A DNA stretch of 63,187 nucleotides, from NCBI RefSeq assembly GCF_012985275.1, contig NZ_JABEKY010000003.1, one strand, 5' to 3'. Positions 1-63,187 of this stretch are shown piece by piece. The translations under genes and the position numbers were made by a program. The notes beneath the pieces are model-generated. The model searched no databases and was not told the origin of the DNA. It was given only the letters and a program-made list of their open reading frames with translations. This stretch comes from Corallococcus exiguus. Its GTDB lineage: Bacteria > Myxococcota > Myxococcia > Myxococcales > Myxococcaceae. Position 1 is the stretch's first letter, and each line of letters begins with the position of its first letter.

Positions 1-2265
1 AAGCCCACCATCGTCGTCAAGGCGGGCGCGGACCTGTCCGACCTGGGCGAGGAGGGCCTGCACCTGCTCCAGAGCCACGACAAGGCGACGCGAGACCTGA
101 TCAAGGCACTGGACGAAAGGGCGCTGCGGCACTGGGACAAGCTGCCCATCGAGAAGCAGTTCGAGCTCTACCGCAAGAAGCTGCTCCTGGAGATCGACGC
201 GCAGCAGTCGCTGATGGCGTCACTGGAGGGCAAACGCGGCGTGTCCATGGATCCGGCGGAGGCCACTCGCCGCATCCGGCAGAGCGAAGCGACGCTGGAG
301 AACCTGCGCCAGCGGATGAAGGAGGTGGACGCCTTCACGCCCCTGGACATGGCGGAGTTCGCCCAGGGCGTGCGCGCGAAGCCGCAGTACCTGAAGGAAC
401 CGCCGCGGCTGTTCACCAAGAAGCCTCCGGCGGCGAAGACGGCGGCGAAGACGAGAGGAGGCAAGAAGAAGGCCCTGGAGCTCACCGTGACGGACACGGA
501 GCCTGTCATCCGGCAGTCAGGCCGGCCCAACGACGTGTGGCCCAACACCGTGCTTCACGCCGACCACCCGGAGGTGGGTCCGTTCACGAAGGCCGGCCCT
601 GCGCCGGATGATCCGTTCATCCAGGGCGCCGAGCGACAGGTGTTCACCGAGGCGCAGCGCGCGCGCACCACGCTGGAGTTGGATCCGGCGGACACGGTGG
701 CTCAGATCGGCCCCGCGTGGCAGGAGGTCAAGTACCGCCCCAAGGAGCTCCGCTACTACAAGCTGGTGGAGGTGACGCGCGCCAGCGGTGAGAAGGAATA
801 CATCGAGCTCATCCTGTCCAAGCGCTCCGGCAACCGCTGGGAGCCGCGCGGCACGCTCACCACCAAGGCCGGCGAGGAGCTGGAGAAGAAGCAGTCCCGG
901 GCGTTCACGGAGGCGCTGCTCGGCGAACACCTGGGACCGACGGAGCGATTCCGGCGGCTGGACTTCAAGCCCAGGGGCGAGGAGCAAGGCAGCGGCATCG
1001 ATGAAATCATCGTCGAGTTCGACCACGCCGCGGATCCGACGAGCGCGAAGCTCCACCTCATCGAGGTTAAGGGCGGCAAGCACGCCCCCCGGCTCAAGGA
1101 CGTCACGGCGGTGGGAGAGAACCTCCGCAAGAACCTGGACGACCTGCAAGCGCAGCTGTCGGACCTGGCCTGGGCCCGGGCGAGAGGCCTGGGACCGGCG
1201 CACCTGGAGGCGCTGACCAAGGCCATCGACGAGTGGCGGATCTCCATCGAGCTGCGCGTGGGGCCCATCACCCCCATGCCTCCGCCGGGCTGGGAGCTCG
1301 TCGACCGCGTCGAACGCATCGCGGACGCGTGGCGCAAGATGTCCCTGGTCCGCGAGGTCATGCCCCACGGTTCGGCCCCTCGCGCGGAGATCGATGCCCT
1401 GATGGTTGTCTTCAGGGACGAGCTGAAGAAGGGCCGCGTCGGGTCCACGCTGAAAGCGCTGGACAAGGTGGAGAAGGCGCTCAAGGGCACGAAGCGCAAG
1501 CCAGGCCTGCTGGCCCAGTACAACATCGATCCAAGCGAGCTGAAGGGGCTCATCCACAGCCTGGATCCGAACGTGAAGCCGGGGGAGATCACCCGGATCA
1601 TCGAACCGTTCGAGACCGCGAAGCGCATTCGCACGATCGGTCCCACCGGCAACGTGCTGGGCTGGGGGGACTTCGACATCACCGTCTCGCGCAGTTGGAG
1701 CAGCCGCCGATTCAAGCGCTTCGAGCTGGCGCAGATGCGGGACCTGCAGGCGGGGCTGGAGGACATCCCGGAGCTGGACCCCTCGACGTTCAGCACGCTG
1801 TCGCTCCGGGACCGGCAGCAGGCCCTCAAGAAGTCGGTGGGCGCGGCCATGGACGCGATGGGCGTCCCCCGGTCGCGCCGTCCACAAGTCCAGTTCCAGA
1901 ACCTGCCGGCTGGGGACTACGGCTGGATGGAATGGGACTTCAACGTCACGCACCAGGGCCGGCTCGCGCCCGTGAGCCGGCGTGGCGTCATCGTCATCAA
2001 CGAGAACCTGGACGTGGGCGACGCGGTGGGCACCGCCGTCCACGAGTCGCGTCACTACTATCAGGCGTATCAGGCCTACCAGTATTCGATTGGCCGACAG
2101 TCGCATCCGTTCTCACGCCGGTGGTGGCGCAACCTGCCTGGCTCCGGCGGCCACTACTACGGGCCGGGGGACCCCCGGTACTTCCGGCAGCCCATTGAAA
2201 CGGACGCGGAGAGCTTCGGCCGCCGCGTCATCGATCTCTTGCCGCCTCGCTGGCCTCCTCCATGA
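1..2265 (+). CDS. 3' portion of a large multidomain toxin-like protein (polymorphic-toxin type) with PD-(D/E)xK-like segment and C-terminal HExxH metallopeptidase-like domain
   Basis: Frame 1 has no stop from nt 1 to the ORF at 214, so the gene is 5'-truncated by the window edge. The protein contains GIDEIIVEFD...HLIEVKGGK (D...E.K, as in restriction-endonuclease-fold nucleases). The C-terminus has TAVHESRHYYQAYQ, an HExxH zinc-peptidase signature. Lys/Arg-rich linkers separate the domains. Confidence 0.55.
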   Translation, partial: KPTIVVKAGADLSDLGEEGLHLLQSHDKATRDLIKALDERALRHWDKLPIEKQFELYRKKLLLEIDAQQSLMASLEGKRGVSMDPAEATRRIRQSEATLENLRQRMKEVDAFTPLDMAEFAQGVRAKPQYLKEPPRLFTKKPPAAKTAAKTRGGKKKALELTVTDTEPVIRQSGRPNDVWPNTVLHADHPEVGPFTKAGPAPDDPFIQGAERQVFTEAQRARTTLELDPADTVAQIGPAWQEVKYRPKELRYYKLVEVTRASGEKEYIELILSKRSGNRWEPRGTLTTKAGEELEKKQSRAFTEALLGEHLGPTERFRRLDFKPRGEEQGSGIDEIIVEFDHAADPTSAKLHLIEVKGGKHAPRLKDVTAVGENLRKNLDDLQAQLSDLAWARARGLGPAHLEALTKAIDEWRISIELRVGPITPMPPPGWELVDRVERIADAWRKMSLVREVMPHGSAPRAEIDALMVVFRDELKKGRVGSTLKALDKVEKALKGTKRKPGLLAQYNIDPSELKGLIHSLDPNVKPGEITRIIEPFETAKRIRTIGPTGNVLGWGDFDITVSRSWSSRRFKRFELAQMRDLQAGLEDIPELDPSTFSTLSLRDRQQALKKSVGAAMDAMGVPRSRRPQVQFQNLPAGDYGWMEWDFNVTHQGRLAPVSRRGVIVINENLDVGDAVGTAVHESRHYYQAYQAYQYSIGRQSHPFSRRWWRNLPGSGGHYYGPGDPRYFRQPIETDAESFGRRVIDLLPPRWPPP

Positions 2266-2277
2266 TGAGGTTCCGAC

Positions 2278-2802
2278 ATGCGCGTCGCTCCTTCCACCTC
2301 CGTCACCTGCTTCGTGTGCGGCTCCACGTTCACCGTCCACAACCGGGTGGACCTGGCCGGAGGCCGACGGACCGTCCTCCAGGAACCGTCGGCCTGTCCC
2401 TTCTGTGATGCGCCCCTGCGGAGCATCCCCAAGCTGGACGTGGGCGTGGCCAAGAGCCTCTTGCTCACCGAGGCCGGCGCGCCGGAGGAGAAGAAGACAT
2501 ACGGAACGGTAGAGCGGTTCCTGGAGCGCTTCACCCGCACGGAGGCGGAGGTGGACACGCTGCTGACGTTGGCGCGCGAACTGGACCTGGAGTCCTGGGA
2601 GTCGGGCAACCTGGCGCGGCTCCAGCGGAGCAAGGATGCGGGGCTGAAGACGGAGACGAAGTTCGTCTCGAAGCTTCGCAAGGAGGCGGAGGACGGTGGC
2701 CTCTTCGAGCGATTGCAGCGCGCCGCGACGACCGTCAAAGATGCGCACCGCGCCCTGTGGAAGCACCACATGGCCCTCTTCCAGCAACGGCAGCAGCCGT
2801 GA
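2278..2802 (+). CDS. zinc-ribbon protein (CxxC...CxxC), candidate immunity/partner protein of the upstream toxin
   Basis: The ORF starts 13 nt after the toxin stop. Its N-terminus is CFVCGSTF...CPFCDAPL, two CxxC pairs. The rest is a charged helical C-terminus. Confidence 0.5.
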   Translation: MRVAPSTSVTCFVCGSTFTVHNRVDLAGGRRTVLQEPSACPFCDAPLRSIPKLDVGVAKSLLLTEAGAPEEKKTYGTVERFLERFTRTEAEVDTLLTLARELDLESWESGNLARLQRSKDAGLKTETKFVSKLRKEAEDGGLFERLQRAATTVKDAHRALWKHHMALFQQRQQP

Positions 2803-2817
2803 ACGAGGCGGAGTGAC

Positions 2818-3588
2818 ATGGCTGGAATCCCCGTGAACGTTCCAGGCACCTGGGCCGGGCTCTTCTCCGCCGAGTGGGGAGAGGACACCCACGCGCGCGA
2901 GCTCATGAAGCGCTTCTCGCCCATCGCGCTGACGAAGGCGAACACGCCCGTTCAATACCTGCGGACGCTGGCGGATGTGCTCGCGTCGCTCATCGTGTTG
3001 ACGGGAGCCGAGGAGGCCCGCGCGGCGGCCACGCCCCTGGTGCCACTGTGTGCGGCTGGAATCGAGCAGGCCGGGGGGCTCTTCGATTCAGTGGATCCGC
3101 CGCGAGTCGCCCTCCAGGTGCTGTCCTTCGTGAACGCGGCGGAGGCGTGCGGGGCCGCGCAGGGGCTGGTGCAGGCGTCGCCCGCGAAGGCGTGGCTGGA
3201 GGCACTGGCGAAGAAGGTGAAGAAGCTGGATGACGTGTTGCTCTATCGCTGCGGGCTGGTGGCGCTCTGTCTGGGGGAGCCGGACCTGGCGGCGAAGCTG
3301 GTGGGAGGTGGGAAGCTTCCGGAGACGCTCACGCCCGGGGAGCGGTTCGGCTTCAACGTCCAGGGCTTCGTGCGCTACCTGGCGACGGCGATGAAGGTCG
3401 GGGCACCGTCTGAAGCGGTGCGGCCCGCGTGGGAGTCCTTCGTGGAGGGCTTTCCGAAAAAGAAGGCCGCGGATCAGGTCTCGTGGAGTGACCTGCTTTG
3501 GGCGGCTCGCGCGTACTTCGTGGGCGTGGAGGGGCGGCCGGTGGCGCGGGTGGGTGAGTCGCTGCATGCGCTCGTGAAACCGGACTGA
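2818..3588 (+). CDS. hypothetical protein (256 aa)
   Basis: Clean ORF with GC3-rich codons and an ATGA overlap with the next gene at 3588. No recognisable motif. Confidence 0.5.
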   Translation: MAGIPVNVPGTWAGLFSAEWGEDTHARELMKRFSPIALTKANTPVQYLRTLADVLASLIVLTGAEEARAAATPLVPLCAAGIEQAGGLFDSVDPPRVALQVLSFVNAAEACGAAQGLVQASPAKAWLEALAKKVKKLDDVLLYRCGLVALCLGEPDLAAKLVGGGKLPETLTPGERFGFNVQGFVRYLATAMKVGAPSEAVRPAWESFVEGFPKKKAADQVSWSDLLWAARAYFVGVEGRPVARVGESLHALVKPD

Positions 3589-5102
3589 TGCGCTCCCCTG
3601 CCCTCGTTGCTCGGCCTGAGGTTTCGTTCGAGGTGATGGACCGGGTGCTGTCCGCGCTGGGCTGGTTCCTCCAGTCCGAAAGCCAGACGCCTCCGCTCAT
3701 CCCAGGGGAGCCGGAGTTCGCGGTGTACGTGAAGCGCGGGACGGACACGACGCTCCATTGCACGTTCAACCCGGTGCTCCGGTTGCGGGTGCTCGAGTTC
3801 TCCGGAGGCAACGCCGTGGGGGAATGGGTGGCCGTGCGCAAGGCGGTGCCGGTGATGGAGGCCCCGGCGCTCGCGGCGCTGCTGGCGTCGTCGGAGACAC
3901 GGGAGGTGCTGCTGGGGTTGATGGCCACGGAGACGCTGCGGGAGCGCTCGTCGATGGAGCGCGTGGCGGCGCTTCGCTTCCATCCGGAGTTCAGCGTGTC
4001 TCGGACAGCGGAGCGCGTGCTGGCGTCGCTGGTGCCGGACGGGACGGAAGAGGCGTTCGCGCGGTTGAAGGCGGAGAAGGAGGCGCATCCGGATCGCTCC
4101 GTGCTGTTCGCGCACCTGCCGGGGGAGGAGCAGCGGCGGCAGGTGTTGCGCTGGCTCATCCATGATCAGGCGGCGTCGAATCCGGACGTCGACGCGGTGC
4201 TGCGCTCCGCACTGGTGGACGCGGACGCGGAGGTGCGGGTGACGGCGGTGATGGCGGCGGCCCGGCTCCAGGCGAGGGAGGTGCTGCCGGCGCTGCGCGA
4301 GGCTCGGATGCCTACGTCGACGCGGGAGGGCGCGGACCCGAGGGACCGGCAGTTCTATTCAAACCTGCGGGACCTGGTGGCCCATGTACTCGCGGGCCGG
4401 CCGCTGCCTCCGGAGGGTTCGCCGAAGCGTGAGCGGATGGCGCCGCTGCTGCGCGCGCTGTCGGGTCCCGCGGAAGTTCGGGACGACCCCACGCTGCTGT
4501 TGCATGCGCTCACGACACCGGTGGATCCGGGGCCGCGTCCGGTGGGACTGCCCGAAGCGGTGGTGGAACGGGAAGGCACGTACCGGCTGCGCCGCTCTGG
4601 GTTGGAGGCGCGCTGGGTGCCTCCGGTGGAGCATTGGCTGGGGACAGGGCCGACGCTGCGGCGGGTGACGTCACCGGGGTTCTTCGTCGCTCGGGTGCCC
4701 GTGAGCCGGGCCGCGGCGGCCTGGGCGATGGCGGCTTCACAGGGGCCGGTGGGGACTGCGGGGCCGGACGCGGAGGAACCGCTGCCGTGCACTCTCGTGG
4801 AGGCAGAGAAGCTGTACTCGGCGCTGTCACGCATTGAAGGCGTGGAGCTGCGGCTGCCTTCCGGTGAGGAATGGGAGATGGCGGCCCGTGGGCCTGATGG
4901 ACGGCTGTTCCCGTGGGGCAATTCGATGCGGGACGACGGGGCTGCTCGGGCTTCGCCCTGGGGCGTGGAGAAGCTCGTGGCTTCGCTTCCGCAGTGGGCG
5001 CGGGCGGGACTGCTGTGCGGGGGACGGGAACAGCCGCTGTGCGCTTCGCGCCGCGAGGTGTTGGCAGGGGTGGGCGCCGTGCGGTGGGTGCTGGCCCCCT
5101 GA
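3588..5102 (+). CDS. HEAT-like repeat / formylglycine-generating-enzyme (FGE-sulfatase, DUF323) domain protein
   Basis: The C-terminus LPSGEEWEMAARGPDGRLFPWGNSMRDDG matches the FGE-sulfatase core (LPTEAEWEYAARG...PWGN). The N-terminus has PBS-lyase/HEAT-like repeats (AEVRVTAVMAAARLQAREVLPALREA). Confidence 0.7.
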   Translation: MRSPALVARPEVSFEVMDRVLSALGWFLQSESQTPPLIPGEPEFAVYVKRGTDTTLHCTFNPVLRLRVLEFSGGNAVGEWVAVRKAVPVMEAPALAALLASSETREVLLGLMATETLRERSSMERVAALRFHPEFSVSRTAERVLASLVPDGTEEAFARLKAEKEAHPDRSVLFAHLPGEEQRRQVLRWLIHDQAASNPDVDAVLRSALVDADAEVRVTAVMAAARLQAREVLPALREARMPTSTREGADPRDRQFYSNLRDLVAHVLAGRPLPPEGSPKRERMAPLLRALSGPAEVRDDPTLLLHALTTPVDPGPRPVGLPEAVVEREGTYRLRRSGLEARWVPPVEHWLGTGPTLRRVTSPGFFVARVPVSRAAAAWAMAASQGPVGTAGPDAEEPLPCTLVEAEKLYSALSRIEGVELRLPSGEEWEMAARGPDGRLFPWGNSMRDDGAARASPWGVEKLVASLPQWARAGLLCGGREQPLCASRREVLAGVGAVRWVLAP

Positions 5103-5213
5103 GGCTGACTGGCAGTTCGAGGACGCAGGGGCTGCCGCTCACGAATCTGGGGCCCCTGGGATGTCGGGGGAGTTTCAGGCTGGCGGCCACCTCCGGGGGC
5201 GAAGCGCCTCGAA

Positions 5214-5234
5214 CCTGTCCGATTGTCGGACAAG
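5214..5234. repeat. degenerate copy of the 21-bp palindromic repeat family (CCTGTCCGAtTGTCGGACAaG), REP-like, between convergent gene ends
   Basis: TGTCCGA-TTG-TCGGACA inverted repeat. The flanking sequence (gctggcggccacctccggg...) resembles the flanks of the three copies at 24650-24856. Confidence 0.5.
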
Positions 5235-5312
5235 TTTCCCGAGGCCGCAGCCCCAAGGCCCTCTCCCCTCGGAACCACCAGCCAGTGTCCTCGTCCGCCG
5301 AGTCGGGGCGGG

Positions 5313-5534
5313 CTACTTCTTCGGCATCCGGATATTGGGGTTCGCCGTGACTCGGGGGGTGCTCTTCGCCTTGAAGCTGCCACCGGCCGCGGCCTTCATC
5401 GTGGGCCCCTTGGCCGCGGTTCCCAGTTGGGCCCTGGCTGTGTCCGTCTTGGGCTGCTGCGATGGCGCGATGGCCTTGTTCATGGCGGGCTTGCGGTCGG
5501 GTGTCTTCCGCGTCTGGGACGTCATTGTCTTCAT
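5313..5534 (-). CDS. small basic Lys/Ala/Pro-rich protein (73 aa), last gene of the contractile-tail operon
   Basis: GGAGG sits 6 nt upstream of the ATG, and the ATG overlaps the stop of the preceding gene as ATGA. Codons are GC3-rich. Sequence MKTMTSQTRKTPDRKPAMNKAIA...AKSTPRVTANPNIRMPKK. Confidence 0.45.
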   Translation of the reverse strand: MKTMTSQTRKTPDRKPAMNKAIAPSQQPKTDTARAQLGTAAKGPTMKAAAGGSFKAKSTPRVTANPNIRMPKK

Positions 5535-6262
5535 GGGTTGCCTCCGGGAATGCGTCCGGCGGGGATGCCTTCCAGCTTGAGCGACACACCGGGCTGCGCT
5601 GGGACTTCCAGATTCACCAGGCCCCCCGCGCCGGTGAGGTGCACGTCCGGGCCAATCTCCAGACGACAGCCCACGGCCGGGCGTCCCGCGTGGTCCTGGA
5701 CCAGCAGCCTGCGCCGGTCGTCGCTCACCACCACCGACGGGCGCCTCAATGCGACCTGCGCCTGCGCGATGAGCACGCAGCGCCGACCCTTCACGCTCGC
5801 TCGGACCTGGGCCCGAATCCGGGCGACTCCGGGTGTCTTGTCTTCGGGAGGTCTCGCGAGGAGCGTGGCACTGTCCGAGGGTGGACCTGGGAGGACCGCG
5901 CCTTCCCAGACCGCTTCGAACCCTTCGTCCAGTCCCACCGCCGCGAGCGACAACGGCACGCGGATGGGCTCCGCGCCCAGCCAGAGTTCGTCCGGCGCGA
6001 CGATGGCCACTTCGGGATCCAGTTGGATGTCCGCGAGCCAGGACCAGCGCTCGGTGAGCAGGTCCGCGAGCCAGCCGGCTTCTTCTGGCGACATGCGTGT
6101 CAGAGCCTGATCCACGTGCGCAGGGTCCGCCAGTCGTTGGAGCGCCGCTGCGCCGTCCTTGAACCGGGCGTTCTCCAACAGGCCGTCGAGCTGGCCCGGA
6201 AGCTGTTTCGCGAGGGAGCGCAGCAGATGGCCCAATCGCTGTCTTGGAGGAAATGCGTTCAT
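5531..6262 (-). CDS. hypothetical protein (243 aa; MNAFPPRQRLGHLL...)
   Basis: Internal ATG of ORF 5531..6418, in an ATGA overlap with the stop of the upstream 403-aa gene. Protein-like composition after the start; the upstream extension is Gly/Arg-rich and is likely not translated. Confidence 0.6.
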   Translation of the reverse strand: MNAFPPRQRLGHLLRSLAKQLPGQLDGLLENARFKDGAAALQRLADPAHVDQALTRMSPEEAGWLADLLTERWSWLADIQLDPEVAIVAPDELWLGAEPIRVPLSLAAVGLDEGFEAVWEGAVLPGPPSDSATLLARPPEDKTPGVARIRAQVRASVKGRRCVLIAQAQVALRRPSVVVSDDRRRLLVQDHAGRPAVGCRLEIGPDVHLTGAGGLVNLEVPAQPGVSLKLEGIPAGRIPGGNP

Positions 6263-7470
6263 CCTCGCCTCCTCCACAGCGAGCGGCCGGTCATCCGGCG
6301 CCGCAGTCGCTGTTCTGCTTGCTGGAGCACTTCGGCGTCCCTCGCCGTGAGGCGGCGGCCGTTCACGAAGAAGGCCCGTGCGTTGGTTTCTGGTTCGTAT
6401 TCCGGTGCTTCTTCCCACACGGGTTCTTCATCCGGTGCTTCGGGGCGTGGCGGTGCTGAGACTCGCGGCGGAGGCAGCAACGTCTTCACTTCGATGTGCA
6501 CCGGGCCTGGTGCTGTGTGCCTCGTGGCCCGTGATGGGGGGAGGATGGATTCGCCCTGCTCCTCCGATTGGGAAGGTCGCGGAGTCCGTGATTCAGGTCG
6601 GTCGTGACGACGTGGCCCGAGTTCCTCCTGGAACGGTGGGGCCTTCCGTGTGTCCGGTGCCGGCGGTCGGTCCAGGGCTCGTGGTATCCGTCTCCTCCGT
6701 GGAGGTGCCCGTGCGGACGTCTCCCCTTGCTCCACTGGGGGAGCGGGTGGTGACGCTTGTGTGGTGGCGCGCGCGACGCGATGGCGGCGTGTTGAGGACT
6801 CCGGGACCCGTGCGCTGATCCGTGGGCGTTCGGCGTTCTTCTCCATGCCGGGTCTCGGCACCCGGCTCCTTCGCGGACTTGGAGCCTTCACGCGTGTTTC
6901 GACGGCGAGAGGGACCTCTGAGGCCGTCTGGCTTTCAGGTTTGGGCCGGTCGCCTCGTTGTGAAGGGACATCCGTGCCCTCGGTGCGAGGACGAAGTGGT
7001 CGTGGCTCCGCGACCTCCGTCTGGAGTTCTGGGGCGTTGGGGACAACGGGGAGCGCGAGCGTCGGAGGCAGTTTCCCGTCTGGACTCCGGGTCACGGGTT
7101 CGACCGGTGGCCGTGGTTCCTGGAGCTGCGCCGACGTGCCGCCAGGTCGGGGAACGCGACGGCGGATGGGTGGGATGGGTTCCGTTGCGGCTGGGACTTC
7201 GACCCGCTCAGGACTCTTGAACACGGGTGGCATCACGTTGTCAGGCTCCGTGAATCCCATGGACCTGGGGCCTGTCGAGGGCGCGGCGGTCTTCACCGCG
7301 CGGCCTGGCTCCCCTTCCCGCCTCCGCGCACCCGGCGTTGGCAGGGACGGTGGCAGCGGCGGATCCACCTTGAAGTCTCCGCGCTCTCCTCGCTCCAGGG
7401 GATGGAGCACCCGGTCCAGTTCCGTCAGCAGCGCGGCCACCACGAAGAGGTCGTCTCTGGCTTCGCTCAT
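6259..7470 (-). CDS. proline-rich, largely disordered protein (403 aa) with short structured N- and C-termini
   Basis: ATG MSEARDDLFVVAALLTELDRVLHP overlaps the stop of the 720-aa gene as ATGA. About 300 aa of P/R/E/S/T-rich low complexity follow. The C-terminus is ARAFFVNGRRLTARDAEVLQQAEQRLRRR. Confidence 0.6.
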   Translation of the reverse strand: MSEARDDLFVVAALLTELDRVLHPLERGERGDFKVDPPLPPSLPTPGARRREGEPGRAVKTAAPSTGPRSMGFTEPDNVMPPVFKSPERVEVPAATEPIPPIRRRVPRPGGTSAQLQEPRPPVEPVTRSPDGKLPPTLALPVVPNAPELQTEVAEPRPLRPRTEGTDVPSQRGDRPKPESQTASEVPLAVETRVKAPSPRRSRVPRPGMEKNAERPRISARVPESSTRRHRVARATTQASPPAPPVEQGETSARAPPRRRRIPRALDRPPAPDTRKAPPFQEELGPRRHDRPESRTPRPSQSEEQGESILPPSRATRHTAPGPVHIEVKTLLPPPRVSAPPRPEAPDEEPVWEEAPEYEPETNARAFFVNGRRLTARDAEVLQQAEQRLRRRMTGRSLWRRRG

Positions 7471-9629
7471 GTCGGAACTCCCAGCCAGGACTTGAGGACC
7501 GTGGTCGCGGCCCTCAGCTCCGGATCCCGCAACACCGTCTTCGTCACACCGCCATCCTGCACCGTGATGTTCGCCGTGCCTGAATCCAGCTCGATGGGGA
7601 GCATGACTCCCGTGGCGAGGCTCGGGCCTCCGAAGCCCTTGAAGTCGCGTCGTAGCGTCACGTCGCGGACCAGCGCCTTGGGCATCTGCAAATCGCGCAG
7701 CGTGATGACCACGACCTCTTCGTCGTCCTCGCAGCACAGCGGCGTGGGCGTCGTTGCCACCTCGTCGTCCGCTCGGGCCGCCGCGCCTGTGCGCACGTCC
7801 ACCGTGTCCACGGTGGCTACGCCCTGCCACCACGTTTCTTCGTCGTCCGCTCCGCGCACGAGCAACAGCTCCCCCGGCCTTGCGACCTGCACCGGTTTGC
7901 TCGAGCCAGATGTGCTCGTCAGCGGGATGCCATCCAGGAACAGCCGCGTCGCTCCGACCTCCACCGGCGGCAGCAACTTGAACGTCTGGCCTGGATACGG
8001 CGCGGCCACCGATGACGGCACCAGACCCAGCGCGCCACCGCCCTGCCCCAGGATCAGGTTCAGCTTCGCGCCCAGTGCGATGATCTCCTGCACCACCCCG
8101 TCCACCTGCGGTCCCGCCGCCGCGTGCCCATCCAGCAACTCCTGCGTGGAGATGGACACCGCGCTTCCACCCACGGGCGACCCGATCCTCACCATTCCGG
8201 CGACTCCAGGCAGCTTCGCATCCGTCGCGATGGACACATTCAGCGGCGCGATGAGCAGCCGCTTCTCGGCCCCTTTCACCTCCCAGCCCAGCACCAGCGC
8301 CAGCGTGGGCCGGTCCCCTCCCACGTTCGCCACGTGCCCCGCCTGCACCTGCCCCAGGTCCACCGTGGGCGTCACAGACAACGCCGTCGCCTGCGTGAGC
8401 GTGTCCTTCACCAGGGCCACCGGTCCCACCAGCGGGATTCCCGTGGACTGTCCCGCGAGCACCCGCGTCAGGCTGTCGCAGAATGGCTTCAGCACGAGCT
8501 TCAGCAGCGGTGCAAGCGCGGCCCGGTTGCGCACGTCGAACCATCGCTGACGGAACACCCAGTGGAAGCGCAGCGACCATTCCAACGTCCGGAGCATCCG
8601 CAGCGACCCGTCCGGATACGCCAGCCGCGACGCCACCGCTTCGTCCATTCCCTTCCCCGCCTCGATGTCCAACGTCATCAGCTCGTTGGACAGCTGTCCG
8701 GGGATGCCGGGTGAATCCGCCCTCCGCAGCGTGGTCTTCAACGACGCCAGCCCCGACACGGACGCAATCACGGTGCGTGGCGGCTGGAGCGCCGTGGCCA
8801 CCGCGCCGTAGTCCGTCGCCGACGCCTGAAGTGAATCCGCCGCGCGTTGGAGCGCATCCGTCAACTCCAGGGCCGCGCCCTGATTCTCCAGCGTGGCCTT
8901 CGCCTGGAGCAGCACGTTCCGGTCCGCCAGGCACTCGCTCTGGCGCGTCGCGGCGCCTGACGCCACGGGGTCGAACGCGCTGGACGCGGACGAGACGGAC
9001 AGCCCATTCAGCACGCTGCTCAGGGACACCGTCTCCGATGTCGTCTTCAACTCCGCCCGCCTCGTGGTGCGCAGGCCCGTCCAGGTCCCCAGCTCCGCGA
9101 CGCCGCTCTCCGCCGCATCCTTCCGCTGGTCCGTGGTGAAGAGCCCCGCGTCGATGGCGTCGTCCACGGTGCCGCTCACCGACAGGGGCCCGAAGTCATA
9201 CGTGGGCACTCGCACCGCCACCTCGCCGCCGTGCTTCTCGTCGCGGAACGCGAACAGCGTCACCGTGCCCGCGAGCAACGCCGCACCCGTGAGCTTCCCG
9301 TCTCCATCCGCTCCGATGGTGCCCACCGCGAACTCCAGCTCCTCCACGCCCGGCAGCCGGCTCTCACTCCCCACGAGCGAACCGACGGACACATTCGGCA
9401 GCCCTTCGCCCCGGGGCGCGGAGGCCAGCGCTGGCGCGAGCGCGATGCCCACCGCGCGACGACGGGCCCGCTCGATGACGTTGAACACGGGCAGGAGCGC
9501 GCACACCGTCTGGACGTGCGGCGCGTCCTGATCCGCCACGCCGTCCATGCGGTCCAGGAACGCCTCCAGCTGCTTCCAGGCCGCCTGCCAGCCATCCAGC
9601 TCCGCGCTCAGGCGTGTCACCGCGCTCAC
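7467..9629 (-). CDS. hypothetical protein (720 aa), candidate payload/accessory of the contractile particle
   Basis: Long ORF with balanced protein-like composition and no recognisable motif. ATGA overlaps at both ends. Confidence 0.7.
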   Translation of the reverse strand: MSAVTRLSAELDGWQAAWKQLEAFLDRMDGVADQDAPHVQTVCALLPVFNVIERARRRAVGIALAPALASAPRGEGLPNVSVGSLVGSESRLPGVEELEFAVGTIGADGDGKLTGAALLAGTVTLFAFRDEKHGGEVAVRVPTYDFGPLSVSGTVDDAIDAGLFTTDQRKDAAESGVAELGTWTGLRTTRRAELKTTSETVSLSSVLNGLSVSSASSAFDPVASGAATRQSECLADRNVLLQAKATLENQGAALELTDALQRAADSLQASATDYGAVATALQPPRTVIASVSGLASLKTTLRRADSPGIPGQLSNELMTLDIEAGKGMDEAVASRLAYPDGSLRMLRTLEWSLRFHWVFRQRWFDVRNRAALAPLLKLVLKPFCDSLTRVLAGQSTGIPLVGPVALVKDTLTQATALSVTPTVDLGQVQAGHVANVGGDRPTLALVLGWEVKGAEKRLLIAPLNVSIATDAKLPGVAGMVRIGSPVGGSAVSISTQELLDGHAAAGPQVDGVVQEIIALGAKLNLILGQGGGALGLVPSSVAAPYPGQTFKLLPPVEVGATRLFLDGIPLTSTSGSSKPVQVARPGELLLVRGADDEETWWQGVATVDTVDVRTGAAARADDEVATTPTPLCCEDDEEVVVITLRDLQMPKALVRDVTLRRDFKGFGGPSLATGVMLPIELDSGTANITVQDGGVTKTVLRDPELRAATTVLKSWLGVPT

Positions 9630-11236
9630 GGGCCAGTTCCCTTCTTTGGCGTGCCGGGTGGCGGCGTGGACGCGTCAGCCGCGGGGGGCTGCGGACCCGG
9701 CGGACGTTCGGACGCGCCCGGACCTCCGAAGCCGATCGCCAGCGAACGCCCTCCCCGGCGCTGGGCGTGCTTCGTGGACGCAATGCCCTCCAGGATCTCC
9801 TTCTGTTCCTCCACGTGCTCCTTCGACTGGTCCAGCACCTCCACCAGCGCGGAGCGGCTCCGCTCGGCGGCGGCCTTCAGTTCATCTGGCGTGCGCCCCA
9901 TCGCCTTCACGAACCTCTGGGGCGCCTTCTCCACCGCGTTCACGAACTTGTCCGCCTGCTTCTGGGCCGTCGTCTTCAGATTGCCCCAGGCGTCCTTCAC
10001 CTCGTCCGTGTTCGCCTCCAGCACCTGCGCCGCCTCGCTCTCCAGCAGGGCCTTCTTCACGTCCTGGAGCGTGAGGTCTCCCGACGCCAGCTCCATCGCG
10101 GACGACAGGCCCAGCAGCTCCCAGAGCATCGCGGCCTTCGCCAGGTTGGGCCCCGCCGCCAGCAGGCAGATGCCTCCCACGTAGCCTCCGGGGGGCCGGC
10201 TCGTCGCCGTGAGGAAGGCCTGCTTCAGCCCCGCCACTCCGCCCGTCGTCGACACCGGCAGCGCGTACATGCCCGCGGACTTCAGCGCGTTCAGCAGGTC
10301 GATGATGGCCTGCACCGCCTGCGCCAGCTTCATCAACACCTGCACCTTGTCCTGCATCGCGGCGGCGAGACTCCGGAGAAGCGTCGCCAGGTTGTCCACC
10401 GACAGGAGCAGCGCCCTCAGCGCCTCCGGGAGGATGAGCAGCTTCTCCAGGTCCGGGAACAGGTCGCGCATGCGCGCGGACTTCCAGTCCGGCTTCACTG
10501 ACCTTCCGCGCGCCCGGCTGCGGCGAGGATCCAACGCGCCCTTGGGGTACTTCTCGAACGCCTTCTTGAACGCGCTGATGTTGAGCAGCTTGCCCAGCAG
10601 GTACAGCGCCTGCCGGAGCGCATCCAGCGACGGTGCCGCCATCACGATGAACACCGCCTGCACCGGCGCGCCGTCCGTCACCGTCGGGCGTGAGTCATCC
10701 CCTGGATCATCGAAGGACGCGACGAACCGCCCCGCCCAGCGCGCGAAGCCGTCCGGCGTCACCGGCGGGCGCTCCAGCGCGAAGCCCGCCTTGAAGTCCT
10801 TGGGGATGTTCGGGATGAAGCCGGTCTCCGCCAGGTTCGTCTCCGTGGGCCCGATGCCCGGCGCGTCCGCGTAGAGGTACGCGCCCGCGTTGAGCAGGTC
10901 GTTGATGATGTCCTTGAGCAGCTCGTAGGCCGCGAGGATGAGCGCCCGGAACGGATCCGGCAGCCCCAGGAGGATGGCCGCCAGCGCCTGGAGCAGCGCC
11001 TGCACGAACTGGAGCACCGCGATGATGATCTGCAGCGGCGGCTTGACGATGCCCACCAACTGCTCCAGCCCCGGCGGCACGCCGATCAGCAGCGGCCGCC
11101 ACGCGGGCCCACTCCCGGCGTCCGTGCCGGTGGCGTCCGTGCCTTCCGCATCCTCCAATGCCTTCGCCAGGTCCTCGCAGCAGGCCTCCAGCGCGCCGTG
11201 GAGTTCAGCGATAGCGGCGTCGTTGAACTCGGCCAC
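9626..11236 (-). CDS. hypothetical protein (536 aa) with hydrophobic helical segments; possible tape-measure-like or membrane-active protein
   Basis: GTG start with GGGAGGA 5 nt upstream. Hydrophobic stretches LQIIIAVLQFVQALLQALAAILLGL and LAQAVQAIIDLLNALKSAG. Charged, coil-like C-terminus followed by a Gly/Pro tail. Confidence 0.65.
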   Translation of the reverse strand: MAEFNDAAIAELHGALEACCEDLAKALEDAEGTDATGTDAGSGPAWRPLLIGVPPGLEQLVGIVKPPLQIIIAVLQFVQALLQALAAILLGLPDPFRALILAAYELLKDIINDLLNAGAYLYADAPGIGPTETNLAETGFIPNIPKDFKAGFALERPPVTPDGFARWAGRFVASFDDPGDDSRPTVTDGAPVQAVFIVMAAPSLDALRQALYLLGKLLNISAFKKAFEKYPKGALDPRRSRARGRSVKPDWKSARMRDLFPDLEKLLILPEALRALLLSVDNLATLLRSLAAAMQDKVQVLMKLAQAVQAIIDLLNALKSAGMYALPVSTTGGVAGLKQAFLTATSRPPGGYVGGICLLAAGPNLAKAAMLWELLGLSSAMELASGDLTLQDVKKALLESEAAQVLEANTDEVKDAWGNLKTTAQKQADKFVNAVEKAPQRFVKAMGRTPDELKAAAERSRSALVEVLDQSKEHVEEQKEILEGIASTKHAQRRGGRSLAIGFGGPGASERPPGPQPPAADASTPPPGTPKKGTGP

Positions 11237-11399
11237 GCGCGTCCTCCCGGGTGCGTTGTTCCAGCTCCATCAGCTTCTCCAGCCGCTCGGCGTCCTGGGC
11301 CACGCCCACCGCCGCCGCCTGGAGCAGCAGGGCCTTCACCTCCTCCAGCCGCTCACGCAGCACCGAGGCTTCCAGTGGCTTCCAGTCGGGAGCCTTCAT
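11205..11399 (-). CDS. small coiled-coil-like protein (64 aa)
   Basis: GC3-rich ORF starting 4 nt after the spike gene stop. Overlaps the start of the 536-aa gene by 32 nt. Weak RBS. Confidence 0.35.
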   Translation of the reverse strand: MKAPDWKPLEASVLRERLEEVKALLLQAAAVGVAQDAERLEKLMELEQRTREDARGRVQRRRYR

Positions 11400-11403
11400 C
11401 GCG

Positions 11404-12591
11404 TCACCCCACCGGCATGCGCTTGACGAAGCCGAAGTAGGACCAGTCCAGCATCGGCGTCATCGCCGCCCAGACATCCAGCAGTGGCCCGTACGCGGCC
11501 ACCGTCATCGGGTTCACCGCCTTGAGGATCTGCGCCAGCATCGTGAAGTGGATGGCCAGCCCGTCCCCCAACACCATGGGCGAGATGGCGGTGATTCCTC
11601 CCATCTGGCACACGCCCAGCATCGTGTTGATGGACACGTTGCCCGCCAGCGCGTCGATGGAGACAGCGTTGAGCGACGGGCCCGGCATGTCCGGCATCGC
11701 CGCGGCCACCTTCACCGCCTTGCCCGCGGCGAGGTTCACGTTGCCGCCGGACGTGACGCCGTAGCCTCCCACCGCTGTCTCCTGCGACGCGCCGGAGACG
11801 ATGCGCGTGTGGCTGCCCTGGATGCGGTCCTCGCGCGGACCGCCCACGATCTCCTTCACGCCGCTGCCACCCACCGTGCGCGAGTAGCCCGCAACGTCCA
11901 CCTTCTCCGTCAGCGACCCCGTCACGTGCAGCGACACGTCCCCGCCCACGTCGCGGGTGTGACTGCCGTCCACCGTCTCGTCCTGCTTGCCCGCGACCTC
12001 CAGGTGGTCGTCGCCGTCCACCTCCGCGGAGCGGTTGCCCTCGTTCACCGTGCGCTCGTTGCTGATGAGCCGGTCCAGGCCTTCCGCGGACAGGATGACG
12101 CGGTTGCCCTGCCGGTCGTGGATCTCCACACGCGCGGTCTCCGGCCGGTCGTCCAGGACGATGTAGTGGCCCGTGGCGGACTTGAGCATCCGCACGCCCG
12201 GCACCGCGGACTGGGGCGGGTAGTCGTGCTTGGGAATCTCGCTGACGTCCGGAGCCACTCGCGCGGTGGAGTCTGGCTGGCCCAGGTCCGCGAGCGCGGG
12301 CTGCCCCCACCACATGCCGCTCCAGATGGGCTGGGACAGGTCTCCGCCCTCGAACTCCACCCAGACGCCCGCGCCCACGTCCGGCACCACGAAGAGGCCC
12401 TGATCCGGTCCCGCGTACGGCGTGCACGGCATGGCCCAGCCCGTGGCCACATCCCCCATCAGGCGCGGCACCACGCACTGGATGCGCCCCAGGTTGAGCG
12501 GGTCCGAGACGTTCGTCACATAGCCCCGGTACTTGCCGAAGTAGCGGCTCTCCGTGCGTTCGATGAGCTGCTGCAGCAGTTGTTCGATCAT
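11404..12591 (-). CDS. baseplate spike protein, gp5/gpV (Phage_base_V) family
   Basis: N-terminal YFGKYRGYVTNVSDPLNLGRIQCVVPRLMGDVATGWAMP...VPDVGAGVWVEFEGGDLSQPIWSG is the classic gpV/gp5 OB-fold. The C-terminus is Gly-rich with spike-like repeats. Confidence 0.8.
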   Translation of the reverse strand: MIEQLLQQLIERTESRYFGKYRGYVTNVSDPLNLGRIQCVVPRLMGDVATGWAMPCTPYAGPDQGLFVVPDVGAGVWVEFEGGDLSQPIWSGMWWGQPALADLGQPDSTARVAPDVSEIPKHDYPPQSAVPGVRMLKSATGHYIVLDDRPETARVEIHDRQGNRVILSAEGLDRLISNERTVNEGNRSAEVDGDDHLEVAGKQDETVDGSHTRDVGGDVSLHVTGSLTEKVDVAGYSRTVGGSGVKEIVGGPREDRIQGSHTRIVSGASQETAVGGYGVTSGGNVNLAAGKAVKVAAAMPDMPGPSLNAVSIDALAGNVSINTMLGVCQMGGITAISPMVLGDGLAIHFTMLAQILKAVNPMTVAAYGPLLDVWAAMTPMLDWSYFGFVKRMPVG

Positions 12592-12800
12592 CGCGCGCTC
12601 CCCAGGTCGTCGTCCTCGTCGTACTGGCGCACGCCGGAGACGTCCGACAGGTTGATGTAGACGGGTGTGGCGCCATCCGGCCCGGTGAGGTGGACGACGT
12701 CGTCGATGAGCTCCACCACCAGGCCCACGTACACCTGGCCCAACGTGGTGAAGAGGTAGCAGCGCTGCCCCATGCTGGCTTCGAGCAGCTTGCGCATCAC
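12588..12800 (-). CDS. small hypothetical protein (70 aa)
   Basis: ATGA overlap with the spike gene start and with the upstream small gene. Sequence MGQRCYLFTTLGQVYVGLVVELIDD. Confidence 0.5.
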   Translation of the reverse strand: MMRKLLEASMGQRCYLFTTLGQVYVGLVVELIDDVVHLTGPDGATPVYINLSDVSGVRQYDEDDDLGSAR

Positions 12801-13138
12801 TCCTCCAGCTTCTGCACCAGCCGAGTGGCCAGCTTCACGCGCGTGTCCACCCAGATGCCCACGTCGCGCTGGCGCTCGGAGGCGAGCCTGCGGCGCGCGG
12901 CGCGCACCAGGTCCTGGAGCGTCACGGGCACCGTGGGCACCGGCGGCAGGCGGGAGATGCGCACGTCCAGCGCCCTGAGCACCGCGGTGTCCAGGTCCAG
13001 CTTCGCGCGCGTGCCGGCCAGGTTCTCCAGCGTCGCGGCCTTCGCGTCGGGCGCGTCCGGCGTGGCGGAGAGGGAGACTTCGGGCAGCGCGGTGCGCTGG
13101 AGGGCGACACGGCCACTGAGGGCGAAGGGGTCGGGCAT
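12797..13138 (-). CDS. small hypothetical protein (113 aa), possibly a fibre assembly factor
   Basis: Internal ATG (MPDPFALSG...) with GAGGA 8 nt upstream, 31 nt after the giant gene stop. The region upstream of this ATG in the ORF is Arg-rich and overlaps the giant gene. Confidence 0.4.
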   Translation of the reverse strand: MPDPFALSGRVALQRTALPEVSLSATPDAPDAKAATLENLAGTRAKLDLDTAVLRALDVRISRLPPVPTVPVTLQDLVRAARRRLASERQRDVGIWVDTRVKLATRLVQKLEE

Positions 13139-13169
13139 GGGGGTGTCCTCGCGAAAGGGACTTCCAGCG

Positions 13170-16100
13170 CTACGGGTTGAGCTCCACCACGGCGTCGGCT
13201 TCCTGGACGTGCACACCGGAGGTGGTCGCGTTGCCGACGGCCGCCACGCGCGAGCCGCCCAGGATGATGACGGAGTGGGCATACGGATCCGGCAGCGGCT
13301 CCGGTGGGAGAGGCCGGATGCCCGCGTCCTGCACCGGTATGGGGCCGGTGGTGCCGCCCGTGTAGAACGAGTCCGCCAGCACCTCGTGCAGCACGGAGAC
13401 ATTGAGGATGCTCTCCTTCACGGTGGACGCCGCCGAGTCGATGCCGAGCACGCTCTTGTCCACCAACTGGAGGGCCTTCTTCGGGTCGCCGTCCGCCGCG
13501 GTCAGCACGGAGCGCACCTGGCCCTGCACGTCCTCGGGATTGTCCGCGTGCATCGCGACGCGGTCCACCAGGTCCCGCAGCGCGCTCGTGGGCGAGTCGT
13601 CCTTCGTCACCGCGATTCCGTAGAGCGTCCGGGCCGCCATGCTCACGTCCATGGTCGCGGGCAGCTTCGAGCGGACGTCCTGCATCGTCGCGTTGTCCAG
13701 CACGCCCTTGGCGGGGACCTCCGCCCGGGCCTGGGGAGGGAGGGGCGTGGGTTGGAAGACGAGCTCCGCGAGCAGCGTGGAGAAGGCATCGCTTGCCACG
13801 TCGCGGCGGCGCTGGAGGCCGCCCAGGAGCAGCTCCTGGTCCAGGGGCACGCCCAGGGTGGAGCCTCCGCCCACGGGAATCTGGAGCGTCAGCCTGTCCG
13901 AGGGCATCAGCCACTGGGGACGCACCACCGGCGGGGGCGGCGTCACCGTCTCCGCTCCCAGCACCACGTTGCCGGTGAAGGTCACCGGCGCTTTCTCCAC
14001 GCGCAGGACGACGACGTTCACCGCGTCCAGGCACTGGCACCGGTTGCCGCTGAAGACGGTGGAGTCCGCGCGGCGCAAGTACACCGCGCCCACGCCGCCC
14101 TCGCTGCGCAGCTCGTTGCCGGACACGGCCGCGGAGATGACCGCGCCGCCGTTGCCCAGCAGGAGCAGCGCAGGGCCTCGCGCGGTGATGTCGTTGCCTT
14201 CCACCTGCACGCCCCGTTTCTCCTTCACCACTGGTTTCGGGAGGATGGGGATGGGCTTGACGAGGAAGTCCACCAGCGCGGGCTGCACCAGCGCCGTCGT
14301 CGCCGTGAGATAGCGCGAGGCCGCCGCGCTGGCGCTCAGGGTGGGTGCGAAGTCCGCGGCCGTCACCGCGAGCGCGCGGTTGAGCACCGGCCCCGTGGCG
14401 AACTTCTGCTTCAACGAACCCAGCTGCACCAGGTCCTCCACGCGGGGCACCGACGCGAGCGTGGCGATGGAGGACGGCGATGAATTGCCGGGGACCGTGC
14501 GGCCATCCGTGCTCGGCTTGGGCACCGGGTCCGTGGCGAGGAAGGGCACGCGCGACAACTTCGTCACCAGGTCCGGAGGCAGCGTGTCGGTGACGACGAG
14601 GACGCCCGCGCCTCCGCCACCACCGCCCGCGTGGCGCACGGTGTTGCCGCGCACCACCGTCTCGCCTCGCCAGTCGATGGCCACCTCGTGGAGCACCGCC
14701 TGCGGCAGCGTGTTGCCGCTCTCCAGGAAGACGTTGCCCTTTACCACCAGCTCGCCGGAGCCCACGAAGGAGGCCACCGCCTGGCCCATGCCGGGCTCGC
14801 CCGCGGTGGGCAGGCCCGCGCACGCGAAGAGGTGGTTGTCGGAGACCACCGTCACGGACAGGTCCGGCCGCAGCCGCAGGCCCGACACCGCGCAGCCCTC
14901 CAGCCGATTGCCATCCACGTCCAGCAGTGAGCCTGGATCCGTGGGCGCCTCCGTCAGCAGGTGCCCCGCCGCGCCCAGGGCGGTGATGCCGGTGACGGTG
15001 TCGCGCACGGTGTTGTCCGCCAGCCGCACGCGGCCCTGCACGCCGGACACGAAGAGGCCGTCCGCTGGCAACGGGAAGGTGTCGAAGACGGGATCCACCA
15101 GGTCGCCGGGGTCCGGGGCCTCGCCGCGCGCCAGCTGCTCCAGCGACTTGCGCAGCATGTCCAGGATGGCGTCCAGCGCCTGCATGCCGGTGACGACGGC
15201 TACGAGCGACGCGGAGACCTTGTCGGAGCGCTGACGCAGGTACTCCTGGAGCCGCGCGACTCGTGATGCGTCGTCCTCGGCGGGGTCCAGGGCCTGCTCC
15301 ACGGCGCGCAGCAGGACCGCGGCGGCGTCCAGCTCGGCCGTCACCGCGCTGGATTTGGCGACGGCCTCCGCGGCGGTGGTCGCGGGCTCGTCCACCAGCA
15401 GGTGCAGGGCCTGGCGCGCGGGCGTGCCGCCGTTACCGCTGGTCAGCGCGGTGATGGCGTCACTCACGCGCTGGAGCGCCAGCGTGCGCAATCTCCCCTG
15501 GATGCCCGCGATGTCCAGCACGCGGTCGTACTGGGAGAGGTAGAGCTGCAACGAGCCGCTGAGCACCGGCCCCGGCGCCATGCCGCGCACCGCCAGCACC
15601 AGCGCGCCCAGGGCGGAGACCCAGCGCTCCAGCGGCTCCGCCTTCACCGGCACGGGCGGTAGGGGCATGGGCAGCACCTCCAGCGTCTGCACACGGATGC
15701 GGTCCAGGAGGCTCCGGGCGATGGCCACCTGCTCCATGCGCTTCTGCGGCTGGGCAATGGCGTCGAGCACCGCCTGGTGCGCCTGCAACGAGAGCGCGGA
15801 CAGCTCCGCGTCGCCGCTCACCAGCTCGCCCAGTTGGCCCACCGCGGTGCCGAAGGAGCGCAGCTGCTTCTCCACCGTGTCGTCGGACTCAGAGACGAGG
15901 CCCGCCGCCTGCCGGTCCAGGTTCGTGGCGTACAGGCCGATGGTGGCGGTGAGCCCCTGTGCCGCGACGCGCGCGCCGTCCTCCGGCGTGACGTCCGACG
16001 AGGGCAGCACGCCGGTGGTGAAGTCCAGCACCTGCTTGAGGGTGGCGCGCATGCGGTCCACCACCGGCTGCATCTGGCCCCCGGTGCGCTCCACGTCGCG

Positions 16101-19100
16101 GTAGTCCGCCTCCACTTGCGAGGCCAGCGCGGGGTGGAGCTGCTGGAGCTGATCCGTCAGGGCATCCTTGGACAGGCGCAGCTGCACGAGCACGTCCGTA
16201 TTGGCCTTCGCGCCCCGCGTGCCCGGCTGGAGCGGCAGCTGTTGCAGCGCGGCCTGGGCGAAGGTCCCGATGATGGTCTTCTTGGGTCCCACGGCCTGGC
16301 CGATGACGGGCTGCCGCGCGCGCTGCGCCTGCGCCTCGCGCAGCTGGGCCACCTGGCTCAACGCCCCCGCCAGCGTGACGATCGCGGTCAGGTCACCCGG
16401 CCCGCCCTGCACCCGGGCCAGGGCCTTGAGGAGGATCTCCTTCGTGTCGGAGGGCAGGCCCTGCACCAGCGAGTCGAAGGCGCCCTTGATGCGGTCCGCC
16501 GTCGTCGCGACGGCGTCCTTGCCGGACACGGTGGCCAGATCGAACTGCGCCACCATGTCCCACGCCTCCTGGGACACGGGGTCCGGCGCGGTGAAGCTGG
16601 AGGCGCGGCTCAGCGACGAGCGCACCGCGTGCGCGGTCTGGGTGTGGTCGTTGAAGCTCTGGGCGGCGCGCAGATCCGCGACGTCGTTCTCCAGCGCGGA
16701 GAGAATGGAGTCGGGCACGGTCCCCAGGTCCTCCAGCTCCACCAACAGGGTGTCGAGCGGGCCATACAGGCCCCGGCCAAGCTTCTGGCGTCCGTCCACG
16801 TTCGCGCCCGTGTACTGCAACACGATGGCGTACAGGCCCACCACGGCGGAGTGCACGTCCGCGCGCTCCGGGCGAACGGTGGCGCTCGTGACACTGAGTT
16901 GCTGGAGGACCACGGTGATGGGCGGCAGCTTCACCGGCCCCGTCACGGGCGGCGGCTGCGTCGTTGTCACCGGCGCGTGCACGCCGTCCACCTCGTTGCC
17001 CTCCACGGTGATGCTGGAGCCGGACACCACCGCGATGCCCGCCGCGCGCACCTCCGCGTCCGGGAGTCCAGGCGCGCCGTAGGCCTCCGTGCGCCCCACC
17101 TGGAGCAGCCGGTTGCCGCGCACCTGCGCCTCGTCCACGCCCGCGAGCACCACCGCGCCCCGGAGTGTCAACCGCTCCAGCCAGCGCAGCGCAGCGTCCA
17201 GGGGAGCGCGCACGCGGGTCGTGGCGTTGGCGAGCAGCGCCTCCACGAGCGGCCGGGGACGGGACTTCGCGTCCGCGCTCAGCACGGCCTCCAGGCCCGG
17301 GTCCAGGCGGGACAGCGCCAGCGTGTTGTCCTCCTGCGACGGAACGTCCGCGAGCGCCACCTGTTCGAACCGGTTGTCCTCCACGCGCAGGCGTCCCACC
17401 GCGCCGCCCGTGCCCCAGGTGCGCACGGCCGAGTCCCCCAGCGCGCGCACCACGTTGCCTCGGATGCGCACGTCGAACACCGGCTGCGGACCACCCAGCA
17501 GGATGCCGAAGCCCGGCGTGGACTCGCCGTCGCCTTCGATGCGGTTGTCCACCACCTCCACGTCCGAGGCGGGACGTCCGTTGGACGCGCCGTCATCCAG
17601 GCCATCGCCCACGACGATGCCGGCCACCACGCCCAGCACGGACGCGGCGGGCACGGCAGGGAGGGAGATCCATGATTCGCGCACTCGCAGTGCCCGGCCC
17701 GCCAGTTGGATGCCCACCTGGAACAGGCCGTCCGACACGGCGTTGCGGATCTCGTTGCCCACGACGTCCACGCCGTCGCCCGCGACCTGGATGCCCACGG
17801 CCGCGGAGCCCAGAATCTGGTTCTCCGCCACCACCACGCGGTCCACCGGCCCCGCGAGTCCCCCTTCCGCCAGGTCCTGCACCAGGATGCCCACCTGGAA
17901 GCCCTGGATGCGGTTGCCGCGCACCTCCACGCCCGCCAGGCGCCCATCCGCCACGTGGATGCCCGTGGTCGCGTCCCCCAGCGGCTGGAGCCGGTTGTTG
18001 GTGATGGCCAGCGCGTCCACGAAGAGGCCCGCGCGCGGGAAGGACGCGAGGAAGCGCTCCGCGAGATACGGGGCATACGGCGCCACCGCGATGCCTGTCG
18101 CCGCGCCGACGCGGTTCTCGTCGATGACGATGCGAGCGCAGGTGCCCGTCACCAGCACGCCTGTCGCCTCGGAGCCGGCCTGGTTCGCCTGGATGAGGCA
18201 GCGGCGCAGCGTCACGCCACTGGAGTCCGCCAGCGTCACCACGCCATGAGGCAGCACCGCCAGCGCGTCGAGCAGCGGCTTCGCCTCCGGCACGTCCTCC
18301 AGCGGCTGGCCTGGGTGCTGGCGTTGCAGCTTCCGCAGCTGCACCAGCGTGGCCACCACGGAGCCCGCCGCGCGACCCTGGCCCGGGACGATGGCCTTGA
18401 TGCGGTCGACGACCACGTCCACGAAGTCGGCTTCGGCGGACGGGTGCTTCACGTCGTCCTCCTCCAACACCCGGTCGTCGTCCACTTCCACCAGCGGCAC
18501 GAAGCGCTGGCCGTTCGACATGGCCACGCTCGTCTTCACCGCCTTCACCACGGGCTGGAGGCCTCCGCCAATCACCACGTCCTCGAAGGGGGCCTCCACC
18601 AGCTTGAGGTCCTCGATGCGCACGTCGCCATCCAGGCCGCAGCGGTCCACGAAGAAGGCGCCGCCGGAGCCCTGGGTGCGCAGCTCGGTGGCCTCTCCGT
18701 CGCCCAGGAGGTGCACGGAGGACAGGTTGCGCAGCAGCACCGGGTGCTCCAGCTTGTAGCGGCCGGCTCGCACGAAGATGGATCCGCCCTGCCCTCCCAT
18801 CCGGTCCACCGCGGCCTGGAGCGCCTCGTCGCCGGTGATGCCTTCGAGCAGGTCCTGGTCGACGTCGCCGAAGCTGCGCACGCCGTCGCCCACCACCACC
18901 GTGAAGACGCCCGGGCCGATGACGCGCTCGGAGAGTTCCACCAATCTGTCTCGCACCTGGGCGAGCGGCAGGTAGCGCGGGCGCAGGTCCTCGAAGATTC
19001 GCGTCTCGCCGCCTGTCACTCGCGCCAGCGGCACGCAGTGGTGCACCGGACCTTGCACGGGCGCGTCCGTGAGCTGCTCGACTTCGCCGCGGGCCGCGCC

Positions 19101-20777
19101 GTCCGCCGCGCGCACTCGCACGGTGAAGGTCCAGTATTCGGTCGCGCGGCATTCCGCGTTGCCGAAGGCCAGGGTGATGCCGTCGTCGAAGCGATAGCGC
19201 ACGTTGGGCACCAGCAGGTCGCCGCCGTCCCACCGGCGCACCACCGCGCCCTGCTCCGGACTGAAGGCCCGGCCCAGCGTGCCTCCCACGGGCAGCGGCA
19301 CGGGGTCCGTGGTGAGCACTGCGCTCGCGTCCGCCAGCTCCAGCTTGCCAGTGTCCGCCTGGACGCCTCGCAGCAGTCGCAGCACTGGCAGCGACGGGCC
19401 TTCCGGCTGGAGCCGGGTGACCCGGTCCTCGATGACGATGAGGTCGCCCGCGCGTAGCTTCGCGGCGCTCGCGGGGGAGACCTGGAGCGTCATCGCATCC
19501 GCCGCTGCGGGCGCGGTCAGCGGGAGCACCGTGGAGCCGTTGTCTCGCGACCACAGCACCACCGGCTGCGCGCCGCCCCGGAAGAACTCCACGCGGAAGT
19601 GGAGGTTGTCGGAGCCCGTGTAGCCCTCTCCCGTGGAGGCGTTCTCCGTGGACAGGCAGCGGTCTCGGCAGGGATCCAGCGGCTCGGGTGGGAAGCGGTC
19701 TGGCAGCGCGCCCTTCGGGATGTTGGTGGTGAGGCGTGCGTCGCTGGTGGGCGTGGGCAGGACCTCCGCATCGGTGTCAGCCAGTCCCTGGAGCGCGCGC
19801 ACCTGGGTGACGAGCCGCAGGCGCACGGTGGTGTCCTGTCCGTCCAGCGCGGGCTCCTCCAGGAACGCGTCGTCGTACTGGGTGGTGGTCTGCTCCCAGC
19901 AGTCGAGGAAGAAGAAGTGGTGCCGCGAGCCGTCCGTGGGCAGCTCCGCCAGCGGATCCGCCTCCGGTAGATCCGGCTGCACGGAGTAGCGCAGATCCTG
20001 CTCCAGGAAGATGCGCACGCCGTCGAGCAGCATGCGGCCCGCGCCCGGCAGCGTCCCGTCACCACCTCTTATAATGATATCGGCCCCCAGCGCCGCGTCC
20101 TCCACTCGCAGCGCGGCCACCCAGGTGCGGGCCACGGGCGGCAGGCCCAGCACGCCCCAGGAGCTCAGCTTCGTCGGGTCCACGCTCGCGAACGCGGCGA
20201 CGGGGAAGCGCACGTCGTTCCATCCCGTGGGCCGCTGCCCCAGACCGGCGGAGAGGACCGCTTCGTTCCCGTCCGTGTCCGCGACGGCCACGCGCAGGTC
20301 GATGAACTCATCGTCGGTGAGCGGTCGTTCGAAGCGCAGGCCGATGACGAGCGCGGAGGCGGTGAAGGTGGTGTCGTCCGAGCGCGGCACGGCCGTGACG
20401 TCCAACGGCGCGGGCAGCGTGCGGCGCAGCGCGATGTGGCCCCGGCTGCGCACCACGAACGGGAGCGTCTCCGTGTCGTAGCGGTCCAGGCGCAGCTCGC
20501 GCGGGATGATGCGCTCGTCGTCCGCGGGCAGTCCCTGCCCCGTCCAGCCGAGCACATTGCGGATGGGATCCACCAGGTACGTGTCGACGATTCGGAAGCC
20601 GTCGTCGGGCGAGCCCTCGGCGACGTCGGCGGAGCGGCGGCGCGAGTCCACGGTGCGCAGCCGCACCTCCTCGTTCCAGTCGGCGTCGAGGCTCATGCGC
20701 CCCATCTGCTGATAGACGCCGGAGAATCGCCGGGCTTCGTCGAAGCGGGACCTGGAGGTGTACGCTTTCACGGTCAT
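13170..20777 (-). CDS. giant (2535 aa) tail-fibre/tailspike-like protein with long right-handed beta-helix (pectate-lyase-fold) repeat region
   Basis: ATGA overlap with the gpI-like gene. The central ~1000 aa contain repeated NxxxG/GNxIxG motifs (VEVRGNRIQGFQVGILV, GNEIRNAVSDGLF, VVDNRIEGDGEST, VRIRGNVVRALGDSAV) typical of parallel beta-helix repeats. Single uninterrupted frame. Confidence 0.8.
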   Translation of the reverse strand: MTVKAYTSRSRFDEARRFSGVYQQMGRMSLDADWNEEVRLRTVDSRRRSADVAEGSPDDGFRIVDTYLVDPIRNVLGWTGQGLPADDERIIPRELRLDRYDTETLPFVVRSRGHIALRRTLPAPLDVTAVPRSDDTTFTASALVIGLRFERPLTDDEFIDLRVAVADTDGNEAVLSAGLGQRPTGWNDVRFPVAAFASVDPTKLSSWGVLGLPPVARTWVAALRVEDAALGADIIIRGGDGTLPGAGRMLLDGVRIFLEQDLRYSVQPDLPEADPLAELPTDGSRHHFFFLDCWEQTTTQYDDAFLEEPALDGQDTTVRLRLVTQVRALQGLADTDAEVLPTPTSDARLTTNIPKGALPDRFPPEPLDPCRDRCLSTENASTGEGYTGSDNLHFRVEFFRGGAQPVVLWSRDNGSTVLPLTAPAAADAMTLQVSPASAAKLRAGDLIVIEDRVTRLQPEGPSLPVLRLLRGVQADTGKLELADASAVLTTDPVPLPVGGTLGRAFSPEQGAVVRRWDGGDLLVPNVRYRFDDGITLAFGNAECRATEYWTFTVRVRAADGAARGEVEQLTDAPVQGPVHHCVPLARVTGGETRIFEDLRPRYLPLAQVRDRLVELSERVIGPGVFTVVVGDGVRSFGDVDQDLLEGITGDEALQAAVDRMGGQGGSIFVRAGRYKLEHPVLLRNLSSVHLLGDGEATELRTQGSGGAFFVDRCGLDGDVRIEDLKLVEAPFEDVVIGGGLQPVVKAVKTSVAMSNGQRFVPLVEVDDDRVLEEDDVKHPSAEADFVDVVVDRIKAIVPGQGRAAGSVVATLVQLRKLQRQHPGQPLEDVPEAKPLLDALAVLPHGVVTLADSSGVTLRRCLIQANQAGSEATGVLVTGTCARIVIDENRVGAATGIAVAPYAPYLAERFLASFPRAGLFVDALAITNNRLQPLGDATTGIHVADGRLAGVEVRGNRIQGFQVGILVQDLAEGGLAGPVDRVVVAENQILGSAAVGIQVAGDGVDVVGNEIRNAVSDGLFQVGIQLAGRALRVRESWISLPAVPAASVLGVVAGIVVGDGLDDGASNGRPASDVEVVDNRIEGDGESTPGFGILLGGPQPVFDVRIRGNVVRALGDSAVRTWGTGGAVGRLRVEDNRFEQVALADVPSQEDNTLALSRLDPGLEAVLSADAKSRPRPLVEALLANATTRVRAPLDAALRWLERLTLRGAVVLAGVDEAQVRGNRLLQVGRTEAYGAPGLPDAEVRAAGIAVVSGSSITVEGNEVDGVHAPVTTTQPPPVTGPVKLPPITVVLQQLSVTSATVRPERADVHSAVVGLYAIVLQYTGANVDGRQKLGRGLYGPLDTLLVELEDLGTVPDSILSALENDVADLRAAQSFNDHTQTAHAVRSSLSRASSFTAPDPVSQEAWDMVAQFDLATVSGKDAVATTADRIKGAFDSLVQGLPSDTKEILLKALARVQGGPGDLTAIVTLAGALSQVAQLREAQAQRARQPVIGQAVGPKKTIIGTFAQAALQQLPLQPGTRGAKANTDVLVQLRLSKDALTDQLQQLHPALASQVEADYRDVERTGGQMQPVVDRMRATLKQVLDFTTGVLPSSDVTPEDGARVAAQGLTATIGLYATNLDRQAAGLVSESDDTVEKQLRSFGTAVGQLGELVSGDAELSALSLQAHQAVLDAIAQPQKRMEQVAIARSLLDRIRVQTLEVLPMPLPPVPVKAEPLERWVSALGALVLAVRGMAPGPVLSGSLQLYLSQYDRVLDIAGIQGRLRTLALQRVSDAITALTSGNGGTPARQALHLLVDEPATTAAEAVAKSSAVTAELDAAAVLLRAVEQALDPAEDDASRVARLQEYLRQRSDKVSASLVAVVTGMQALDAILDMLRKSLEQLARGEAPDPGDLVDPVFDTFPLPADGLFVSGVQGRVRLADNTVRDTVTGITALGAAGHLLTEAPTDPGSLLDVDGNRLEGCAVSGLRLRPDLSVTVVSDNHLFACAGLPTAGEPGMGQAVASFVGSGELVVKGNVFLESGNTLPQAVLHEVAIDWRGETVVRGNTVRHAGGGGGGAGVLVVTDTLPPDLVTKLSRVPFLATDPVPKPSTDGRTVPGNSSPSSIATLASVPRVEDLVQLGSLKQKFATGPVLNRALAVTAADFAPTLSASAAASRYLTATTALVQPALVDFLVKPIPILPKPVVKEKRGVQVEGNDITARGPALLLLGNGGAVISAAVSGNELRSEGGVGAVYLRRADSTVFSGNRCQCLDAVNVVVLRVEKAPVTFTGNVVLGAETVTPPPPVVRPQWLMPSDRLTLQIPVGGGSTLGVPLDQELLLGGLQRRRDVASDAFSTLLAELVFQPTPLPPQARAEVPAKGVLDNATMQDVRSKLPATMDVSMAARTLYGIAVTKDDSPTSALRDLVDRVAMHADNPEDVQGQVRSVLTAADGDPKKALQLVDKSVLGIDSAASTVKESILNVSVLHEVLADSFYTGGTTGPIPVQDAGIRPLPPEPLPDPYAHSVIILGGSRVAAVGNATTSGVHVQEADAVVELNP

Positions 20778-23700
20778 GATCGGCTCATCCGAACGAGGTC
20801 GTCCTGGCTGCGGTCGGCGTGGAAGGGCGTGATGCCAATGGGCATGCTGTCGTCGGTGCGCGCGGAGAGTTCGCGCTCATGGTCGGAGCGCTCGTCGTGG
20901 GCACCGGGGACTCCGCCGCGCTCGGAGGCGTGGAGCGCTTCGGGGCCGTTGTTGTCGCCCAGGACGAGGTAGCCCGGGTCCGTCTGGCGGTTCGACTGGA
21001 AGGACACGGTGTGCACCCGCGACTGGTGCGACACCGGAGGCTGGCCGCCGCGTGCGAGGAGGCTGTAGCGCAGCCAGCCCAGGTCCGGCCGGTCCGTGCG
21101 CACCTCGCCCGCGAACGCGCAGGAGGAAGCCTCCAGCACGCCCGCTTCCGTGGCCCCGAGCACCGTGCAGTGCCGCAGTCGCACGGTCGCGCCCGCCGCT
21201 CGGATGGCGACGGCGTCGCGGTCTCCGGCGTCGAAGGTGCAGCCCGCGGCGATGAGGTGCACCCAGGGCGGCAGTTCGATGATGCCCACCATGCATCCGT
21301 AGAGGCGTAGCTCCACGTCCGCGGGAGGCAGCGAACGCCGCGCGCTGATGTCCTGGTGCCCACCGCCCGGCATCCACAGGCCCACCTGTCCGGGCGCGCC
21401 CAGGTTGCACCAGCGCAGGTCCGCCTGCCCCAGAGCGAGCACCAGCTCCAGCCGTCCCGCGAGCCATAGGCCCGCGAGCCACACGCGCGTGGCCGCACTG
21501 CCTCCGAAGCCCGGGTAGAACGCCAACGAGAGGCCGTGCTCGTCCGCGCCGATGCAGGGCGTAGCACCCGTGTCCGCGGCGAAGAGGGACAGCCCGTTGT
21601 CCAGGCCCTGTGACAGGCGCTCCGGAGCCAGCCGCGGCGAACCAATGAGGCCCAGCACCGGAGATGTTCCGGACGGACTTCCTTCCGCGACGTTCACGAT
21701 GTCCTGCGGTGACTGGCCTCCAGTCGCCAGCACCGAGGACGTGCCGGTTGCGACGATGGGGCGCGCCTGTCCTCCAGTCGCCAGCACTGGAGGCTCTCCG
21801 GCTTGGAGTCCATCCGCGACGGTGGCGACAATGGGCCGCTCCTGGCCTCCGGCCGCCAGCACTCCGCCCGCTCGCTCCGGAGAGATCCATGCGGTGACAG
21901 GAAGGCCGGTGCCGGAACGGTCGCCAGGACGGTCCGGCGGATCAATGAACGGGAAGTCCGGCTCCGCCCACGCGGTGGGCGGACGGCGGTTCGGCGGAAG
22001 CAGCCCCGCTCCCAATGAGGCGCCCCGCCCTACCCGCGCGGAGATAGTGACGCGGCCCACGGGCGCGTCGTCCTGGAGCACGACGCGGCCCAGGCGTGGA
22101 TCCACCGCGACGATGCCGGTGGCGATGCTCGGAGCGAGCGTCGTCCACGGGCCCAGGCTTCGCTGGCGCAGTTGGAACGGGTGGCGACTCAGCCGTCCGG
22201 GCACCGAATAGCGCCGCGCACCGCCGGCCACGGAAGCATCCCGCGAGTGGTACGCACCACCGGGCCGGGAATCGAGCGGGAGCGGCTGGCCCTCGCGAGG
22301 TTCGATGAACGCGGCGCCGTCGTTGGCGACGTTGAAACGCAGGAGTTCATCCGGGAGCAGAGCCAACTCTGGCAGGAAGGCCAGGTAGCCGCGACCGCCC
22401 AATGAGAAGACGACCTCCGACGCGGGCAGCGGCGCCGGATCCGTGAGGAGCACGCGCCCATCGACGTACAGCGCTTCGCCCGGAACCGGCGGGTTCGTGC
22501 CCGAGGCCTCCAGCGGTCCGGCGACCCAGGCATCCTCGCCTGCCTTCAGCGTCATCCATTGAGGGCGCGTCGTGTCCGCCCAGACGAGCGCCTCCACGCC
22601 GTCGGCGGTGGTGGTTGCCACGAGCGTACCGGGCAGGTTCGCGGTGATGGGCAGTGGAGCCAGGGGGCGCCAGACGGGGCTCGCGGAGGCCGGGTCACAC
22701 AGCATCACCGGCACGGCCAGTTCTCCCGTCACGGCCTCGCCGCCCAGGAGCATCAGTCCTTGCGCCGTGCTCAGCAGCGTCGCGGCCTTGCGCTCCTGGC
22801 GGTTGCGCACCGCATGGGGCCGCCACGGTCCGCCCGTGACCGGCAGCGACCAGAGGTCTCCAGTAGGCGCACCGCCCAGGTCACCGCCGAAGACGAAGAG
22901 CCGGCCGCCGCGCACGCACAGGCTGGGAGCCAGTCGCGCCGAGGGCTGCCGAGGGCTCGCGGTGTCCAACCGCGTCCCCGTCGGAGTCACGGTGTCCAGG
23001 CCCGTCACCGACCACACGCCCAGCTTCCCCGTGCCGTCCGGTGCCACCAGCAACAGTGAGTCACCAGCGATGGCCAGGGACATGCCTGGACCGTCTGGAG
23101 GCAACGCGCCGATGAGCTCCGCCACCTGCCAGGGCGCGCCGTCAGCGCTCGCGTCGAAGCGGGCAAGGCGCAGGCTGCCGTCCGCGAGGTGTTGCTCGAT
23201 GCGCGCGACCCACGGCGCACCGGCCAGGTCCACGCGGATGGCGTTGCTGCGAGGAGGCCCCTGGCGCAGACCCACGGTGAGGGTGCGCCACGTGCCGTCC
23301 GCGTCGCGCAGTCGCGGCTCACCGCTCACCCGTTCAACGAGCAACGCCGCCGTGGTGCCGCCCAGGAGCTGGTTCGCTTCCGGCGTAACGGTGACGGCGT
23401 TCAGTGCGTCCGACACCAGTTCAGTGGACAGGAGCACCGTGTCCGAGTTCTCACGCGCGGCCAGCAGCGTCAGTCGCCAGGTGTCTCCAGGCGAAGGCCT
23501 GCCCCTGTCCGCGAAGCGCAGCGTGGGGGCGGGCCCCAAGGGCGCGGTGGGCAGGGGGCCACGCAGAAGCGGCAGGGCTTCCGGACCCACCAGCGGAATG
23601 CCGTCGACGGAGACGGTGATGGCATCCGCGCGTTCAGCGACGGCGGCGTCCTCGGCCAGCGAGGTAGGGGTGAGCAGCATCGCCGCCGTGCGTCCCGTGA

Positions 23701-24544
23701 CGAGCGACGGAGGCGCGGGCTCATGGCGAGCGGAGAGGCCTCCAGTGAGGTCCGCGCGCTCCAGGGGTTTGAGCCACACCAGGGGGCCATCGCGGTCCAG
23801 TGGATCCACGCGAAAGCCCCGGTAGCCGTTGGGCAGCGTGAGCACGGTGGCCGGGGTGACTTCCTCCAACTCCACGGGCGTCAGGCGCGCGGTTCGGATG
23901 AGGGCAACATCCGGACGTGCCCAGCCCAGCAGGTCCAGCGTGCGCGGCGTCGCGGCGACACGGCCCGCATCCGCGCTCCCCAGCCGGCGCAAGGCCTGGT
24001 CCAGCGTCTCCCCGGGAGCGATGCCAATGAAGGGGCCACGCTCCGGGACACCATCGCGGGGACGCTCGATGCCAGGCGAGCGGCGGGTGAGCGGATCCGC
24101 GAGGCCGATCGGATCCCACATCACCGCGCTGCGGCCGCGCCAGGGCAGCAGGTCGTTGAGGTCCTGGGTCTCCAGCAACGAACGGAAGGACTCATCCACC
24201 TCCGCGTCCCAGAGGCTGGTGACGGAGAGCACCTCCTCCAGCGACGCGAGCGTGCCTTTCCGTCTTCGCCACGCCACCGCGCGAGCCACCACTCCGCGCT
24301 GCACGCGAGGGTCATCGGTGATCAGCCGTGCGCCCATCAACTCCGCGAGCAACGGCAGCGCCTGCGGACCCGCACGCTCCACGAAGTGATCATCCCAGAG
24401 CTGATCCACCGCGCGCGCGAACGCATCCAGCTCCATGCCCAGCACGGCGAGCAGCTTGAGGAGCGGCTGATCCGCGAGCGTGGAGTCCCGCGCCGTGTAG
24501 AGACCCGGGAGGAGTTGGAGCAGCCGCTGAGAAGGAGGGCTCAT
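20774..24544 (-). CDS. baseplate protein, P2 gpI-like (Tail_P2_I N-terminal domain) with Kelch-like repeats and an internal tandem-repeat segment (1256 aa)
   Basis: N-terminus LLPGLYTARDSTLADQPLLKLLAVLGMELDAFA...DPRVQRGVVARAVAWRRRKGTLASLEEVL matches the gpI family, including the RRKGT motif. AAGGAGGG lies 4 nt upstream of the ATG. Several LxVxGG/GGxxxxxDLW Kelch-like motifs. Confidence 0.75.
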   Translation of the reverse strand: MSPPSQRLLQLLPGLYTARDSTLADQPLLKLLAVLGMELDAFARAVDQLWDDHFVERAGPQALPLLAELMGARLITDDPRVQRGVVARAVAWRRRKGTLASLEEVLSVTSLWDAEVDESFRSLLETQDLNDLLPWRGRSAVMWDPIGLADPLTRRSPGIERPRDGVPERGPFIGIAPGETLDQALRRLGSADAGRVAATPRTLDLLGWARPDVALIRTARLTPVELEEVTPATVLTLPNGYRGFRVDPLDRDGPLVWLKPLERADLTGGLSARHEPAPPSLVTGRTAAMLLTPTSLAEDAAVAERADAITVSVDGIPLVGPEALPLLRGPLPTAPLGPAPTLRFADRGRPSPGDTWRLTLLAARENSDTVLLSTELVSDALNAVTVTPEANQLLGGTTAALLVERVSGEPRLRDADGTWRTLTVGLRQGPPRSNAIRVDLAGAPWVARIEQHLADGSLRLARFDASADGAPWQVAELIGALPPDGPGMSLAIAGDSLLLVAPDGTGKLGVWSVTGLDTVTPTGTRLDTASPRQPSARLAPSLCVRGGRLFVFGGDLGGAPTGDLWSLPVTGGPWRPHAVRNRQERKAATLLSTAQGLMLLGGEAVTGELAVPVMLCDPASASPVWRPLAPLPITANLPGTLVATTTADGVEALVWADTTRPQWMTLKAGEDAWVAGPLEASGTNPPVPGEALYVDGRVLLTDPAPLPASEVVFSLGGRGYLAFLPELALLPDELLRFNVANDGAAFIEPREGQPLPLDSRPGGAYHSRDASVAGGARRYSVPGRLSRHPFQLRQRSLGPWTTLAPSIATGIVAVDPRLGRVVLQDDAPVGRVTISARVGRGASLGAGLLPPNRRPPTAWAEPDFPFIDPPDRPGDRSGTGLPVTAWISPERAGGVLAAGGQERPIVATVADGLQAGEPPVLATGGQARPIVATGTSSVLATGGQSPQDIVNVAEGSPSGTSPVLGLIGSPRLAPERLSQGLDNGLSLFAADTGATPCIGADEHGLSLAFYPGFGGSAATRVWLAGLWLAGRLELVLALGQADLRWCNLGAPGQVGLWMPGGGHQDISARRSLPPADVELRLYGCMVGIIELPPWVHLIAAGCTFDAGDRDAVAIRAAGATVRLRHCTVLGATEAGVLEASSCAFAGEVRTDRPDLGWLRYSLLARGGQPPVSHQSRVHTVSFQSNRQTDPGYLVLGDNNGPEALHASERGGVPGAHDERSDHERELSARTDDSMPIGITPFHADRSQDDLVRMSRS
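21714..21870. repeat. imperfect tandem DNA repeat (3 copies, unit 54-75 bp) inside the gpI-like gene encoding LA(A/T)GGQxxPIVAT peptide repeats
   Basis: tggcctccagtcgccagcac at ~21714, tgtcctccagtcgccagcac at ~21768 and tggcctccggccgccagcac at ~21843. Confidence 0.5.
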
Positions 24545-24649
24545 GAGGCCTGCCCCTCCACGACTGGGAGCGTCGCGGCCACGCCGTAACGCGCCGCACC
24601 AAGCGCCCGAACATCAATGCCGTGAACCTCCCGCCCGACACGGTCCCAA

Positions 24650-24856
24650 CCTGTCCGACTGTCGGACAGGCTCCCGCTGCTCGGCTGGCGCGGAGGTCCA
24701 CCGCCCCAGTCCATCAAACCTGTCCGACTGTCGGACAGGTTTTCACTGCTCGGCTGGCCCGGAGGTCCCCAGCCCCGGTCCTCCAATCCTGTCCGACTGT
24801 CGGACAGGTTCTTGCGGTGCGCCGCAGCCGGGAGTCCCCGCAGGGTTCCCTCTTTC
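24650..24856. repeat. three tandem 69-bp repeats, each beginning with the 21-bp perfect palindrome CCTGTCCGACTGTCGGACAGG, in the 382-bp intergenic region inside the contractile-tail operon
   Basis: Palindromes at 24650-24670, 24719-24739 and 24788-24808, so the period is exactly 69 bp. The sequences following each palindrome are similar (ctgctcggctggcgcggaggtcc / ctgctcggctggcccggaggtcc). The motif is not part of any convincing ORF. Confidence 0.6.
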
Positions 24857-24926
24857 TCAGCCACGGAGACTGACCCCATGTCCGCGGGCCTGGGGCTGGG
24901 GCCGGTCGGGCGCGTCGAGGCGGGGC

Positions 24927-27452
24927 TCATAGGTCCTGGGCCTCCTCGTAGGTGAGCGCGACGCCATCGCTTTCTCCGGACGGCGGGGCCCAGGCGAGCA
25001 GTTCGCCGGGCGCGGTGACGATGCGCTCGAAGAGGGCTGGCGGCGTGCCTTCGCGATGCAGCCGCTGCACCACCACCGAACGCAGGCCCGTGATCTCCGC
25101 GAGCGCGCCGTATAGGTCCGACAGCTGAAGATCCTGTCCCAGCTCCACGCGATCCGGATCCAGCAGTCCAGGCTCACGCTCCGGGTCGCGGTCCACGCCC
25201 AGCCGCAGACGCGTCTCTTGAAGCACCGCGACCGGATCCGCGCCCTTCACCACGCGCAGCAGCACCCGCAGCCGCACTTCCACACGCTGCCGGTTGATCA
25301 GGTTCAGCTCCACCTTCGGCGCCACCCGTGCCGCCAGGTGCGCGTGGAGAGCTTCCAGATCGGCTGCGCCCAGGGCTACTCCTTCCGGCCCAGCCACCAC
25401 CACCTTCAGCGAACGGCGGCGCACGCCATCCCGGAACACGTTCGCGCGGTGCACGCCGTCGAATACCAACGTCAGCGCCTGCACGTCCGAGAGCGACACT
25501 GCGCGGTCCATCGCGCCCACCGTGGCTGGCCCTCGCACGCGCGCCAGCGCCGGTGCCTCCGGATCCGTTCCTCCGGCCAGCGGCAACGGGTTGAACGTCT
25601 TCTCCACGCAGGGATGCGGGCTCGCCATTGCCAGCAGCCGCAGCGCGGCCCGGTTGCCGCCCGTCCCTCTGCCCACCCGGTAGCGGACCCGCACCTCCGC
25701 GCCCAGGGGCAACGCCGAACCATGGTCCCCTTCCCCGAAGCGCAGCCGCGCGGCCCCGGCCGGCAGCGACTCGACCGCGAAGGCCAGCTCATCCGGCGCG
25801 GCGTCCAACAACGAATCCACCTGCATCCACGCGCGGCCTCCCACCGTCAGGGACACCTCCGGCCGGCGGCCTCCCGCGCGGCTCGGGTCGCGCAACCAGG
25901 TCACCGGCCCATGCAGCAGCGACACCGTGCGCAGATCCAGCGCGGGCACCGCGATCTCCTCCACCGTGGAGCCCTCGCTGACGAGCGTGTTGTTTCCCAG
26001 CAACACCACGCCGTCCAACGAGTACGCGCGCGACAGCGGTGGCTGGAACGTCACCTGCGTCATCGGCGTGCGCTGACCGGGCGGAACCTCCGTGCGGACG
26101 CGCAGCACGCGCAGTGCTTCGCGGTAGATCCGCTCCGTGCCCTTCGCTCCTCCGGGGCCCAGACGCTCCACGTCCTCGGCCAGCACGAACCAGTCTCCTG
26201 GCCGCACCGGCGGCTCCTGTGAGGTGAGCCCGGAGGCATCCGTCAGCGGCAGCAGGTAGAGGGAGTCCGTTCCGGATGCCGCCACGCCCAACGGCCGGGC
26301 CACTCCCGCTTCCGCGCCGAAGGCCTGGTCCGCCCGGTTCAGCGCTTCACTGCCCTTGAGGATGACGAGTTGATCCCGTGCCTCCTGGATGAGGCTGTTC
26401 ACGAAGGCATCCAGGAACGTGACCATCCTGTCCAACCGGACCGCGTGCACGGTCGGGTCCTCGTCCGCGCACGGGGCCAGCGCCTCCTCCAGCGCGGCCA
26501 GTGCGTCCGCCTGCCGCTTCTGCAAGTTGCGGAGCTGGCGGGCGAGGATCTCCTGCGACTCGGACAACGCGCCCACGGGACGGCCGGGGGGAGGCACCGC
26601 CTGCGCCACGGCCTTCTGGGCCTCGCACAGTTGTTCGCAGAGCGCGTCCAGCGTGCTCTTGCACGCCGCATCCCCGCCCAGGTCCAACGTCTTCATCAAC
26701 AACGCCAGCTTGCGAGCATCCTGCTTCGCGCGAGCCACCTGCCGTTCCTCCAGCGGACCGTGGCGCTGCACCTCGATGCGTTCCTGAAGCCCCGCGACCA
26801 CCGAGCCAGTCCCGAAGATGCCGCCCGTGGGAGCCGGAGCCCCAGGCTCACCCGCCTCGCCGGAAGGCGCACCGGTCCCACCACCCGTTCCACCCGTCCC
26901 CGTGCCTCCACCTGTTCCCGTTCCCCCGCCCGTCTCCGTCCCAGTTCCAGTTCCTGTCCCCGCTCCAACCAGAGGGGGCAGGAACGCGCGCAGTTCGTTG
27001 AGCTCCGGCAACAGGCGCAGCGGCGCGAGCGTCTCGAACACAGCGGCGGTCTCTTCCCCCTCCGCCGCCGAATTCACCGCCGTTCCCGGCGACAGCGTGC
27101 CGCGCACGTTCGCCTTGCAGCGGAAGTGCTGGAGCCCCACCGCCGCGGTGCCCGGACTCGGCCGATAACCGATGTGCCCGAGCAGCTTGGAGACGGAGTC
27201 CTCCAGCCGCGCCGTGGCGAGGAAGCTCTCCTCCGCCCACGCCTGCTGATACGTCCACAGCACGTGCAGCGCGAGCGCCACGCTGTCCAGCAGCCCCCGC
27301 CCCAGGTCCACCGAGGATGGCGCCGCGTACGCGAGCGGATTCCACGTGGGCGCTTCGTCCAGCCGGGTGAAGACGATGCGCGCCGACTCGCCCAGCCGGG
27401 TGCGGAGCTGCTCATGCGTCAGCGCCTGGTGCGTGGAGGGAACGCGGCTCAT
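24927..27452 (-). CDS. baseplate J-like (gp6-like) protein, second paralog (841 aa) with Gly/Thr-rich linker
   Basis: ATGA overlap with the upstream J1 stop. The C-terminus NPLPLAGGTDPEAP...RAVSLSDVQALTL...LQLSDLYGALAEITGLRSVVVQRL matches the Baseplate_J C-terminal pattern. Linker GTGTGTGTETGGGTGTGGGTGTGGTGGGTG. Confidence 0.7.
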   Translation of the reverse strand: MSRVPSTHQALTHEQLRTRLGESARIVFTRLDEAPTWNPLAYAAPSSVDLGRGLLDSVALALHVLWTYQQAWAEESFLATARLEDSVSKLLGHIGYRPSPGTAAVGLQHFRCKANVRGTLSPGTAVNSAAEGEETAAVFETLAPLRLLPELNELRAFLPPLVGAGTGTGTGTETGGGTGTGGGTGTGGTGGGTGAPSGEAGEPGAPAPTGGIFGTGSVVAGLQERIEVQRHGPLEERQVARAKQDARKLALLMKTLDLGGDAACKSTLDALCEQLCEAQKAVAQAVPPPGRPVGALSESQEILARQLRNLQKRQADALAALEEALAPCADEDPTVHAVRLDRMVTFLDAFVNSLIQEARDQLVILKGSEALNRADQAFGAEAGVARPLGVAASGTDSLYLLPLTDASGLTSQEPPVRPGDWFVLAEDVERLGPGGAKGTERIYREALRVLRVRTEVPPGQRTPMTQVTFQPPLSRAYSLDGVVLLGNNTLVSEGSTVEEIAVPALDLRTVSLLHGPVTWLRDPSRAGGRRPEVSLTVGGRAWMQVDSLLDAAPDELAFAVESLPAGAARLRFGEGDHGSALPLGAEVRVRYRVGRGTGGNRAALRLLAMASPHPCVEKTFNPLPLAGGTDPEAPALARVRGPATVGAMDRAVSLSDVQALTLVFDGVHRANVFRDGVRRRSLKVVVAGPEGVALGAADLEALHAHLAARVAPKVELNLINRQRVEVRLRVLLRVVKGADPVAVLQETRLRLGVDRDPEREPGLLDPDRVELGQDLQLSDLYGALAEITGLRSVVVQRLHREGTPPALFERIVTAPGELLAWAPPSGESDGVALTYEEAQDL

Positions 27453-30400
27453 CGCAGCCCTCCGCACACCTGCACGGTGAGGACGCCTTCCGAACCCGGC
27501 CAGTAACCACCCCGAGCGGTGGCCACCTCGTCGGGTCCAATGGGAATGACGCCCGCCTCCAGCCGCTCCTGCGATTGGGGCTCCAGCCGGCGAAAGCGCT
27601 TCACCCGCACCGCCGTTACGCCCGGGACGCGCAGCACCGCCTGGTACAGGTCCGCGAGCTGCACGTCGCCGTTCAGGCCAGAGCGGTCCGGATCCAACAG
27701 GCCGCCGTCCCCCGCGATGGCGCCCACCACCGCGCCGCGCACCTGGTCGGCCTGCGCATGCGGCGCGGCATCCACCTCCAGGTCCAAGTCGAGCGGCACC
27801 CATTTTGGCGGCAGCGCTTCCACGTCCACGCCCAGCAGGCGGATCTCCTCCAGGCGACTGCGCACCCCCGCCCATCGGCGCAGCAGCTCGTCGCGGTCGA
27901 GCGTGTCCTCGTCGCGCAGCAACACCGTCACGCGGATGACCGTGCGCAGGTCCCGGTCCACGGCGCGCGCCGAAGCCCCCGCCACTTCCGGCATCTGCTG
28001 GAGCATCCGCACGTAGTCGTCGACCGTGACGGCGGACAGCGGCTGCGACACGCCAGCCGGTGCGCGGTAGCGAATGGAGTCGAGCGACTCCGCGTCGCGT
28101 CCCTCCACCGCGGGCAGCGGATTATCCACGCGCACCAACGCGCGCACGTCGTCCATCGATTGGGCCAGCAGCTCACCCGCGGACGCGGAGCGCTGCGGAT
28201 CCAACGGCACCTGGAGCAGCCGCGTGAGCACGCCCTCCCCCACGTTGGCCGCTGTCCCCAGCCCTACGCGCAGCGACAGTCCCAGCGTCGTCTCCCGGGG
28301 CGGAAGCACGGCGCCGTTGACGCCGTCGCCCCAGCGCAGGCTGGCGCCGCCCGTGGGGGTCGCGCGCAGCACGAACACCTCATCCCCCGGCCCCTGCACG
28401 GACAGGTCGTCCACCAGCGTCCAGGGGTCGTCCTCCACGCTCACCTGGAGCTGGGGCGTCCCGCGCCGCGACGTCTCCTCCGGCAGTGGATACCCAAAGG
28501 CCTGGACGCTGACCGGATGGAACGGCAGGGCGAACTCGCGCTCCTCGCTGCCGTCCACGACCGGGGACAGCAACGCGCGCCACTGCGCGAGGCCGCGCGC
28601 GAAGGGCTCAGCGGAGTCCGCCTCGGAGCCCTCTGGAAGCGGAGTCACCGGCAGCCCGTGATGCGCGGGCACCACGTTGCCCAGCACCGTCGCGCGAGGC
28701 CCAGGTGCGGGGTCTCCCGGCGCCAGGAACACCTCCGGCGCGAACCTGCGGGGATCCCACCCGACAAAGGTCGTATCGGTGGCGAGCGCCACGGAGGTCA
28801 CTCGCACCACGTGCCCGCTCTCGCCGCGGCCCCGGTAGAGGATCAGCCAACGGCCGGGCTCCAGCTCCGGGTACAGACCCGCGAGCGTGGCGCCCGTGTC
28901 CCCCAACTGCACGGACTCCGCGAGCGTCACGATCTCCAGCCGGGGGAAGTACGACAGGGGCGACTCAGTGACGAACACCAGCGAGTGCTCGTCCGTGGAG
29001 ACATTCGCCACCAGCGTTTCAGCGGGAATCTCCAGCACGCCGCCACCGGTGAGGAACTCCAGCGCGGTGGTGCCGGGCGGAAGCACCGACAGGTTCAGTT
29101 CATCCAACCGCGCCTTCACCAGCGCCGCGAGCGCCTCCGGATCCAGCCGGAACCGCAGCATCACCGTGGCGGAGAGCCCAGGATCCGGCACGTAATCCAG
29201 TCCGCGCGCATGGTCCTCCACGGAGCGCCGCAGCCGAGCATCCTCCAGGAAGCCCTCCACCACCGCGCGCTCCTGCTGGTACGCCAGCGAGTCGAGCTGC
29301 GCGGCAACGGCCTCCAGCAACATGGTCGTGAAGTCCGCGAGCCCCCGGTCCTCCCACGGCGCCATCACCGTGCGAGCCCGCTCCAGCATCACCGCCAGCA
29401 GCGACTGCGCGTCGCGAGCCTGGTAGTCCACCAGCGCGCCAGTCGCCGGCCGCTCCGGGGCCGCGAGCCACGGACGCGGCTGAGGATCCCGCACGTCACA
29501 TCCCGGCACCACATCCGGAGCCCACGCGCCAATGAATGGCGCCGGGTCGCGAGGACCATCGCCCGGAACCGGCACCGCCGCGCGCGAGATGGCCGCATCC
29601 GGGACCAGCCGCAGGTCCACGGTCTCCGGGGGCGGCAGGCCGCCACTGAGCAACACTGGGGGAATCTCCGGAGTTCCCGGCGTCCGGTATGGCAGGGGCA
29701 CCACCTCCAGGAACGGCGGGGCCGCGCCCTGAGCGAACAGTGCGAGAGAGGCGGACAGCTCCGCGTCCGGCTCCAGCACGAACGGCGCGCCCACGATGGC
29801 CGTGAAGAGCGAGTCGTAGGCGCGAATCTCCCCGGGCCCCAGCCGCAGCCCATGCGCATGCCGGTGCCAGGTGAGCTGCGCGAGCAACAGCTGTTCCGCC
29901 TGGAGCCAGCCCGCGTGCACCGACGTCCAGGCCTCGGTGCGTCGCACCAGCGCCGTGCGCAGTCCGCCCTCCAGTTGCAACGCGGTGCCGGTGATGACGA
30001 AGAGGGAGCAGTCCTCGACGGCGATCTCCCCCGGCGTGCCCACGTCCAGCACCGGCTCCAGGCCACCCAGCGGCGCGGCCACGTGCAGTCCCACGACGTC
30101 CGCATCGGTGGGAAACGCAGGCAGCGTCAGCGGCCCCACGACCGAAGCAGACAGTGCATCCAACGCGGCGATGAGCCAGTCCGACCAGGACGCCTCGGGC
30201 TGCGCGGACACCGGAACAGGCGCCGCTGACACACGGCTCACCTCCACGTCACGAACCACCACCGGCTCCAGCGAAGGTCCCCCCAGCACCCGCATGCCCG
30301 TGGCGCGCGTTCCGGCGGAGACATCCTCCACCTGGCCCATGGCCACTTCGATGCTCCGCCCGCCCAGCGCGAGCACGCCCATCGGGAACCCGCCCTGCAC

Positions 30401-31216
30401 CCGCTGCACGGTGAAGCCACGCACCTGGAGCGCGCCCGCCGAGGCCACCAAGAGCCCGATGCTCCACTGCACCCCGAACGCATCCACCTCGCTCACGGAC
30501 ACGTCCACCATGGACAGGCCGTCACCCTCCTCCCGAGCCACCAGCACCCGCGCGCCGGTCGCGTTCGGCCCGGAGACCTGCGACACCGTGAGCCCGGACA
30601 GGTCCGCGCGGGTGAAGCCCGCCAGCTCCAGGCCCACGCCCATCTCCATGCCCATGACGTTGCGCACCGCCACGTCCGCCCACTGCGAACGCTGACAGAC
30701 CGCCCGCACTCCAAAGGCATCCCCCGCCGTGGCCCGCACGCCGTCCACGGACAGGCCCGTGACGCGGGCCTCCGTCGCCAGCAACCGGAGCCCCGTCGCC
30801 ACTTCGCCCTTCGCCTGCGTCACCGTGAGCGAGTCGATGACCACCGTGCCGTCCGGCGTCTCCACGCTCACCGCCGCGCAATCCCCTGACGCCGTGGCGC
30901 TCACCGTGACGTCCGACACCTCCACCCGCGTCCCCAGGAGGACCAGCCCTGCGTCCAACGCCACCACCGTCACACCCGACAGTCCGGTGACGATCCCCGT
31001 GACTTCGAGCGTCCCGCCGTCGAGCCGCAGCGTCACGCCCGGACCGCCCGTGAGCCGCAGGGCGTGCACGGGCGTGCCGATGACGAAGTTCGAGGTGAGC
31101 ACGCCCTCGCCCACGGGCAGCACCCACTCCACCTCGCCCGGCGGCGTGGTCTCCAACGCGGCCTGCGCCTCCGCGAGCGACGCCTCCAGCGGCAATGTCA
31201 GGACCCGCGCGCTCAC
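27449..31216 (-). CDS. baseplate J-like (gp6-like) protein, first paralog (1255 aa)
   Basis: GTG start overlapping the gp25-like stop as GTGA, with GGAGG 7 nt upstream. The C-terminus GRDAESLDSIRYRAPAGVSQPLSAVTVDDY...VQLADLYQAVLRVPGVTAVRV is the Baseplate_J signature. The N-terminal 161 codons of the longer ORF (31217..31699, overlapping the gp25-like gene) are Gly/Arg-rich and were excluded. Confidence 0.75.
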   Translation of the reverse strand: MSARVLTLPLEASLAEAQAALETTPPGEVEWVLPVGEGVLTSNFVIGTPVHALRLTGGPGVTLRLDGGTLEVTGIVTGLSGVTVVALDAGLVLLGTRVEVSDVTVSATASGDCAAVSVETPDGTVVIDSLTVTQAKGEVATGLRLLATEARVTGLSVDGVRATAGDAFGVRAVCQRSQWADVAVRNVMGMEMGVGLELAGFTRADLSGLTVSQVSGPNATGARVLVAREEGDGLSMVDVSVSEVDAFGVQWSIGLLVASAGALQVRGFTVQRVQGGFPMGVLALGGRSIEVAMGQVEDVSAGTRATGMRVLGGPSLEPVVVRDVEVSRVSAAPVPVSAQPEASWSDWLIAALDALSASVVGPLTLPAFPTDADVVGLHVAAPLGGLEPVLDVGTPGEIAVEDCSLFVITGTALQLEGGLRTALVRRTEAWTSVHAGWLQAEQLLLAQLTWHRHAHGLRLGPGEIRAYDSLFTAIVGAPFVLEPDAELSASLALFAQGAAPPFLEVVPLPYRTPGTPEIPPVLLSGGLPPPETVDLRLVPDAAISRAAVPVPGDGPRDPAPFIGAWAPDVVPGCDVRDPQPRPWLAAPERPATGALVDYQARDAQSLLAVMLERARTVMAPWEDRGLADFTTMLLEAVAAQLDSLAYQQERAVVEGFLEDARLRRSVEDHARGLDYVPDPGLSATVMLRFRLDPEALAALVKARLDELNLSVLPPGTTALEFLTGGGVLEIPAETLVANVSTDEHSLVFVTESPLSYFPRLEIVTLAESVQLGDTGATLAGLYPELEPGRWLILYRGRGESGHVVRVTSVALATDTTFVGWDPRRFAPEVFLAPGDPAPGPRATVLGNVVPAHHGLPVTPLPEGSEADSAEPFARGLAQWRALLSPVVDGSEEREFALPFHPVSVQAFGYPLPEETSRRGTPQLQVSVEDDPWTLVDDLSVQGPGDEVFVLRATPTGGASLRWGDGVNGAVLPPRETTLGLSLRVGLGTAANVGEGVLTRLLQVPLDPQRSASAGELLAQSMDDVRALVRVDNPLPAVEGRDAESLDSIRYRAPAGVSQPLSAVTVDDYVRMLQQMPEVAGASARAVDRDLRTVIRVTVLLRDEDTLDRDELLRRWAGVRSRLEEIRLLGVDVEALPPKWVPLDLDLEVDAAPHAQADQVRGAVVGAIAGDGGLLDPDRSGLNGDVQLADLYQAVLRVPGVTAVRVKRFRRLEPQSQERLEAGVIPIGPDEVATARGGYWPGSEGVLTVQVCGGLR

Positions 31217-31590
31217 GGCGGCGCCTCCAGGTCCCGGCGGAACAGCTCCGCGTGTTCCTCGCCCGTCGCCAGCAGCGTGTAGAGGATGTCCACGTAGAGC
31301 GTCGCGTCCTCGGCGCTCACCTTCACCGCGTCCAGGCGCACCTGGTCGCGCATGAACTCCTGCACGTTGAGGCGGATGATGTACTCGGTCGTGGCGGCGG
31401 CCTCCGGGCTCGCGGCGCCGAACACCATCCGCTGCACGCCGCACCCGAAGCGCGGCCGGTTCACCCGCTCCCCGGGCAGCGTGAAGAGCAACTGCTCCAA
31501 CTGCTGACGGATGACCTGCGAGGGCCCCACCGTGCGCGGCGTGCCCAGGTCTCCCAACTGGAAGGGGAAGTGCAGGCCGCGCCCCATCAC
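31213..31590 (-). CDS. baseplate wedge protein, gp25/gpW-like (GPW_gp25 family)
   Basis: 125 aa. MMGRGLHFPFQLGD...VIRQQLEQLLFTLPGERVNRPRFGCGVQRMVFGAASPE...YIIRLNVQEF matches the gp25-like lysozyme-fold family. ATGA overlap with the gpD-like gene. Confidence 0.85.
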   Translation of the reverse strand: MMGRGLHFPFQLGDLGTPRTVGPSQVIRQQLEQLLFTLPGERVNRPRFGCGVQRMVFGAASPEAAATTEYIIRLNVQEFMRDQVRLDAVKVSAEDATLYVDILYTLLATGEEHAELFRRDLEAPP

Positions 31591-32774
31591 GCCACCCCGT
31601 TGAGCGCGTCACGCGCCAGGTCGACGTCCACCTCGTAGCGGGCCAGCGCCTCCGCCCACACCCAGCGGTGCCGCGCGCCGCGCACGTACCAGGTGCCATC
31701 CATCAGCTTGCCCGCTCCCACGAGCCCCACCGGACGCCGGGCGCGGAGGATGCGCTCGTAGCGCAGGCCCTGCACCGTGCCGTTCGCCTCCGCCAGCCAA
31801 TCCGCCTCGCGGTAGTCCGACCACGCCAGGTTCTCCACCTCCGGCACGTCGTGCGGCACGTCCACGTACTGCAGGCCCACCGCCTTCGTCTGGGGCCGCT
31901 TCGGGAGTACCGCCGCCATGCGCGCCTTCAGGATGTCCGCGCGGCTTGTGGGCCCCATGCGTGGGAAACGCGGCGCCGTCACCGTGGCGGAGCGGATCCG
32001 CCTCGTACGCTCGTCGATGTGCTCGCCATGCAGCTCCGTGGGGCGGTGGCTCTCCCAGCGCGCCTTGAGCTCGATGACGGTCGGCGTGGAGCGCGGAATG
32101 AGCGACAGGTCCGGCTGCTTCGGACCATTTGGCCGGGGCAGGTGGAAGTGGCCCACGCTCTCCGGCGCCGCGTTGGCGCCCGCGCCCACCGGCCCCTGCT
32201 TGCGCTCCACGAAGACCTCGAAGCCGTTGCGCCGCGCGAGCCACCGGAGGAGCGATGCATCCGTGCCGCGCTGGAGCACCACCGCCCGCGCCGGGTCTCG
32301 CACGGGCGCCGTCTCCTGCACGTCCAACGCGAAGCCGTATTCACCGTACAGCTGCCGCACGATGCCAGCGTCGGACAGGCCACTGAACGAGCGCGTGCGC
32401 TCCTCCAGGTGCATCAGGCACGACGCGTCCAGCCCGTACACCTCCAGCGACGAGTCCGGCATGCGCGAGGGGCCGAAGTACGGCTCCACCGCGGTGATGT
32501 AGCCGTCGAACACCACCTCCTGCACGTCCGGCGCCTCGCTGTCCGGAGCGCCCAGCCCGAAGCTGATGGTGACGCGCTTGAGCAGCGCGAAGCGCCCGTC
32601 CGCCAGCGCGTCCCAGTCCCCCGAGTCCGTGGGCGCCATGTCCAGGGACAGGTGGAAGGAGGACGCGTCGTCGGTGCGCTCGTCCACCTCCAGGCGCGAC
32701 ACCCGGCCGCGGGCGTCCGTCATGGGCTGCCCGTCGATCCACAGCTGGAGGAACGCCGCGCGCTGATCCGCCAT
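31587..32774 (-). CDS. baseplate hub protein, P2 gpD-like (Phage_GPD / gp27-like)
   Basis: Internal ATG (MADQRAAFLQLWIDG), overlapping the LysM gene stop as TGATG. The C-terminus GLVGAGKLMDGTWYVRGARHRWVW plus SLLRWLARRNGFEVFV match the gpD family. Confidence 0.75.
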   Translation of the reverse strand: MADQRAAFLQLWIDGQPMTDARGRVSRLEVDERTDDASSFHLSLDMAPTDSGDWDALADGRFALLKRVTISFGLGAPDSEAPDVQEVVFDGYITAVEPYFGPSRMPDSSLEVYGLDASCLMHLEERTRSFSGLSDAGIVRQLYGEYGFALDVQETAPVRDPARAVVLQRGTDASLLRWLARRNGFEVFVERKQGPVGAGANAAPESVGHFHLPRPNGPKQPDLSLIPRSTPTVIELKARWESHRPTELHGEHIDERTRRIRSATVTAPRFPRMGPTSRADILKARMAAVLPKRPQTKAVGLQYVDVPHDVPEVENLAWSDYREADWLAEANGTVQGLRYERILRARRPVGLVGAGKLMDGTWYVRGARHRWVWAEALARYEVDVDLARDALNGVA

Positions 32775-33052
32775 CAGGGCTTCTCCGGGATGAACAGCAC
32801 CGTGCCCGGCTCCAGGAGCGCCTCGGGCTCGAAGGTGGGGTTGGCGTCCACGATGCGCCACGCCTGGTACGGGTCGCTGAAGTAGCGCTGCGCGAGCAGG
32901 TCCAACCGGTCCCCCGCCACCACCTTGTGCAACAGGGACGTGGGCACGCTCGGCGCCACGCGGGGCACGTACAGCGACACCGTGGCGCCCTCCGGGCCCA
33001 GCGGCACGGCGTACGTCGGCAGGTCCTTGTGTCGCGAGGAAGGGTCGCTCAT
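32774..33052 (-). CDS. LysM-domain protein (92 aa), P2 gpX-like
   Basis: HKVVAGDRLDLLAQRYFSDPYQAWRIVDANP is a LysM-type motif. Small stand-alone gene immediately upstream of the gpD-like hub. Confidence 0.7.
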   Translation of the reverse strand: MSDPSSRHKDLPTYAVPLGPEGATVSLYVPRVAPSVPTSLLHKVVAGDRLDLLAQRYFSDPYQAWRIVDANPTFEPEALLEPGTVLFIPEKP

Positions 33053-33062
33053 GGCCGTCTCT

Positions 33063-33791
33063 TCAGCTCGCCCCGTTGAGCTTCACCTGCGGCGCCAGGG
33101 CCTGCGCGATGAGGGTGCTCGCGTCCGCGCCCTTCACCGCCGCCAGGTCCTCCATCCGCAGGCGCTGGTCGCGCAGGTTCGCGAACGCCTGCTCCACCTT
33201 GCTGTTCGCCGCGTTCTCCCCCACCTCCAGGATGCGCATGCGCAGGTCCACCTCCGCGCGCAGCGGGAACAACGCCGGGTCGAAGCGCTGCTCCACGATG
33301 GTCATCCCGGTGATGACCACCGGGAAGGTGCGCGGCCCCAGCATCAAGAGCAGCTCCGTGGGGTTGAGCGAGACGAGCTTCGTCGCGGGCTTCTTCTCCT
33401 CGTCCCCCGTCTGGTCCTTGCCCAGCGCCATGCCCTCCAGCATGGCCAGCTCCGGCAGCACGCCCTGGATGCCCTCCCCCTTCGTGTCGCGCAGCAGCGC
33501 CTCCGTCACGTCGAAGACGAGCTTCAGGGCAATGGTCTCGCTCTTGGCGTGCAGGCCGCCGCCGCGCTGACCATCGGTGAGGATCTTGGTCTGCTCGGGC
33601 GTCTTGCCGGGCTTCGTCTCCCACTGGCCCGCACGCGTGCGCGTCACCGTCTCCGGGTTGTACTGGAAGCGCAGCGCGATCACGCCCGACGCGGCCTTCG
33701 GGTCGGCGGACGACGGCGGCAGCGTCACCAGCATGCCCTTCTGGAGCTGCTGATCGAACGCGATGAGCGTCGGATCCAGGTTGCGCGTCAT
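33063..33791 (-). CDS. conserved contractile-tail protein (242 aa), possibly tube-initiator-like or tape-measure-like
   Basis: Internal ATG (MTRNLDPTLIAFDQQ) overlapping the stop of the 70-aa gene as ATGA. Beta-rich N-terminus (VIALRFQYNPETVTRTRAGQWE) and helical C-terminus. Function inferred from position only. Confidence 0.5.
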   Translation of the reverse strand: MTRNLDPTLIAFDQQLQKGMLVTLPPSSADPKAASGVIALRFQYNPETVTRTRAGQWETKPGKTPEQTKILTDGQRGGGLHAKSETIALKLVFDVTEALLRDTKGEGIQGVLPELAMLEGMALGKDQTGDEEKKPATKLVSLNPTELLLMLGPRTFPVVITGMTIVEQRFDPALFPLRAEVDLRMRILEVGENAANSKVEQAFANLRDQRLRMEDLAAVKGADASTLIAQALAPQVKLNGAS

Positions 33792-34000
33792 CCATTGCCC
33801 CGAGCGCCGGGCGGCTCGCGCTGAGCGAGGCTCCGGGCAATGGCTTCGTTGTTCTTGTCCATCAGCGCCACCACCGTCTGGGTGAACAGCTTCACGAACT
33901 CCTTGGGGTTGTCCGGGACGCTGCGCAGCATCCACGCGAGCTCACGCTCCATCTCGCGGCGAGTGAGTCCGACCTGTCCTTGCACCGGGGGTGGGGCCAT
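33788..34000 (-). CDS. small hypothetical protein (70 aa)
   Basis: ORF between the 291-aa and 242-aa genes, ATGA-coupled to the latter. Helical REMERELAWMLRSVPDNPKEFVKLF. Confidence 0.45.
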   Translation of the reverse strand: MAPPPVQGQVGLTRREMERELAWMLRSVPDNPKEFVKLFTQTVVALMDKNNEAIARSLAQREPPGARGNG

Positions 34001-34018
34001 GGCGTGCGCGTCCTCTCG

Positions 34019-34894
34019 TCAGCTCCAGCCATCCACCAGCGGACGGCCTTCCAGCTCGTTGCGAAGCAGCTCCAGGTAGCGCCACCGCCTGGCCCGAGGC
34101 AGGGCCAGGATGTCCGCCTCCGACCAGTGGTAGTGGAAGGCCAGCACGTGCACCTCCGTCTCCAATCGCGCCGCCCCACCCCGCAGCTCGCGAGCCAGCA
34201 GCGCGAACGGATCCAGCTCCAGCTCCAACCACGCGGAGCACTTCGGGCAGCGCGCCAGCAGCCCCAGGTCCGGAGCGCTCGTGCCGTCCGCCAACGCCAG
34301 CGCCACCGCGTGCCGTGAGCGCGCGGGCAGGGCCAGCCACGCGGAAGGCGTCAGCGTCTGCCCATCCACCACCACCAGCCGCGACCACAGGAGCGCGGAC
34401 CGCTCCGCCCGCGTGCCATGCACTTCCGCGAGCAGCGCGTCGTCCTCGCCCGTGGGCTCGCGCACCTCCGCCCGTCCCTCCGGCAGCGCCACGGTGAGCA
34501 CCTCCGGCGCCGCGTCCACCCGCTCCGGCGAGAGCGCGGAGAGCCGCACGTCCACGTCCGCCATCGCCTCGCATCCGGGCGCGGGGCAGCGCGCCACCAG
34601 CGTCGCCCGGTCCCCGTACATCCGGGCCCGCAGGTGCAGCGCCACGTGGTGCCTGTCTCCGCGCGTGAGGCAGGCCGCCAGCTCCGCGTCCACGCACGCG
34701 TAGTCCCCCAACCGTCCCAGACACGCCGCCAGCCACCCGCTCACCGCGCGCGGGCCGGGACGCTCGCCGGCCTGGGCCAGCGCCCACTCCTCGCGGCCGG
34801 TGAGCGGGCGCAGATCGCCCTGGCGGTGACAGCGGCCGTCCTCGTCGAAGAGGCCGTGCGGCAGCAGCACCGGGATGGGAGGTTCCAGGAGCAC
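34019..34894 (-). CDS. hypothetical Cys4 (CPAPGC...CPKC) protein (291 aa) of the contractile-tail operon
   Basis: Starts 2 nt after the tube-2 stop. Two CxxC-type pairs suggest a zinc ribbon. No other motif. Confidence 0.55.
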   Translation of the reverse strand: MLLEPPIPVLLPHGLFDEDGRCHRQGDLRPLTGREEWALAQAGERPGPRAVSGWLAACLGRLGDYACVDAELAACLTRGDRHHVALHLRARMYGDRATLVARCPAPGCEAMADVDVRLSALSPERVDAAPEVLTVALPEGRAEVREPTGEDDALLAEVHGTRAERSALLWSRLVVVDGQTLTPSAWLALPARSRHAVALALADGTSAPDLGLLARCPKCSAWLELELDPFALLARELRGGAARLETEVHVLAFHYHWSEADILALPRARRWRYLELLRNELEGRPLVDGWS

Positions 34895-34895
34895 G

Positions 34896-35387
34896 TCAGA
34901 CCACCGGCTCCAGCGTGAAGCCCTCGTGCTGGACCTCCAGGGACTCGATGAGGATCTCGTTCGCCTCCGCGGCCAGCTCCGACATCGCGGTGAACTTCGA
35001 GACCCACGCGTTGCGCAGCACGAACTTCTTCACCGCGCGGTTGAAGTCCAGGTCGAAGACGAGAATCTCCACGGTGCGCCGGAAGTCCGGCTCCGCCGAG
35101 CGGAAACCGGGCGTGGCTTCATGGCGGATGAGCTGGGTGGCCCAGTCCCGGAACGTCGTGTCCTGGGTGAGGCCCGCCTCCAGCGTGAGGGGCTCGTAGT
35201 GCACGCGGCCCGGGGACAGCTCGTCCACGGAGGACGGGCTGTTGCCGGAGCGGAACTTCACCACCTCCACGGTGCCGGTGATGCCGGAAATCTTCCGGCA
35301 CGCGGCCACCTCGATGTTGTTGAAGAGCACGCGGAAGTTGAAGTTGCGGTACGGGTCACGCTTCGTGGATTCGACGAATCGGGGCAT
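34896..35387 (-). CDS. tail tube protein paralog 2 (gp19/Afp1-like)
   Basis: 163 aa. PYRNFNFRVLF...VAACRKISGITGTVEVVKFRSGN...HYEPLTLEAGLT matches the eCIS/T4 gp19 tube family. Paralogous to the gene at 35412..35975. Confidence 0.8.
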   Translation of the reverse strand: MPRFVESTKRDPYRNFNFRVLFNNIEVAACRKISGITGTVEVVKFRSGNSPSSVDELSPGRVHYEPLTLEAGLTQDTTFRDWATQLIRHEATPGFRSAEPDFRRTVEILVFDLDFNRAVKKFVLRNAWVSKFTAMSELAAEANEILIESLEVQHEGFTLEPVV

Positions 35388-35411
35388 GGCTTCACTCCTC
35401 GAATGGGGACG

Positions 35412-35975
35412 TCAGGGCGTCGGGAGGCTCGTCGCGGGCATGGACAGCACGGGCCGTGGCACCGGCTCCCAGCCCTCGTGGGTGAGCTCCAGCGTCAGGA
35501 GCGCCACCTCGCCCGCCATGGCGTCCAGCTTGGGCAGGGCGTGGAACTTGCTCACCCACGCGTTGTGCACGTGGAAGCTGCGGATGCGCGCCTCCATGCC
35601 TCCGGGCGGCGGCACGTCCGTGGGGTGCGCGTAGGCGTCCCATACGTCGATGAAGAGGTCGCGCTTCACCGGCTCGCCGGGCGCCTTGCCGGTGCGCGCG
35701 AACTCCAGCACCGCGCGCGCCCAGCGCTCCAGCGTGTCGTCCAGCGCCAGCCCCTGCTCCAGCACGAGCGGCTCCCAGTTCACCTTGTGGGGCTGGGCGT
35801 ACCGGTGCAGGTTGTTGCCGCCCTCCCACGTCTCATAGGCACCCACGCTGACGGACAGGCCGGACACGGTGCGCACTCCCGCCACGTAGTCGCCGGCCGC
35901 GGATGTGCTCATCCGGAGCCGGAACTGGAAGGTCCGCAGCGGGTTGCGGGCGTTGGCGGGGACGGGCGTGGGCAT
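35412..35975 (-). CDS. tail tube protein paralog 1 (gp19/Afp1-like)
   Basis: 187 aa from the internal ATG. RTFQFRLRMSTS...VAGVRTVSGLSVSVGAYETWEGGNNLHRYAQPHKVNWEPLVLEQGLA matches the tube family. The start overlaps the sheath stop (TGATG). Confidence 0.85.
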   Translation of the reverse strand: MPTPVPANARNPLRTFQFRLRMSTSAAGDYVAGVRTVSGLSVSVGAYETWEGGNNLHRYAQPHKVNWEPLVLEQGLALDDTLERWARAVLEFARTGKAPGEPVKRDLFIDVWDAYAHPTDVPPPGGMEARIRSFHVHNAWVSKFHALPKLDAMAGEVALLTLELTHEGWEPVPRPVLSMPATSLPTP

Positions 35976-38302
35976 CAGGCCGCCAGCAGGCTCTTCTGGC
36001 TGATTTCGATGACCACGAACTCCGCGGGCTTCAGCGGCGCGAAGGCCACCTGCGCGGTGACGATGCCCGCGTCCACGTTCTCCTGCGGGTTGGTGCTCCG
36101 GTCGCAGACGACGCTGAAGGCCTCTTCCGGAGTGCTGCCCTGGAACGCGCCCTGCCGGAACAGCCCCAGCATGAAGGATTCGATGGCGACGCGGATGCGG
36201 CCCCAGAGCTCTTCGTCGTTGGGCTCGAACACCGCCCACATCAGGCCGCGCCTCAGCGACTCCTTGAGGAAGAGCGCGGTGCGGCGCACCGGGATGTAGC
36301 GCCACTCCGGATCCGGCGACAGTGTGCGCGAGCCCCACGACACCAGCCCCACGCCGGGGAACTGGCGCAGGCAGTTGAGGCTCGCCGGGTTGAGCTGGTC
36401 CTGCTCCGCGTCGATGACGGGGTACTGGAGGCCCAACGCATTGGCGAGAGACGCCTCGATGCCAGCTGGCGCCTTCCACACGCCGCGCGTGGTGTCCGTG
36501 CGCGCGAAGAGGCCCGCCACATGGCCGGAGGGCGGCACCAACCGCGTGGGGTTGCGGCCCACGCCCACGGGGTCCGCCACGCGAATCCACGGGTAGAACA
36601 TGGCCGAGTTCTTCGAGCGCGAGGGCAGCCCGTCCACGAACTGCTTCGCGTCGTCCGGCACCACCGCGAAGTCCTTGTCCACGCCGCCAGGGCCGTCCGC
36701 AAGGAAGAAGCAGTCACCCCGGTTGTCGCAGTACGCGACGCCCGCGGCGATGAACGACACCTCGTTCTTGCCGGGCAGCGCCACGATGTTGACGTCCTCC
36801 GTGTCCAGCGCGTGCAGGCCCGTGCGCAGCTTCGCGTCGCCCGCGAAGTCGGACGTGTCCAGGAGGCCCGCGCCGTCGTCGCCGCCCAGGAGCCGCAGGT
36901 TCGTCACCGAAGACGGACGCACCACCGGGTTCGCGGGCGAGTCATCCGAGTAGCCACGCGCGCGCGGCGCGAAGCCCAGCTGCCGGAGCATGGTGGGCAC
37001 CGTGGGCTGGAGCGTTTCGCTGATGGAGAGCTGGAGCCCGTCGAAGGACTCCGCGCTCATGCCCGCCGTGCCAGCGGCGCCGGTGCCGGTGAAGCCGGTG
37101 GCGGAGAGCGACAACATGGAGGTGCCCGCGGCCGTGGCCAGGCCCGTGATGACGGTGTTGCCCTGCGCGTCCGTCACCACCGACGCGACCTTGCCGGCCA
37201 GCGCCACGCTCAGCGAGTGGTTCAACTCCGCGGGCGTCACCGCGCCCTTGTCCACCGCCAGGATGGGGATGGGCACCACCGTGGTGCCGCCCGGCGGTCC
37301 CACGGTGACCTTCGCGTCCTCCGGATCCAGGTCGTACGTCGCGCCCGTGGGCTTGGGGATGGTGAGCGTGGGCCCGGTGGCGACCTTCAGCGCAATCTCC
37401 GGCGAGTCCGTGCCGCCGATGACGAAGGTGTTGGTGAGACTCGCCGAGGTGACGGCCTGGGTGAGGAAGGCCTTGAGCTCCGTGGCGGTCAGCTGCACGC
37501 GGCCGTTGACGAACGCGGCGGCCGGCACGGCGGCCACCACCAGGGCCTGGGTGATGGAGACATCCAGCGTCGTGCGGGGCAGGTCCGGCTGGGCCTCGTC
37601 CCAGGTGGAGACCTGGAGCTTGCCGCCGTCATAGAGGCTGTACTTCGTGCTGGCCAGCACCGCGGCCTTGAGCCGGGGAGGCACGCCCGGGACGAGCACC
37701 GCGCCGGGAGCCCTCGCGGCGAGCGCCACCTGGAACTCGTCGCGCACGCGGAGGTAGCGGGAGATGTCGTTGATGCGGTCGCCGACATAGTCCTCGCTGG
37801 ACAGGTCCATGCGCACGTCCTCGAACGTCTCCAGGCGGCGCGTGGCCCCGGCCTCCGTCCACATCACCTCCACGCGGAACGCCTCGCTGGGGAAGTTGAG
37901 GGAGTCGCTCACGTTGACGCGGAGGTAGTCGGACCACTCGCCCGCGCCCCGCGCCAGGAACGTGAGGGCGTTGAGGCTTCCGCCCGCTCTCGCGACCAGG
38001 GGCGTGGACACGCCGCCCACCGCGTCGGACGGCAGCACGCGCACGACGTAGGCGCGCCGACCGCCCGAGTCGAAGAAGGCCTCCACCGCCTGCGCGACAA
38101 GGCCCGCCTCCCCGGGCTCGTGTCCGCCAAAGGCCCGCTCGTACTCGGCGAAGCCGGTGACGAACGAGGCCAGGGCCGGGATGCCTCGCGCCGTGCGCCC
38201 GACGAACGCCGCCGTGGACGTGCCCACCCCTTCAATGGGGCGCGCACCGGCACTGATCTCCTCGACATAGACGCCCGGATGCAGTCGCTCAGCCACGTTC
38301 AT
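35975..38302 (-). CDS. contractile tail sheath protein
   Basis: AGGAGG-ATG start MNVAERLHPGVYVEEISAGARPIEGVGTSTAAFVG is the sheath N-terminal signature. The C-terminal YPWIRVADPVG...GVWKAPAGIEASL...SWGSRTL is the sheath C-terminal domain. 775 aa. Confidence 0.9.
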   Translation of the reverse strand: MNVAERLHPGVYVEEISAGARPIEGVGTSTAAFVGRTARGIPALASFVTGFAEYERAFGGHEPGEAGLVAQAVEAFFDSGGRRAYVVRVLPSDAVGGVSTPLVARAGGSLNALTFLARGAGEWSDYLRVNVSDSLNFPSEAFRVEVMWTEAGATRRLETFEDVRMDLSSEDYVGDRINDISRYLRVRDEFQVALAARAPGAVLVPGVPPRLKAAVLASTKYSLYDGGKLQVSTWDEAQPDLPRTTLDVSITQALVVAAVPAAAFVNGRVQLTATELKAFLTQAVTSASLTNTFVIGGTDSPEIALKVATGPTLTIPKPTGATYDLDPEDAKVTVGPPGGTTVVPIPILAVDKGAVTPAELNHSLSVALAGKVASVVTDAQGNTVITGLATAAGTSMLSLSATGFTGTGAAGTAGMSAESFDGLQLSISETLQPTVPTMLRQLGFAPRARGYSDDSPANPVVRPSSVTNLRLLGGDDGAGLLDTSDFAGDAKLRTGLHALDTEDVNIVALPGKNEVSFIAAGVAYCDNRGDCFFLADGPGGVDKDFAVVPDDAKQFVDGLPSRSKNSAMFYPWIRVADPVGVGRNPTRLVPPSGHVAGLFARTDTTRGVWKAPAGIEASLANALGLQYPVIDAEQDQLNPASLNCLRQFPGVGLVSWGSRTLSPDPEWRYIPVRRTALFLKESLRRGLMWAVFEPNDEELWGRIRVAIESFMLGLFRQGAFQGSTPEEAFSVVCDRSTNPQENVDAGIVTAQVAFAPLKPAEFVVIEISQKSLLAA

Positions 38303-38312
38303 CCTCCTGGTT

Positions 38313-40271
38313 TCAGATGGTCCCGCGCCTGGCGGTATCGACTTCTGTGACAGATGTTCCCGGATGGCCGCTGGCGCCTCGCGCAGCACCCCGCGCGATG
38401 AGATCCACCCGCGGCGTCTCGACGAGGCGGGCGGTGCTGCGCGCGTTCGGCTCGTCCATCAGCGCGGAGACCCGGTAGTCCACACAGCAGCGGTACAGGT
38501 GGTTCAAGAGGTCGTCGCGGCGGCGCAGCTGCGTCTGAAAGAAAAAGCACTCCTCCTGGAACACGAGCGTACGGCCCCGGGCCCAGGCGCCCTCCACAGG
38601 GCGACTGAGCGTCACGCGGTCGCCATCCAGTCCCAGCACCAGCGCCTGGAAGCGCTGCTTGCCCACGCGGTAGCCGTCGTCGCTCGAGCCCAGCACCATC
38701 ACGTCGCCGGGCTTGAGGCGCGAGGCCGCCGTGACGGAGCGGCGCAGCGCCGGATCCAACGGCCCCACGGGCTCCGCCACCAGGTGCACGTGGTCCACGG
38801 TGAAATCCAACGGCGTGCCCGCCTGCGCCCCCAGCGTGAGCACCATGTCGCTCGCGGCGACGGTGACGCCTGGCGCGGCGACAGGCGGCGCGGGCGTGGC
38901 CTCCGCATCCTGGAGCGGCTGCGGCACCCCGTCCGCCGACAGCCACACCACGCCCTCCCCCGCCTCCAGCCGCGCGTGCAGCACCACGCCGGCCTCCAGC
39001 CGCTCCACCGGAAGCCGCCAGCGCGTCTCCGCGACCTGAGTCCCAGTGGCCTGCGCCAGCGTCGCGGTGGCCACCACCTCGCCCATGAGCCCGGTGTCCA
39101 CCTGCTCGTAGCGGACGATGAGCCGCAGCACGGGCTGCCCCTGCGCCATCAGCACGGCCACCGGCAACGACTGCGCGGCCACGGCGCCAGCGGCGACGCG
39201 CAGCCCCAGTGACAACGCCAGTCCGTCCGGGGCCGGATTGTCGGCGTGGAAGAGGTCGGGCACCGCGGGCATGGGATAGACGAGGACGGAGGCGGTGCCC
39301 GTGCCGGACAGGCGCAGGCCCTCGGCGGTGGGAAGGAAGGACGCGCCGGGCGTCAGGTCCACGCGTCCGCCGCGCGCGCGCTCCAGGTTCTGGTCGCTGG
39401 CCTCCAGGTGCACCAGGGACAGGGCCGTGGTGGGCTCGCCGCGCGTCAGCAGGCGGACCGTCGTGGCGCCTTCGGGCACATCCTCGGCCAGCAGCGACGG
39501 GCGCAGCACCATCTGTCCGCGCGTGGGGATGGAGAGCGCCACCGTGTCCATGATGGACGCCAGGTCCACCTGCGAGCCCGCCCACAGGTCCACCTGCACA
39601 TCGATGGCCATGGCCTTGGGCGCGCGGATCTTGCTGAGGAACACCCTGCCCTCTTGGGAACGCTCCGGAGGCTCCAATCCCAGAGGCCCTTCGATGCCGC
39701 CAGTGACGGGCAGCACCTCCACGCTGGAGCGGAACTCCATGGAAGGGATGCCCGCGTCGGAGCTGATCGCGAGCCGGCTCCCCTCCACGTCCCAGCGAGC
39801 GATGACGGCGGCGAGCGCCTCCAGCAGCAGCGGGTCCGTGAGCGGCGCGCCCGTGGGTTCCTGGAAGAGTCCACCGGTGAGCGCATCCGCCAGCCGCGCG
39901 TTGATGGCGGCGGCGAGCGCGGGGCCCGTCGCGGCGGAGGCGAACGAGCCGCCCGGCAGGCCCGTGAGGGTGACGGTTGTGCGGCCATCCAGGCGCAGCT
40001 GGAGCGAGCCATTGGGGGGCACGCTGTCCCCGGAGGCGCGAGGCCTGCCGACGAGGTGACCCGGCACACGGAAGGTGGCGACGCCCGTGCGGCCGTTCTC
40101 TCGCTCGGGTTCGGGGAACAGGCCCAGCGGACCGACGACGGAGAGGAACGGCACGCGCGAAGGCCGGTAGCCCTCATCCACGTAGCCATGCGCGGCGAAG
40201 ACGCGCACGTCGCCGCTGCGCAAGGCCACCCGGCCCTGCCAAAGCAGTCCGCTGAGGATCTCGCGAATCAC
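38313..40271 (-). CDS. hypothetical protein (652 aa), first gene of the contractile-tail operon; possible cap/terminator-like N-terminus
   Basis: Clean ORF immediately upstream of the sheath, preceded by an AT-rich promoter region. The N-terminus MIREILSGLL weakly recalls DUF4255-type tail-terminator starts. No Walker A. Confidence 0.6.
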   Translation of the reverse strand: MIREILSGLLWQGRVALRSGDVRVFAAHGYVDEGYRPSRVPFLSVVGPLGLFPEPERENGRTGVATFRVPGHLVGRPRASGDSVPPNGSLQLRLDGRTTVTLTGLPGGSFASAATGPALAAAINARLADALTGGLFQEPTGAPLTDPLLLEALAAVIARWDVEGSRLAISSDAGIPSMEFRSSVEVLPVTGGIEGPLGLEPPERSQEGRVFLSKIRAPKAMAIDVQVDLWAGSQVDLASIMDTVALSIPTRGQMVLRPSLLAEDVPEGATTVRLLTRGEPTTALSLVHLEASDQNLERARGGRVDLTPGASFLPTAEGLRLSGTGTASVLVYPMPAVPDLFHADNPAPDGLALSLGLRVAAGAVAAQSLPVAVLMAQGQPVLRLIVRYEQVDTGLMGEVVATATLAQATGTQVAETRWRLPVERLEAGVVLHARLEAGEGVVWLSADGVPQPLQDAEATPAPPVAAPGVTVAASDMVLTLGAQAGTPLDFTVDHVHLVAEPVGPLDPALRRSVTAASRLKPGDVMVLGSSDDGYRVGKQRFQALVLGLDGDRVTLSRPVEGAWARGRTLVFQEECFFFQTQLRRRDDLLNHLYRCCVDYRVSALMDEPNARSTARLVETPRVDLIARGAARGASGHPGTSVTEVDTARRGTI

Positions 40272-40414
40272 GCGAAACGACCCTCCAGGGCAATGTCATG
40301 TCTGGCTTCAAACTGCTGCGCCACGGCACCCCCCGGCACCCCTCGGAAACCGCCCGTCTCCCGCTGTGACACGCGAAGGGCGGCGACAATGAATCAGGAA
40401 CCCAGCCGCCGTCA

Positions 40415-40457
40415 ACACTGCACACATGTATTGCTTTGATATTTTGTGTGTCTATTC
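40415..40457. promoter_or_regulatory. AT-rich island in the divergent region upstream of the contractile-tail operon and the DUF1622 gene
   Basis: acactgcacacatgtattgctttgatattttgtgtgtctattcc is about 30% GC in a 70% GC background. It contains ACATGT and TGTGTGT elements. Confidence 0.3.
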
Positions 40458-40544
40458 CGACGGGCTTCCCATCCCAAGGGGAGGGTGGATCGCGGTGGCT
40501 GTCCGCTGCGTCGCAAACCACCTTTGCCGGAGGGGGATCGGTGG

Positions 40545-40919
40545 ATGCGATTCGAGGATCTGGTGGCCCTGGCCGCCCAATTGTTCGACGCCTCGGGCGT
40601 GGGCGTGATGGTGGTGGGAACGGTGGTGTCCGTGGCGCTCGTCCTCCGGGATGTACGGGGACCGCGGAGGGGGGAGGCGTACCGTCAGCTTCGCCACTAC
40701 CTGGGCCGCGCCATCCTGCTGGGACTGGAGCTGCTCGTGGCGGCGGACATCATCCGCACGGTCGCGGGGGCGCCCTCGCTGCGGCAGGTGCTCATCCTGG
40801 GCCTCATCGTCCTCATCCGAACCTTCCTCAGCTTCACCCTGGAGGTGGAGATCGACAGGCGCTGGCCCTGGCAATCCAAGCCAGCTGACGAGGATGCGCC
40901 CGGCCCTCCGCGTGCATGA
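40545..40919 (+). CDS. small membrane protein (DUF1622-like)
   Basis: Internal ATG MRFEDLVALAAQLFDASGVGVMVVGTVVSVALVL. Two hydrophobic helices. Confidence 0.55.
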   Translation: MRFEDLVALAAQLFDASGVGVMVVGTVVSVALVLRDVRGPRRGEAYRQLRHYLGRAILLGLELLVAADIIRTVAGAPSLRQVLILGLIVLIRTFLSFTLEVEIDRRWPWQSKPADEDAPGPPRA

Positions 40920-41120
40920 GCCCATGGGAGGGCCCGGCCCGCTGCCTGTCTGTCATTGGGGGCCAGCCAGGCGGCAGCCGCGTCTCCGGGCCGGTGTGGA
41001 TTGCCCACCGGGGTCGGGGATGCACACCCTCCAGATCAGGCCACTCCCATGGTGGGAAGCGGCGTTACGAGGCCCTGCCTCCAAGCTCGCCGGGAAGGGC
41101 CGGGGTCAAAGGAGGCGCGC

Positions 41121-43442
41121 GTGGAGAGCCCCAGCGCAAGCTTCGACCCGGAGACCCTCGAGACCCTCTCCGACGCGCATTCCCGGCTGCTCCTCGAGAC
41201 GCTGGTGGCGAGCACGCCGGTGGGCCTCGCGGTGGTGGACATGGAGCAGCGCTTCGTCCAGGTCAACGACGCGCTCGCCGCCATGAATGGCCTCCCGCGC
41301 GCCGCGCACCTGGGGCGCAAGGTGCAGGACATCGTCCCGGAGATGTGGCCCACCCTCCGTCCCCAGTATCAGCGCATCCTGGAGGGAGGGAGCGCGCAGA
41401 CGATAGAGGTGGTGGGCGCCACCTCGAAGGAGGTGGGCGTGGAGCGCCACTTCCTCGTCAGCTACTACCCGGTGCGCACCCACTCCGGCGTGTTGCTGGG
41501 CATCGGCGTCATCGTGTCGGAGGTCACCGAACAGCGCAGGGCCCACGACGCGCTCCAGGCCAGCGAGCAGCGCTACCGCTCACTGGTGGAGGCCATGACC
41601 CAGCCGGTGTGGTCCACCAACGCCCGGGGCGAGGTGGTGGAGCCCGCGCCGCGCTGGCTGGCCTTCACGGGCCAGACGCACGAGGAACACCTGGGGCTGG
41701 GCTGGCTCACCGCCATCCACCCGGACGACCGCAAGCGCGTGGTGCGCAGCTGGGTGGAGTCCCTGCGCACGAAGGCGTCCTACCGGGGCGAGTTCCGCCT
41801 GCGCTTCCACGCGGGGGGCTACCGGGACGTCGTGGGCCGGGCGGTGCCCGTGTTCGGTGACAAGGGTGTCATCCGGGAGTGGGTGTCCACGGCGGAGGAC
41901 ATCACCGAGCGCAAGCAGGCGGAGGCCCAGGCGGAGAACGAGCGCGCGAGGCTGCGCTCCGTGCTGACGAGCGCCCCGGCGTCCATCGCCATCCTCTCCG
42001 GAGAGCGGCAGGTCTTCACGCTGGTGAACCCCCTCTACAAGGTGCTGTCGGGAGGCGCGGACCTGATGGGCACCTCCGTCAAGGACGTCGAGGACGAACG
42101 GGGGGTCGAGTACTCGCGGCTCTTGGAGCAGGCCTATACCCGTGGAGAGTCCTTCGTCGAGAAGGAGGTCGCGGTCACCACCGACTTCCAGGGCGACGGG
42201 GCCCAGTCGACGCGGCGGTTCGACGTGGTGTACCAGCCGCTGCGCGACGTGCGGGGCCAGGTGGACTCCGTGCTGTCATTCGCCGTCGACGTGACGGAGC
42301 GGGTGGAGGCCCGGAAGAAGCTGGAGGAGTCCGCCGCGTCCCTGAGGAACCAGCAGCAGTGGCTGGAGGCGATGCTGGACCGGACGCCCGTGGCCATCAT
42401 CCTGGTGGAGCCCGTGACCGGCCGCATCATCTTCGCGAACCAGGCGGCCCGGCAGATGGCTGGCGGTGATTTCCCCGGGGGCCTGCGGGAGGAGAACTAC
42501 ATGGGCGGCGCGCACCGCTTCACGGACGAAGCGGGCCGCGAGCTGACCATGGAGGAGATCCCCGGCATCCGCGCGGTGAGGGGCGATCCCGTGCACGCGG
42601 AGCCGGTCGTCTGGCACACGCCCACAGGACATTACTCCCTGCTGGTGGAGGCGGGCACCCTGCCCGCCCAGCACGGCCACCCGGAGGCGGTCCTCCTGGC
42701 GCTCCAGGACGTCACCGAGCTGAGAAAGTTGCAGGCCCAGCTCCAGCACGCCGTGTCGCTGCGGGACGAATTCCTGACGGTGGCATCACATGAATTGAAG
42801 ACGCCGCTGACGCCGTTGCAGCTCAAGCTCCAATCCCTGGTCAAGGACGCGCAGGCGGAACAGACGCTGGAGTCGCTGCGGGAGCGCGTGGTGAAGACGG
42901 CGGAGACCGTCTCCGGGCAGATACGGAAGATGACCACGCTCATCAACGACCTGCTGGAGGTGACGCAGCTCACGGGCCCCTCCGCACCGCTGCAACTGGA
43001 GGACGTGGACCTGGCGGACGTGGTGCGCGACACGGTGGAGCGCTTCCAAACCCAGGCGGCGAAGGCGGGCTGCGAGCTCATCGTCCATGCGACACCCGGT
43101 GTCGTGGGCCGCTGGGACCGCCACCGGCTGGAACAGGTGGCGAGCAGCCTGCTGTCCAACGCGCTGAAGTACGGCACGGGCCACCCGGTGACGCTTCGCG
43201 TGGAGCAGGTCCGCGGCCGGGCGAGGCTGAGCGTGAGGGACGAAGGCATCGGCATCTCGCCGGGGAGCCTCCAGGCCATCTTCGAGAAATTCACCCGCGC
43301 CGTGTCGACACGGCATTATGGCGGTCTGGGATTGGGCCTCTTCATCACCAGACAGATTGTCGAAGCCCACCACGGCACCCTGCGCGTGGAGAGCCAACCC
43401 GGCCACGGCGCGACTTTCATCGTGGAGCTGCCGGCCTCCTGA
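41121..43442 (+). CDS. PAS/PAS-domain sensor histidine kinase
   Basis: GTG start with AAGGAGG 5 nt upstream; alternative ATG at 41049. Repeated PAS segments. H-box HELKTPLTPLQLKLQ. HATPase C-terminus (GTGHPVTLRV...GGLGLGLFI). Confidence 0.8.
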   Translation: MESPSASFDPETLETLSDAHSRLLLETLVASTPVGLAVVDMEQRFVQVNDALAAMNGLPRAAHLGRKVQDIVPEMWPTLRPQYQRILEGGSAQTIEVVGATSKEVGVERHFLVSYYPVRTHSGVLLGIGVIVSEVTEQRRAHDALQASEQRYRSLVEAMTQPVWSTNARGEVVEPAPRWLAFTGQTHEEHLGLGWLTAIHPDDRKRVVRSWVESLRTKASYRGEFRLRFHAGGYRDVVGRAVPVFGDKGVIREWVSTAEDITERKQAEAQAENERARLRSVLTSAPASIAILSGERQVFTLVNPLYKVLSGGADLMGTSVKDVEDERGVEYSRLLEQAYTRGESFVEKEVAVTTDFQGDGAQSTRRFDVVYQPLRDVRGQVDSVLSFAVDVTERVEARKKLEESAASLRNQQQWLEAMLDRTPVAIILVEPVTGRIIFANQAARQMAGGDFPGGLREENYMGGAHRFTDEAGRELTMEEIPGIRAVRGDPVHAEPVVWHTPTGHYSLLVEAGTLPAQHGHPEAVLLALQDVTELRKLQAQLQHAVSLRDEFLTVASHELKTPLTPLQLKLQSLVKDAQAEQTLESLRERVVKTAETVSGQIRKMTTLINDLLEVTQLTGPSAPLQLEDVDLADVVRDTVERFQTQAAKAGCELIVHATPGVVGRWDRHRLEQVASSLLSNALKYGTGHPVTLRVEQVRGRARLSVRDEGIGISPGSLQAIFEKFTRAVSTRHYGGLGLGLFITRQIVEAHHGTLRVESQPGHGATFIVELPAS

Positions 43443-43655
43443 CGCCGACAAAAAAACACACACATCTCCCACCCGACCCCAGGTGCGCCGCCGGAACACC
43501 AGGACCGAGCAGGTCGCCAACCCGATGCATCAGGGCCGCGCCGACCCATTCCCTGCTCATCCGTTCCGCCGGGCACGGCTATGTTTCGCGTCGCTGTCTG
43601 GGTATGATGCCCGCCGGGGGAGCGCGTCCCGCCGGAAGCGGGACAGAGCGCCATC

Positions 43656-44696
43656 ATGCCCATGCCCAAATTCCTGTCCGTGCACGGCGCCGCCGCCGCG
43701 GTCCTGTTGAGCGCCCTGCCCGCCTGGGCCCAGTCCGCCCTGCCCGGCTTCGAATTGGAGCACCTGGAGATCAACCCCGGCCGCGGAACCGCGGTGATGC
43801 GCAACGGCGAGCTGCTGGTGCCCGGCGGCATGAGCCTGGGGCTGGTGGGCCAGTACCAACAGCTGCCGCTCGTGCTCCTCAACGGCGAGCGCCGCCTGGA
43901 GGCCGTGCGCAACCGCGCGTCCTCCGTCCTGGCGGGCAGCTACGGCGTGCTGCCCTGGCTGGAGGTGGGCGCGCAGGTGCCCGTGGTGTTGTGGCAGCAG
44001 GGGGATGATCCAGCGCCCCTGGGCCTGACGCCGCTGGCCTCGCAGGGCCTGGGCACCCCGGAGATACAGGCGCGCCTGGGGCTCTTGTCGCGCCGTGACG
44101 ACCACCCCGTGGACCTCGCCATGGACCTGGGCGTGGGGCTGCCCATCGGCAGCGCGGCGGTGCTGGGCCGGGACTCGGGCATCCGCGTGCGCGCCCTGGC
44201 CGCCATCGGCACGCAGGTGGGGTTCCTCAAGCCCGCGCTGGAGGCCGGCGTGCTGCTGCGCTCGCGCAACCCGCTCTCCGCGCCGAACGCCTCCGGACAG
44301 ACCCTGGAGGTCCGCCTGGGCGCCGGGTTGACGACGGCCGGACAGGGCCTGCGCGGCGAACTGGCGGTGAAGGCCGCCTTCGCGGCGGACATGGACCAGC
44401 CCGCTGTGGAGGTGCTGGCCGGCGGACGCATCCCGCTATCGGAGGGACTGGAGCTGCACGCGCTCGCGGGGCCCGGCCTGGGACGCACGCCGGGCACGCC
44501 CATCGCCCGGGTGCTCCTGGGCGTGTCGTTCCGCCAGGAGCCTCCTCCCCGGATGGAGGTGCTCCCGGAGCCCGTGCCCCACCTGCGCCTGGAGGAGTTC
44601 AAGACGCGGCCGGAGTACGTCCCGGACTCGAGCGTGGAGCCGGTGCCCACCCGCGAGCTGCTCCCCCCTGAACCCGCGCCGTCACCCTCGCCATGA
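43656..44696 (+). CDS. secreted Ala/Gly-rich protein with signal peptide, outer-membrane beta-barrel-like
   Basis: Signal peptide MPMPKFLSVHGAAAAVLLSALPAWAQS. Alternating hydrophobic beta-strand-like patterns. Pro-rich C-terminus. Confidence 0.6.
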   Translation: MPMPKFLSVHGAAAAVLLSALPAWAQSALPGFELEHLEINPGRGTAVMRNGELLVPGGMSLGLVGQYQQLPLVLLNGERRLEAVRNRASSVLAGSYGVLPWLEVGAQVPVVLWQQGDDPAPLGLTPLASQGLGTPEIQARLGLLSRRDDHPVDLAMDLGVGLPIGSAAVLGRDSGIRVRALAAIGTQVGFLKPALEAGVLLRSRNPLSAPNASGQTLEVRLGAGLTTAGQGLRGELAVKAAFAADMDQPAVEVLAGGRIPLSEGLELHALAGPGLGRTPGTPIARVLLGVSFRQEPPPRMEVLPEPVPHLRLEEFKTRPEYVPDSSVEPVPTRELLPPEPAPSPSP

Positions 44697-53800: not shown

Positions 53801-55318
53801 TCAGCCGAGCCGCGCATCCACGCGGAGGTCCACGTTCATGCCTTCGAACTGGATGTGCGGGAGGACGGAGAGGTTGCAGTGGTACCAGCCCACCTTGCCG
53901 GGCACTTCCGCCACGGTGAGGTTGTAGGCCTTGAAGGGGTAGTAGCGCAGCGTCAGGTCATCCGGGTTCACCAGCGTGGTGACGTACCGGGAGATCCACC
54001 GGTCCAACTGCTGCTGCATGTACGCCGCGTTGGCCGTGCTGCCGATGTTCTCGCGCATGATGGCCTTCACGTAGTGCGCGATGCGGCTGATGGAGTACGT
54101 GTAGGCCATGTTCGTCACCAGCTGCGAGTTCTCCGAGTCCTTCGTGTCCTCGAAGACCTTGGCCTTCTTGAGGGACTGGACGCTGAAGAACACGGCCTCC
54201 GCGCTCCCCTTCTTGTGGATGAGCGGGATGAAGCCGCCGTTGGCCAGCTCGAGCTCGCGGAAGTCCGGGATGGACATCTCCACGGGCAGCTTCATCTCCT
54301 CCTCGCCGCGCAGGTGCGTCAGGTGCACGGGCAGGCCCGCCACCAGGCCGCCGCCCTTGGGGCCGCGGATGTGCTGGCACCAGCCGGAGCCCGCGAACGA
54401 GCGCACCAGGTTGCGCGCGAACAGCATGGCCGCGTTGCCCCAGAGGTACTCCTCCTCCTTGTCGCCCTTCACCGCCTCCGTGAAGTTCATGCCGGGGGCC
54501 GGGTAGGTCTCCGGGTTGTAGGGAGGCCGGACGATGTAGCGCGGCAGCGTGAGGCCCACGTAGGCGGCCTCGTCCGTGTCACGCAGCGCGTTCCAGGCGG
54601 AGTACTTGGGCGAGTCCAGCAGGCTGGCCACATCCCGCAGCTGGGACACCTCCTTCATGGTGTCGCAGCCGAAGAAGCGCGGGGACACGGACGCCACGAA
54701 CGGCGCGTGGCTGGCCGCGGCGATCTTCCCCATCGTCTTGAGCCACAGCATGTCCTGCGGCGTGTTGGCGAACTCGAACATGCCCACCAGCGCGCCGTAG
54801 GGGGCACCGCCGTACTGATCGTACTCAGCGACGTACAGCTTCTTGAAGAACTCCGAACCGGCCACGTCCGCCGCGTTCGTCTCCAGGTCGCTGTAGGCCT
54901 CCTCCTTGGAGACATCCAGCAGGCTCAGCTCGATGTTGGCCTTGAAGTTGGTGTTGCGCACCAGGTCGTTGAGCGCGGTCCACTGCGCCTCCACCTCCTG
55001 GAACTCCGGCGCGTGCAGCACGGCGTTGAGCTGATCCGACACCAGCGCGTCAATGGTGCCGACCAGCTCCTGCACCGTCTGCTTGTCGAAGCGGCCCTCG
55101 TCCGTGTCCATGTTGTGGACCATGGCCGCCAGGCTGGAGACGAAGCGCTCCTCGGGGGTGGCGTCGTCGGGAATGACGAGCAGGTCCGTCTGGGCGGAGG
55201 CGTCGCGCGCGGCGGGCACGGAGCCCAGGCGCACGCTGTTGAGGAACAGCGGAAGGTCCAGGGGCACATCGGCCACGGCGGTCGTCGCGGTGGTGGAAGA
55301 CGCAGGATTCGTGGGCAT
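53801..55318 (-). CDS. tssC: type VI secretion sheath large subunit TssC
   Basis: 505 aa. The C-terminal region ...GGFIPLIHKKGSAEAVFFSVQSLKKAK...YYPFKAYNLTVAEVPGKVGWYHCNLSVLPHIQFEGMNVDLRV is characteristic of TssC/VipB. Confidence 0.9.
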   Translation of the reverse strand: MPTNPASSTTATTAVADVPLDLPLFLNSVRLGSVPAARDASAQTDLLVIPDDATPEERFVSSLAAMVHNMDTDEGRFDKQTVQELVGTIDALVSDQLNAVLHAPEFQEVEAQWTALNDLVRNTNFKANIELSLLDVSKEEAYSDLETNAADVAGSEFFKKLYVAEYDQYGGAPYGALVGMFEFANTPQDMLWLKTMGKIAAASHAPFVASVSPRFFGCDTMKEVSQLRDVASLLDSPKYSAWNALRDTDEAAYVGLTLPRYIVRPPYNPETYPAPGMNFTEAVKGDKEEEYLWGNAAMLFARNLVRSFAGSGWCQHIRGPKGGGLVAGLPVHLTHLRGEEEMKLPVEMSIPDFRELELANGGFIPLIHKKGSAEAVFFSVQSLKKAKVFEDTKDSENSQLVTNMAYTYSISRIAHYVKAIMRENIGSTANAAYMQQQLDRWISRYVTTLVNPDDLTLRYYPFKAYNLTVAEVPGKVGWYHCNLSVLPHIQFEGMNVDLRVDARLG

Positions 55319-55368
55319 GGAAGGAGATCTCGTTCAGGAAGGTCGTGGGGAGGGGCTTGCGCCCGGCA

Positions 55369-55929
55369 TCACGTCGTCGGCGGCTGCGGGTTCGTCGCGG
55401 CCAGCTTCGGCAGGCTCATCGTCTTGAACGCGGCCAGCTCCGTCTTCAGCTTCTGGACGGCCTCCGGGTTCTGAGCGAGCTGGCGCACCAGCTGGCGGAA
55501 CTCCTTGCGGTTGTCCAGGTTGCCCTGCAGCTCCAGCAGCAGCTTGCGCAGCGTGAGCAGCGCGTTGATCTTCGGCACCTGACGGGCCACGTCCACCGGG
55601 CTGAAGGACTTCATCGAGTCCAGCTTGAGGCTCACCTGCAGCGGCGCCGGCGCCGAACCATCCACCGGGTCCTTCTTGTCCACGCGGTTGGGCACGTTGA
55701 AGTTCAGCGTCATGCCCATGTTCTGGATGACCTGATTCAGGTTCTTGCCATCCAGATTGCGGATCTCCCGCTGATCCAGGTCCTTCTTGCGGTCGTTGGA
55801 GGTGCCCTTGGAGAAGTCCCCCATCACCAGCAGCCGGAACGGAAGCGCCTTGTCCGCCCGGGTGCCATTCACCTGGGTGCGGTAGGTCAGCGTGATGCGT
55901 GATCTGGGAATTTCGTCGGTGATGGCCAT
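55369..55929 (-). CDS. tssB: type VI secretion sheath small subunit TssB
   Basis: MAITDEIPRSRITLTYRTQVNGTRADKALPFRLLVMGDFS is the TssB/VipA signature. Internal ATG of ORF 55369..56079. Confidence 0.9.
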   Translation of the reverse strand: MAITDEIPRSRITLTYRTQVNGTRADKALPFRLLVMGDFSKGTSNDRKKDLDQREIRNLDGKNLNQVIQNMGMTLNFNVPNRVDKKDPVDGSAPAPLQVSLKLDSMKSFSPVDVARQVPKINALLTLRKLLLELQGNLDNRKEFRQLVRQLAQNPEAVQKLKTELAAFKTMSLPKLAATNPQPPTT

Positions 55930-55954
55930 GAGTACCCCCAAGAACTGAACCGCC

Positions 55955-56002
55955 GTTTTGTGAAGGAATTGATAAACCATATGAATATACAAAAGCAATA
56001 CA
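55955..56002. promoter_or_regulatory. AT-rich island in the divergent tssB / tssK promoter region
   Basis: gttttgtgaaggaattgataaaccatatgaatatacaaaagcaatacac is about 30% GC and lies 25-70 nt upstream of the tssB start. Confidence 0.3.
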
Positions 56003-56239
56003 CCCCCAACGCATGACCTGACACGATGGGCGCGTCGACACCCGGTGAGACAGGAAAGACCCAACCCATGGTGTTTCATGCCCTTCAGGGCACGAAACCA
56101 GACACGGTGGATCAGCCAGGCTCACTTGACGTCACAGGCTCCAGGCCGGTAGCTTTTTCTAAACACTGTCACCCAGCCCAGGCAAGCTTTTGCTCCGGGC
56201 GGTCCCCGTGACGGAAAACCCGCTCCCGCCGTCCCTGCC

Positions 56240-57493
56240 ATGAACCCAGACACACTCGCGCGAGTCCTGTGGCAGGAAGGGCAGACCCTGCTGCCCGAAC
56301 ACTTCCGGGCCCAGGAGGAATCCCTCTCCACGGAGGCCCGGCGCTACGCGGGGTTCGCGGGTCTTCCGGTGGTGGGCGTGAGCGCGTTGCGTTTCAACGA
56401 TGTGTTGCTCGCCAAGGGCTCGGTGGCGCTGGAGGAATTGACCGCGGTGTTACCGGGAGGCCACCTGGTGGAGGTACCGGGTAACGCGGATGTAACACCG
56501 CTGTCGCTCGAGGAGACGGGCCGCATGCGGGTGACGGTGTATCTGCACCTGCTGGGCGTGCTGGAGCCCCGCGAGGACCTGGCGCCCGCGGGCGGTGAAG
56601 CGCCCAGCGTGGTGCGCGCGGGACGGAGGCTGTGCCTGTCGCTGGAGCCGGTGGTGGACGACACGGTGAGCAGCCTGTCGCTGGCCGTCTTCACCCGGAA
56701 CGCGGACGGGCCCTGGCAGCTGTCCGCCACGCACCTGCCGCCGCTCTTGAGCGTGGGCCCCCACCCGTTCCTGGAGCCCCTGTTCGAGCAGCTGGACGGC
56801 CTGCTCCAGCAGGCGCAGGGGCAGCTGCGCACGTCGCTGCGCGAAGGCCTGGTGCGAGGCGACCGGCTGGCCAGCGCACGGCGGGCGCTGTGCGAGGTGC
56901 GAAGCCTCCAGGTGCTGCGCCAGGACATGCGCCACGGCCTGCAGCCGCCGCCGTACCCGCTGGTGCAGGCGCTGCGGCGGCTGTACTTCGAGACGTGCTG
57001 CTACCTGGAGGCGGAGCCGGACGACGAACTGCCCGCGTACGAGCACGAAACGCCGGGCCCGGGAATCGCTCGGTGGATGGAGCTGCTCACGCGCGGGTTC
57101 CGCCCGCAGGCCAGCCCCCTGTCCTACCGGGTCTTCGACTTCCAGGAGGGCCACTTCAAGCTGACCCCGCTGCCCAGGGAGACGCCGCCGCCGGATGACT
57201 TCTACCTGCTGGTGCGCCGCCAGGAGCGCGACCGGCCCCGCTCCATGGAGGGCGTGAAGCTGGCCAGCCCCTTGCGGCTGCCGGCGGTGCGGCGCCAGGC
57301 CTTGAAGGGCGTGCCGTACCGGCACGTGGCCTTCCCGTCGTTCCCCCACGCCTTCGACGCGGACATCGACTGGTATCAGCTCACGCCCCAGAGCGAGGAG
57401 TGGCAGTCCGCGACGCGCGAGGACGGGATCACGTTCTTCGCCACGCCCGCGCTCGAAGGGGCGCAGGTGCTCCTCTACTGGCGCAGGGCCTGA
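56240..57493 (+). CDS. tssK: type VI secretion baseplate protein TssK
   Basis: MNPDTLARVLWQEGQTLLPEHFRAQEESLSTEARRY matches the TssK N-terminus (KV.W.EG..L.PQHFQQ). 417 aa. Confidence 0.85.
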   Translation: MNPDTLARVLWQEGQTLLPEHFRAQEESLSTEARRYAGFAGLPVVGVSALRFNDVLLAKGSVALEELTAVLPGGHLVEVPGNADVTPLSLEETGRMRVTVYLHLLGVLEPREDLAPAGGEAPSVVRAGRRLCLSLEPVVDDTVSSLSLAVFTRNADGPWQLSATHLPPLLSVGPHPFLEPLFEQLDGLLQQAQGQLRTSLREGLVRGDRLASARRALCEVRSLQVLRQDMRHGLQPPPYPLVQALRRLYFETCCYLEAEPDDELPAYEHETPGPGIARWMELLTRGFRPQASPLSYRVFDFQEGHFKLTPLPRETPPPDDFYLLVRRQERDRPRSMEGVKLASPLRLPAVRRQALKGVPYRHVAFPSFPHAFDADIDWYQLTPQSEEWQSATREDGITFFATPALEGAQVLLYWRRA

Positions 57494-57520
57494 CGGCGGA
57501 CCGAGGGGGGAACGGCGCGC

Positions 57521-58099
57521 ATGCCCAAGCTCATCTGCATCATCGACATGGACAAGGAGAAGGGCCTCACCCTCACCACGGAGGACAAGGACGGGAAGAT
57601 CCTCCAGACGGTGAAGATGGACGGCGAGTCCATCACCCTGGAGGTGAAGGGTGACAGCGCCACCAGCACCATCGTGCAGAAGCAGGACAGCGTCACGGTG
57701 ACCTGCAAGTCCTTCGTGCTGAAGGCGGAGACCATCGAGGTGACGTCCACGAAGGCGTCGTCGTGGAAGAGCGACGACACGTTCGCGCTGGAGAGCGCCA
57801 AGGCCTTCACGGTCACCACGAAGGACGAGCTGACGCAGAAGGCGGCGAAGGACGCGACCTTGTCCTCGGACAAGGCCGTGACACTGAAGGCGGCGAAGAT
57901 GTTCAGCGTGGAGGGGGCCGACGTCCAGATGGAGGCCAAGAGCGGAGAGCTGTCGCTGATGGCCCCGTCCGTCAAGGCGGAGGGCAAGAAGGACATCGCC
58001 ATGGAGGGACCGCAGGTGAAGTTGACCGCCAAGGCGCAGCTGGCGCTCAAGGCGGACGGCATGGCGGAACTCAAGGGCGGAATGGTGAACGTGGGCTGA
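57521..58099 (+). CDS. stand-alone gp5-C/VgrG-needle-like beta-helix protein (192 aa, Lys-rich, 8-residue periodicity)
   Basis: Periodic VTLKAAKM/FSVEGADV/QMEAKSGE/LSLMAPSV/KAEGKKDI/AMEGPQVK/LTAKAQLA/LKADGMAE/LKGGMVNV pattern typical of a triple-stranded beta-helix. Lower GC and higher Lys content than neighbouring genes. Confidence 0.55.
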   Translation: MPKLICIIDMDKEKGLTLTTEDKDGKILQTVKMDGESITLEVKGDSATSTIVQKQDSVTVTCKSFVLKAETIEVTSTKASSWKSDDTFALESAKAFTVTTKDELTQKAAKDATLSSDKAVTLKAAKMFSVEGADVQMEAKSGELSLMAPSVKAEGKKDIAMEGPQVKLTAKAQLALKADGMAELKGGMVNVG

Positions 58100-58109
58100 C
58101 GGGGGCGCG

Positions 58110-58748
58110 ATGAAGCTCGAACACTGGCAGGTCGTCTTCACGCAGTACCGGCAGGCCCAGTCCGTCCTGGACGGGTGGCTGCCGCAGTCCGCGCCCGGTT
58201 CGGCCGCGGCGGTGGGGCTCTTGGGCCGCGAGGGCCTGCGCAGGCTCCACGACGAGCTCCTGGAGGTGATTGAGCGGCTGCGCGCGGGCCTGGGCGCCCA
58301 CGCTCGCGACGAGGAGGTGCAGGACGCGCTGAGGCCCTTCACGTACCTGGTGGACGAGCGCGTCCTCCTGCGGCTCGCGGACTCGGAGCAGCCGCTGTGG
58401 CCGCTGTTGCAGTACCGCCTCTTCGGCGAGGACGGCGGCGGCGAGGCCTTCTACACGCTGGCGGATCAACGGCTGGATCAGCCGGGTTCGCCCGCGCTGC
58501 TCTTCGAGATGCTCCACTTCTGCATCACGGCGGGCTTCGGAGGCCGCTACCTGGGCCATACGGCGAAGCTGCGCGAGTACCAGGAGCGGCTGTCCGCGCG
58601 CATCGTCACGCCTCCGCCACCGCCCGCCACCGCCGCGTCCGGCGAGTCCCTTGGGCCGCTGCTCTACACCTTTCCCGCCCGCTACTACGCGGCCAGCGCC
58701 GCGAGCGTGCTCGGGCTGCAGGGCCTGCTCTGGTGGGTGACCCGGTGA
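58110..58748 (+). CDS. tssL: type VI secretion membrane protein TssL (DotU-like)
   Basis: LLFEMLHFCITAGFGGRY is the DotU/TssL motif. C-terminal TM segment AASVLGLQGLLWWV. Confidence 0.8.
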   Translation: MKLEHWQVVFTQYRQAQSVLDGWLPQSAPGSAAAVGLLGREGLRRLHDELLEVIERLRAGLGAHARDEEVQDALRPFTYLVDERVLLRLADSEQPLWPLLQYRLFGEDGGGEAFYTLADQRLDQPGSPALLFEMLHFCITAGFGGRYLGHTAKLREYQERLSARIVTPPPPPATAASGESLGPLLYTFPARYYAASAASVLGLQGLLWWVTR

Positions 58749-59065
58749 AGCCACAAGCGGCCCCCCAGGCTCCGCCCGCGCCCACAGCCACGCTCGACGC
58801 GGCGCCCGCCCTGCTCCAGGAGATGCGCCGGATCATCGCCGCGCGCCTGGGAGTCGGGACCTTTGGCCTGGAACCCATGCTGGACGAGCTGGGCCAGACG
58901 CTGGCGCGCCTGATGCCGGGGCCGGGTGACGCGCGGCTGTCACCGGAGGAGCAGGGGAAGGCGCGCGCGTCGTTCGCGGGCACGGTGGACACACTGGAGG
59001 ACGTCCTGGAGGCCCTGCATCGCTCGGGCCGGGCTGGGCGCGTCCTGGGCTGGGGGGAGCGCTGA
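58745..59065 (+). CDS. small hypothetical protein (about 106 aa) between tssL and tssM
   Basis: GTG overlapping the tssL stop as GTGA; an ATG start at MRRIIAARL is also possible. Ala/Pro-rich N-terminus and helical C-terminus. Confidence 0.35.
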   Translation: MKPQAAPQAPPAPTATLDAAPALLQEMRRIIAARLGVGTFGLEPMLDELGQTLARLMPGPGDARLSPEEQGKARASFAGTVDTLEDVLEALHRSGRAGRVLGWGER

Positions 59066-59068
59066 ACC

Positions 59069-62000
59069 ATGGATGTCATCAAGAAGCTGACGGCGTTCAT
59101 TCCGCCGAAGTGGAAGCCGTATGCGCTGCTCGTCCTGGCGCTGCTGGCCATTGGCATTCCGCTGTTCCTCGTGTGGCGTGCGAAGCGAAAGAGCGCGCCG
59201 GCCGGAGGGGCCGCCGCGCCGGAGCCCCTGGCGAAGAACCGGCTGCGCAAGGTGCGCGAGAAGTTCCTGGCCGGGCTGCCCCTGCGCCACCGCGTGGCGG
59301 TACGGGACCTGCCAGGTGTGGTGGTGCTGGGGCCTGCGGGCGCGGGCAAGTCGCGGCTCATCGAGCTGGACCTGGACTGGAAGCGGCAGGCGCGGCAGTT
59401 CCTGCCCAGCCTCCTCACGGACTCGCTGCTCCAGGTCTACCTGGGCGCGGACGTGGTGGCCCAGGAGGTGTCCCCGCAGCTGTTGGAGGACGAGTCGCCG
59501 CAGGCGCGAGAGGCGCTGCGCCGGCTGTGGAAGGACAGCTTTGGCGGCGGTCAGCAGGCGCTGGCGGTGCTGGTGCTGGACGCGCGCTGGCTTCAGGACA
59601 CGCCCCCGGACGAGGTGCGCCGCGCGGCGCAGCTGTTGCGAGGCAAGCTGAACCTGTTGGCGGAGGTGCGCGGAGGCGCGTTCGAGACGCGCGTGTGCCT
59701 CACCCACCTGGATGAGCGCGAGGGCTACGCGGACTTCGCGAAGCTCTTGCGCGCGCACCACGTGCCGCTGCGCTTCCCCCTGCCCCCGCCCGGCCAGGAG
59801 CCCAAGCTGGGCTCGCTGCTCAAGGCGCAGGAGCAATACCTGGCGCTGGGCCTGACGGCGCTGCCGGTGGAGTCCTTCGAGCGGCTGGAGCGCTTCTATT
59901 CGGAAGGCCACGCGCCCTTCGAGGCGCTGTCGCGCTTCGTGACGGCGCTGATGGAGGGCCAGACGCTGGCGTACGCCCCCACGCTGGCCACGGTGTCGCT
60001 GTCGTCCGCAGACAAGGACGCGAGGGACCCGGACGTCCTGTCCGTGTCCGCCGAGGCCAGCACGGCGAAAGCGGTCCACGAGCGCTACATGCACACGCAC
60101 CTGCGCCGGGCGGTGCTGTTGGGCCTGGCGTTCGCGCTGCCGCTGTTGGCCGCGTACGGGCACTTCGCGTGGAGGCTGGGCCAGGCGCGCACGCGCGTGC
60201 AGCGCTTCGAGGACATGGTCCAGCGCATGCGCGACCAGGGGCAGGCGGTGTCCGGGGTCGCGGTGCAGGAGCCGGTGCTCGCGGCGGGCCAGTCCCTGGA
60301 CTCGCTGTGGAGGGCGATGAACGCGTGGCCGCTGTTGCGCTACAGCTTCACCGGCGCGCGAGAGGACCTGCGCCAGCGTCTGGCGCGGGGCATCCGTGAG
60401 GCACACATCCGGCCCGCGCTGGAGAAGTGCCACCGCCAGCCGGACACATGCCGTCCGGAGCAGGTCGTCTACCTGCTCGCCACCTTGCACGGCTCGCGTG
60501 AGGAGCCGCTGGGGCAGCTGGTGCTGTCCAGCCTGAAGACGCGCCCGACCTGGAGCTTCGTATCGGAAGGCAGCGAGGCGGAGTCCCCGGGCGACGTGGC
60601 CGCGCTGGAGGCGGGGCGCACGTGGGTGACGGCGGTGGGGCTGAACGAGTCCCTGGTGGCCGACTACGTCGTCATGAGCAATCCGCCGTGGTCTGCGCCG
60701 GACACGCCCGAGGCCAGCTGGGCGCGCTGGCCCTTCCCGGAGCCGCTCACGCTGGAGGCGCAGCTGATGCCGTGGCAGGCGCACCTGCGGCGCTTGCAGG
60801 ACCTGCTGGGCAACCGGGCCGTGGAGCCGCGCGAGCTGGAGCGGTTGGACGCGGAGCTGGAGTCCATGCAGGACGAGCGCAGGCGGCTCCAGGCGCTGCT
60901 GGATGACAGCGCGCGCTTCAGCAGCCTGCCGCGCGCGTTGGAGCTCCTGGCGGCCTCCGAGGCGCGCGTGGACACCAGCCGCTTCCGGGGCATCCCCTCC
61001 ACGCTCAAGACGGTGGCGTGGATCAACGACCACCGCGACGCGCTGACGAACGTGCTGCGCATGGAGGAAGAGGCGTACCTGGGCGTGAAGGCGGTGCAGA
61101 AGATGACCGTGGCGGAGCTGCTGGTGCGCGACGGCCTGTGGCTGCCGGGCAACGGCCCCGCGGTGCTCCAGGTGCCGGTGCTCCAGAGCACCTTCGAGTT
61201 CCGCCCCAAGGACGGCTCGCGGCTGCTGCACCAGGCGCTCCTGCGCTACCACGAGAAGACGGGGCGCCTGCCCTTCGGCGTGGTGGAGGGCGAGGAGGCG
61301 GTGGCGTCGCGGGGTGGAGCGACTCTGGCGGCGGACCGGCTGGAGTTCGACACGCGGCTGCGCCCGCTGGTGGACGAGTTCACCACGCGCATCAAGGGCG
61401 CGGGGCTTCCGGTGGAGGAGGTGTCGCAGCGCCAGGAGCACGTGCGCCGCAAGGTGAACCAGTTCGCGTTCCAGTACCGCAACCGGCTGTTCCAGCGCGT
61501 GTCCACCTACCGCTTCCAGGCGGTGATTCCCGCGCTCCTGTCGGAGGAGCTGTCGCGTCTCACGCAGCCGTCCTCGGAGCTGGTGGACATGCTGCGCGAC
61601 GTGGCGCAGGGCGTGGCGCTGGAGCCGTTGGACGGCCCCTTCTACGAGTCGCTGCGCAACGCGGTAGCGCCGTTCAAGCCCATCGCCACGGTGATGAAGC
61701 CGGACGAGACGGGCAACTACACGGCGCTCAACCCCTACCGCGCGCTGGTGGCCCAGATGTCGGACGAGCTGAACGCAGTGCCCCGGCAGGGCGTGGTGCC
61801 CGCGGAGGCGACGGCGTCGCTCAACGGAGGCCTGGCTACCGGCAGCGCGCAGCCAGCCGGAGGGGCCGCGAAGCTGCCGGAGCTGCTGACGCCGCTGGGG
61901 CGCCTGGCTTTCGCGATGATGCTGGAGGACGACACATCCTACCTGCGCAAGGTGGACGCGTGGCTGGACCAGCAGGGGCTCATCGGAGAGCTGCGCCAAC

Positions 62001-62770
62001 CCTTCCGCCAGCCGTTCCTCGCGGTGCGCGACCTGGGGCAGCGCGAGATTGAGCGGACCCTGGAGCGGCATTGGGACGACGCCTCCAGTCGGTTCCTGCG
62101 TCCGCTGCTGAACCGCTATCCGTTCACGCCGGACGCATCGCAGGAGGTGGATCCGGGAGACCTGGAGGTCCTGCGCAAGCAGGACGGAGCGTTCTGGGAG
62201 TTCGTGACGCGGGTGCTGGCGCCGGTGTGCGAGGAGCGAGGCTCGGAGTGGGTGCCGCGAGGCGCGCTCCAGTCCCGGCTGTCGTTGCCGCAGGGGATGT
62301 TGCCCACGCTGGGGAGGCTGTCGCGGCTGGCCCGCATGTTGTGGGACCCGGAGGGAAGGCCCCGGCCCCTGATGCTGCAGGTGATGCCGTTGCCGCTGCC
62401 GAAGGCACCCACGCAGGGAAGCTTCGTGACGCTCGGTTCGCTGAAGTGCGGCAAGACGACGTTCCTCGCGTACAACCAGAGTCCGACGTGGCAGGAGTTC
62501 CCGCTGGCGTGGTGGGACCAGCAGACGGCGTCGCTGATGCTGGAGGTACGGGCGCCCGCGGACCAGTCGGTGCAGTACGCGTCGCTGGAGAAGTCCCGTT
62601 CGGCATGGAGCTGCTTCCGGCTGCTGGAGTCATCGCAGTCCACGGAAGACCCGCAGCACCGCCGTTGGTCGTTGCGAGCGCGAGGAGCCACCGCCACGGA
62701 CGGGGTGATGGACCTGCGCTTCGGGCTCAAGGGTGAGCCCTGGATCCCGTTCCGCGAGGTGCCGCGATGA
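59069..62770 (+). CDS. tssM: type VI secretion membrane protein TssM (IcmF-like)
   Basis: N-terminal TM helix (ALLVLALLAIGIPLFLVW). Walker A VVLGPAGAGKS. About 1230 aa, the size of IcmF. Confidence 0.9.
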   Translation: MDVIKKLTAFIPPKWKPYALLVLALLAIGIPLFLVWRAKRKSAPAGGAAAPEPLAKNRLRKVREKFLAGLPLRHRVAVRDLPGVVVLGPAGAGKSRLIELDLDWKRQARQFLPSLLTDSLLQVYLGADVVAQEVSPQLLEDESPQAREALRRLWKDSFGGGQQALAVLVLDARWLQDTPPDEVRRAAQLLRGKLNLLAEVRGGAFETRVCLTHLDEREGYADFAKLLRAHHVPLRFPLPPPGQEPKLGSLLKAQEQYLALGLTALPVESFERLERFYSEGHAPFEALSRFVTALMEGQTLAYAPTLATVSLSSADKDARDPDVLSVSAEASTAKAVHERYMHTHLRRAVLLGLAFALPLLAAYGHFAWRLGQARTRVQRFEDMVQRMRDQGQAVSGVAVQEPVLAAGQSLDSLWRAMNAWPLLRYSFTGAREDLRQRLARGIREAHIRPALEKCHRQPDTCRPEQVVYLLATLHGSREEPLGQLVLSSLKTRPTWSFVSEGSEAESPGDVAALEAGRTWVTAVGLNESLVADYVVMSNPPWSAPDTPEASWARWPFPEPLTLEAQLMPWQAHLRRLQDLLGNRAVEPRELERLDAELESMQDERRRLQALLDDSARFSSLPRALELLAASEARVDTSRFRGIPSTLKTVAWINDHRDALTNVLRMEEEAYLGVKAVQKMTVAELLVRDGLWLPGNGPAVLQVPVLQSTFEFRPKDGSRLLHQALLRYHEKTGRLPFGVVEGEEAVASRGGATLAADRLEFDTRLRPLVDEFTTRIKGAGLPVEEVSQRQEHVRRKVNQFAFQYRNRLFQRVSTYRFQAVIPALLSEELSRLTQPSSELVDMLRDVAQGVALEPLDGPFYESLRNAVAPFKPIATVMKPDETGNYTALNPYRALVAQMSDELNAVPRQGVVPAEATASLNGGLATGSAQPAGGAAKLPELLTPLGRLAFAMMLEDDTSYLRKVDAWLDQQGLIGELRQPFRQPFLAVRDLGQREIERTLERHWDDASSRFLRPLLNRYPFTPDASQEVDPGDLEVLRKQDGAFWEFVTRVLAPVCEERGSEWVPRGALQSRLSLPQGMLPTLGRLSRLARMLWDPEGRPRPLMLQVMPLPLPKAPTQGSFVTLGSLKCGKTTFLAYNQSPTWQEFPLAWWDQQTASLMLEVRAPADQSVQYASLEKSRSAWSCFRLLESSQSTEDPQHRRWSLRARGATATDGVMDLRFGLKGEPWIPFREVPR

Positions 62771-63187
62771 AACCGTGGGCAAGCTGCATCCCCCTGGCGC
62801 TGTGTTTCCTGGCCGCATGCCAGCCGAGCACGCTTCACCTGAGCGTGAAGGCGCCATCCGGGACGAACCAGGGCCGGCCGCTGTACATGCTGGTGCGCAA
62901 GGTGGACCCGAAGCAGTTCGCCGTGGAGTCCTACGGCGAGGTCTCCGCGCGAATCTTCCAACCGGACGCGGACGTGCTGCTGTCCGCGCTCATCTATCCG
63001 GGCACGCTGCAGCGCATGAAGGTGCCTCTGCCGGAGAACGCGCCGGTGGCGGTGTCGTTCCTCTTCACCGCGCCGGACGGCACCTGGCAGCAGTTCGTCA
63101 ACACGCCCACGCCCGGCTCGCTGGACATCGAGCTGCTCGAAGGGCGCATCCGCACGGGAACGCAACCTGCGGCGCCCAATAAAGGCG
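62767..63187 (+). CDS. tssJ: TssJ-like lipoprotein (3' partial)
   Basis: ATGA overlap with the tssM stop. Lipoprotein signal MKPWASCIPLALCFLAAC with lipobox LAAC. Small beta-rich protein; runs off the window end. Confidence 0.55.
   Translation, partial: MKPWASCIPLALCFLAACQPSTLHLSVKAPSGTNQGRPLYMLVRKVDPKQFAVESYGEVSARIFQPDADVLLSALIYPGTLQRMKVPLPENAPVAVSFLFTAPDGTWQQFVNTPTPGSLDIELLEGRIRTGTQPAAPNKG

What the first reader, a model, noticed from the sequence alone, without database searches (positions are those of the whole stretch)
5313..40271. About 35-kb, 24-gene contractile phage-tail-like (eCIS/tailocin-type) operon with hybrid P2/eCIS architecture and no ATPase or PAAR
A single minus-strand operon encodes:
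- the sheath, two gp19-like tube paralogs, a separate LysM protein and a gpD-like hub
- a gp25-like wedge, two tandem Baseplate_J paralogs and a gpI-like protein (RRKGT motif)
- a 2535-aa beta-helix fibre and a gp5/gpV spike, followed by five genes of unknown function

There is no capsid, portal, terminase, integrase or lysis gene anywhere in the window, so this is a tail-only particle rather than a prophage.

The hub/spike split into gpD and gpV with a gpX-like LysM is P2/R-pyocin-like. The giant baseplate and fibre proteins and the sheath-tube-tube order are eCIS-like. No ORF has an AAA+ Walker A (the Afp15 equivalent) or PAAR motifs.

The spike sits after the fibre gene, not next to the hub. 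I do not recognise this arrangement from described Afp/PVC/MAC/pyocin loci.
Basis: partly seen in the sequence, partly recalled or inferred. Interest (0 to 1): 0.75.

Follow-up and report, generated by a model that had tools for sequence, protein, structure and literature searches.

The report
Myxobacterial phage-tail-like injection system locus
This is a chromosomal gene cluster of the soil predator Corallococcus that builds a headless, phage-tail-like contractile injection device of an already catalogued type. The "missing" loading ATPase is real and sits just outside the sequence window, so the locus is a good uncharacterised example rather than a new kind of machine.

Summary
**Verdict:** a complete lineage-II (IIa-like) contractile injection system, a new and uncharacterised member of a known kind.

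**What is confirmed**
- The minus-strand operon at 5313-40271 is real and tightly coupled.
- It encodes a sheath, two tube paralogs, a CIS_tube initiator and a separate LysM protein.
- It also encodes a gp27/gpD-like hub, gp25, two Baseplate_J/Cis11 paralogs and a Tail_P2_I protein carrying RRKGT.
- A 2535-aa DUF6519 + beta-helix fibre and a gp5/gpV spike complete the set. No head, terminase or lysis genes were found.

**What is not supported**
- The "hybrid P2/eCIS, ATPase-less" reading fails.
- The sheath is far closer to lineage-II CIS sheaths (haloarchaeal Cis2 E 3e-89, Streptomyces 2e-81) than to pyocin (1e-12).
- A split hub/spike, doubled Cis11 and Afp12/13-like genes are published lineage-II hallmarks. 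DUF6519 is the published eBAP5 fibre anchor.
- The source contig carries a Pvc15/Afp15-type AAA+ ATPase about 5.7 kb beyond the window's left edge. It heads a convergent operon with a 2640-aa annexin/metallopeptidase protein, the likely cargo.
- The same ATPase flanks the homologous locus in Micromonospora.

**Gene count and unknowns**
- 22 genes are conserved across Myxococcota and Actinomycetota. One "gene" (g13) is a palindromic-repeat insert.
- Mode of action, cap and spike tip remain unknown.

The parts
38313..40271 (-). g01, 652 aa, first gene of the operon. Family-specific protein with a ConA/LamG-like lectin jelly-roll domain. Its role is unknown; a surface- or receptor-binding decoration is a guess.
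35975..38302 (-). g02, tail sheath (Cis2/Afp2-4 equivalent), 775 aa
   Evidence: Phage_sheath_1 + Phage_sheath_1C. PDB matches: 9ezm haloarchaeal Cis2 3e-89; 8bky/8bl4 Streptomyces CIS 2e-81 and 2e-78; Pvc2 2e-42; pyocin 2e-12.
35412..35975 (-). g03, tube protein paralog 1 (187 aa)
   Evidence: Phage_T4_gp19 E 2e-20. 33% identical to g04.
34896..35387 (-). g04, tube protein paralog 2 (163 aa)
   Evidence: Phage_T4_gp19 E 2e-29. PDB CIS tube hits 9r9h, 7b5h, 7adz, 8bl4 and Afp5.
34019..34894 (-). g05, 291 aa conserved unknown with CxxxxC...CxxC zinc-ribbon-like motifs. Sits where assembly, plug or tape-measure genes lie in other CIS loci.
   Evidence: Only a weak DUF6760 hit (E 0.006). 44-46% identical in Sorangium and Mycolicibacterium. 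Sequence.
33788..34000 (-). g06, 70-aa conserved small protein
   Evidence: Conserved position and sequence (36-41% identity) in L007 and L008.
33063..33791 (-). g07, CIS_tube-fold protein (Afp7/Cis7-like tube initiator), 242 aa
   Evidence: PF19266 CIS_tube E 2e-6, above cut-off.
32774..33052 (-). g08, 92-aa LysM / Tail_X-like protein
   Evidence: Phage_tail_X E 7e-4 and LysM E 1.5e-3, both just below cut-off. Conserved as a separate ORF of 89-92 aa in relatives.
31587..32774 (-). g09, gp27/gpD-like baseplate hub (N-terminal half of a VgrG/Afp8 equivalent), 395 aa
   Evidence: Phage_GPD E 1e-4, below cut-off. VgrG_rel E 1.5e-3. Orthologues carry precomputed PF05954 hits: strong in Sorangium, weak in Mycolicibacterium.
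31213..31590 (-). g10, gp25-like wedge (Cis9/Afp9)
   Evidence: GPW_gp25 E 4e-14.
27449..31216 (-). g11, Baseplate_J/Cis11 paralog a, 1255 aa
   Evidence: Baseplate_J E 2e-5, above cut-off. TIGR02243 E 5e-38.
24927..27452 (-). g12, Baseplate_J/Cis11 paralog b, 841 aa
   Evidence: TIGR02243 E 5e-45. 29% identical to g11 over 295 aa, E 6e-13.
24545..24926 (.). Intergenic insert of three 69-bp tandem units, each with a 21-bp palindrome (REP/MITE-like). The 129-aa ORF across it (g13) is not a conserved gene.
   Evidence: TRF. Palindrome search: 7 strand-matches against 0.01 expected. Absent in sister loci, where J2 overlaps the P2_I gene.
20774..24544 (-). g14, Tail_P2_I/Afp12-like baseplate protein with RRKGT motif and a Kelch-type beta-propeller region, 1256 aa
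   Evidence: Tail_P2_I E 5e-7, above cut-off; Kelch E 6e-6, below cut-off. RRKGT at residues 98-102.
13170..20777 (-). g15, 2535-aa tail fibre with an N-terminal DUF6519 (eBAP5 baseplate-attachment domain) and a right-handed beta-helix
   Evidence: DUF6519 E 7e-9 and Beta_helix E 4e-12. eBAP5 definition and Tail_P2_I neighbourhood in PMC12923769. 46% identical over 2388 aa in Kofleriaceae.
12797..13138 (-). g16, 113-aa small protein. Its position is conserved (107-112 aa in relatives) but its sequence is divergent.
   Evidence: No family hit.
12588..12800 (-). g17, 70-aa conserved small protein
   Evidence: 48% identical in L009 and L010. Weak MM0924_fam hit E 4e-4.
11404..12591 (-). g18, gp5/gpV-type central spike (OB domain + beta-helix + a conserved C-terminal region of about 110 aa), 395 aa
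   Evidence: Phage_base_V E 6e-24; Gp5_trimer_C E 2e-6. 57-70% identical across two phyla. Alignment.
11205..11399 (-). g19, 64-aa helical small protein
   Evidence: Called in the source record. 61% identical over 33 aa in L010.
9626..11236 (-). g20, 536-aa helical protein with a hydrophobic segment. Candidate tape measure (Cis14/Afp14 equivalent); the assignment is weak.
   Evidence: PHROG 305 tail length tape measure E 2e-5. Hydrophobic residues 60-103. 38-54% identical in L009 and L010.
7467..9629 (-). g21, 720-aa family-specific conserved protein, function unknown
   Evidence: No hit in any library. Only 68 cluster representatives among 1.84 billion proteins; the full-length ones run about 690-870 aa. 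31-39% identical in L009 and L010.
6259..7470 (-). g22, 403-aa proline-rich, probably disordered protein. Conserved N-terminal helix (about 45 aa), basic C-terminus and overall length. Not called in the source annotation.
   Evidence: ATGA overlap with g21 and an upstream GGGAG. Positional homologues of 390 and 393 aa.
5531..6262 (-). g23, 243-aa conserved protein, last conserved gene of the operon
   Evidence: 44% identical in L010 and 34% in L009, starting at residue 50 of the long ORF. Called as 243 aa in the source record.
5313..5534 (-). g24, 73-aa basic low-complexity ORF. Doubtful gene, not conserved outside Corallococcus.
1..2265 (+). C-terminal 754 aa of a 2640-aa protein, the putative cargo/effector. 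Annexin repeats, a central hydrophobic pair and a C-terminal DUF6782-like HExxH (HESRH). The gene starts about 5.66 kb left of the window. Directly upstream of it lies the 782-798-aa WHD+AAA (Pvc15/Afp15-type) ATPase.
   Evidence: A homologous 520-aa core in the Micromonospora 1699-aa protein beside its CIS operon.
2278..3588 (+). Two small genes (174 aa at 2278-2802; 256 aa at 2818-3588) of the convergent accessory operon. The 256-aa protein has a homologue after the giant protein in Micromonospora.
   Evidence: (E 3e-8).
3588..5102 (+). 504-aa HEAT + FGE-sulfatase-domain protein, last gene of the convergent operon. Also convergent on the CIS operon in a Kofleriaceae locus.
   Evidence: 38% identical over 508 aa.

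Best explanation
**What it is**
- The locus is a complete chromosomal contractile injection system (CIS) of eCIS lineage II (IIa-like) in a Corallococcus genome.
- It is encoded by two convergent operons.

**The structural operon (minus strand, 40271 to 5313)**
- It builds the particle: hub (g09) and spike (g18), tube initiator (g07, with LysM g08), two tube proteins and the sheath.
- Its large baseplate combines gp25, two Cis11/Baseplate_J proteins, a Tail_P2_I protein and a 2535-aa eBAP5 beta-helix fibre.
- Six further family-specific conserved proteins belong to it: g01, g05, g20 (a possible tape measure), g21, g22 and g23.

**The convergent accessory operon (plus strand)**
- It starts about 8 kb left of the window.
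- It supplies a Pvc15/Afp15-type WHD+AAA ATPase with a weak Pvc16_N-like C-terminal domain.
- It also supplies a 2640-aa annexin/HExxH protein, which I infer is the cargo that the ATPase stabilises and loads.

**Inferred mechanism**
- The fibres bind a target surface and the baseplate rearranges.
- The sheath contracts and drives the tube and spike, with cargo, into a target membrane.

**Shown and inferred**
- Shown: gene content, homologies, conserved synteny, absence of phage head genes, and the presence and conservation of the ATPase.
- Inferred: assembly into particles, release from the cell (extracellular mode), cargo identity and target.
For: **Domains.**

**Lineage**
- The sheath is closest to haloarchaeal clade-IIa Cis2 (3e-89) and Streptomyces Cis2 (2e-81). 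Pvc2 scores 2e-42 and pyocin 2e-12.
- Tube hits are all to CIS tubes.
- Split Afp8, two Afp11 copies and divergent Afp12/13 are the IIa signature. The Halogeometricum cluster also has two cis11 genes.

**Fibre.** DUF6519 = eBAP5, with a Tail_P2_I upstream neighbour and beta-helix C-terminal regions.

**ATPase**
- WHD + AAA with Walker A GRSGTGKT.
- It aligns at E 4e-47 to the Afp15 slot of Serratia Afp plasmids, between the tape-measure and Pvc16 genes.
- Pvc15 also has a winged-helix N-terminal domain and acts in cargo stabilisation and loading.
- It is 52% identical over its full length in Micromonospora, where it is again convergent on the CIS operon end.

**Cargo**
- Giant neighbours share a 520-aa core (E 7e-27).
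- Annexin is already listed among eukaryote-like domains in eCIS-associated putative toxins (Geller 2021).

**Not a prophage**
- The flanks are housekeeping, T6SS and histidine-kinase genes.
- The locus lies in the same chromosomal context in at least 10 Corallococcus species.
- The same 22-gene array occurs in Sorangium, Kofleriaceae, Mycolicibacterium and Micromonospora.
Against: - No particle has been seen, and no lysis or release genes are in the locus.
- The two nearest structurally characterised systems are not extracellular. Streptomyces CIS is cytoplasmic. The haloarchaeal CIS is membrane-anchored and T6SS-like.
- No separate cap (Cis16/Pvc16) gene and no PAAR were detected.
- The Pvc16_N-like domain on the ATPase is below Pfam's cut-off (E 5.7e-4 and 2.3e-3). 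The best PDB match is the Streptomyces cap, at only E 0.36.
- Hub assignment in the window protein is weak (E 1e-4).
- The cargo assignment rests on position and domain content only.
- IIa placement rests on architecture and sheath similarity, not on a Cis11 phylogeny.
Confidence: 0.6

Rival explanations
1. The same machine works without leaving the cell. It would be either a cytoplasmic CIS that fires inside the producer (Streptomyces-like, stress or developmental cell death) or a membrane-anchored, T6SS-like CIS (haloarchaeal clade IIa). Developmental autolysis in myxobacteria would be a natural setting.
For: - The closest solved sheaths are exactly these two systems.
- No holin, endolysin or other release gene lies in or around the locus.
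- g20 has a hydrophobic segment.
Against: - The locus encodes a 2535-aa eBAP5 beta-helix fibre, a Kelch-bearing P2_I protein and a lectin-fold protein. Tail fibres are expected to be absent from intracellular CIS (PMC12923769).
- No multi-pass membrane anchor like Hbor_38620 is in the operon.
- A canonical T6SS already lies next door.
Confidence: 0.28
2. One reading: an ATPase-less, PAAR-less hybrid of P2/R-pyocin and eCIS modules, that is, a new tailocin architecture.
For: - No Walker A motif and no PAAR in the 24 operon ORFs.
- Hub and spike are separate ORFs, and LysM is a separate ORF.
Against: - The ATPase is present 5.7 kb outside the window and is conserved with the locus across phyla.
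- The split hub/spike and doubled Baseplate_J are lineage-II eCIS traits.
- The pyocin sheath is a distant match only.
- No P2-type lysis cassette was found.
Confidence: 0.04
3. The tail module of an intact or decaying prophage whose head genes lie outside the window.
For: All the core proteins are phage-tail homologues.
Against: - Eight kb further left hold the ATPase, then superoxide dismutase, flavin reductase, a Ser/Thr kinase and a sigma factor.
- The right flank is a histidine kinase and a T6SS.
- The same head-less array is fixed at one chromosomal site across the genus and recurs in other phyla.
- An Afp15-type ATPase and an eBAP5 fibre are eCIS markers.
Confidence: 0.02

Closest known systems
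eCIS lineage II, subtype IIa (Chen et al. 2019, dbeCIS). Its characterised representative is the Halogeometricum borinquense CIS, the 'archaeal T6SS' (Zachs et al. 2024, PDB 9ezm).
   Same: - The closest solved sheath (E 3e-89).
- Two cis11/Baseplate_J genes.
- VgrG split into gp27-like and gp5-like ORFs.
- Divergent Afp12/Afp13 equivalents.
- AAA+ ATPase associated with the cluster.
- Structural genes in two subclusters.
   Different: - The host is a diderm myxobacterium.
- The baseplate proteins are much larger and the fibre is a 2535-aa eBAP5 type.
- No PAAR and no separate Cis16 cap were detected.
- No 6-TM anchor gene is present.
- Four family-specific genes follow the spike.
- The ATPase lies in a convergent operon with a giant annexin protein.
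- Cis11 phylogeny was not run.
Streptomyces cytoplasmic CIS (CIS-Sc/Sv; PDB 8bky, 8bl4, 9gts)
   Same: - The second-closest sheath (E 2e-81 and 2e-78) and related tube proteins.
- The ATPase C-terminus gives its only PDB similarity to the Streptomyces Pvc16_N cap.
- Family members also occur in Actinomycetota.
   Different: - The Streptomyces system has a separate cap.
- It is reported to lack tail fibres and to act in the cytoplasm.
- The present locus has a giant fibre and lectin or propeller domains.
Afp / PVC (lineage Ia eCIS of Serratia and Photorhabdus)
   Same: - Overall logic: sheath, tube, baseplate, fibre, then tape-measure-like gene, ATPase and a giant toxin (Afp18 is about 2,400 aa from my own recollection; not checked here).
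- The ATPase aligns to the Afp15 slot at E 4e-47.
- The ATPase N-terminus is a winged-helix domain, as in Pvc15.
   Different: - Afp/PVC have three sheath paralogs, a fused VgrG, PAAR, a single Afp11 and a separate Afp16 cap.
- All their genes sit on one strand.
- Sheath similarity is only about E 1e-40.
P2 phage tail / R-type pyocin
   Same: Separate gpD-like hub, gpV-like spike and gpX-like LysM ORFs. gpW/J/I-type baseplate families are present.
   Different: - The sheath match is distant (1e-12).
- There is no gpE/E' or gpT block and no lysis cassette.
- Baseplate proteins are 3-10 times larger.
- CIS_tube, the DUF6519 fibre and an Afp15-type ATPase are present.

Membership tests
eCIS/CIS superfamily (core set of Chen 2019: Afp1/5, 2-4, 7, 8, 9, 11, 15, 16) | Contractile sheath (Afp2-4) and gp19-type tube (Afp1/5) | tested here: met
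eCIS/CIS superfamily | Afp7-type tube initiator / LysM protein | tested here: met
   CIS_tube E 2e-6 on g07. LysM/Tail_X on a separate g08, both just below cut-off.
eCIS/CIS superfamily | Afp8 VgrG-like hub + spike | tested here: met
   Split into two ORFs. g18 Phage_base_V E 6e-24. g09 Phage_GPD E 1e-4 (weak); the Sorangium orthologue has a strong precomputed PF05954 hit.
eCIS/CIS superfamily | Afp9 gp25 and Afp11 Baseplate_J | tested here: met
eCIS/CIS superfamily | Afp15-type AAA+ ATPase in the locus | tested here: met
   Absent from the window. Present on the source contig 5.7 kb to the left: WHD+AAA, E 4e-47 to the Serratia Afp15 slot, conserved in Micromonospora.
eCIS/CIS superfamily | Afp16/Pvc16 (DUF4255) cap protein | tested here: inconclusive
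   No separate gene hits Pvc16_N. The only signal is the C-terminal 80 aa of the ATPase (E 5.7e-4 and 2.3e-3, below cut-off). The top PDB hit is the Streptomyces cap at E 0.36.
eCIS/CIS superfamily | No phage head, packaging or T6SS membrane-complex genes within the cluster | tested here: met
   The T6SS is a separate cluster 6 kb away.
eCIS/CIS superfamily | Free particles released from cells | not testable with these tools
   Needs electron microscopy or cryo-ET.
eCIS subtype IIa (Chen 2019) | Two afp11 copies, afp8 split into gp27 and gp5 ORFs, divergent afp12/13 present | tested here: met
eCIS subtype IIa (Chen 2019) | afp10 (PAAR) present | tested here: not met
   No PAAR_motif or DUF4280 hit on any operon protein at E < 0.01. 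The only DUF4280 gene belongs to the T6SS neighbourhood. Remote PAAR folds (g16?) are not excluded.
eCIS subtype IIa (Chen 2019) | Placement in the IIa clade of the Afp11 tree | not tested
   No reference Afp11 set was available. The proxy is that the nearest solved sheath is IIa.
eBAP5-type eCIS tail fibre (PMC12923769) | N-terminal DUF6519 domain, gene downstream of a baseplate adaptor (Tail_P2_I), beta-helix/lectin distal part | tested here: met
   DUF6519 35.2 bits against a cut-off of 22.4. Beta_helix E 4e-12. g14 Tail_P2_I lies immediately upstream.
R-type tailocin / P2-like tail | P2/pyocin-type sheath-tube lineage, gpE/E'-gpT block, lysis cassette, no ATPase | tested here: not met
   Pyocin sheath only E 2e-12 against 3e-89 for CIS. 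No lysis genes. ATPase present.

The most novel reading that the evidence does not exclude
This 22-gene array, with its convergent ATPase and giant-protein operon, may define a distinct, uncharacterised sub-lineage of lineage-II CIS. It is shared by Myxococcota and Actinomycetota.

**Possible structural novelties**
- An oversized baseplate.
- A lectin-fold first gene.
- A block of family-specific post-spike genes: a tape-measure-like protein, a 720-aa protein found in only about 68 protein clusters worldwide, and a 400-aa polyproline-rich protein of conserved length.
- No PAAR.
- A loading ATPase that carries the cap-like Pvc16_N domain itself, in place of a separate cap.

In a predatory myxobacterium it could be a second contractile weapon beside the T6SS. 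It might deliver an annexin-bearing metalloprotease into eukaryotic grazers or prey.
Probability: 0.3. Interest if true: 0.55.

Novelty: new member of a known kind. Interest (0 to 1): 0.35.

Why it matters
- **No characterised example in this phylum.** My two literature searches for a CIS or phage-tail-like system in myxobacteria found none. Corallococcus is a tractable predator that also carries a T6SS 6 kb away. Chen 2019 reported that T6SS and eCIS rarely co-occur.
- **Mode of action.** The family sits between the only two studied lineage-II systems, one cytoplasmic and one membrane-anchored, yet it carries a giant fibre. It would be a useful test of how mode of action is encoded.
- **Conserved unknown parts.** The conserved unknown genes and the ATPase with a cap-like tail point to assembly parts that the Afp/PVC paradigm does not cover.
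- **Method.** The case shows that an "absent" component can lie just past a window edge.

Tried and rejected
- **Family searches on the unknown proteins.** NCBIfam and PHROGs on g01, g05, g06, g16, g17, g21, g23 and the 174/256-aa proteins gave nothing usable. The exceptions were a weak tape-measure PHROG for g20 and a weak MM0924_fam hit for g17.
- **g01 profile against PDB sequences.** Nothing.
- **g01 structure model.** It gave only a generic ConA-like lectin fold and no cap or collar match.
- **Spike monomer model.** It was too poor (pLDDT 62, pTM 0.33) to read the tip, so I ran no fold search on it.
- **PDB sequence searches.** Baseplate_J g11 gave no hits. Hub g09 gave only E 0.13.
- **Literature on a Myxococcus or Corallococcus CIS.** No dedicated study was found.
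- **eCIStem (Geller 2021).**
  - It lists one C. coralloides DSM 2259 locus, CP003389:3522183-3558527.
  - Its trimmed Afp11/Afp8 row is homologous to the proteins here but far from the expected ~95% identity.
  - It is probably a second locus. The stored supplement is truncated, so I cannot say whether this locus is catalogued.
- **Looking up the C. coralloides coordinates of the g01 orthologue.** The look-up returned a different contig.
- **Other negatives.** Rfam scan of the window: no hits. The promoter/terminator scan at the operon end was uninformative.
- **Rejected hypothesis.** I considered g22 as a variable effector. It is a proline-rich, disordered protein of conserved length with conserved ends.

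Full report
**1. What is in the sequence**

The window is 71% G+C, so I called genes by third-position GC bias.

- A single minus-strand array runs from 40271 to 5313. Almost every junction is a 1- or 4-bp overlap, or a gap under 32 bp.
- The one exception is a 382-bp gap between g12 and g14.
- Pfam and NCBIfam give, in order:

| Gene | Size | Assignment |
|---|---|---|
| g01 | 652 aa | unknown |
| g02 | 775 aa | sheath (Phage_sheath_1 + 1C) |
| g03, g04 | 187, 163 aa | two gp19 tube proteins, 33% identical (E 5e-24) |
| g05, g06 | 291, 70 aa | unknown |
| g07 | 242 aa | CIS_tube protein |
| g08 | 92 aa | LysM/Tail_X protein |
| g09 | 395 aa | gpD/gp27-like hub (weak, E 1e-4) |
| g10 | 125 aa | gp25 |
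| g11, g12 | 1255, 841 aa | two TIGR02243/Baseplate_J proteins, 29% identical over 295 aa (E 6e-13) |
| g14 | 1256 aa | Tail_P2_I protein with RRKGT and a Kelch-like stretch |
| g15 | 2535 aa | DUF6519 + Beta_helix protein |
| g16, g17 | 113, 70 aa | small ORFs |
| g18 | 395 aa | Phage_base_V + Gp5_trimer_C spike |
| g19-g24 | 64, 536, 720, 403, 243, 73 aa | see section 5 |

- No operon protein has a Walker A motif.
- No called gene of the window hits a capsid, portal, terminase, integrase, holin or endolysin family.

**2. Corrections to the inventory**

- The ORF "g13" (24541-24930) lies across three tandem 69-bp units. Each carries the palindrome CCTGTCCGACAGTCGGACAGG (7 strand-matches against 0.01 expected).
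  - A fourth, degenerate copy sits just past the operon end, at 5214-5234.
  - Sister Corallococcus loci lack the insert and have the two flanking genes overlapping.
  - It is a REP/MITE-like insertion, not a gene.
- g24 is a low-complexity ORF that is not conserved elsewhere.
- g22 is real but was missed by the source annotation.
- That leaves 22 conserved genes.

**3. Origin and conservation**

- The tube protein occurs identically in several Corallococcus assemblies. The window itself is GCA_003668935.1, contig RAWP01000019.1.
- The sheath family is full-length and about 50% identical in:
  - Sorangium, Minicystis, Kofleriaceae and Polyangiaceae;
  - the actinobacteria Mycolicibacterium and Micromonospora.
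- Gene order is conserved gene for gene in four loci:
  - Sorangium and Mycolicibacterium for the front half;
  - Micromonospora and Kofleriaceae for the back half.
- Protein identities across these loci are 31-65%.
- The spike-after-fibre order and the "five unknown genes" are therefore fixed features of a cross-phylum family, not a local oddity or variable cargo.
- g21 has only 68 cluster representatives among 1.84 billion proteins. The family is rare.

**4. Which kind of tail**

- Against all PDB sequences, the sheath matches as follows:

| PDB entry | System | E-value |
|---|---|---|
| 9ezm | Halogeometricum borinquense Cis2 | 3e-89 |
| 8bky / 8bl4 | Streptomyces CIS sheaths | 2e-81 / 2e-78 |
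| 6j0b | Pvc2 | 2e-42 |
| 6rao | Afp3 | 2e-41 |
| 3j9q | pyocin sheath | 2e-12 |

- 9ezm belongs to "clade IIa", described as a membrane-anchored archaeal T6SS.
- Tube hits are all to CIS tubes.
- Chen et al. 2019 state three things:
  - subtypes IIa and IIc carry two afp11 copies;
  - in IIa, IIb and IIc afp8 is split into gp27 and gp5 ORFs;
  - IIa and IIb keep divergent afp12/13.
- The Halogeometricum cluster likewise has two cis11 genes.
- DUF6519 has been defined as eBAP5. It is one of five baseplate-attachment domains of eCIS tail fibres, and several features match g14 and g15 (PMC12923769):
  - Tail_P2_I is among the upstream-gene families that stand out as putative baseplate adaptors;
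  - the distal parts of eBAP5 fibres are often beta-helix or lectin domains;
  - the eBAP5 clade is enriched in Actinomycetota.

**5. The ATPase**

- Looking up two plus-strand genes of the left flank returned the source contig beyond the window. The window's first 2265 bases are the C-terminus of a 2640-aa protein. Immediately upstream of that gene lies a 782-798-aa protein.
- This upstream protein has the following features:
  - PF22977 winged-helix domain;
  - PF00004 AAA domain, with Walker A GRSGTGKT;
  - a weak C-terminal Pvc16_N (formerly DUF4255) match, E 5.7e-4 in Corallococcus and 2.3e-3 in Micromonospora.
- Its gene ends about 5.7 kb left of window position 1.
- It aligns at E 4e-47 to Serratia Afp plasmids, exactly between the annotated CIS tape-measure gene and the Pvc16 genes. 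That is the Afp15 slot.
- Pvc15 is reported to have a winged-helix-like N-terminal domain and to stabilise and load cargo.
- A genome-wide scan found the same protein, 52% identical over its full length, on the same Micromonospora contig as the homologous CIS operon. There too it is convergent on the operon's distal end.
- Upstream of the ATPase in Corallococcus are superoxide dismutase, flavin reductase, a Ser/Thr kinase and a sigma factor. These mark the boundary of the system.
- "No ATPase" is thus a window-edge artefact.

**6. Likely cargo and accessory genes**

- The 2640-aa protein has annexin repeats (E 1e-20), a central pair of hydrophobic segments and a C-terminal HESRH/DUF6782-like motif.
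- The Micromonospora locus has a 1699-aa protein in the equivalent place. It shares a 520-aa core (E 7e-27) and the hydrophobic pair, but not the annexin or HExxH parts.
- The Kofleriaceae locus has a 3285-aa protein with a faint annexin hit on record.
- Geller et al. 2021 already list Annexin among eukaryote-like domains in putative eCIS toxins.
- Two further genes recur:
  - a 256-aa protein (E 3e-8 to a Micromonospora neighbour);
  - the HEAT/FGE-sulfatase protein (38% identical in Kofleriaceae).
- I infer, but have not shown, that the giant protein is the payload and the ATPase its loader.

**7. Remaining unknowns**

- g01 models (pLDDT 74) as a protein with a ConA/LamG-type lectin jelly roll.
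- g20 is helical, with a hydrophobic stretch and a weak tape-measure PHROG hit (E 2e-5). It lies where afp14 lies relative to the fibre in Afp.
- g22 is a proline-rich, probably disordered protein of about 400 aa with conserved ends and conserved length.
- No separate cap gene and no PAAR were detected. The ATPase C-terminus gives the only cap-like signal, and its best PDB hit is the Streptomyces Pvc16_N cap at E 0.36.
- The spike has a strongly conserved C-terminal region of about 110 aa. The monomer model was too poor to interpret.

**8. How it probably works**

- The parts list supports a contractile device assembled on a hub-spike-baseplate complex. The inferred roles are:
  - a tube polymerised from g07 onwards;
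  - a sheath around the tube;
  - fibres attached through eBAP5 to the P2_I protein;
  - an AAA+ ATPase that handles a very large cargo.
- Whether particles are released is not decided by sequence.
  - For an extracellular mode: the giant fibre, the propeller and lectin domains, and the lack of a membrane-anchor gene.
  - For an intracellular or envelope-anchored mode: the two nearest characterised relatives and the lack of any lysis gene.
- I put about 0.9 on "lineage-II CIS, complete with ATPase". Within that, I put about 0.6 on extracellular against 0.3 on cell-bound.

**9. Novelty**

- The kind is known, and this general class of loci is catalogued (eCIStem; the DUF6519-anchored fibre catalogue).
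- eCIStem lists one C. coralloides locus. Its trimmed alignment row is not the near-identical match expected for this locus, so it is probably a second CIS in the genus. The stored table is truncated, so cataloguing of this locus remains unresolved.
- No member of this family, and no myxobacterial CIS in my literature searches, has been studied experimentally.
- The family-specific genes and the cap-like domain on the ATPase are modest variations.
- I rate it a new member of a known kind, with interest about 0.35.

Noticed in passing
window 24545-24926 and 5214-5234: Three tandem 69-bp units, each with a perfect 21-bp palindrome CCTGTCCGACAGTCGGACAGG, are inserted between two translationally coupled baseplate genes. 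A degenerate fourth copy lies just after the operon end. The insert is absent from sister Corallococcus genomes. It looks like a REP/MITE-like mobile palindrome and creates a spurious 129-aa ORF.
   Followed up: partly
window 46375-63187: A type VI secretion gene cluster lies 6 kb from the CIS operon start. It includes DUF4280/PAAR-like, TssF, a gp25/TssE-like protein, TssC (VipB), TssB (VipA), TssK (VasE), DotU, IcmF/TssM and an IglE_N lipoprotein. Chen 2019 reported that eCIS and T6SS rarely co-occur in one genome; here they are neighbours.
   Followed up: partly
outside the window: L012 1-9988 (= about 8.1 to 0 kb left of window position 1, continuing into window 1-2265): A WHD+AAA ATPase and a 2640-aa annexin/HExxH protein lie here. 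The ATPase C-terminal region of about 130 aa is highly conserved between Corallococcus and Micromonospora. It gives weak Pvc16_N (cap-domain) matches, which hints at an ATPase-cap fusion.
   Followed up: partly
window 6259-7470 (-): g22 is a 403-aa proline-rich, low-GC3 protein with conserved termini and conserved length across phyla. It was left uncalled in the public annotation of the source contig.
   Followed up: partly
window 3588-5102 (+) and L010 17016-18509: A HEAT + FGE-sulfatase-domain protein converges on the end of the CIS operon in both Corallococcus and a Kofleriaceae metagenome contig (38% identity). This suggests a functional link to the system.
   Followed up: partly
window 40524-46375 (+): Between the CIS operon and the T6SS lie a DUF1622 membrane protein, a multi-PAS histidine kinase, a 346-aa unknown and an AMP-binding enzyme. 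The DUF1622 and kinase genes are conserved next to the operon start in all Corallococcus loci seen, so the kinase could be a regulator.
   Followed up: no
eCIStem entry CP003389:3522183-3558527 (C. coralloides DSM 2259): The catalogued eCIS locus of C. coralloides appears to be a different lineage-II-like locus. It also has a split Afp8. Corallococcus may therefore carry two CIS loci plus a T6SS.
   Followed up: partly

Follow-up and report, generated by a model that had tools for sequence, protein, structure and literature searches.

Do the genes that follow the spike at the end of a contractile injection system (CIS) operon in Corallococcus, a soil bacterium, encode cargo, or parts of the machine itself? 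The window, by which we mean the whole stretch of 63,187 nucleotides that was analysed, contains a 35-kb CIS operon (40271 to 5313) with genes for a sheath, two tubes, CIS_tube, LysM, gpD, gp25, J-like, TIGR02243 and Tail_P2_I proteins, a DUF6519 fibre and the spike; the genes in question (the block) form its end. A separate canonical T6SS lies at 46–63 kb. In Serratia Afp and Photorhabdus PVC the afp14–afp16 region encodes a tape measure, an AAA+ ATPase and a Pvc16_N cap, toxins come after it, and cargo genes differ between related loci. The original prediction took the block for a payload module of this kind.

The block occupies positions 5313–11399 and comprises six genes after the spike:
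11205–11399, minus strand, orf64, 64 aa
9626–11236, minus strand, g536, 536 aa
7467–9629, minus strand, g720, 720 aa
6259–7470, minus strand, g403, 403 aa
5531–6262, minus strand, g243, 243 aa
5313–5534, minus strand, g73, 73 aa

Long ORFs can occur by chance in a high-GC (70%) genome, so the coding status of these six was tested. GC3 is 0.88–0.92 in g536, g720 and g73 and lower in orf64, g403 and g243 (0.80, 0.67 and 0.78, respectively). Compared with Corallococcus orthologues, dN/dS lies between 0.13 and 0.55 across all six, indicating purifying selection (orf64, 0.14–0.35; g403, 0.28–0.52, with dN and dS both high; g243, 0.15–0.28; g73, 0.19–0.55). Distant loci hold homologues of the block genes in the same order, and the 4-nt overlaps are kept there. 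All six are real, translationally coupled genes with the predicted coordinates and sizes, and ATGA junctions link g720 to g403, g403 to g243 and g243 to g73; the g536–g720 junction, also predicted to be ATGA, is GTGA, GTG being the start codon of both g536 and g720. The start of orf64 is 4 nt past the spike stop codon, and its 3′ end overlaps the start of g536 by the predicted 32 nt and contains the g536 ribosome-binding site and start codon. Six distant loci keep this arrangement, in which a GGAGG-like site and a G/ATG start accompany an overlap of either 32 or 20 nt; no slippery site was seen. No terminator-like site was found on the minus strand within the block.

Upstream lie the spike, to which the block is coupled, two small genes and the fibre gene:
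11404–12591, minus strand, spike of the gp5/P2 gpV type, OB domain plus beta-helix (Phage_base_V, 6.1e-24; Gp5_trimer_C, 2.2e-6)
12588–12800, minus strand, up70, small conserved protein just 5′ of the spike (26/26 loci)
12797–13171, minus strand, up125, small protein between the fibre gene and up70, position filled in distant loci
13170–20777, minus strand, tail fibre of 2535 aa, N-terminal DUF6519 (eBAP5) anchor plus beta-helix (Pfam)

DUF6519 is the eCIS baseplate-anchor domain eBAP5 (PMC12923769). The spike gene is the 395-aa ORF (GC3 0.93, Phage_base_V match); an overlapping 426-aa ORF was considered for this role and rejected. It is joined to up70 by an ATGA junction. For up70, dN/dS is 0.08–0.21 against most Corallococcus orthologues and 0.84 against that of locus L007, and its profile matches (MM0924/DUF6897) are weak. 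In distant loci the up125 position holds a gene of 101–116 aa; up125 has no Pfam match. The system has a P2-type baseplate (gpD hub, gp25, J, Tail_P2_I). Fixed-length contractile particles normally require a tape measure and a terminator. Neither is recognisable in the operon, and no ORF tested between 5.3 and 40.3 kb matches AAA+ ATPase, Pvc16_N or CIS_TMP. The operon also holds two genes, of 652 and 291 aa, without an assigned role.

The order fibre, 70 aa, spike, 64 aa, 536, 720, Pro-rich, 243 repeats in about 45 loci, in a CIS lineage found mainly in Myxococcota. The loci were sampled via g536 and g720 homologues, so that loci which had lost those genes would escape detection. On the 5′ side of g536 we find orf64 in 38 of 39 loci, the spike in 30 of 30, up70 in 26 of 26 and the fibre in 19 of 19; on the 3′ side g720 follows in 33 of 36 and g243 in all 18 that have enough flank, the three loci lacking g720 being short contigs and the most divergent. 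Every related locus whose flanks are long enough shows unchanged gene content and order, even at identities as low as 29–38%. Against locus L001, identity is 61% for the spike (59–62% in distant loci generally), 59% for g536, 53% for g243, 49% for the fibre and 48% for g720, and the block diverges about as rapidly as structural genes such as the fibre. Since it is fixed in every relative examined, the block is probably not a swappable toxin payload.

Pfam and NCBIfam gave no family match for any of the six proteins, nor did a solved structure match any of them. None resembles known structural CIS or phage components by sequence, nor do the models of g536 and g720 by fold, and toxin, DUF4157, PAAR, DUF4123, DUF1795 and DUF2169 domains were not found in the block. 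The first description of the proteins as lacking a structural-family or recognisable catalytic motif was therefore borne out, and they belong, as proposed, to new families, linked to CIS. The original prediction had named strong homology to known structural parts as evidence against it; we find only a weak tape-measure-like signal in g536 (tape-measure PHROGs are matched by 12 of 71 family members, versus 1 of 46 in the g720 control), which is probably compositional.

The product of orf64 is a small helical protein ending in RRRYR, and family searches with it returned insignificant matches only. In g536 a model of moderate confidence shows a conserved alpha/beta core (approximately residues 45–367) carrying a pair of long helical hairpins, of which one is strongly hydrophobic. 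Residues 70–90 have a Kyte-Doolittle value of 2.26, in agreement with the long hydrophobic helices first noted in this protein. The lineage-specific C-terminal extension of about 160 aa consists of amphipathic helices, which give weak apolipoprotein-like matches, and a Pro-rich tail. Comparison with Afp14 by hhalign was negative. Relatives of the core were found in viral tail clusters from IMG/VR:
L050:10016–10954, g536-like gene directly 3′ of a gp5/V-type spike
L053:9464–10603, g536-like gene directly 3′ of a gp5/V-type spike

The g536 core aligns with the L050 ORF over 292 columns (hhalign 99.9%, E 2.5e-32), and SFDDPGD and Y-x-Y-x-D motifs are common to the core and the viral homologue. 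The viral relatives, at 312–379 aa, are missing both the first 44 aa and the C-terminal extension. In L050 the order is spike-like gene, g536-like gene, gp25-like gene (a weak match) and a Baseplate J gene that matches diffocin TRI-2 at 9e-17; in L053 it is sheath, a lysozyme-bearing protein in the tape-measure position, spike and g536-like gene. The viral clusters have no relatives of g720, g403 or g243, their genes running straight into gp25/J. L050 also encodes a separate canonical tape measure, with matches in 805 phage records (the annotated ones among the matches listed are all 'tape measure'). It shows no similarity to the g536 core, and g536 was accordingly rejected as a member of a tape measure family. 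By these sequence relationships the g536 core is of tail origin, and its place within a viral baseplate gene block favours a tail part over a toxin.

The g720 model is confident (pLDDT 92.6) and finds no fold match in the PDB; the protein is a multidomain member of a narrow family, built from an N-terminal helix of 58 residues, a large bundle of helices and several beta domains of small size. The description of g403 as Pro-rich and disordered holds (Pro 18%, Arg 15%; low-complexity and rich in Pro, Arg and Ala). In an alignment of nine orthologues it is conserved only at its two ends, an N-terminal helix with a PPxLPP motif and a basic C-terminal helix, and the g720 and g243 genes are separated by 303 to 508 codons in 19 loci. 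Its suggested likeness to the leader or packing region of cargo does not survive, since no effector domain lies behind the disordered region. Homologues of g243 (n = 42) are 228–246 aa long. Judged from sequence alone, the protein appears to have a helical N-terminal half and a strand-rich C-terminal half; it has no Pfam domain, no match in a PDB sequence search, no IMG/VR relatives and a negative hhalign comparison with Afp16. The terminal g73 is, as described, small and basic (net charge +14; rich in Lys, Ala, Thr and Pro). It is the most narrowly conserved member of the block, the profile finding it in no loci but those of Corallococcus/Myxococcaceae; a compositionally similar gene of 69 aa takes its position in L001, and in L014 and L016 a giant gene directly follows g243 with no g73 gene between.

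If the block is not the cargo, a candidate stands next to it, in a cassette of four genes that converges on the operon (1–5102, plus strand):
1–2265, plus strand, large protein truncated at the window edge; its HESRH motif (HExxH) is C-terminal and falls in a DUF6782-like domain
2278–2802, plus strand, zinc-ribbon protein
2818–3588, plus strand, 256-aa protein
3588–5102, plus strand, FGE-sulfatase/HEAT protein

Against locus L004 the first three cassette genes have dN of 0.40–0.45, and the spike, g536, g720, g243 and c504 have dN of 0.02–0.12. The cassette is hypervariable between close strains, and one Corallococcus clade lacks it and keeps the block intact, with no other cargo candidate visible beside the operon. 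In the equivalent place L001, L014 and L016 carry giant Annexin-type proteins, and an FGE-sulfatase-like gene is repeatedly linked to block loci. Being hypervariable, optionally present and equipped with an HExxH motif, the cassette is more likely than the block to encode cargo. This adjoining cassette further weakens the payload reading of the block, which is invariant, coupled to the spike, evolves at the rate of structural genes and includes a core found in a viral baseplate block.

In its strongest form the payload idea holds that the block is a conserved, spike-borne effector or translocon set: g536 would ride on or behind the spike, its hairpin inserting into the membrane of the target to form a pore or act in translocation, and the other proteins would be its chaperones or adaptors. 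Genes directly 3′ of the spike occupy the T6SS effector and adaptor position, which can be noted against a structural reading, as can the membrane-like hairpin of g536, which could itself be toxic. The coupling of the block immediately behind the spike, the hydrophobic hairpin and apolipoprotein-like helices, the missing loading ATPase and the clade without another cargo candidate all fit such a set. The T6SS vgrG islands (VgrG, adaptor/chaperone, effector, immunity) likewise deliver on the spike without a loading ATPase; the block, however, lacks adaptor and PAAR domains, and the Corallococcus machine differs in its fibres and its P2-type baseplate. Among CIS effectors, some with a tape-measure-like membrane hairpin and a small partner protein are already known, namely Sle1/Sle2 of the Streptomyces lividans phage-tail-like particle, a tape-measure-related effector with a DUF4157 partner (PMC13277306). 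Compared by description with Sle1, g536 is similarly helical and CIS-adjacent, with a predicted membrane hairpin, a small partner gene and weak tape-measure-like similarity, but it has no DUF4157 partner and its alpha/beta core has viral tail-cluster relatives. Given this core, the absence of toxin and adaptor domains, and about 45 loci without variability, gene swapping or an obvious immunity gene, we consider an effector set unlikely. It is very unlikely that g720, g403 and g243 form a machine tethering the giant HExxH/Annexin-type protein to the spike in place of a Pvc15-type ATPase, although block proteins may have some loading or adaptor role. In L014 and L016 a giant protein does come directly 3′ of the g243 homologue and shares its strand, in the window and L001 it is convergent, the FGE-sulfatase-like gene is linked too and the operon has no ATPase; but the block is kept intact in the cassette-less clade, and known adaptor domains were not found in it.

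We also doubt that the block replaces the Afp14–16 functions, with g403 (extended, Pro-rich) or g536 (helical extension) as ruler, orf64 as the ruler's chaperone and g243 and/or g720 as distal cap or terminator. Such a replacement would account for the missing tape measure and terminator, and the block, like afp14–16 of pADAP, comes after the fibre, at the point where the structural operon of a headless, contractile tail-like machine ends. The 536 aa of g536 compare with 535 aa in Afp14, the PHROG matches are enriched in its family, and g403 combines two conserved ends with a spacer of 303–508 residues. Nevertheless, neither g536 nor g243 has sequence or profile similarity to its Afp counterpart, CIS_TMP and Pvc16_N are unmatched, the g536-like core of L050 coexists with a dissimilar canonical tape measure, and the 652-aa or 291-aa genes could fill these roles. 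We know of no precedent for a proline-rich ruler, which counts against g403. Afp also differs in having an ATPase, in the fusion of its spike gene to the upstream hub gene, where here the spike lies inside the module of the block, and in the variability of its afp17/18-type cargo.

On balance we favour the reading that the block encodes lineage-specific components with a structural or assembly role in the spike/needle complex rather than swappable cargo; as its proteins match no known CIS or phage part by sequence, nor g536 and g720 by fold, this role is drawn from context and not from recognition. R-type pyocins, diffocins and P2 share with this system a split hub (gpD-like) and spike (gpV-like), gp25, J and Tail_P2_I, and have no AAA+ ATPase. 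They differ in possessing a canonical tape measure with its chaperones and gpU-type terminators, and in a spike gene located 5′ of W; the Corallococcus spike has moved to the end of its operon, accompanied by five or six genes, and the fibre is of the eCIS eBAP5 type. The viral tail clusters place a g536-core homologue directly behind the spike, but with a shorter protein and a canonical tape measure. As the invariant 3′ end of the CIS, the block would form, with the spike and the two small upstream genes, one translationally coupled 'needle module' whose products would be made in fixed proportions and most likely build, chaperone or complete the central spike/hub/inner-tube complex. The conserved core of g536 would bind at the spike, with orf64 as its putative partner or chaperone, and its hydrophobic hairpin and added amphipathic tail may act at a membrane upon ejection of the spike. 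The otherwise missing functions of length control, capping or assembly would be supplied by g720, the Pro-rich g403 and g243, and the cargo would more likely come from the neighbouring variable HExxH cassette.

The six ORFs that the original prediction had placed downstream of the spike are all present on the minus strand, where they form the 3′ end of a 35 kb minus-strand operon (40271→5313). They are named here by their length in residues and listed with the spike that precedes them:

11404-12591, minus strand: spike, 395 aa; Phage_base_V 6e-24, Gp5_trimer_C 2e-6, GC3 0.93
11205-11399, minus strand: orf64, 64 aa
9626-11236, minus strand: g536, 536 aa, GTG start
7467-9629, minus strand: g720, 720 aa
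6259-7470, minus strand: g403, 403 aa
5531-6262, minus strand: g243, 243 aa
5313-5534, minus strand: g73, 73 aa

The 395-aa ORF at 11404-12591 was taken as the spike, and an overlapping 426-aa ORF was rejected. The start of orf64 lies 4 nt past the spike stop codon, and the 32-nt overlap of its 3′ end with the g536 start is as predicted. ATGA coupling holds at the 720→403, 403→243 and 243→73 junctions but not at 536→720, where the junction is GTGA. Terminator-like sites were not found within the block on the minus strand. Programmed frameshifting that would fuse orf64 to g536 was rejected: in six distant loci the 3′ end of the small ORF keeps a GGAGG-like site and the start codon of g536, and a slippery sequence is absent. 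The overlap of the two genes in distant loci is 20 or 32 nt and contains the conserved ribosome-binding site and start codon.

The window is about 70% GC and spurious long ORFs are common in it, therefore the coding status of the block was tested. All six genes gave dN/dS values of 0.13-0.55 against Corallococcus orthologues, and all six were found again, in unchanged order, in distant loci. GC3 is 0.67-0.80 for g403, g243 and orf64 and about 0.9 for the remainder of the operon, the values for g403 (0.67) and g243 (0.78) being unusually low. Synonymous divergence among Corallococcus species is raised in g403, g243 and g73, with dS reaching 1.3-1.6 in g403.

The operon as a whole belongs to a known type of system, built partly from unrecognised families. 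From its head to its 3′ end it reads as follows:

38313-40271, minus strand: 652-aa protein at the operon head, no family match
next, minus strand: sheath (Phage_sheath_1), then two gp19-type tubes (Phage_T4_gp19 twice)
34019-34894, minus strand: 291-aa protein, encoded between the tube and tube-initiator genes
next, minus strand: CIS_tube protein, LysM protein, gpD-type hub (Phage_GPD), gp25 (GPW_gp25)
next, minus strand: Baseplate_J protein, TIGR02243 baseplate protein, Tail_P2_I+Kelch protein
13170-20777, minus strand: 2535-aa fibre with N-terminal DUF6519 and beta-helix, followed by two small genes, the spike and the block

Sheath, tube, tube initiator, hub, gp25 and J-type baseplate genes are thus present, as in an extracellular contractile injection system (eCIS). 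DUF6519 has been described as the eBAP5 fibre anchor of a Tail_P2_I-type eCIS subtype (PMC12923769). Both features of that subtype occur here, DUF6519 at 7.2e-9 over residues 7-53 of the fibre and Tail_P2_I at 4.8e-7 on the gene preceding it. An AAA+ ATPase and a Pvc16_N terminator are regarded as invariable marks of eCIS regions in PMC10020575. We found no AAA-type Pfam match (Afp15/Pvc15 type), no Pvc16_N (PF14065/DUF4255) match and no match to a CIS tape measure in any tested ORF of the operon (5.3-40.3 kb), which therefore lacks two defining features of the Afp/PVC-type eCIS. The eCIS marker domains CIS_tube and DUF6519 stand here in an operon with no recognisable ATPase, Pvc16_N terminator or tape measure. 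Hub and spike are separate genes, likewise in P2, Mu and pyocins, and the system resembles a P2/pyocin-type tail with an eCIS-type fibre. The flanks contain no head genes; they hold a histidine kinase, a type VI secretion system (T6SS) and a toxin-like cassette. The T6SS is a canonical cluster (46273-63187; DUF4280 (PAAR-like), TssF, gp25/TssE-like, VipB/TssC, TssK (VasE), DotU/TssL and IcmF/TssM) a few kb from the tail-like operon, so that two different contractile systems lie side by side in this genome. The 652-aa and 291-aa proteins had no Pfam, NCBIfam or PDB match (the last in single-sequence searches); the Cys pairs CPAPGC and CPKC suggest a zinc ribbon in the 291-aa protein.

This lineage of operons is found mainly in Myxococcota, and at least ~45 loci were recovered, some of them metagenomic. 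Homologues with a named source come from Corallococcus, Kofleriaceae, Polyangiaceae and Minicystis, and from two metagenome-assembled genomes (MAGs) labelled actinobacterial. Across 45 or more loci, wherever the flanks are long enough, the order is invariably fibre, ~110-aa gene, ~70-aa gene, spike, small ORF, g536, g720, Pro-rich gene and g243. Counting only loci with enough flank around g536, the spike lies upstream in 30/30, the small ORF in 38/39, the 70-aa gene in 26/26 and the fibre in 19/19, while downstream we find g720 in 33/36 and g243 in 18/18; the three loci with no downstream g720 all belong to the most divergent group and are represented by short contigs. The 4-nt gene overlaps also recur in distant loci. 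Divergence of the block matches that of the structural genes: identity to the related locus L001 is 61% for the spike, 62% for orf64, 59% for g536, 53% for g243, 49% for the fibre and 48% for g720, and to the locus L016 it is 59%, 45%, 38%, 29%, 38% and 36%, respectively. The g720 product is 95% identical to C. coralloides EJ065_3144; an exact-sequence lookup gave no record and a word-indexed search only 13 homologues. A full profile search across 1.84 billion representatives recovered 72 clusters, and the great majority of the full-length matches cover the profile from end to end. Homologues of g243 numbered 42.

In Minicystis rosea (CP016211, 11452-15574) two ORFs (195 and 538 aa) make up the g720 homologue, the Pro-rich gene is not called within a 1.2-kb gap ahead of the g243 homologue and a DDE transposase lies just downstream; this copy may be decaying. 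Full or partial copies also occur in MAGs labelled Actinomycetes and Solirubrobacteraceae (locus L014, CAYZBB010000017.1, 74% GC; protein P0140), suggesting either transfer beyond Myxococcota or mis-binning.

The block had been proposed as a payload module, and its place at the operon 3′ end is indeed that of eCIS cargo toxins. The variability expected of cargo is absent: gene content and order are invariant and dN is like that of structural genes, so the proposal was not supported. Pfam and NCBIfam searches found no toxin, enzymatic or DUF4157 ‘effector core’ domain in any of the six proteins or in the 34 g243-family and 46 g720-family members scanned. A different picture is given by the cassette that converges on the block:

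1-5102, plus strand: cassette of four genes, convergent on the block
first gene, plus strand: large ORF running off the window edge; C-terminal HESRH motif within a DUF6782-like metallopeptidase domain
other genes, plus strand: zinc-ribbon (CxxC) protein, 256-aa protein and FGE-sulfatase/HEAT protein

The first three cassette genes are hypervariable among closely related Corallococcus strains. Between the window and the related locus L004, dN is 0.40-0.45 for these three and 0.02-0.12 for the spike, g536, g720, g243 and the FGE-like gene. The cassette is absent from one Corallococcus clade, and in L014 and L016 its position, immediately downstream of the g243 homologue, is occupied by giant Annexin-type proteins; a further giant Annexin-type protein is convergent with the module in L001. 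It is the cassette that behaves like eCIS or polymorphic toxin cargo, and not the block. The cassette looks like a polymorphic toxin/immunity unit and is the better cargo candidate.

The statement that the block proteins carry no recognisable motif stands, none of the six having a Pfam or NCBIfam match. Family-wide Pfam scans of 46 g720-family and 34 g243-family members were empty, and PDB profile searches with g536, g720 (two alignments) and g243 returned nothing significant. Among the predicted structures, that of g720 is confident and its fold is unmatched in the PDB, and neither the g720 nor the g536 model gave an enzyme-like fold match. The g403 protein is 18% Pro and 15% Arg, and conservation is confined to its two ends, a helix plus PPxLPP motif at the N terminus and a basic helix at the C terminus, separated by a spacer of 303-508 codons. 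The g243 protein is well conserved and has no PDB sequence match. The basic g73 protein (charge +14) was detected only in the Corallococcus group, and L001 holds a compositional analogue. Searches of GenBank phages by tblastn with g536, g720 and the viral g536-like ORFs found no match, and IMG/VR scans recovered no relatives of g720 or g243.

IMG/VR did yield distant relatives of the g536 core, and these bear on the identity of that protein. A tape measure was at first the leading idea for g536: the gene has the afp14 position after the fibre gene, its product is close in size to Afp14 (536 vs 535 aa), the overlapping small upstream ORF resembles a tape-measure chaperone, and the 85 homologues have a narrow length distribution (median 537 aa, interquartile range 530-543). 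Tape-measure PHROG matches were obtained for 12/71 family members vs 1/46 for the g720 control, all weak (best 2e-7). No Pfam or NCBIfam match to CIS_TMP or the NCBIfam CIS tape measure was found, and hhalign probabilities were 0.3% against Afp14 and 0.1% against the tape measure of the viral contig L050. That contig carries a 312-aa ORF aligning with g536 residues 45-367 (probability 99.9%, E 2.5e-32) together with its own 850-aa tape measure, which matches 805 phage records; among the matches listed, all annotated phage records are named tape measure. A tape measure would be expected to be the only lumen or ruler protein of its tail cluster, so the coexistence of a g536-core homologue with another one argues against this role, and the idea was downgraded. 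The g536-like gene of L050 has a spike-like gene on one side and two baseplate genes on the other: a gp25-like gene, whose top matches, to AlgoCIS and to phage wedge proteins, are weak, and a Baseplate J gene that matches diffocin TRI-2 at 9e-17. In a second viral contig, L053, the order is sheath, a lysozyme-bearing protein of 800 aa at the place of the tape measure, gp5-type spike and g536-like gene. Because of the gene order and homology in L050 and L053, we assign the g536 core, on sequence grounds, as a spike-adjacent tail gene of phage ancestry, to which the Myxococcota proteins have added ~44 N-terminal and ~160 C-terminal residues. The g536 motif region (~57-228) also lies within proteins of 824-1563 aa on three jumbo-phage-like IMG/VR contigs (L051, L054 and L055; 190-424 kb, ~32-34% GC), adjoining proteins of ~1900-2050 aa. 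A stretch resembling a phage ‘hydrolase’ is present as well in one of the proteins on these contigs.

Taken together, the block proteins failed all tests run for a tape measure, a cap and a T6SS adaptor, and as cargo toxins they share only the operon-end position. The best-supported reading, which we consider somewhat probable, is that the block belongs to a lineage-specific needle module (the block, the spike and the two small upstream genes, translationally coupled) with a structural or assembly role in the central complex. Spike and block products would then be synthesised in a constant ratio; g536, with a membrane-active hairpin, would be located at the spike and partnered by orf64, and g720, g403 and g243 would supply capping, ruler or assembly functions. 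A place directly after the spike would also suit a conserved spike-borne effector or translocon; given the domain searches and the invariance of the block, this seems unlikely to us.

A sharper sub-case of the needle-module reading is that the block specifically replaces Afp14-16, with g403 or g536 as the ruler. The missing parts of the operon are the ones such a replacement would supply, and the L050 tape measure speaks against g536; g243 as an Afp16-type cap is unsupported, with an hhalign probability of 0.4% against Afp16 and no Pvc16_N match. We regard this replacement too as possible and rather improbable. Doubtful in our view is its most explicit form, in which the Pro/Arg/Ala-rich g403 would be a non-helical, intrinsically extended ruler, fixed through its conserved terminal helices at the spike and at the cap by g720, with its new fold, and by g243. 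If true, a CIS lineage that has neither a canonical tape measure nor an AAA+ ATPase or a Pvc16-type terminator would set its length and cap its tube in a hitherto unrecognised way. The giant proteins beside the module in some loci could also point to an adaptor machine for a giant neighbouring protein; no DUF4123, DUF1795, DUF2169 or PAAR-type domain was found in the block or the two small upstream genes, and we think such a machine quite improbable.

Research on contractile injection systems and their re-engineering for protein delivery rely on the Afp/PVC parts, namely tape measure, ATPase and cap. The lineage described here has sheath, tube, baseplate and fibre genes and none of these three in recognised form. 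Instead it has five or six invariant proteins of unrecognised families, including one predicted with confidence to adopt a fold with no PDB match. The search for a toxin shifts to the neighbouring variable HExxH cassette, and the g536 core becomes a spike-adjacent gene family common to this operon and to viral tail clusters. The candidates to replace the standard parts are now delimited in this lineage, and knowledge of their roles would reveal what determines particle length and seals the tube when those parts are missing, and by what means cargo might be carried in a machine that has no loading ATPase.

Follow-up and report, generated by a model that had tools for sequence, protein, structure and literature searches.

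A contractile-injection-system operon in Corallococcus exiguus has three identical palindromes where its second baseplate-J paralog gives way to the gpI-like gene, and the question that they raise is whether they serve this operon as a regulatory device or came to it as a repeat. A sequence-only reading had offered both possibilities, a REP/MITE-like element family or an array of binding sites for a dimeric regulator, placed so that it could terminate, attenuate or re-initiate transcription before the gpI, fibre, spike and payload genes. Here we describe the array in the window (the whole 63,187-nt stretch of DNA that was analysed), the repeat family, the history of the junction and the candidates for a function.

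The array and its surroundings

The exact 21-mer CCTGTCCGACTGTCGGACAGG was found three times in the window at a spacing of 69 bp, at the places claimed for it (starts 24650, 24719 and 24788; Table 1). It is a 10+1+10 palindrome with T as its central base on the plus strand, and shuffled sequences (n=100) averaged 0.01 matches, with none of the 100 reaching 8. Tandem Repeats Finder reported a period of 69 with 2.4 copies at 87% identity (24648-24811) and, as an alternative call, the same period with 2.8 copies at 78% identity (24646-24839). The three cores agree at 63 of 63 positions and the two full 48-nt spacers at 37 of 48 (77%). These spacers fit a family-wide consensus, TTTCCGCTGCYCGGMTGGAGCGG..CCCC..GGTYCTCCMAA, and the array is bounded by two recurrent end-pieces, tail A and tail B, which belong respectively to arm cluster 2 (35 members, consensus TTCGTGCGGTGCGCCGC..GGGTTCTCACCTTCTCATCC) and arm cluster 4 (19 members, consensus TTGGGACCGC..CGGGCGGGAGGTG). 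Read in the operon direction, the centre of core 3 is A in the window and T in the other C. exiguus strain. A degenerate fourth copy with similar flanks had been placed at 5214; the copy itself is there, with two mismatches and a predicted hairpin of -17.5 kcal/mol on the plus strand and -21.7 on the minus strand, but its flanks are only weakly similar to the array units (63-72% over 60 nt).

Two statements about the gap had to be corrected. Within the operon it is not the one long stretch between genes, as a GC3-based ORF map displays at least two others without a convincing ORF, 12835-13169 (335 nt) and 35412-35974 (563 nt). Nor is its plus-strand ORF (24543..24932) the sole one, for the gap holds two ORFs of 129 codons each, and that on the minus strand (24541..24930), running in the operon direction, is the relevant one. 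The length of the second J paralog agrees with the NCBI-derived gene call at locus L121 (841 residues), and the next gene upstream (27449-31699) has a Baseplate_J match. Overlaps of the form ATGA are found elsewhere in the operon, between the two J paralogs and between gpI and the gene that follows it.

Table 1 Features of the array, its junction and the solitary copy in the window
Feature	Position	Strand	Evidence and remarks
Palindrome core 1, CCTGTCCGACTGTCGGACAGG	24650..24670		Exact match; last of three in operon direction; sense RNA 10-bp stem, 3-nt loop, -21.2 kcal/mol
Palindrome core 2	24719..24739		Exact match; AAA/TTT extend the core to a 27-bp perfect palindrome; sense RNA 12-bp stem, -19.2 kcal/mol
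Palindrome core 3	24788..24808		Exact match; first of three in operon direction; sense RNA -17.5 kcal/mol
Two complete 69-bp units (core + 48-nt spacer; 23 codons each)	24648..24785		Tandem Repeats Finder
Tail A arm, plus strand TTCTTGCGGTGCGCCGC..GGGTTCCCTCTTTCTCAGCC	24809..24862		Recurrent array end-piece of the repeat family
Tail B arm, minus strand TTGGGACCGTGTCGGGCGGGAGGTTCACGG	24620..24649		Second recurrent array end-piece
Solitary degenerate family copy CCTGTCCGATTGTCGGACAAG	5214..5234		2 mismatches; between FGE-sulfatase-like gene and DNA past the operon
FGE-sulfatase-like gene adjoining the 5214 copy	3588-5102	+	Pfam FGE-sulfatase
Bridge ORF, 129 codons, made of the insert	24541..24930	-	ATG in ATGA with J-paralog stop; TGA in ATGA with gpI start
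Upstream gene, second baseplate-J-like paralog, 841 aa	24927..27452	-	Translation; stop within ATGA 24927-24930
Downstream gene, gpI-like, 1256 aa	20774..24544	-	Pfam: N-terminal Tail_P2_I, Kelch repeats; 100% identical to a Corallococcus exiguus protein
Relic copy of gpI 5' end (ATGAGCCCCGCCTCGACGCGCC.., MSPASTRP..), now bridge ORF start	24886..24930	-	Aligns ~45 nt past ATGA to the true gpI start of empty-site locus L129
Relic copy of J-paralog 3' end, ..GVAATLPVVEGQAS vs true ..GVALTYEEAQDL	24541..24584	-	Alignment, z ~2-3 vs shuffles; in-frame peptide similarity

A dispersed palindromic repeat family

A scan of the genome collection for the 21-mer matched at least 120 stretches, nearly all of them from Corallococcus, and the roughly 1.1 Mb of fetched DNA held 296 sites with up to four mismatches against three in the reversed-sequence control. 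C. exercitus SDU142 alone has at least 99 sites, usually spaced 69-73 bp apart, so that the motif is abundant beyond this operon and the proposal of a REP/MITE-like family is supported. Arrays reach about 15 units. The 21-mer is flanked by AA(A)/TT(T); the conserved part of the family, AA(A)CCTGTCCGAC-W-GTCGGACAGGTT(T), contains a stop codon in none of the six frames, and the spacer consensus of the window is common to 66 of 83 distinct 66-76-bp units drawn from many loci and species. Units within arrays are organised head to tail with one oriented spacer consensus, rather than as inverted doublets, while single copies have one central palindrome and variable arms. Most sites or arrays (89 of 112) lie between called ORFs, and in-frame copies occur in NRPS ORFs (PVRLSDRF) and in the 3' tail of regulator genes (GNLSDCRTGW). 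No bias towards gene 3' ends was seen (23 divergent and 25 convergent contexts, besides tandem and intragenic sites), nor any bias of orientation, these counts resting on crude GC3-based ORF calls. Results demonstrate that a member of a palindromic repeat family dispersed in Corallococcus and related myxobacteria was amplified locally in tandem to give the three 69-bp units. The family appears to be undescribed in myxobacteria, and full-text literature searches for this repeat element returned no report.

Repeats that are co-transcribed within operons, have hairpin potential and may be sites for DNA-binding proteins are known as Correia/NEMIS elements in Neisseria and as ERIC/IRU, and in these respects the present family resembles them. 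Correia elements can carry IHF sites. Unlike both, the family yielded neither short terminal inverted repeats nor a short target-site duplication, and no sign of RNase III processing or promoter creation: the element is a long imperfect palindrome whose ends are inverted by construction, and at the sole site with a known empty state the flanking duplication comprises tens of nucleotides of gene junction (about 45-70 nt). At locus L088 a possible 13-bp direct repeat was noticed.

Entry into the J-paralog/gpI overlap and the bridge frame

Comparison with orthologous loci revealed both states of the junction. C. sicarius and C. sp. ZKHCc1 1396, as well as a distant metagenome locus, have an empty junction, with the J-paralog stop and the gpI start overlapping as ATGA; these species share the contractile-injection-system operon in a more distant version. 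Occupied junctions came only from genomes with a gpI that matches the window's at 89% identity or more, and the nine occupied loci contain 1-9 units each, with palindromes 53-207 bp apart across species and strains. A metagenome scan with the gpI N-terminus for further junctions gave 271 pattern hits, none of which was confirmed. Between the window and C. interemptor the flanking genes are 88-92% identical and the insert is unalignable except for its cores. The two C. exiguus strains have three and four units, one 69-bp unit apart and otherwise identical over about 460 nt, and loci L136 and L135, from two assemblies with the C. carmarthensis gpI protein in common, have eight and nine. These differences of whole 69-bp units support the earlier suggestion of an array prone to recombination, with slippage as the other possibility. 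Relics of both neighbouring genes remain at the ends of the insert, where the junction duplication is visible by local alignment and modestly significant (z ~2-3 vs shuffles); the J-paralog relic provides gpI with a GGAGG ribosome-binding site and its ATGA. These results establish that the repeat entered the 4-nt ATGA overlap of the second baseplate-J paralog and gpI in an ancestor shared by C. exiguus, C. coralloides, C. interemptor, C. carmarthensis and C. caeni, with the gene junction apparently copied to either side of the insert. They also establish that the array has since gained and lost units (now 1-9, with periods of 69 and 153 bp), forming a variable-number tandem repeat even within species.

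In each of the nine occupied loci the insert is open from the upstream to the downstream ATGA, giving a bridge ORF of 78-273 codons. The bridge sense frame has no stop in any of the nine, as against 1-6 stops in the other sense frames (two and three in the window), and no antisense frame is consistently open across them. ATG-to-ATG distances (386, 455, 491, 818, 572, 233, 461, 731 and 662) are all 2 mod 3. Shuffles give an open frame with a probability of 0.067 for the window's insert and 0.0023 for the 818-nt one. Since arrays of the family are intrinsically stop-poor (elsewhere, 1150 nt of L035 have no stop in three frames, and L041 has none in six), an open frame by itself says little, and it is mainly the mod-3 regularity that counts; this regularity has to be read with the shared ancestry of the nine loci and with the fact that many length differences, being whole units of 69 or 153 bp (23 or 51 codons), keep the frame by construction. 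Because the insert lengths are always 2 mod 3 and the frames open, we infer that the insert must stay translatable for translational coupling.

The bridge ORF is probably translated. The insert would have been kept only in forms with one sense frame open between the two ATGA motifs, and ribosomes finishing the J paralog would then translate a junk peptide of 78-273 aa before reaching gpI. Such translation would maintain the coupling employed along the whole operon and avoid polarity, and the hairpins, together with any protein binding, would be by-products at this locus. gpI has its own GGAGG and could initiate independently. As for a real protein-coding gene covering the region, what is present is an open frame built of the repeat, and the look of a conserved protein is absent: it begins with an in-frame relic of gpI and ends with one of the J paralog, and its composition in the window (GC1/2/3 = 0.70/0.64/0.75) is not gene-like.

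Survival of palindromic selfish repeats in translated sequence by keeping frame is known from Rickettsia palindromic elements (RPE; Ogata et al. 2000, summarised in PMC10969869). The repeat described here resembles them in its frame-keeping copies, within the bridge ORF, the regulator 3' tail (GNLSDCRTGW) and the NRPS ORFs (PVRLSDRF). An RPE-like tolerance within translated sequence is supported by the preserved reading frame, with a core free of stops in six frames and a bridge open at 9/9 loci with lengths of 2 mod 3. It differs from RPE in its unrelated sequence, its host (a 70% GC myxobacterium), the intergenic position of most copies, the long tandem arrays, and its location at this site between two genes and not inside one.

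Possible protein recognition of the core and the rival explanations

Variation in the core is one-sided, with CCGGTCC.. and ..GTCCGACAGG as common variants. At pair 3-19 we counted 55 single changes against four compensatory ones; the centre is A or T in 290 of 296 sites. Within arrays the core diverges by 7.6% and the spacer by 21.7%, a comparison biased by the fact that sites were found by core similarity. No compensatory covariation was detected in the core, and RNAalifold on 50 units gave no consensus pairs in the 48-nt spacer. The strict conservation of the core may thus reflect recognition by a protein, and the array is a plausible candidate binding site for a dimeric regulator.

The best candidate for such a binder, on positional evidence, may be an expanded family of FadR/GntR-type regulators. 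When ORFs within 800 bp of palindromes were clustered, only this family recurred, and wherever a pair of palindromes brackets a gene of 1-1.5 kb, the bracketed gene is always a FadR/GntR regulator. The assignment comes from Pfam (GntR, E=7.7e-14) and from FadR-like sequence over about 200 residues; the positions aligned with FadR R45, R49 and H65, which we take to be its DNA-contacting residues, are conserved in the family. A palindrome lies about 78 bp (in a few cases about 50-65 bp) upstream of the ATG in 22 of 22 copies from palindrome-selected loci and at the same position in both copies picked irrespective of the palindrome, and most of the sampled genes have a second palindrome in the 3' coding tail, at +940 to +1360. 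The resulting cassette measures about 1.35-1.5 kb and is present in at least 10 copies in one genome; 361 homologues were counted, and a single chromosome carries at least 16 distinct clusters. In one MAG, 14 palindrome loci have no FadR/GntR gene near them, nor is there a copy of the regulator gene within the window. The regulator gene could be mere cargo of a composite repeat.

If regulator dimers such as the FadR/GntR paralogs bound the three palindromes as a functional operator array, they might control or roadblock transcription of gpI, fibre, spike and payload genes. Such a role would suit a core far more conserved than its spacers, the non-compensatory variation and the identical palindrome at promoter-like distance upstream of 24/24 paralog genes. 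It would also suit a half-site that contains GTCCGAC, shared with the E. coli fadL operator AGCTGGTCCGACCTATA (the fadBA operator is ATCTGGTACGACCAGAT; PMC4259882). Both GTCCGAC and GTCGGAC lie inside the core and fit the GT-Nx-AC pattern of FadR/GntR operators, the palindrome is built on a GT-N3-AC core, and it stands upstream of regulators whose helix-turn-helix aligns with that of FadR. The half-sites, however, are 1 bp shorter than in FadR-type operators (CTGTC-N-GACAG vs CTGGT-N3-ACCAG), the 21-mer comprises two overlapping 11-bp dyads (CTGTCCGACAG and CTGTCGGACAG), and hundreds of copies with tandem arrays far exceed a normal regulon. Moreover, sister species with the same operon have zero sites, the number of sites and their spacing vary freely between species and strains over the ranges given above, the element turns up without preference in convergent, divergent, tandem and intragenic settings, and the window lacks a regulator gene copy. 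We therefore regard an operator array made for this operon as improbable. The same genomic pattern invites comparison with REP/BIME of enterobacteria and REPIN/RAYT of Pseudomonas (Bertels & Rainey 2011, PMC3116915), with which the family shares palindromes of 20-40 nt in hundreds of lineage-confined, mostly intergenic copies, clusters with conserved linkers, copy-number variation among strains and hairpin potential in mRNA. A classical system of this kind, spread by a single-copy RAYT (HUH/Y1) transposase elsewhere in the genome, would explain short, mostly extragenic, clustered palindromes that are vertically inherited within the genus. It is nevertheless decidedly improbable: only the FadR/GntR gene recurs beside palindromes and is bracketed by their pairs, and the arrays are direct tandem units of 69-73 bp in place of inverted doublets. 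The family further differs from the known systems in its perfect 21-27-bp palindrome at the unit centre and its lack of gene 3'-end bias. A tblastn search with E. coli RayT through the 1.11 Mb around the palindromes found no RAYT, its best hit (E=0.02, L075) being in a non-coding frame opposite an apparent real gene. More speculatively, the palindrome family and the multi-copy cassette may form a new self-propagating pair, in which REP-like repeats are matched with a GntR-type binder and not an HUH transposase, and in which translation-adapted units colonise coupled junctions and coding regions; as a whole, we consider this proposal unlikely.

A role in the operon RNA, with the hairpins acting in part as intrinsic terminators or attenuators, or stopping 3' exonucleases in the manner of REPs, and so setting the ratio of upstream to downstream products, would draw on the stability of each core hairpin (9-12 bp, -16 to -21 kcal/mol), on gap RNA that folds better than shuffles (z = -4.8) and on AAA/TTT flanks in the family consensus that resemble a bidirectional terminator. 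E. coli REPs, which stabilise upstream mRNA, offer a precedent. Against this, the terminator scan found no site at the palindromes, whose sense-strand tails are AUUGGAGG, UUUGAUGG and UUGGGACC, and the only terminator-like site in the gap is antisense (plus strand, 24830-24850), in tail A. The loop has only 3 nt; divergent contexts are as common as convergent ones, and the lack of gene-context or orientation bias in the family leads us to reject a terminator or 3'-UTR role. The hairpins also sit inside a frame apparently kept open, so ribosomes would melt them. We judge such a role highly unlikely, and the suggestion that the array was positioned to end, attenuate or restart transcription did not hold: the junction is empty in C. 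sicarius and C. sp. ZKHCc1 1396, copy number and spacing vary between species, no U-tracts follow the hairpins on the sense strand, the family shows no 3'-end bias, and the supposed gap is open in a sense frame and bordered on either side by an ATGA overlap at 9/9 loci. A sigma-70 scan of the gap found no promoter. Equally doubtful to us is a genuine repeat-protein gene (24541-24930; 23-residue repeats NLSDSRTG..) with a role in the injection system, which the open, start/stop-coupled frame at 9/9 occupied loci and a 78-aa gene annotated in one genome (L126) might suggest. It is missing from related species that have the same operon, its length ranges from 78 to 273 aa with conserved sequence limited to translated repeat and neighbour-gene relics, its composition is of low complexity and rich in Pro, Gly, Arg and Ser, and its GC3 is 0.71-0.81 where the neighbouring genes have 0.83-0.95.

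Three candidate identities were rejected. A Rho-independent terminator has the hairpin, but no U-tract at the palindromes passes the scan and there is no convergent excess. A small-RNA gene (hairpin plus T-run, plus strand) is unsupported by covariation, orientation or Rfam, which returned no match for the whole window at the gathering threshold and, when the gap was run in relaxed E-value mode, nothing beyond eukaryotic miRNA models below threshold that match the hairpins. A CRISPR array is rejected because the spacers are homologous to one another, being 77% identical and matching the family-wide consensus.

The array is therefore a REP/BIME-like repeat with unusual features and not an operon-specific terminator or operator, and at the J-paralog/gpI overlap it looks like a tolerated, frame-keeping insertion and not a purpose-built operon switch. 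Judging from sequence comparisons, we give a probability of about two in three (0.68) to the overall explanation that a dispersed repeat was inserted at the ATGA junction, was amplified and is held translatable for coupling, its core possibly being recognised by a protein. The array is usable as a variable-number marker for Corallococcus strain typing, and it is a warning for annotators, because gene calls cover the bridge region in some genomes and leave it blank in others. If this reading holds, the repeat population is tied to a lineage-specific burst of near-identical FadR/GntR regulators, a tie that might turn out to mark a new partnership of repeat and protein, or else a very large decoy regulon. 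A selfish repeat in the ATGA overlap of two baseplate genes would likewise be a natural experiment on translational coupling, and a testable case of selection for translatability and not for a protein.

The palindromic array and its operon

The 21-mer CCTGTCCGACTGTCGGACAGG, a 10+1+10 palindrome, has exact copies at window positions 24650, 24719 and 24788 and a two-mismatch copy at 5214, as the sequence-only reading had described; dinucleotide-preserving shuffles gave a mean of 0.01 chance matches. Tandem Repeats Finder assigned the array a period of 69 bp. Its three cores are identical, its two complete 48-nt spacers share 37 of 48 positions, and in operon direction it runs from tail A (tails being recurrent end-pieces of arrays) through three cores with two spacers between them to tail B. 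The window has a G+C content of about 70%, and its gpI-like protein matches a Corallococcus exiguus protein at 100% identity. All of the genes flanking the gap are minus-strand genes of a contractile-injection-system or phage-tail-like operon. ATGA stop/start overlaps between the two baseplate-J paralogs (J1/J2, 27449-27452) and between gpI and the next gene (20774-20777) indicate translational coupling through this part of the operon. The gap had been taken for the only long one in the operon, but the ORF map holds at least two more, of 335 nt (12835-13169) and 563 nt (35412-35974), with no convincing ORF in a GC3 analysis and no palindrome copy. Its sole ORF had been placed on the plus strand, whereas a 129-codon ORF is present on each strand.

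Operon genes and occupied J-paralog/gpI junctions (palindrome spacings in brackets)
Feature	Position or genome	Strand	Remark
Sheath		minus	operon gene
gp19-type tube and CIS_tube		minus	operon genes
GPD hub		minus	operon gene
Baseplate_J		minus	operon gene; precedes second J-like paralog
Second J-like paralog	24927-27452	minus	upstream of gap
Tail_P2_I/Kelch (gpI-like)	20774-24544	minus	downstream of gap
Beta-helix giant		minus	operon gene; after Tail_P2_I/Kelch
gp5/VgrG spike		minus	operon gene; after beta-helix giant
Junction, window	C. exiguus		3 palindromes (69, 69)
Junction, L121	second C. exiguus strain		4 palindromes (69 x 3)
Junction, L122	C. sp. AB011P		2 palindromes (140)
Junction, L123	C. 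coralloides DSM 2259		5 palindromes (153 x 3, 53)
Junction, L125	C. coralloides, second genome		3 palindromes (153, 68)
Junction, L111	C. interemptor		3 palindromes (153, 104)
Junction, L126	C. caeni		1-2 palindromes
Junction, L135	C. carmarthensis		9 units of 69 bp
Junction, L136	second assembly, same gpI protein as L135		8 units of 69 bp

A dispersed palindrome family

A scan of one genome per species with the query CTGTCCGAYTGTCGGACA matched at least 120 stretches, nearly all from Corallococcus species; the remaining listed matches were a few Archangium, Hyalangium, Vitiosangium and myxobacterial MAGs and some probable chance matches in other phyla. About 1.1 Mb of fetched DNA contained 296 sites with at most four mismatches against 3 in the reversed sequence, and C. 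exercitus SDU142 alone carries at least 99. The palindrome is thus a dispersed family, rightly recognized earlier as REP/MITE-like, and not a feature specific to the injection-system operon. Its invariant part is AA(A)CCTGTCCGAC-W-GTCGGACAGGTT(T), outside which a small number of arm types recur. Arrays are common and reach about 15 units, usually spaced 69-73 bp apart, and the window spacer consensus is common to 66 of 83 distinct units. Single-core versions of the tail A/core/tail B composite are found elsewhere (e.g. L024, L088). The L088 composite (3840-3990; tail B, core, tail A) apparently has the 13-bp direct repeat GAATCCCGnCAGG on both sides, which could be a target-site duplication. 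In an uncultured myxobacterium (MAG MFD05674) the core is always single and forms the middle of a hairpin about 70 nt long, whose shared arms read CCTCCCGGGCGCG..TTCAGAAA-core-TTTTTGAAAA..CGCGCCCGGGAGG (L007, L009, L014, L019, L028, L050, L090, L118 and others). Perfect 21-mers also lie in frame within very large NRPS ORFs (L089:3257-3277, L095:3851-3871, L098:7357-7377), translated PVRLSDRF or PVRQSDRF; in two of the three the 21-mer occupies the same position, just upstream of the LAYVIYTSGSTG adenylation motif.

Variation within the core is one-sided, with 55 single against 4 double changes at pair 3-19 and a similar pattern at pair 7-15, which looks like decay from a specific sequence rather than upkeep of a hairpin with arbitrary sequence. 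Within arrays cores diverge by 7.6% and spacers by 21.7%, a comparison biased by the detection of sites through their cores. No consensus secondary structure was found in the spacer, and Rfam searches returned nothing meaningful. In 290 of 296 sites (98%) the palindrome is centred on A or T, the two being about equally frequent. At window position 24798 the centre base, read in operon direction, is A where the second palindrome of L121 has T, the region being otherwise identical bar one 69-bp unit. This difference between two C. exiguus strains, together with the family-wide pattern, suggests that palindromes invert.

The array had also been proposed as a device placed to terminate, attenuate or re-initiate transcription in this operon. 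Its sense-strand hairpins are stable (-17 to -21 kcal/mol, 3-nt loop) and are followed by AUUGGAGG, UUUGAUGG and UUGGGACC, but a terminator scan made no call there and related junctions are empty, so the proposal finds no support. The gap has a single terminator-like site (24830-24850, GGGAGTCCCCGCAGGGTTCCC then TCTTTCTCAG), situated in the tail A arm and on the plus strand, antisense to the operon. Crude ORF calls placed 112 sites or arrays in convergent (25), divergent (23) and tandem (41) contexts, within ORFs (11) or in unclassifiable positions (12), and tail A composites had no orientation preference relative to neighbouring genes. These mixed contexts argue against a family-wide terminator or 3'-UTR role, which we rejected.

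An open frame across a variable insert

The insert is present at nine loci, and in each of these genomes gpI shares at least 89% identity with that of the window. In C. sicarius, C. sp. ZKHCc1 1396 and a distant metagenome locus the gap is absent and the J-paralog stop and gpI start overlap as ATGA. Insert content differs greatly among the occupied loci, even between C. exiguus strains (3 vs 4 units) and between L136 and L135 (8 vs 9), which bears out the earlier view that the repeats are prone to recombination. The gene junction is duplicated on both sides of the insert: to the left lie the true J-paralog end and a gpI-start relic (MSPASTRP.. vs MSPPSQRL..), and to the right a J-paralog-end relic (..GVAATLPVVEGQAS vs ..GVALTYEEAQDL) and the true ribosome-binding site and ATG. 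The distribution and content of the inserts fit a single insertion in an ancestor, with rapid turnover since then that extends to copy-number change inside a species. A third, internal relic (..GGGACCTCTGAGCCATGCCTCG..) lies about 130-190 nt before the gpI ATG in the C. coralloides-group inserts L122, L123 and L125, and indicates that the junction was duplicated more than once.

At all nine occupied loci the sense frame opens with the ATG in the upstream ATGA and meets no stop before the TGA in the downstream one, forming a bridge ORF of 78-273 codons, while each of the two other sense frames contains 1-6 stops and no antisense frame is consistently open; the nine loci share common ancestry. 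For the 818-nt insert only 0.23% of shuffles were open, a figure to be read against a palindrome family that is intrinsically poor in stop codons. An array at L035:619-1768 (13 units, 92-bp period) shows how stop-poor these repeats are, running for 1150 nt with all three plus-strand frames free of stops. The ATG-to-ATG distances (386, 455, 491, 818, 572, 233, 461, 731 and 662) are all 2 mod 3, a regularity to which 69- and 153-bp units contribute automatically. Insert structures nonetheless also differ by non-multiples of three (spacings 140, 104, 68 and 53), and the totals remain in register. Codon usage in the bridge ORF shows no gene-like bias, and apart from the two relics and the translated repeat nothing in its sequence is conserved. 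We infer that the frame is preserved for translation itself, which would maintain translational coupling and avoid polarity, and not for a peptide product.

A linked regulator family and related elements

The only gene recurring beside the palindromes encodes a FadR/GntR-type regulator (Pfam GntR, 7.7e-14), about 200 residues of which can be aligned with E. coli FadR. The gene is carried by 22 of 120 palindrome-selected loci, with at least 10 copies in C. exercitus SDU142. Every copy from these loci has a palindrome about 78 bp ahead of the ATG (about 50-65 bp in a few), and in most copies a second one, read in frame as GNLSDCRTGW, falls at +940 to +1360. Two copies picked regardless of the palindrome, C. 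exiguus P0171 and Pyxidicoccus P0177, show the same layout. The family comprises 361 matches, one chromosome carries at least 16 distinct 90% clusters of it, and its recognition helix hardly varies. GTCCGAC is found both in the palindrome half-site and in the E. coli fadL FadR site (PMC4259882). Layout, expansion and half-site likeness make these paralogs the best candidates, on positional evidence, for a core-recognising protein, and the palindrome a plausible predicted binding site at the level of the family. Alternatively, the regulator gene could be cargo bracketed by two repeats.

The regulator cassette measures about 1.35-1.5 kb, and Corallococcus genomes each contain many copies of it (L048:3564-4736, L091:2880-4038, L094:4563-5735 and about 19 other loci), with none in the window. 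Most copies share 83-91% nucleotide identity, and about 175 nt further upstream of the first palindrome are conserved between them. No regulator gene was seen near the MFD05674 core copies. The regulator ends in a long, disordered tail with a conserved GRWAAxLWRFIA motif (in P0060 and P0171, a hydrophobic ..GRWAAxLWRFIAxxLGxPAS after the linker), which may point to a GntR-type protein that is tethered or unusual in some other way.

We found no description of this element in the searchable literature. It resembles REP/BIME repeats in being lineage-specific, abundant, clustered and hairpin-forming, and Rickettsia RPEs (PMC10969869) in surviving within translated sequence. It differs from MITEs because its conserved part is central rather than terminal. 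Several defining features of REPIN/RAYT systems are not seen here: the arrays are not inverted doublets, no bias towards gene 3' ends is evident, and no RAYT-like gene was seen in about 1.1 Mb of DNA around palindromes. Beyond the original array, the most interesting results are the frame-preserving bridge between coupled genes and the link to an expanded FadR/GntR family.

What the first reader, a model, noticed from the sequence alone, without database searches (positions are those of the whole stretch)
57521..58099. Split VgrG: truncated gp27/gp5-OB VgrG plus a separately encoded Lys-rich beta-helix needle gene between tssK and tssL
The vgrG at 48434..50065 (543 aa) ends right after the gp5 OB-fold, with no C-terminal repeats. 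A 192-aa ORF inserted between tssK and tssL shows a strict 8-residue periodicity typical of the gp5-C/VgrG triple beta-helix. Its composition is distinct from its neighbours: Lys-rich with somewhat lower GC. A trans-encoded needle would be an unusual modular arrangement, or this gene is an adaptor or cap for PAAR/DUF4280 loading.
Basis: inference. Interest (0 to 1): 0.6.

Follow-up and report, generated by a model that had tools for sequence, protein, structure and literature searches.

The report
Two-gene T6SS spike: hub plus needle
The small Lys-rich gene between tssK and tssL most likely encodes the needle half of a type VI secretion spike whose hub half is a separate gene 7.5 kb away, a two-piece design known so far from Francisella and found here in a soil myxobacterium and many relatives.

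Summary
The ORF at 57521..58099 (+) is a real, conserved gene of 192 aa. It has 14% Lys, no Arg, and GC 0.63 against about 0.71 in its flanks.

The 543-aa gene at 48434..50065 (minus strand) matches no Pfam or NCBIfam model. Its confident model matches Francisella PdpA best (E 1.8e-24), then canonical VgrGs.

Three observations link the two genes:
- Six relatives of 739-793 aa are end-to-end fusions of the two proteins, joined by a loop of about 7-15 residues.
- In 41 of 48 genome loci the two genes are adjacent, hub then needle. Only close Corallococcus relatives have the needle moved to between tssK and tssL.
- The locus also carries IglG-like (DUF4280), IglE-like and IglI-family genes.

This is therefore a Francisella-type split spike, but inside a system with canonical TssB, TssC and TssK and a TssE-like gp25 gene. 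I rate it a new variant of a known kind. Physical assembly of the two proteins has not been tested.

The parts
57521..58099 (+). Needle half of the split spike (192 aa): an N-terminal beta-hairpin meander (about residues 5-61) followed by a period-8 beta-helix segment (63-192). It is Lys-rich and Arg-free.
   Evidence: Aligns to the C-terminal ~190 residues of six fusion proteins.
48434..50065 (-). Hub half of the split spike (543 aa). PdpA/VgrG-like gp27 hub plus an OB-like barrel, ending in five beta-hairpin strands (488-541).
   Evidence: AF2 pLDDT 87.7, pTM 0.83. Foldseek: 6u9e_A PdpA E 1.8e-24, TMq 0.72; canonical T6SS VgrG structures E 5e-18 to 2e-15. Family profile hits PdpA at E 1.8e-5. 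No Pfam or NCBIfam hit.
46387..46761 (+). IglG-like DUF4280 (PAAR-like) protein, the presumed tip that caps the needle. The start codon is uncertain; the ORF is open from 46273.
   Evidence: PF14107 2.1e-34. NF041248 T6SS_IglG 3.4e-12, below its cutoff.
56240..57493 (+). tssK baseplate gene, immediately upstream of the needle gene.
   Evidence: TIGR03353 6e-95, 318.9 bits, above cutoff.
58110..58748 (+). tssL/dotU membrane-complex gene, immediately downstream of the needle gene.
   Evidence: PF09850 2.3e-16.
59069..62770 (+). tssM/icmF-like membrane-complex gene.
   Evidence: PF21070, PF06744 and TIGR03348, all weak.
62770..63187 (+). IglE-like outer-membrane lipoprotein (TssJ analogue). It runs off the end of the window.
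   Evidence: PF22361 IglE_N 2.3e-31.
50062..50466 (-). tssE (gp25-like), directly upstream of the hub gene. The start codon is approximate.
   Evidence: PF04965 1.6e-6. TIGR03357 2.2e-7, 30.5 bits, below the 53.2-bit cutoff.
46763..48430 (-). tssF baseplate gene, directly downstream of the hub gene.
   Evidence: PF05947 7e-21. TIGR03359 2e-23, 83.2 bits, below the 260.3-bit cutoff.
50463..51407 (-). 314-aa gene, probably TssG/IglJ-like.
   Evidence: No family hit itself. Its L001 homolog carries a weak PF06996 TssG hit.
51421..52422 (-). IglI-family protein, a Francisella-island marker.
   Evidence: NF041244 9.4e-70, 235.8 bits, above cutoff.
53122..53817 (-). 231-aa gene in the tube (Hcp/IglC) position after tssC. 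Function not shown.
   Evidence: Position only; no family hit.
53801..55318 (-). tssC, sheath large subunit.
   Evidence: PF05943 1e-109. TIGR03355 507 bits.
55369..56079 (-). tssB, sheath small subunit.
   Evidence: PF05591 1e-41. TIGR03358 147 bits.
44693..46375 (+). AMP-binding-like 560-aa gene, conserved next to the DUF4280 gene in this T6SS type. Role unknown.
   Evidence: PF00501 1.2e-12 over the N-terminal ~80 residues only. Conserved in L001, L002 and most loci.

Best explanation
The 192-aa protein is the beta-helical needle of a two-gene T6SS central spike.

Proposed mechanism:
1. Three copies of the PdpA-like hub (543 aa, 48434..50065, minus strand) form the gp27-type adaptor that sits on the tube. 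Each ends in a five-strand beta-hairpin meander.
2. Three copies of the needle protein dock on that end through their own conserved N-terminal meander (residues ~5-61, the same ~11-residue repeat), so the sheets continue across the protein boundary.
3. Residues 63-192 wind together into a gp5/VgrG-type triple beta-helix with an 8-residue repeat.
4. The IglG-like DUF4280 protein (46387..46761) caps the blunt end, and the whole assembly is fired by sheath contraction.

Shown here: the homology of each half, their fusion and adjacency in relatives, the folds of the monomer models, the periodicities, and purifying selection.

Inferred: trimerisation, the docking mode, capping by DUF4280, and secretion.

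The tssK/tssL position is a secondary rearrangement in one Corallococcus lineage and has no demonstrated functional meaning.
For: 1. Fusions. P0065, P0066, P0068, P0132, P0147 and P0157 (739-793 aa) align to the hub over its residues ~3-542 (E 1e-60 to 1e-85). After a further ~7-15 residues they align to the needle over its residues 4-192 (E 1e-10 to 3e-31).
2. Gene order. In 41 of 48 genome loci, and in two metagenome contigs, the needle gene directly follows the hub gene. In the 19 loci measured the gap was 13-120 nt, all three frame offsets occurred, and 18 needle genes start with ATG. In the fused locus L001 there is no separate small gene.
3. Hub fold. AF2 pLDDT 87.7. The best PDB match is Francisella PdpA 6u9e_A (E 1.8e-24, TMq 0.72), followed by canonical VgrGs and gp27/Mu gp44 hubs. 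In a family-profile search of PDB sequences, PdpA was the only hit with E below 2 (1.8e-5).
5. Periodicity. Period 8 in residues 63-192 (z 5.8) and about 11 in residues 1-62 (z 4.9).
6. Conservation. It peaks at the needle N-terminus (0.84) and the hub C-terminus (0.66-0.67), as expected for an interface.
7. Selection and family size. dN/dS is 0.34-0.58, and there are 513 cluster representatives, most of them stand-alone.
8. Context. DUF4280/IglG-like, IglE_N and IglI-family genes lie in the same locus.
Against: - No multimer prediction or experiment was possible, so trimer formation and hub-needle contact are inferred.
- The needle falls below the curated thresholds of both DUF2345 (23 vs 30.7 bits) and the Francisella VgrG model (17.7 vs 100 bits).
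- In this window the two genes are on opposite strands in different operons, so co-expression is not guaranteed.
Confidence: 0.85

Rival explanations
1. The 192-aa protein is an adaptor or chaperone that loads PAAR/DUF4280 proteins or effectors onto the spike, rather than being part of the spike shaft.
For: It is small and highly charged, and a DUF4280 gene lies in the same locus.
Against: - It is homologous over its whole length to the C-terminal shaft of six fused spike proteins.
- Its fold matches are spike needles, not the known adaptor families.
- No DUF4123, DUF1795 or DUF2169 hit appeared.
- In relatives it is adjacent to the hub gene, not the DUF4280 gene.
Confidence: 0.04
2. The gene is a non-functional remnant of a broken full-length vgrG, a pseudogene fragment or an assembly frameshift.
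For: Fused full-length versions exist. In 5 of 19 measured loci the hub stop codon is in frame with the needle start.
Against: - dN/dS is 0.34-0.58.
- Intact ORFs, ATG-started in 18 of 19 measured junctions and mostly preceded by RBS-like motifs, occur in lineages from Myxococcota to Psychromonas.
- All three frame offsets occur, about as chance would give.
- There are 513 cluster representatives.
- In the window the gene has moved to another operon and remained intact.
Confidence: 0.02
3. The needle protein works on its own as a complete short spike or a secreted product. On this view the 543-aa protein is only a baseplate hub that does not join it into one continuous shaft.
For: - Separate operons in this window.
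- The needle evolves quickly (dN/dS about 0.5).
- Some relatives have extra hub paralogs with a helical C-terminal extension and no needle of their own.
Against: - Fusion proteins join the two with loops of only ~7-15 residues, which implies spatial continuity.
- The hairpin repeat continues across the break.
- The published Francisella PdpA-VgrG complex is one assembly (PDB 6u9e; PMC10653695).
Confidence: 0.07

Closest known systems
Francisella T6SS-ii central spike: PdpA (820 aa) + short VgrG (164 aa), PDB 6u9e/6u9f/6u9g
   Same: - A two-gene spike: a gp27-like hub protein plus a separate short protein that is only beta-helix.
- The window hub's best structural match is PdpA (E 1.8e-24). In the family-profile search of PDB sequences, PdpA is the only hit with E below 2.
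- The locus also has IglG-like DUF4280, IglE_N and IglI-family genes.
- As in Francisella, the hub and needle genes are not adjacent in this window.
   Different: - The hub is 543 aa rather than 820 aa, too short to include PdpA's N-terminal alpha-helical lid. This is inferred from length; the lid is described in PMC10653695.
- Sequence similarity is remote: 17.7 bits to the Francisella VgrG model and 26.5 bits to PdpA.
- The locus has canonical TssB, TssC and TssK above the curated cutoffs, plus a gp25/TssE-like gene (Pfam PF04965 just above its cutoff; NCBIfam TssE model below it). Francisella has divergent IglA/B/D and no recognised TssE (PMC10653695).
- The host is a soil predator, not an intracellular pathogen.
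- Fused and adjacent-gene versions exist in relatives.
Canonical T6SS-i VgrG/TssI (single-chain gp27 + gp5-OB + beta-helix, e.g. 4mtk, 4uhv, 8gra, 6sjl)
   Different: - It is encoded as two proteins.
- The hub has no Phage_GPD, gp5-OB or TIGR VgrG sequence hit.
- The tip is DUF4280 rather than classical PAAR.
Phage T4 gp27 + gp5 (+ gp5.4)
   Same: The hub and the needle-bearing protein are separate gene products that assemble 3+3. The needle has an 8-residue repeat like the gp5 C-terminal beta-helix.
   Different: In T4 the break lies between gp27 and the gp5 OB-fold, and gp5 also carries a lysozyme. Here the OB-like domain and the first five hairpin strands stay with the hub, so the break falls inside the beta-hairpin repeat region.

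Membership tests
Francisella-type short VgrG (NCBIfam NF041249 T6SS_TssI_Fran) | Score above the curated equivalog cutoff (100 bits) | tested here: not met
   17.7 bits, E 0.0026. 11 of 21 family members hit weakly, best 6.5e-5. This indicates remote homology, not membership.
Francisella-type short VgrG (NCBIfam NF041249 T6SS_TssI_Fran) | A short stand-alone protein consisting only of the gp5-like beta-helix, with no gp27 or OB domains | tested here: met
Francisella-type short VgrG (NCBIfam NF041249 T6SS_TssI_Fran) | Partnered with a separately encoded PdpA-like hub | tested here: met
   The hub model matches 6u9e_A at E 1.8e-24. The family profile matches PdpA at E 1.8e-5. Fusion and adjacency are seen in relatives.
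Francisella-type short VgrG (NCBIfam NF041249 T6SS_TssI_Fran) | Forms a physical (VgrG-PdpA)3 complex and is co-secreted | not testable with these tools
   No multimer prediction was available, and no experiment.
Pfam DUF2345 (PF10106, VgrG C-terminal region) | Score above the gathering threshold (30.7 bits) | tested here: not met
   23 bits, E 7.6e-5, residues 72-187.
Canonical VgrG/TssI (T6SS-i) | A single polypeptide with sequence-detectable gp27 (Phage_GPD) and gp5-OB domains followed by the beta-helix | tested here: not met
   There are two polypeptides. The hub has no Pfam or NCBIfam hit. The architecture is recovered only by structure.
gp5-type triple-stranded beta-helix | Octapeptide (8-residue) sequence periodicity | tested here: met
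   Residues 63-192: period-8 summed z 5.8, 0 of 2000 shuffles. The hydrophobicity spectrum peaks at 2.0 and 7.75-8. This does not hold for residues 1-62.
gp5-type triple-stranded beta-helix | Three chains intertwined around a common axis | not testable with these tools
   Only monomer prediction was available. The extended, strand-less conformation of residues 62-192 at pLDDT 55-91 (block means; above 80 up to residue ~150) is compatible but is not proof.
T6SS-ii (Francisella pathogenicity island type) | Signature components: PdpA-like hub, short VgrG, IglG (DUF4280), IglE, IglI | tested here: met
   PdpA-like by fold. DUF4280 2.1e-34 and IglE_N 2.3e-31, both above the Pfam thresholds. IglI_fam 235.8 bits, above the cutoff of 100.
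T6SS-ii (Francisella pathogenicity island type) | Divergent core: IglA/B/D in place of canonical TssB/C/K, and no recognisable TssE | tested here: not met
   TssB (TIGR03358, 147 bits), TssC (TIGR03355, 507 bits) and TssK (TIGR03353, 319 bits) all pass the canonical cutoffs. A gp25/TssE-like gene is present: PF04965 28.3 bits against a 27.2 cutoff, but TIGR03357 30.5 bits against 53.2. The locus is therefore a hybrid of type i and type ii features.

The most novel reading that the evidence does not exclude
The window belongs to a large, so far undescribed class of T6SS found in Myxococcota, Desulfobacterota, Syntrophales and at least one Psychromonas. This class combines a canonical type-i sheath and baseplate with Francisella type-ii spike, tip and lipoprotein parts. 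That would make it the evolutionary bridge explaining where the 'orphan' Francisella system came from.

Within this class the spike exists in three forms: fused, adjacent-split and dispersed-split. Hub paralogs without needles also occur. The split may therefore serve modular mixing of hubs on one shared needle.

The near-total exclusion of Arg from the Lys-rich stand-alone needles may reflect a functional constraint or modification that is still unknown.
Probability: 0.35. Interest if true: 0.7.

Novelty: new variant of a known kind. Interest (0 to 1): 0.5.

Why it matters
Reviews state that type-ii T6SS, with its short VgrG plus PdpA spike, exists only in Francisella (PMC10433429, PMC12955703).

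This locus shows the same two-piece spike, together with IglG-, IglE- and IglI-like parts, in free-living predatory myxobacteria and other environmental lineages. It sits next to canonical sheath and baseplate genes.

That has three consequences:
- It gives the Francisella machine relatives to compare with.
- The natural fusion, adjacent and dispersed versions mark where a VgrG tolerates being cut: a short loop inside the beta-hairpin region.
- It offers non-pathogenic organisms for studying how hub and needle assemble in trans.

For annotation, neither half is recognised by current Pfam or NCBIfam models, so pipelines will report such T6SS loci as lacking VgrG.

Tried and rejected
- Single-sequence searches of both proteins against PDB sequences gave nothing useful. 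The needle's top hits were CD22 and TCR noise, and the hub had no hit. Only family profiles worked.
- My first Pfam/NCBIfam scan of the 'vgrG' used the wrong strand. I repeated it on the minus strand and there was still no hit.
- The primary Francisella spike paper (Yang et al. 2019; PMC6939872, doi 10.1016/j.str.2019.10.007) is not held. What I state about it comes from PDB entry titles and reviews.
- Seven literature searches for a described myxobacterial PdpA-like/short-VgrG or type-ii-like T6SS found nothing relevant. This covers the held library only.
- I considered horizontal acquisition as the cause of the low GC and rejected it as unsupported. GC3 is 0.96, like the host, and the low overall GC follows from the Lys-rich, Arg-free composition at codon positions 1 and 2.
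- I considered programmed read-through or frameshift joining hub and needle. Frame offsets at the junction are spread over 0, 1 and 2 about as chance would give, so there is no support.
- I did not use a Francisella VgrG sequence recalled from memory as evidence.

Full report
**1. What is at the coordinates**

The window has 70% GC. An ATG-started ORF of 192 codons lies at 57521..58099 (+). It starts 27 nt after the stop of tssK (56240..57493; TIGR03353, 6e-95) and ends 10 nt before tssL/dotU (58110..58748; PF09850, 2.3e-16). tssM follows at 59069..62770.

Its GC at codon positions 1/2/3 is 0.53/0.40/0.96. The high GC3 matches real genes of this genome.

Its composition stands out:
- It has 27 Lys (14.1%) and no Arg, and its GC is 0.63.
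- tssK, tssL and tssM have GC 0.71-0.72 with 1-3% Lys and 8-10% Arg.
- The low overall GC comes from codon positions 1 and 2, that is from the amino-acid composition. It does not point to foreign origin.

The closest homolog is 94% identical and comes from Corallococcus coralloides. Against six orthologs dN/dS is 0.34-0.58. The gene is real and under selection.

**2. Periodicity**

- With BLOSUM self-similarity, residues 63-192 show a period of 8. The summed z over lags 8-40 is 5.8, and 0 of 2000 shuffles reach it. The family hydrophobicity spectrum peaks at 2.0 and 7.75-8.
- Residues 1-62 show no period 8 (z -2.1). They have a period of about 11 (z 4.9; spectral peak 10.75).

This matches the AlphaFold model, which has pLDDT 83.4. 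It has six hairpin strands spaced 10-12 residues apart in residues 5-61, followed by an extended chain with no intrachain partners in residues 62-192.

**3. The supposed vgrG**

The 543-aa ORF at 48434..50065 is on the minus strand, between tssE (about 50062..50466) and tssF (46763..48430). As a single sequence it has no Pfam, NCBIfam or PDB-sequence hit.

Other evidence identifies it:
- A profile of 33 family members searched against PDB sequences has only one hit with E below 2: Francisella PdpA (6u9e_A, E 1.8e-5).
- The AlphaFold model is confident (pLDDT 87.7, pTM 0.83).
- Its best structural match is again PdpA (E 1.8e-24, TMq 0.72). Next come canonical T6SS VgrGs (8gra, 4mtk, 4uhv, 9jg9, 7q5p; E 5e-18 to 2e-15, TM about 0.6), PVC/Afp/eCIS spikes, and Mu gp44/gp27-type hubs.

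It does not stop right after the OB-fold, though. Strands at 488-497, 500-509, 512-521, 524-531 and 534-541 form a hairpin meander with about 12-residue spacing. The 192-aa protein begins with the same kind of repeat.

**4. Evidence that the two genes are halves of one spike**

(a) Fusion proteins. Six relatives of 739-793 aa (P0065, P0066, P0068, P0132, P0147, P0157) align to the hub over its residues ~3-542 (E 1e-60 to 1e-85). After a further ~7-15 residues, the same proteins align to the needle over its residues 4-192 (E 1e-10 to 3e-31). For example, P0068 residues 27-571 match hub 7-542, and P0068 residues 585-766 match needle 8-191. The break therefore falls in a short loop between two hairpin strands.

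(b) Gene order.
- In a metagenome contig at 46% needle identity (L002), the order is tssK, tssE, hub (550 aa), needle (200 aa, 43-nt gap), tssF, dotU.
- A more distant contig has tssK (its product also carries a faint gp25/TssE Pfam hit), hub (602 aa), needle (165 aa), tssF, dotU, a 196-aa gene, tssM and IglE_N.
- In a scan of one genome per species, 41 of 48 loci are co-linear with hub and needle adjacent. These include Syntrophales, Desulfobacteraceae, Desulfurivibrionaceae and a Psychromonas MAG.
- Only L003-L008 share the window's layout. These are Corallococcus carmarthensis, aberystwythensis, praedator, coralloides and terminator, plus one Myxococcaceae MAG. In them the hub lies in a minus-strand operon and tssK-needle-tssL-tssM-iglE lie on the plus strand.
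- The 'insertion between tssK and tssL' is therefore a lineage-specific rearrangement.
- Some Corallococcus genomes carry both a rearranged and a co-linear paralogous system (L006 and L037, both on NZ_CP172866.1).

(c) The split is not an artefact. In 19 measured junctions the gap is 13-120 nt and all three frame offsets occur. 18 needle genes start with ATG, mostly behind a GGAGG-like motif.

(d) In the fused locus L001, tssK and tssE are followed directly by the 774-aa spike gene, and there is no small gene.

**5. The needle fold**

- The best hits of the family profile among PDB sequences are weak (E 0.002-0.1). Five of the top six fall on the beta-helix region of contractile-system spikes.
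- The single sequence scores below threshold against DUF2345 (23 bits, threshold 30.7) and against the Francisella short-VgrG model NF041249 (17.7 bits, threshold 100).
- 11 of 21 family members hit NF041249, which is the only family that recurs.

The scores are modest, as expected for one chain taken out of an intertwined trimer. I could not run a multimer prediction.

**6. Family size and conservation**

An exhaustive profile search finds 513 cluster representatives at E <= 1e-3, and 202 at E <= 1e-10. Among the best 150, almost all are 70-323 aa stand-alone proteins. Five are C-terminal domains of fusion proteins, and two are giant repeat proteins.

Conservation is highest at the needle N-terminus (mean column identity 0.84 for residues 1-62, against 0.71 for 126-192). 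It is also highest at the hub C-terminus (0.66-0.67 for residues 391-543, against 0.47-0.56 elsewhere). This fits an interface between the two.

Both spike genes evolve faster than their neighbours. dN/dS is 0.54-0.60 for the hub and 0.42-0.50 for the needle, against 0.12-0.19 for TssK and 0.09-0.34 for TssC.

**7. Mechanism proposed**

- Three hubs form the adaptor on the tube.
- Three needles dock by extending the hub's hairpin sheets with their own N-terminal meander.
- Residues 63-192 intertwine as an octapeptide-repeat beta-helix.
- The IglG-like DUF4280 protein at about 46387..46761 caps the end (PF14107 2.1e-34; NF041248 3.4e-12).

The homologies, fusions, synteny, monomer folds, periodicities and selection are shown here. 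Trimerisation, the docking mode, capping and secretion are inferred from the published behaviour of VgrG and PdpA-VgrG spikes (PMC5924787, PMC10653695).

**8. Comparison with what is known**

The published precedent is the Francisella type-ii spike. [quoted passage not shown] Features the window locus shares with Francisella:
- IglI family protein (NF041244, 235.8 bits, above cutoff).
- IglE_N lipoprotein (2.3e-31).
- DUF4280/IglG-like tip.

Features that differ:
- TssB, TssC and TssK pass the canonical type-i thresholds.
- A gp25/TssE-like gene is present. It scores just above the Pfam GPW_gp25 cutoff (28.3 vs 27.2 bits) but below the NCBIfam TssE cutoff (30.5 vs 53.2 bits).
- The hub, at 543 aa, is too short to contain PdpA's N-terminal helical lid. 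This is inferred from length.

The locus therefore works like a type-ii spike inside a largely type-i machine. By curated sequence thresholds, neither half belongs to an existing family.

Reviews say type ii is exclusive to Francisella (PMC10433429, PMC12955703). Seven searches of the held literature found no description of myxobacterial PdpA-like or short-VgrG systems. That is absence in this library, not proof of novelty.

**9. Rivals**

- An adaptor or cap role is unlikely, because the protein is homologous over its full length to the shaft of fused spikes.
- A pseudogene fragment is excluded by selection and by conservation across phyla.
- A needle that acts independently of the hub cannot be excluded without biochemistry. 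The very short fusion linkers and the repeat that continues across the break argue against it.

**10. Verdict**

The finding is best described as a new variant of a known kind: a Francisella-type two-gene spike in a myxobacterial T6SS, with natural fused, adjacent and dispersed forms. Interest is moderate at 0.5. The principle is already known, but the breadth of the family, its hybrid type-i/type-ii character, the mapped split point and the unexplained Arg-free needle composition are all worth following up.

Noticed in passing
window 57521..58099; alignment A1; deep-search proteins P0069-P0214: Stand-alone needle proteins almost exclude arginine while being Lys-rich. The window protein has 27 K and 0 R. 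20 of 21 close family members have 0 R. Of 111 stand-alone cluster representatives, 34 have 0 R, 27 have 1 and 17 have 2. The needle domains of the six fusion proteins have 1-10 R, and partner hubs have 5-9% R. This is in genomes of about 70% GC, where Arg is normally favoured. I have no explanation.
   Followed up: partly
window 44693..46375 (+); L001 1439..3244; L002 1..1445; most loci: A ~560-aa protein whose N-terminal ~80 residues match AMP-binding enzymes (PF00501, 1.2e-12) is conserved in this T6SS type. In the Myxococcota loci it lies immediately upstream of the DUF4280/IglG-like gene. It sits where iglF lies next to iglG in Francisella (gene order recalled from memory). Its role is unknown.
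   Followed up: no
window 33063..38389 (-): A second, separate contractile-injection or phage-tail-like cluster: an 804-aa sheath (Phage_sheath_1 + 1C) at 35975..38389, a T4 gp19-type tube at 34896..35387, and a CIS_tube protein at 33063..33935.
   Followed up: no
L022 19185..20528 (-), L034 19455..20579 (-), and 'HUB-' hits in ~22 loci; protein P0064: Many co-linear loci carry a second hub-like gene about 10 kb downstream on the opposite strand. Its C-terminus is an Ala/Glu/Lys-rich, probably helical extension instead of a needle (as in P0064, 644 aa). In the two loci examined (L022, L034) it is followed by a 500-700-aa ORF and no needle gene was detected nearby. The hub therefore exists in three forms: alone, fused to a needle, or fused to a helical domain.
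   Followed up: partly
L006 and L037 (both Corallococcus coralloides KYC2213, NZ_CP172866.1): The same genome carries two paralogous systems of this T6SS type. One is rearranged like the window (needle 84% identical). The other is co-linear with hub and needle adjacent (needle 41% identical). L003/L036, L004/L041, L005/L047 and L008/L035 are the same kind of pair, each from one assembly.
   Followed up: partly
proteins P0161 (3249 aa) and P0162 (2550 aa): Two giant proteins contain 10-17 tandem matches to needle residues ~29-80 (the hairpin meander module). The module is therefore also used as a repeat unit outside spikes.
   Followed up: no
L044, L045, L048, L050: The split hub-needle pair and its T6SS type also occur outside Myxococcota, in Syntrophales, Desulfobacteraceae, Desulfurivibrionaceae and a Psychromonas (Gammaproteobacteria) MAG. 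There the needles are shorter (173 aa) and the gene order around them differs (iglI and the 314-aa homolog lie downstream of tssL).
   Followed up: partly
window 48434..50065 and 57521..58099 versus neighbours: Both spike genes evolve two to five times faster at non-synonymous sites than tssK, and faster than tssL and tssC. dN/dS is 0.42-0.60 for the spike genes, against 0.12-0.19 for tssK, 0.15-0.27 for tssL and 0.09-0.34 for tssC. This could reflect diversifying pressure on the secreted parts.
   Followed up: partly
window 43656..44696 (+) and 40956..43442 (+): Upstream of the T6SS lie a 346-aa gene with a weak match to the outer-membrane-exchange protein TraB (NF033763, 1.3e-5) and an 828-aa PAS-domain histidine kinase. 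A regulatory or kin-recognition link was not examined.
   Followed up: no
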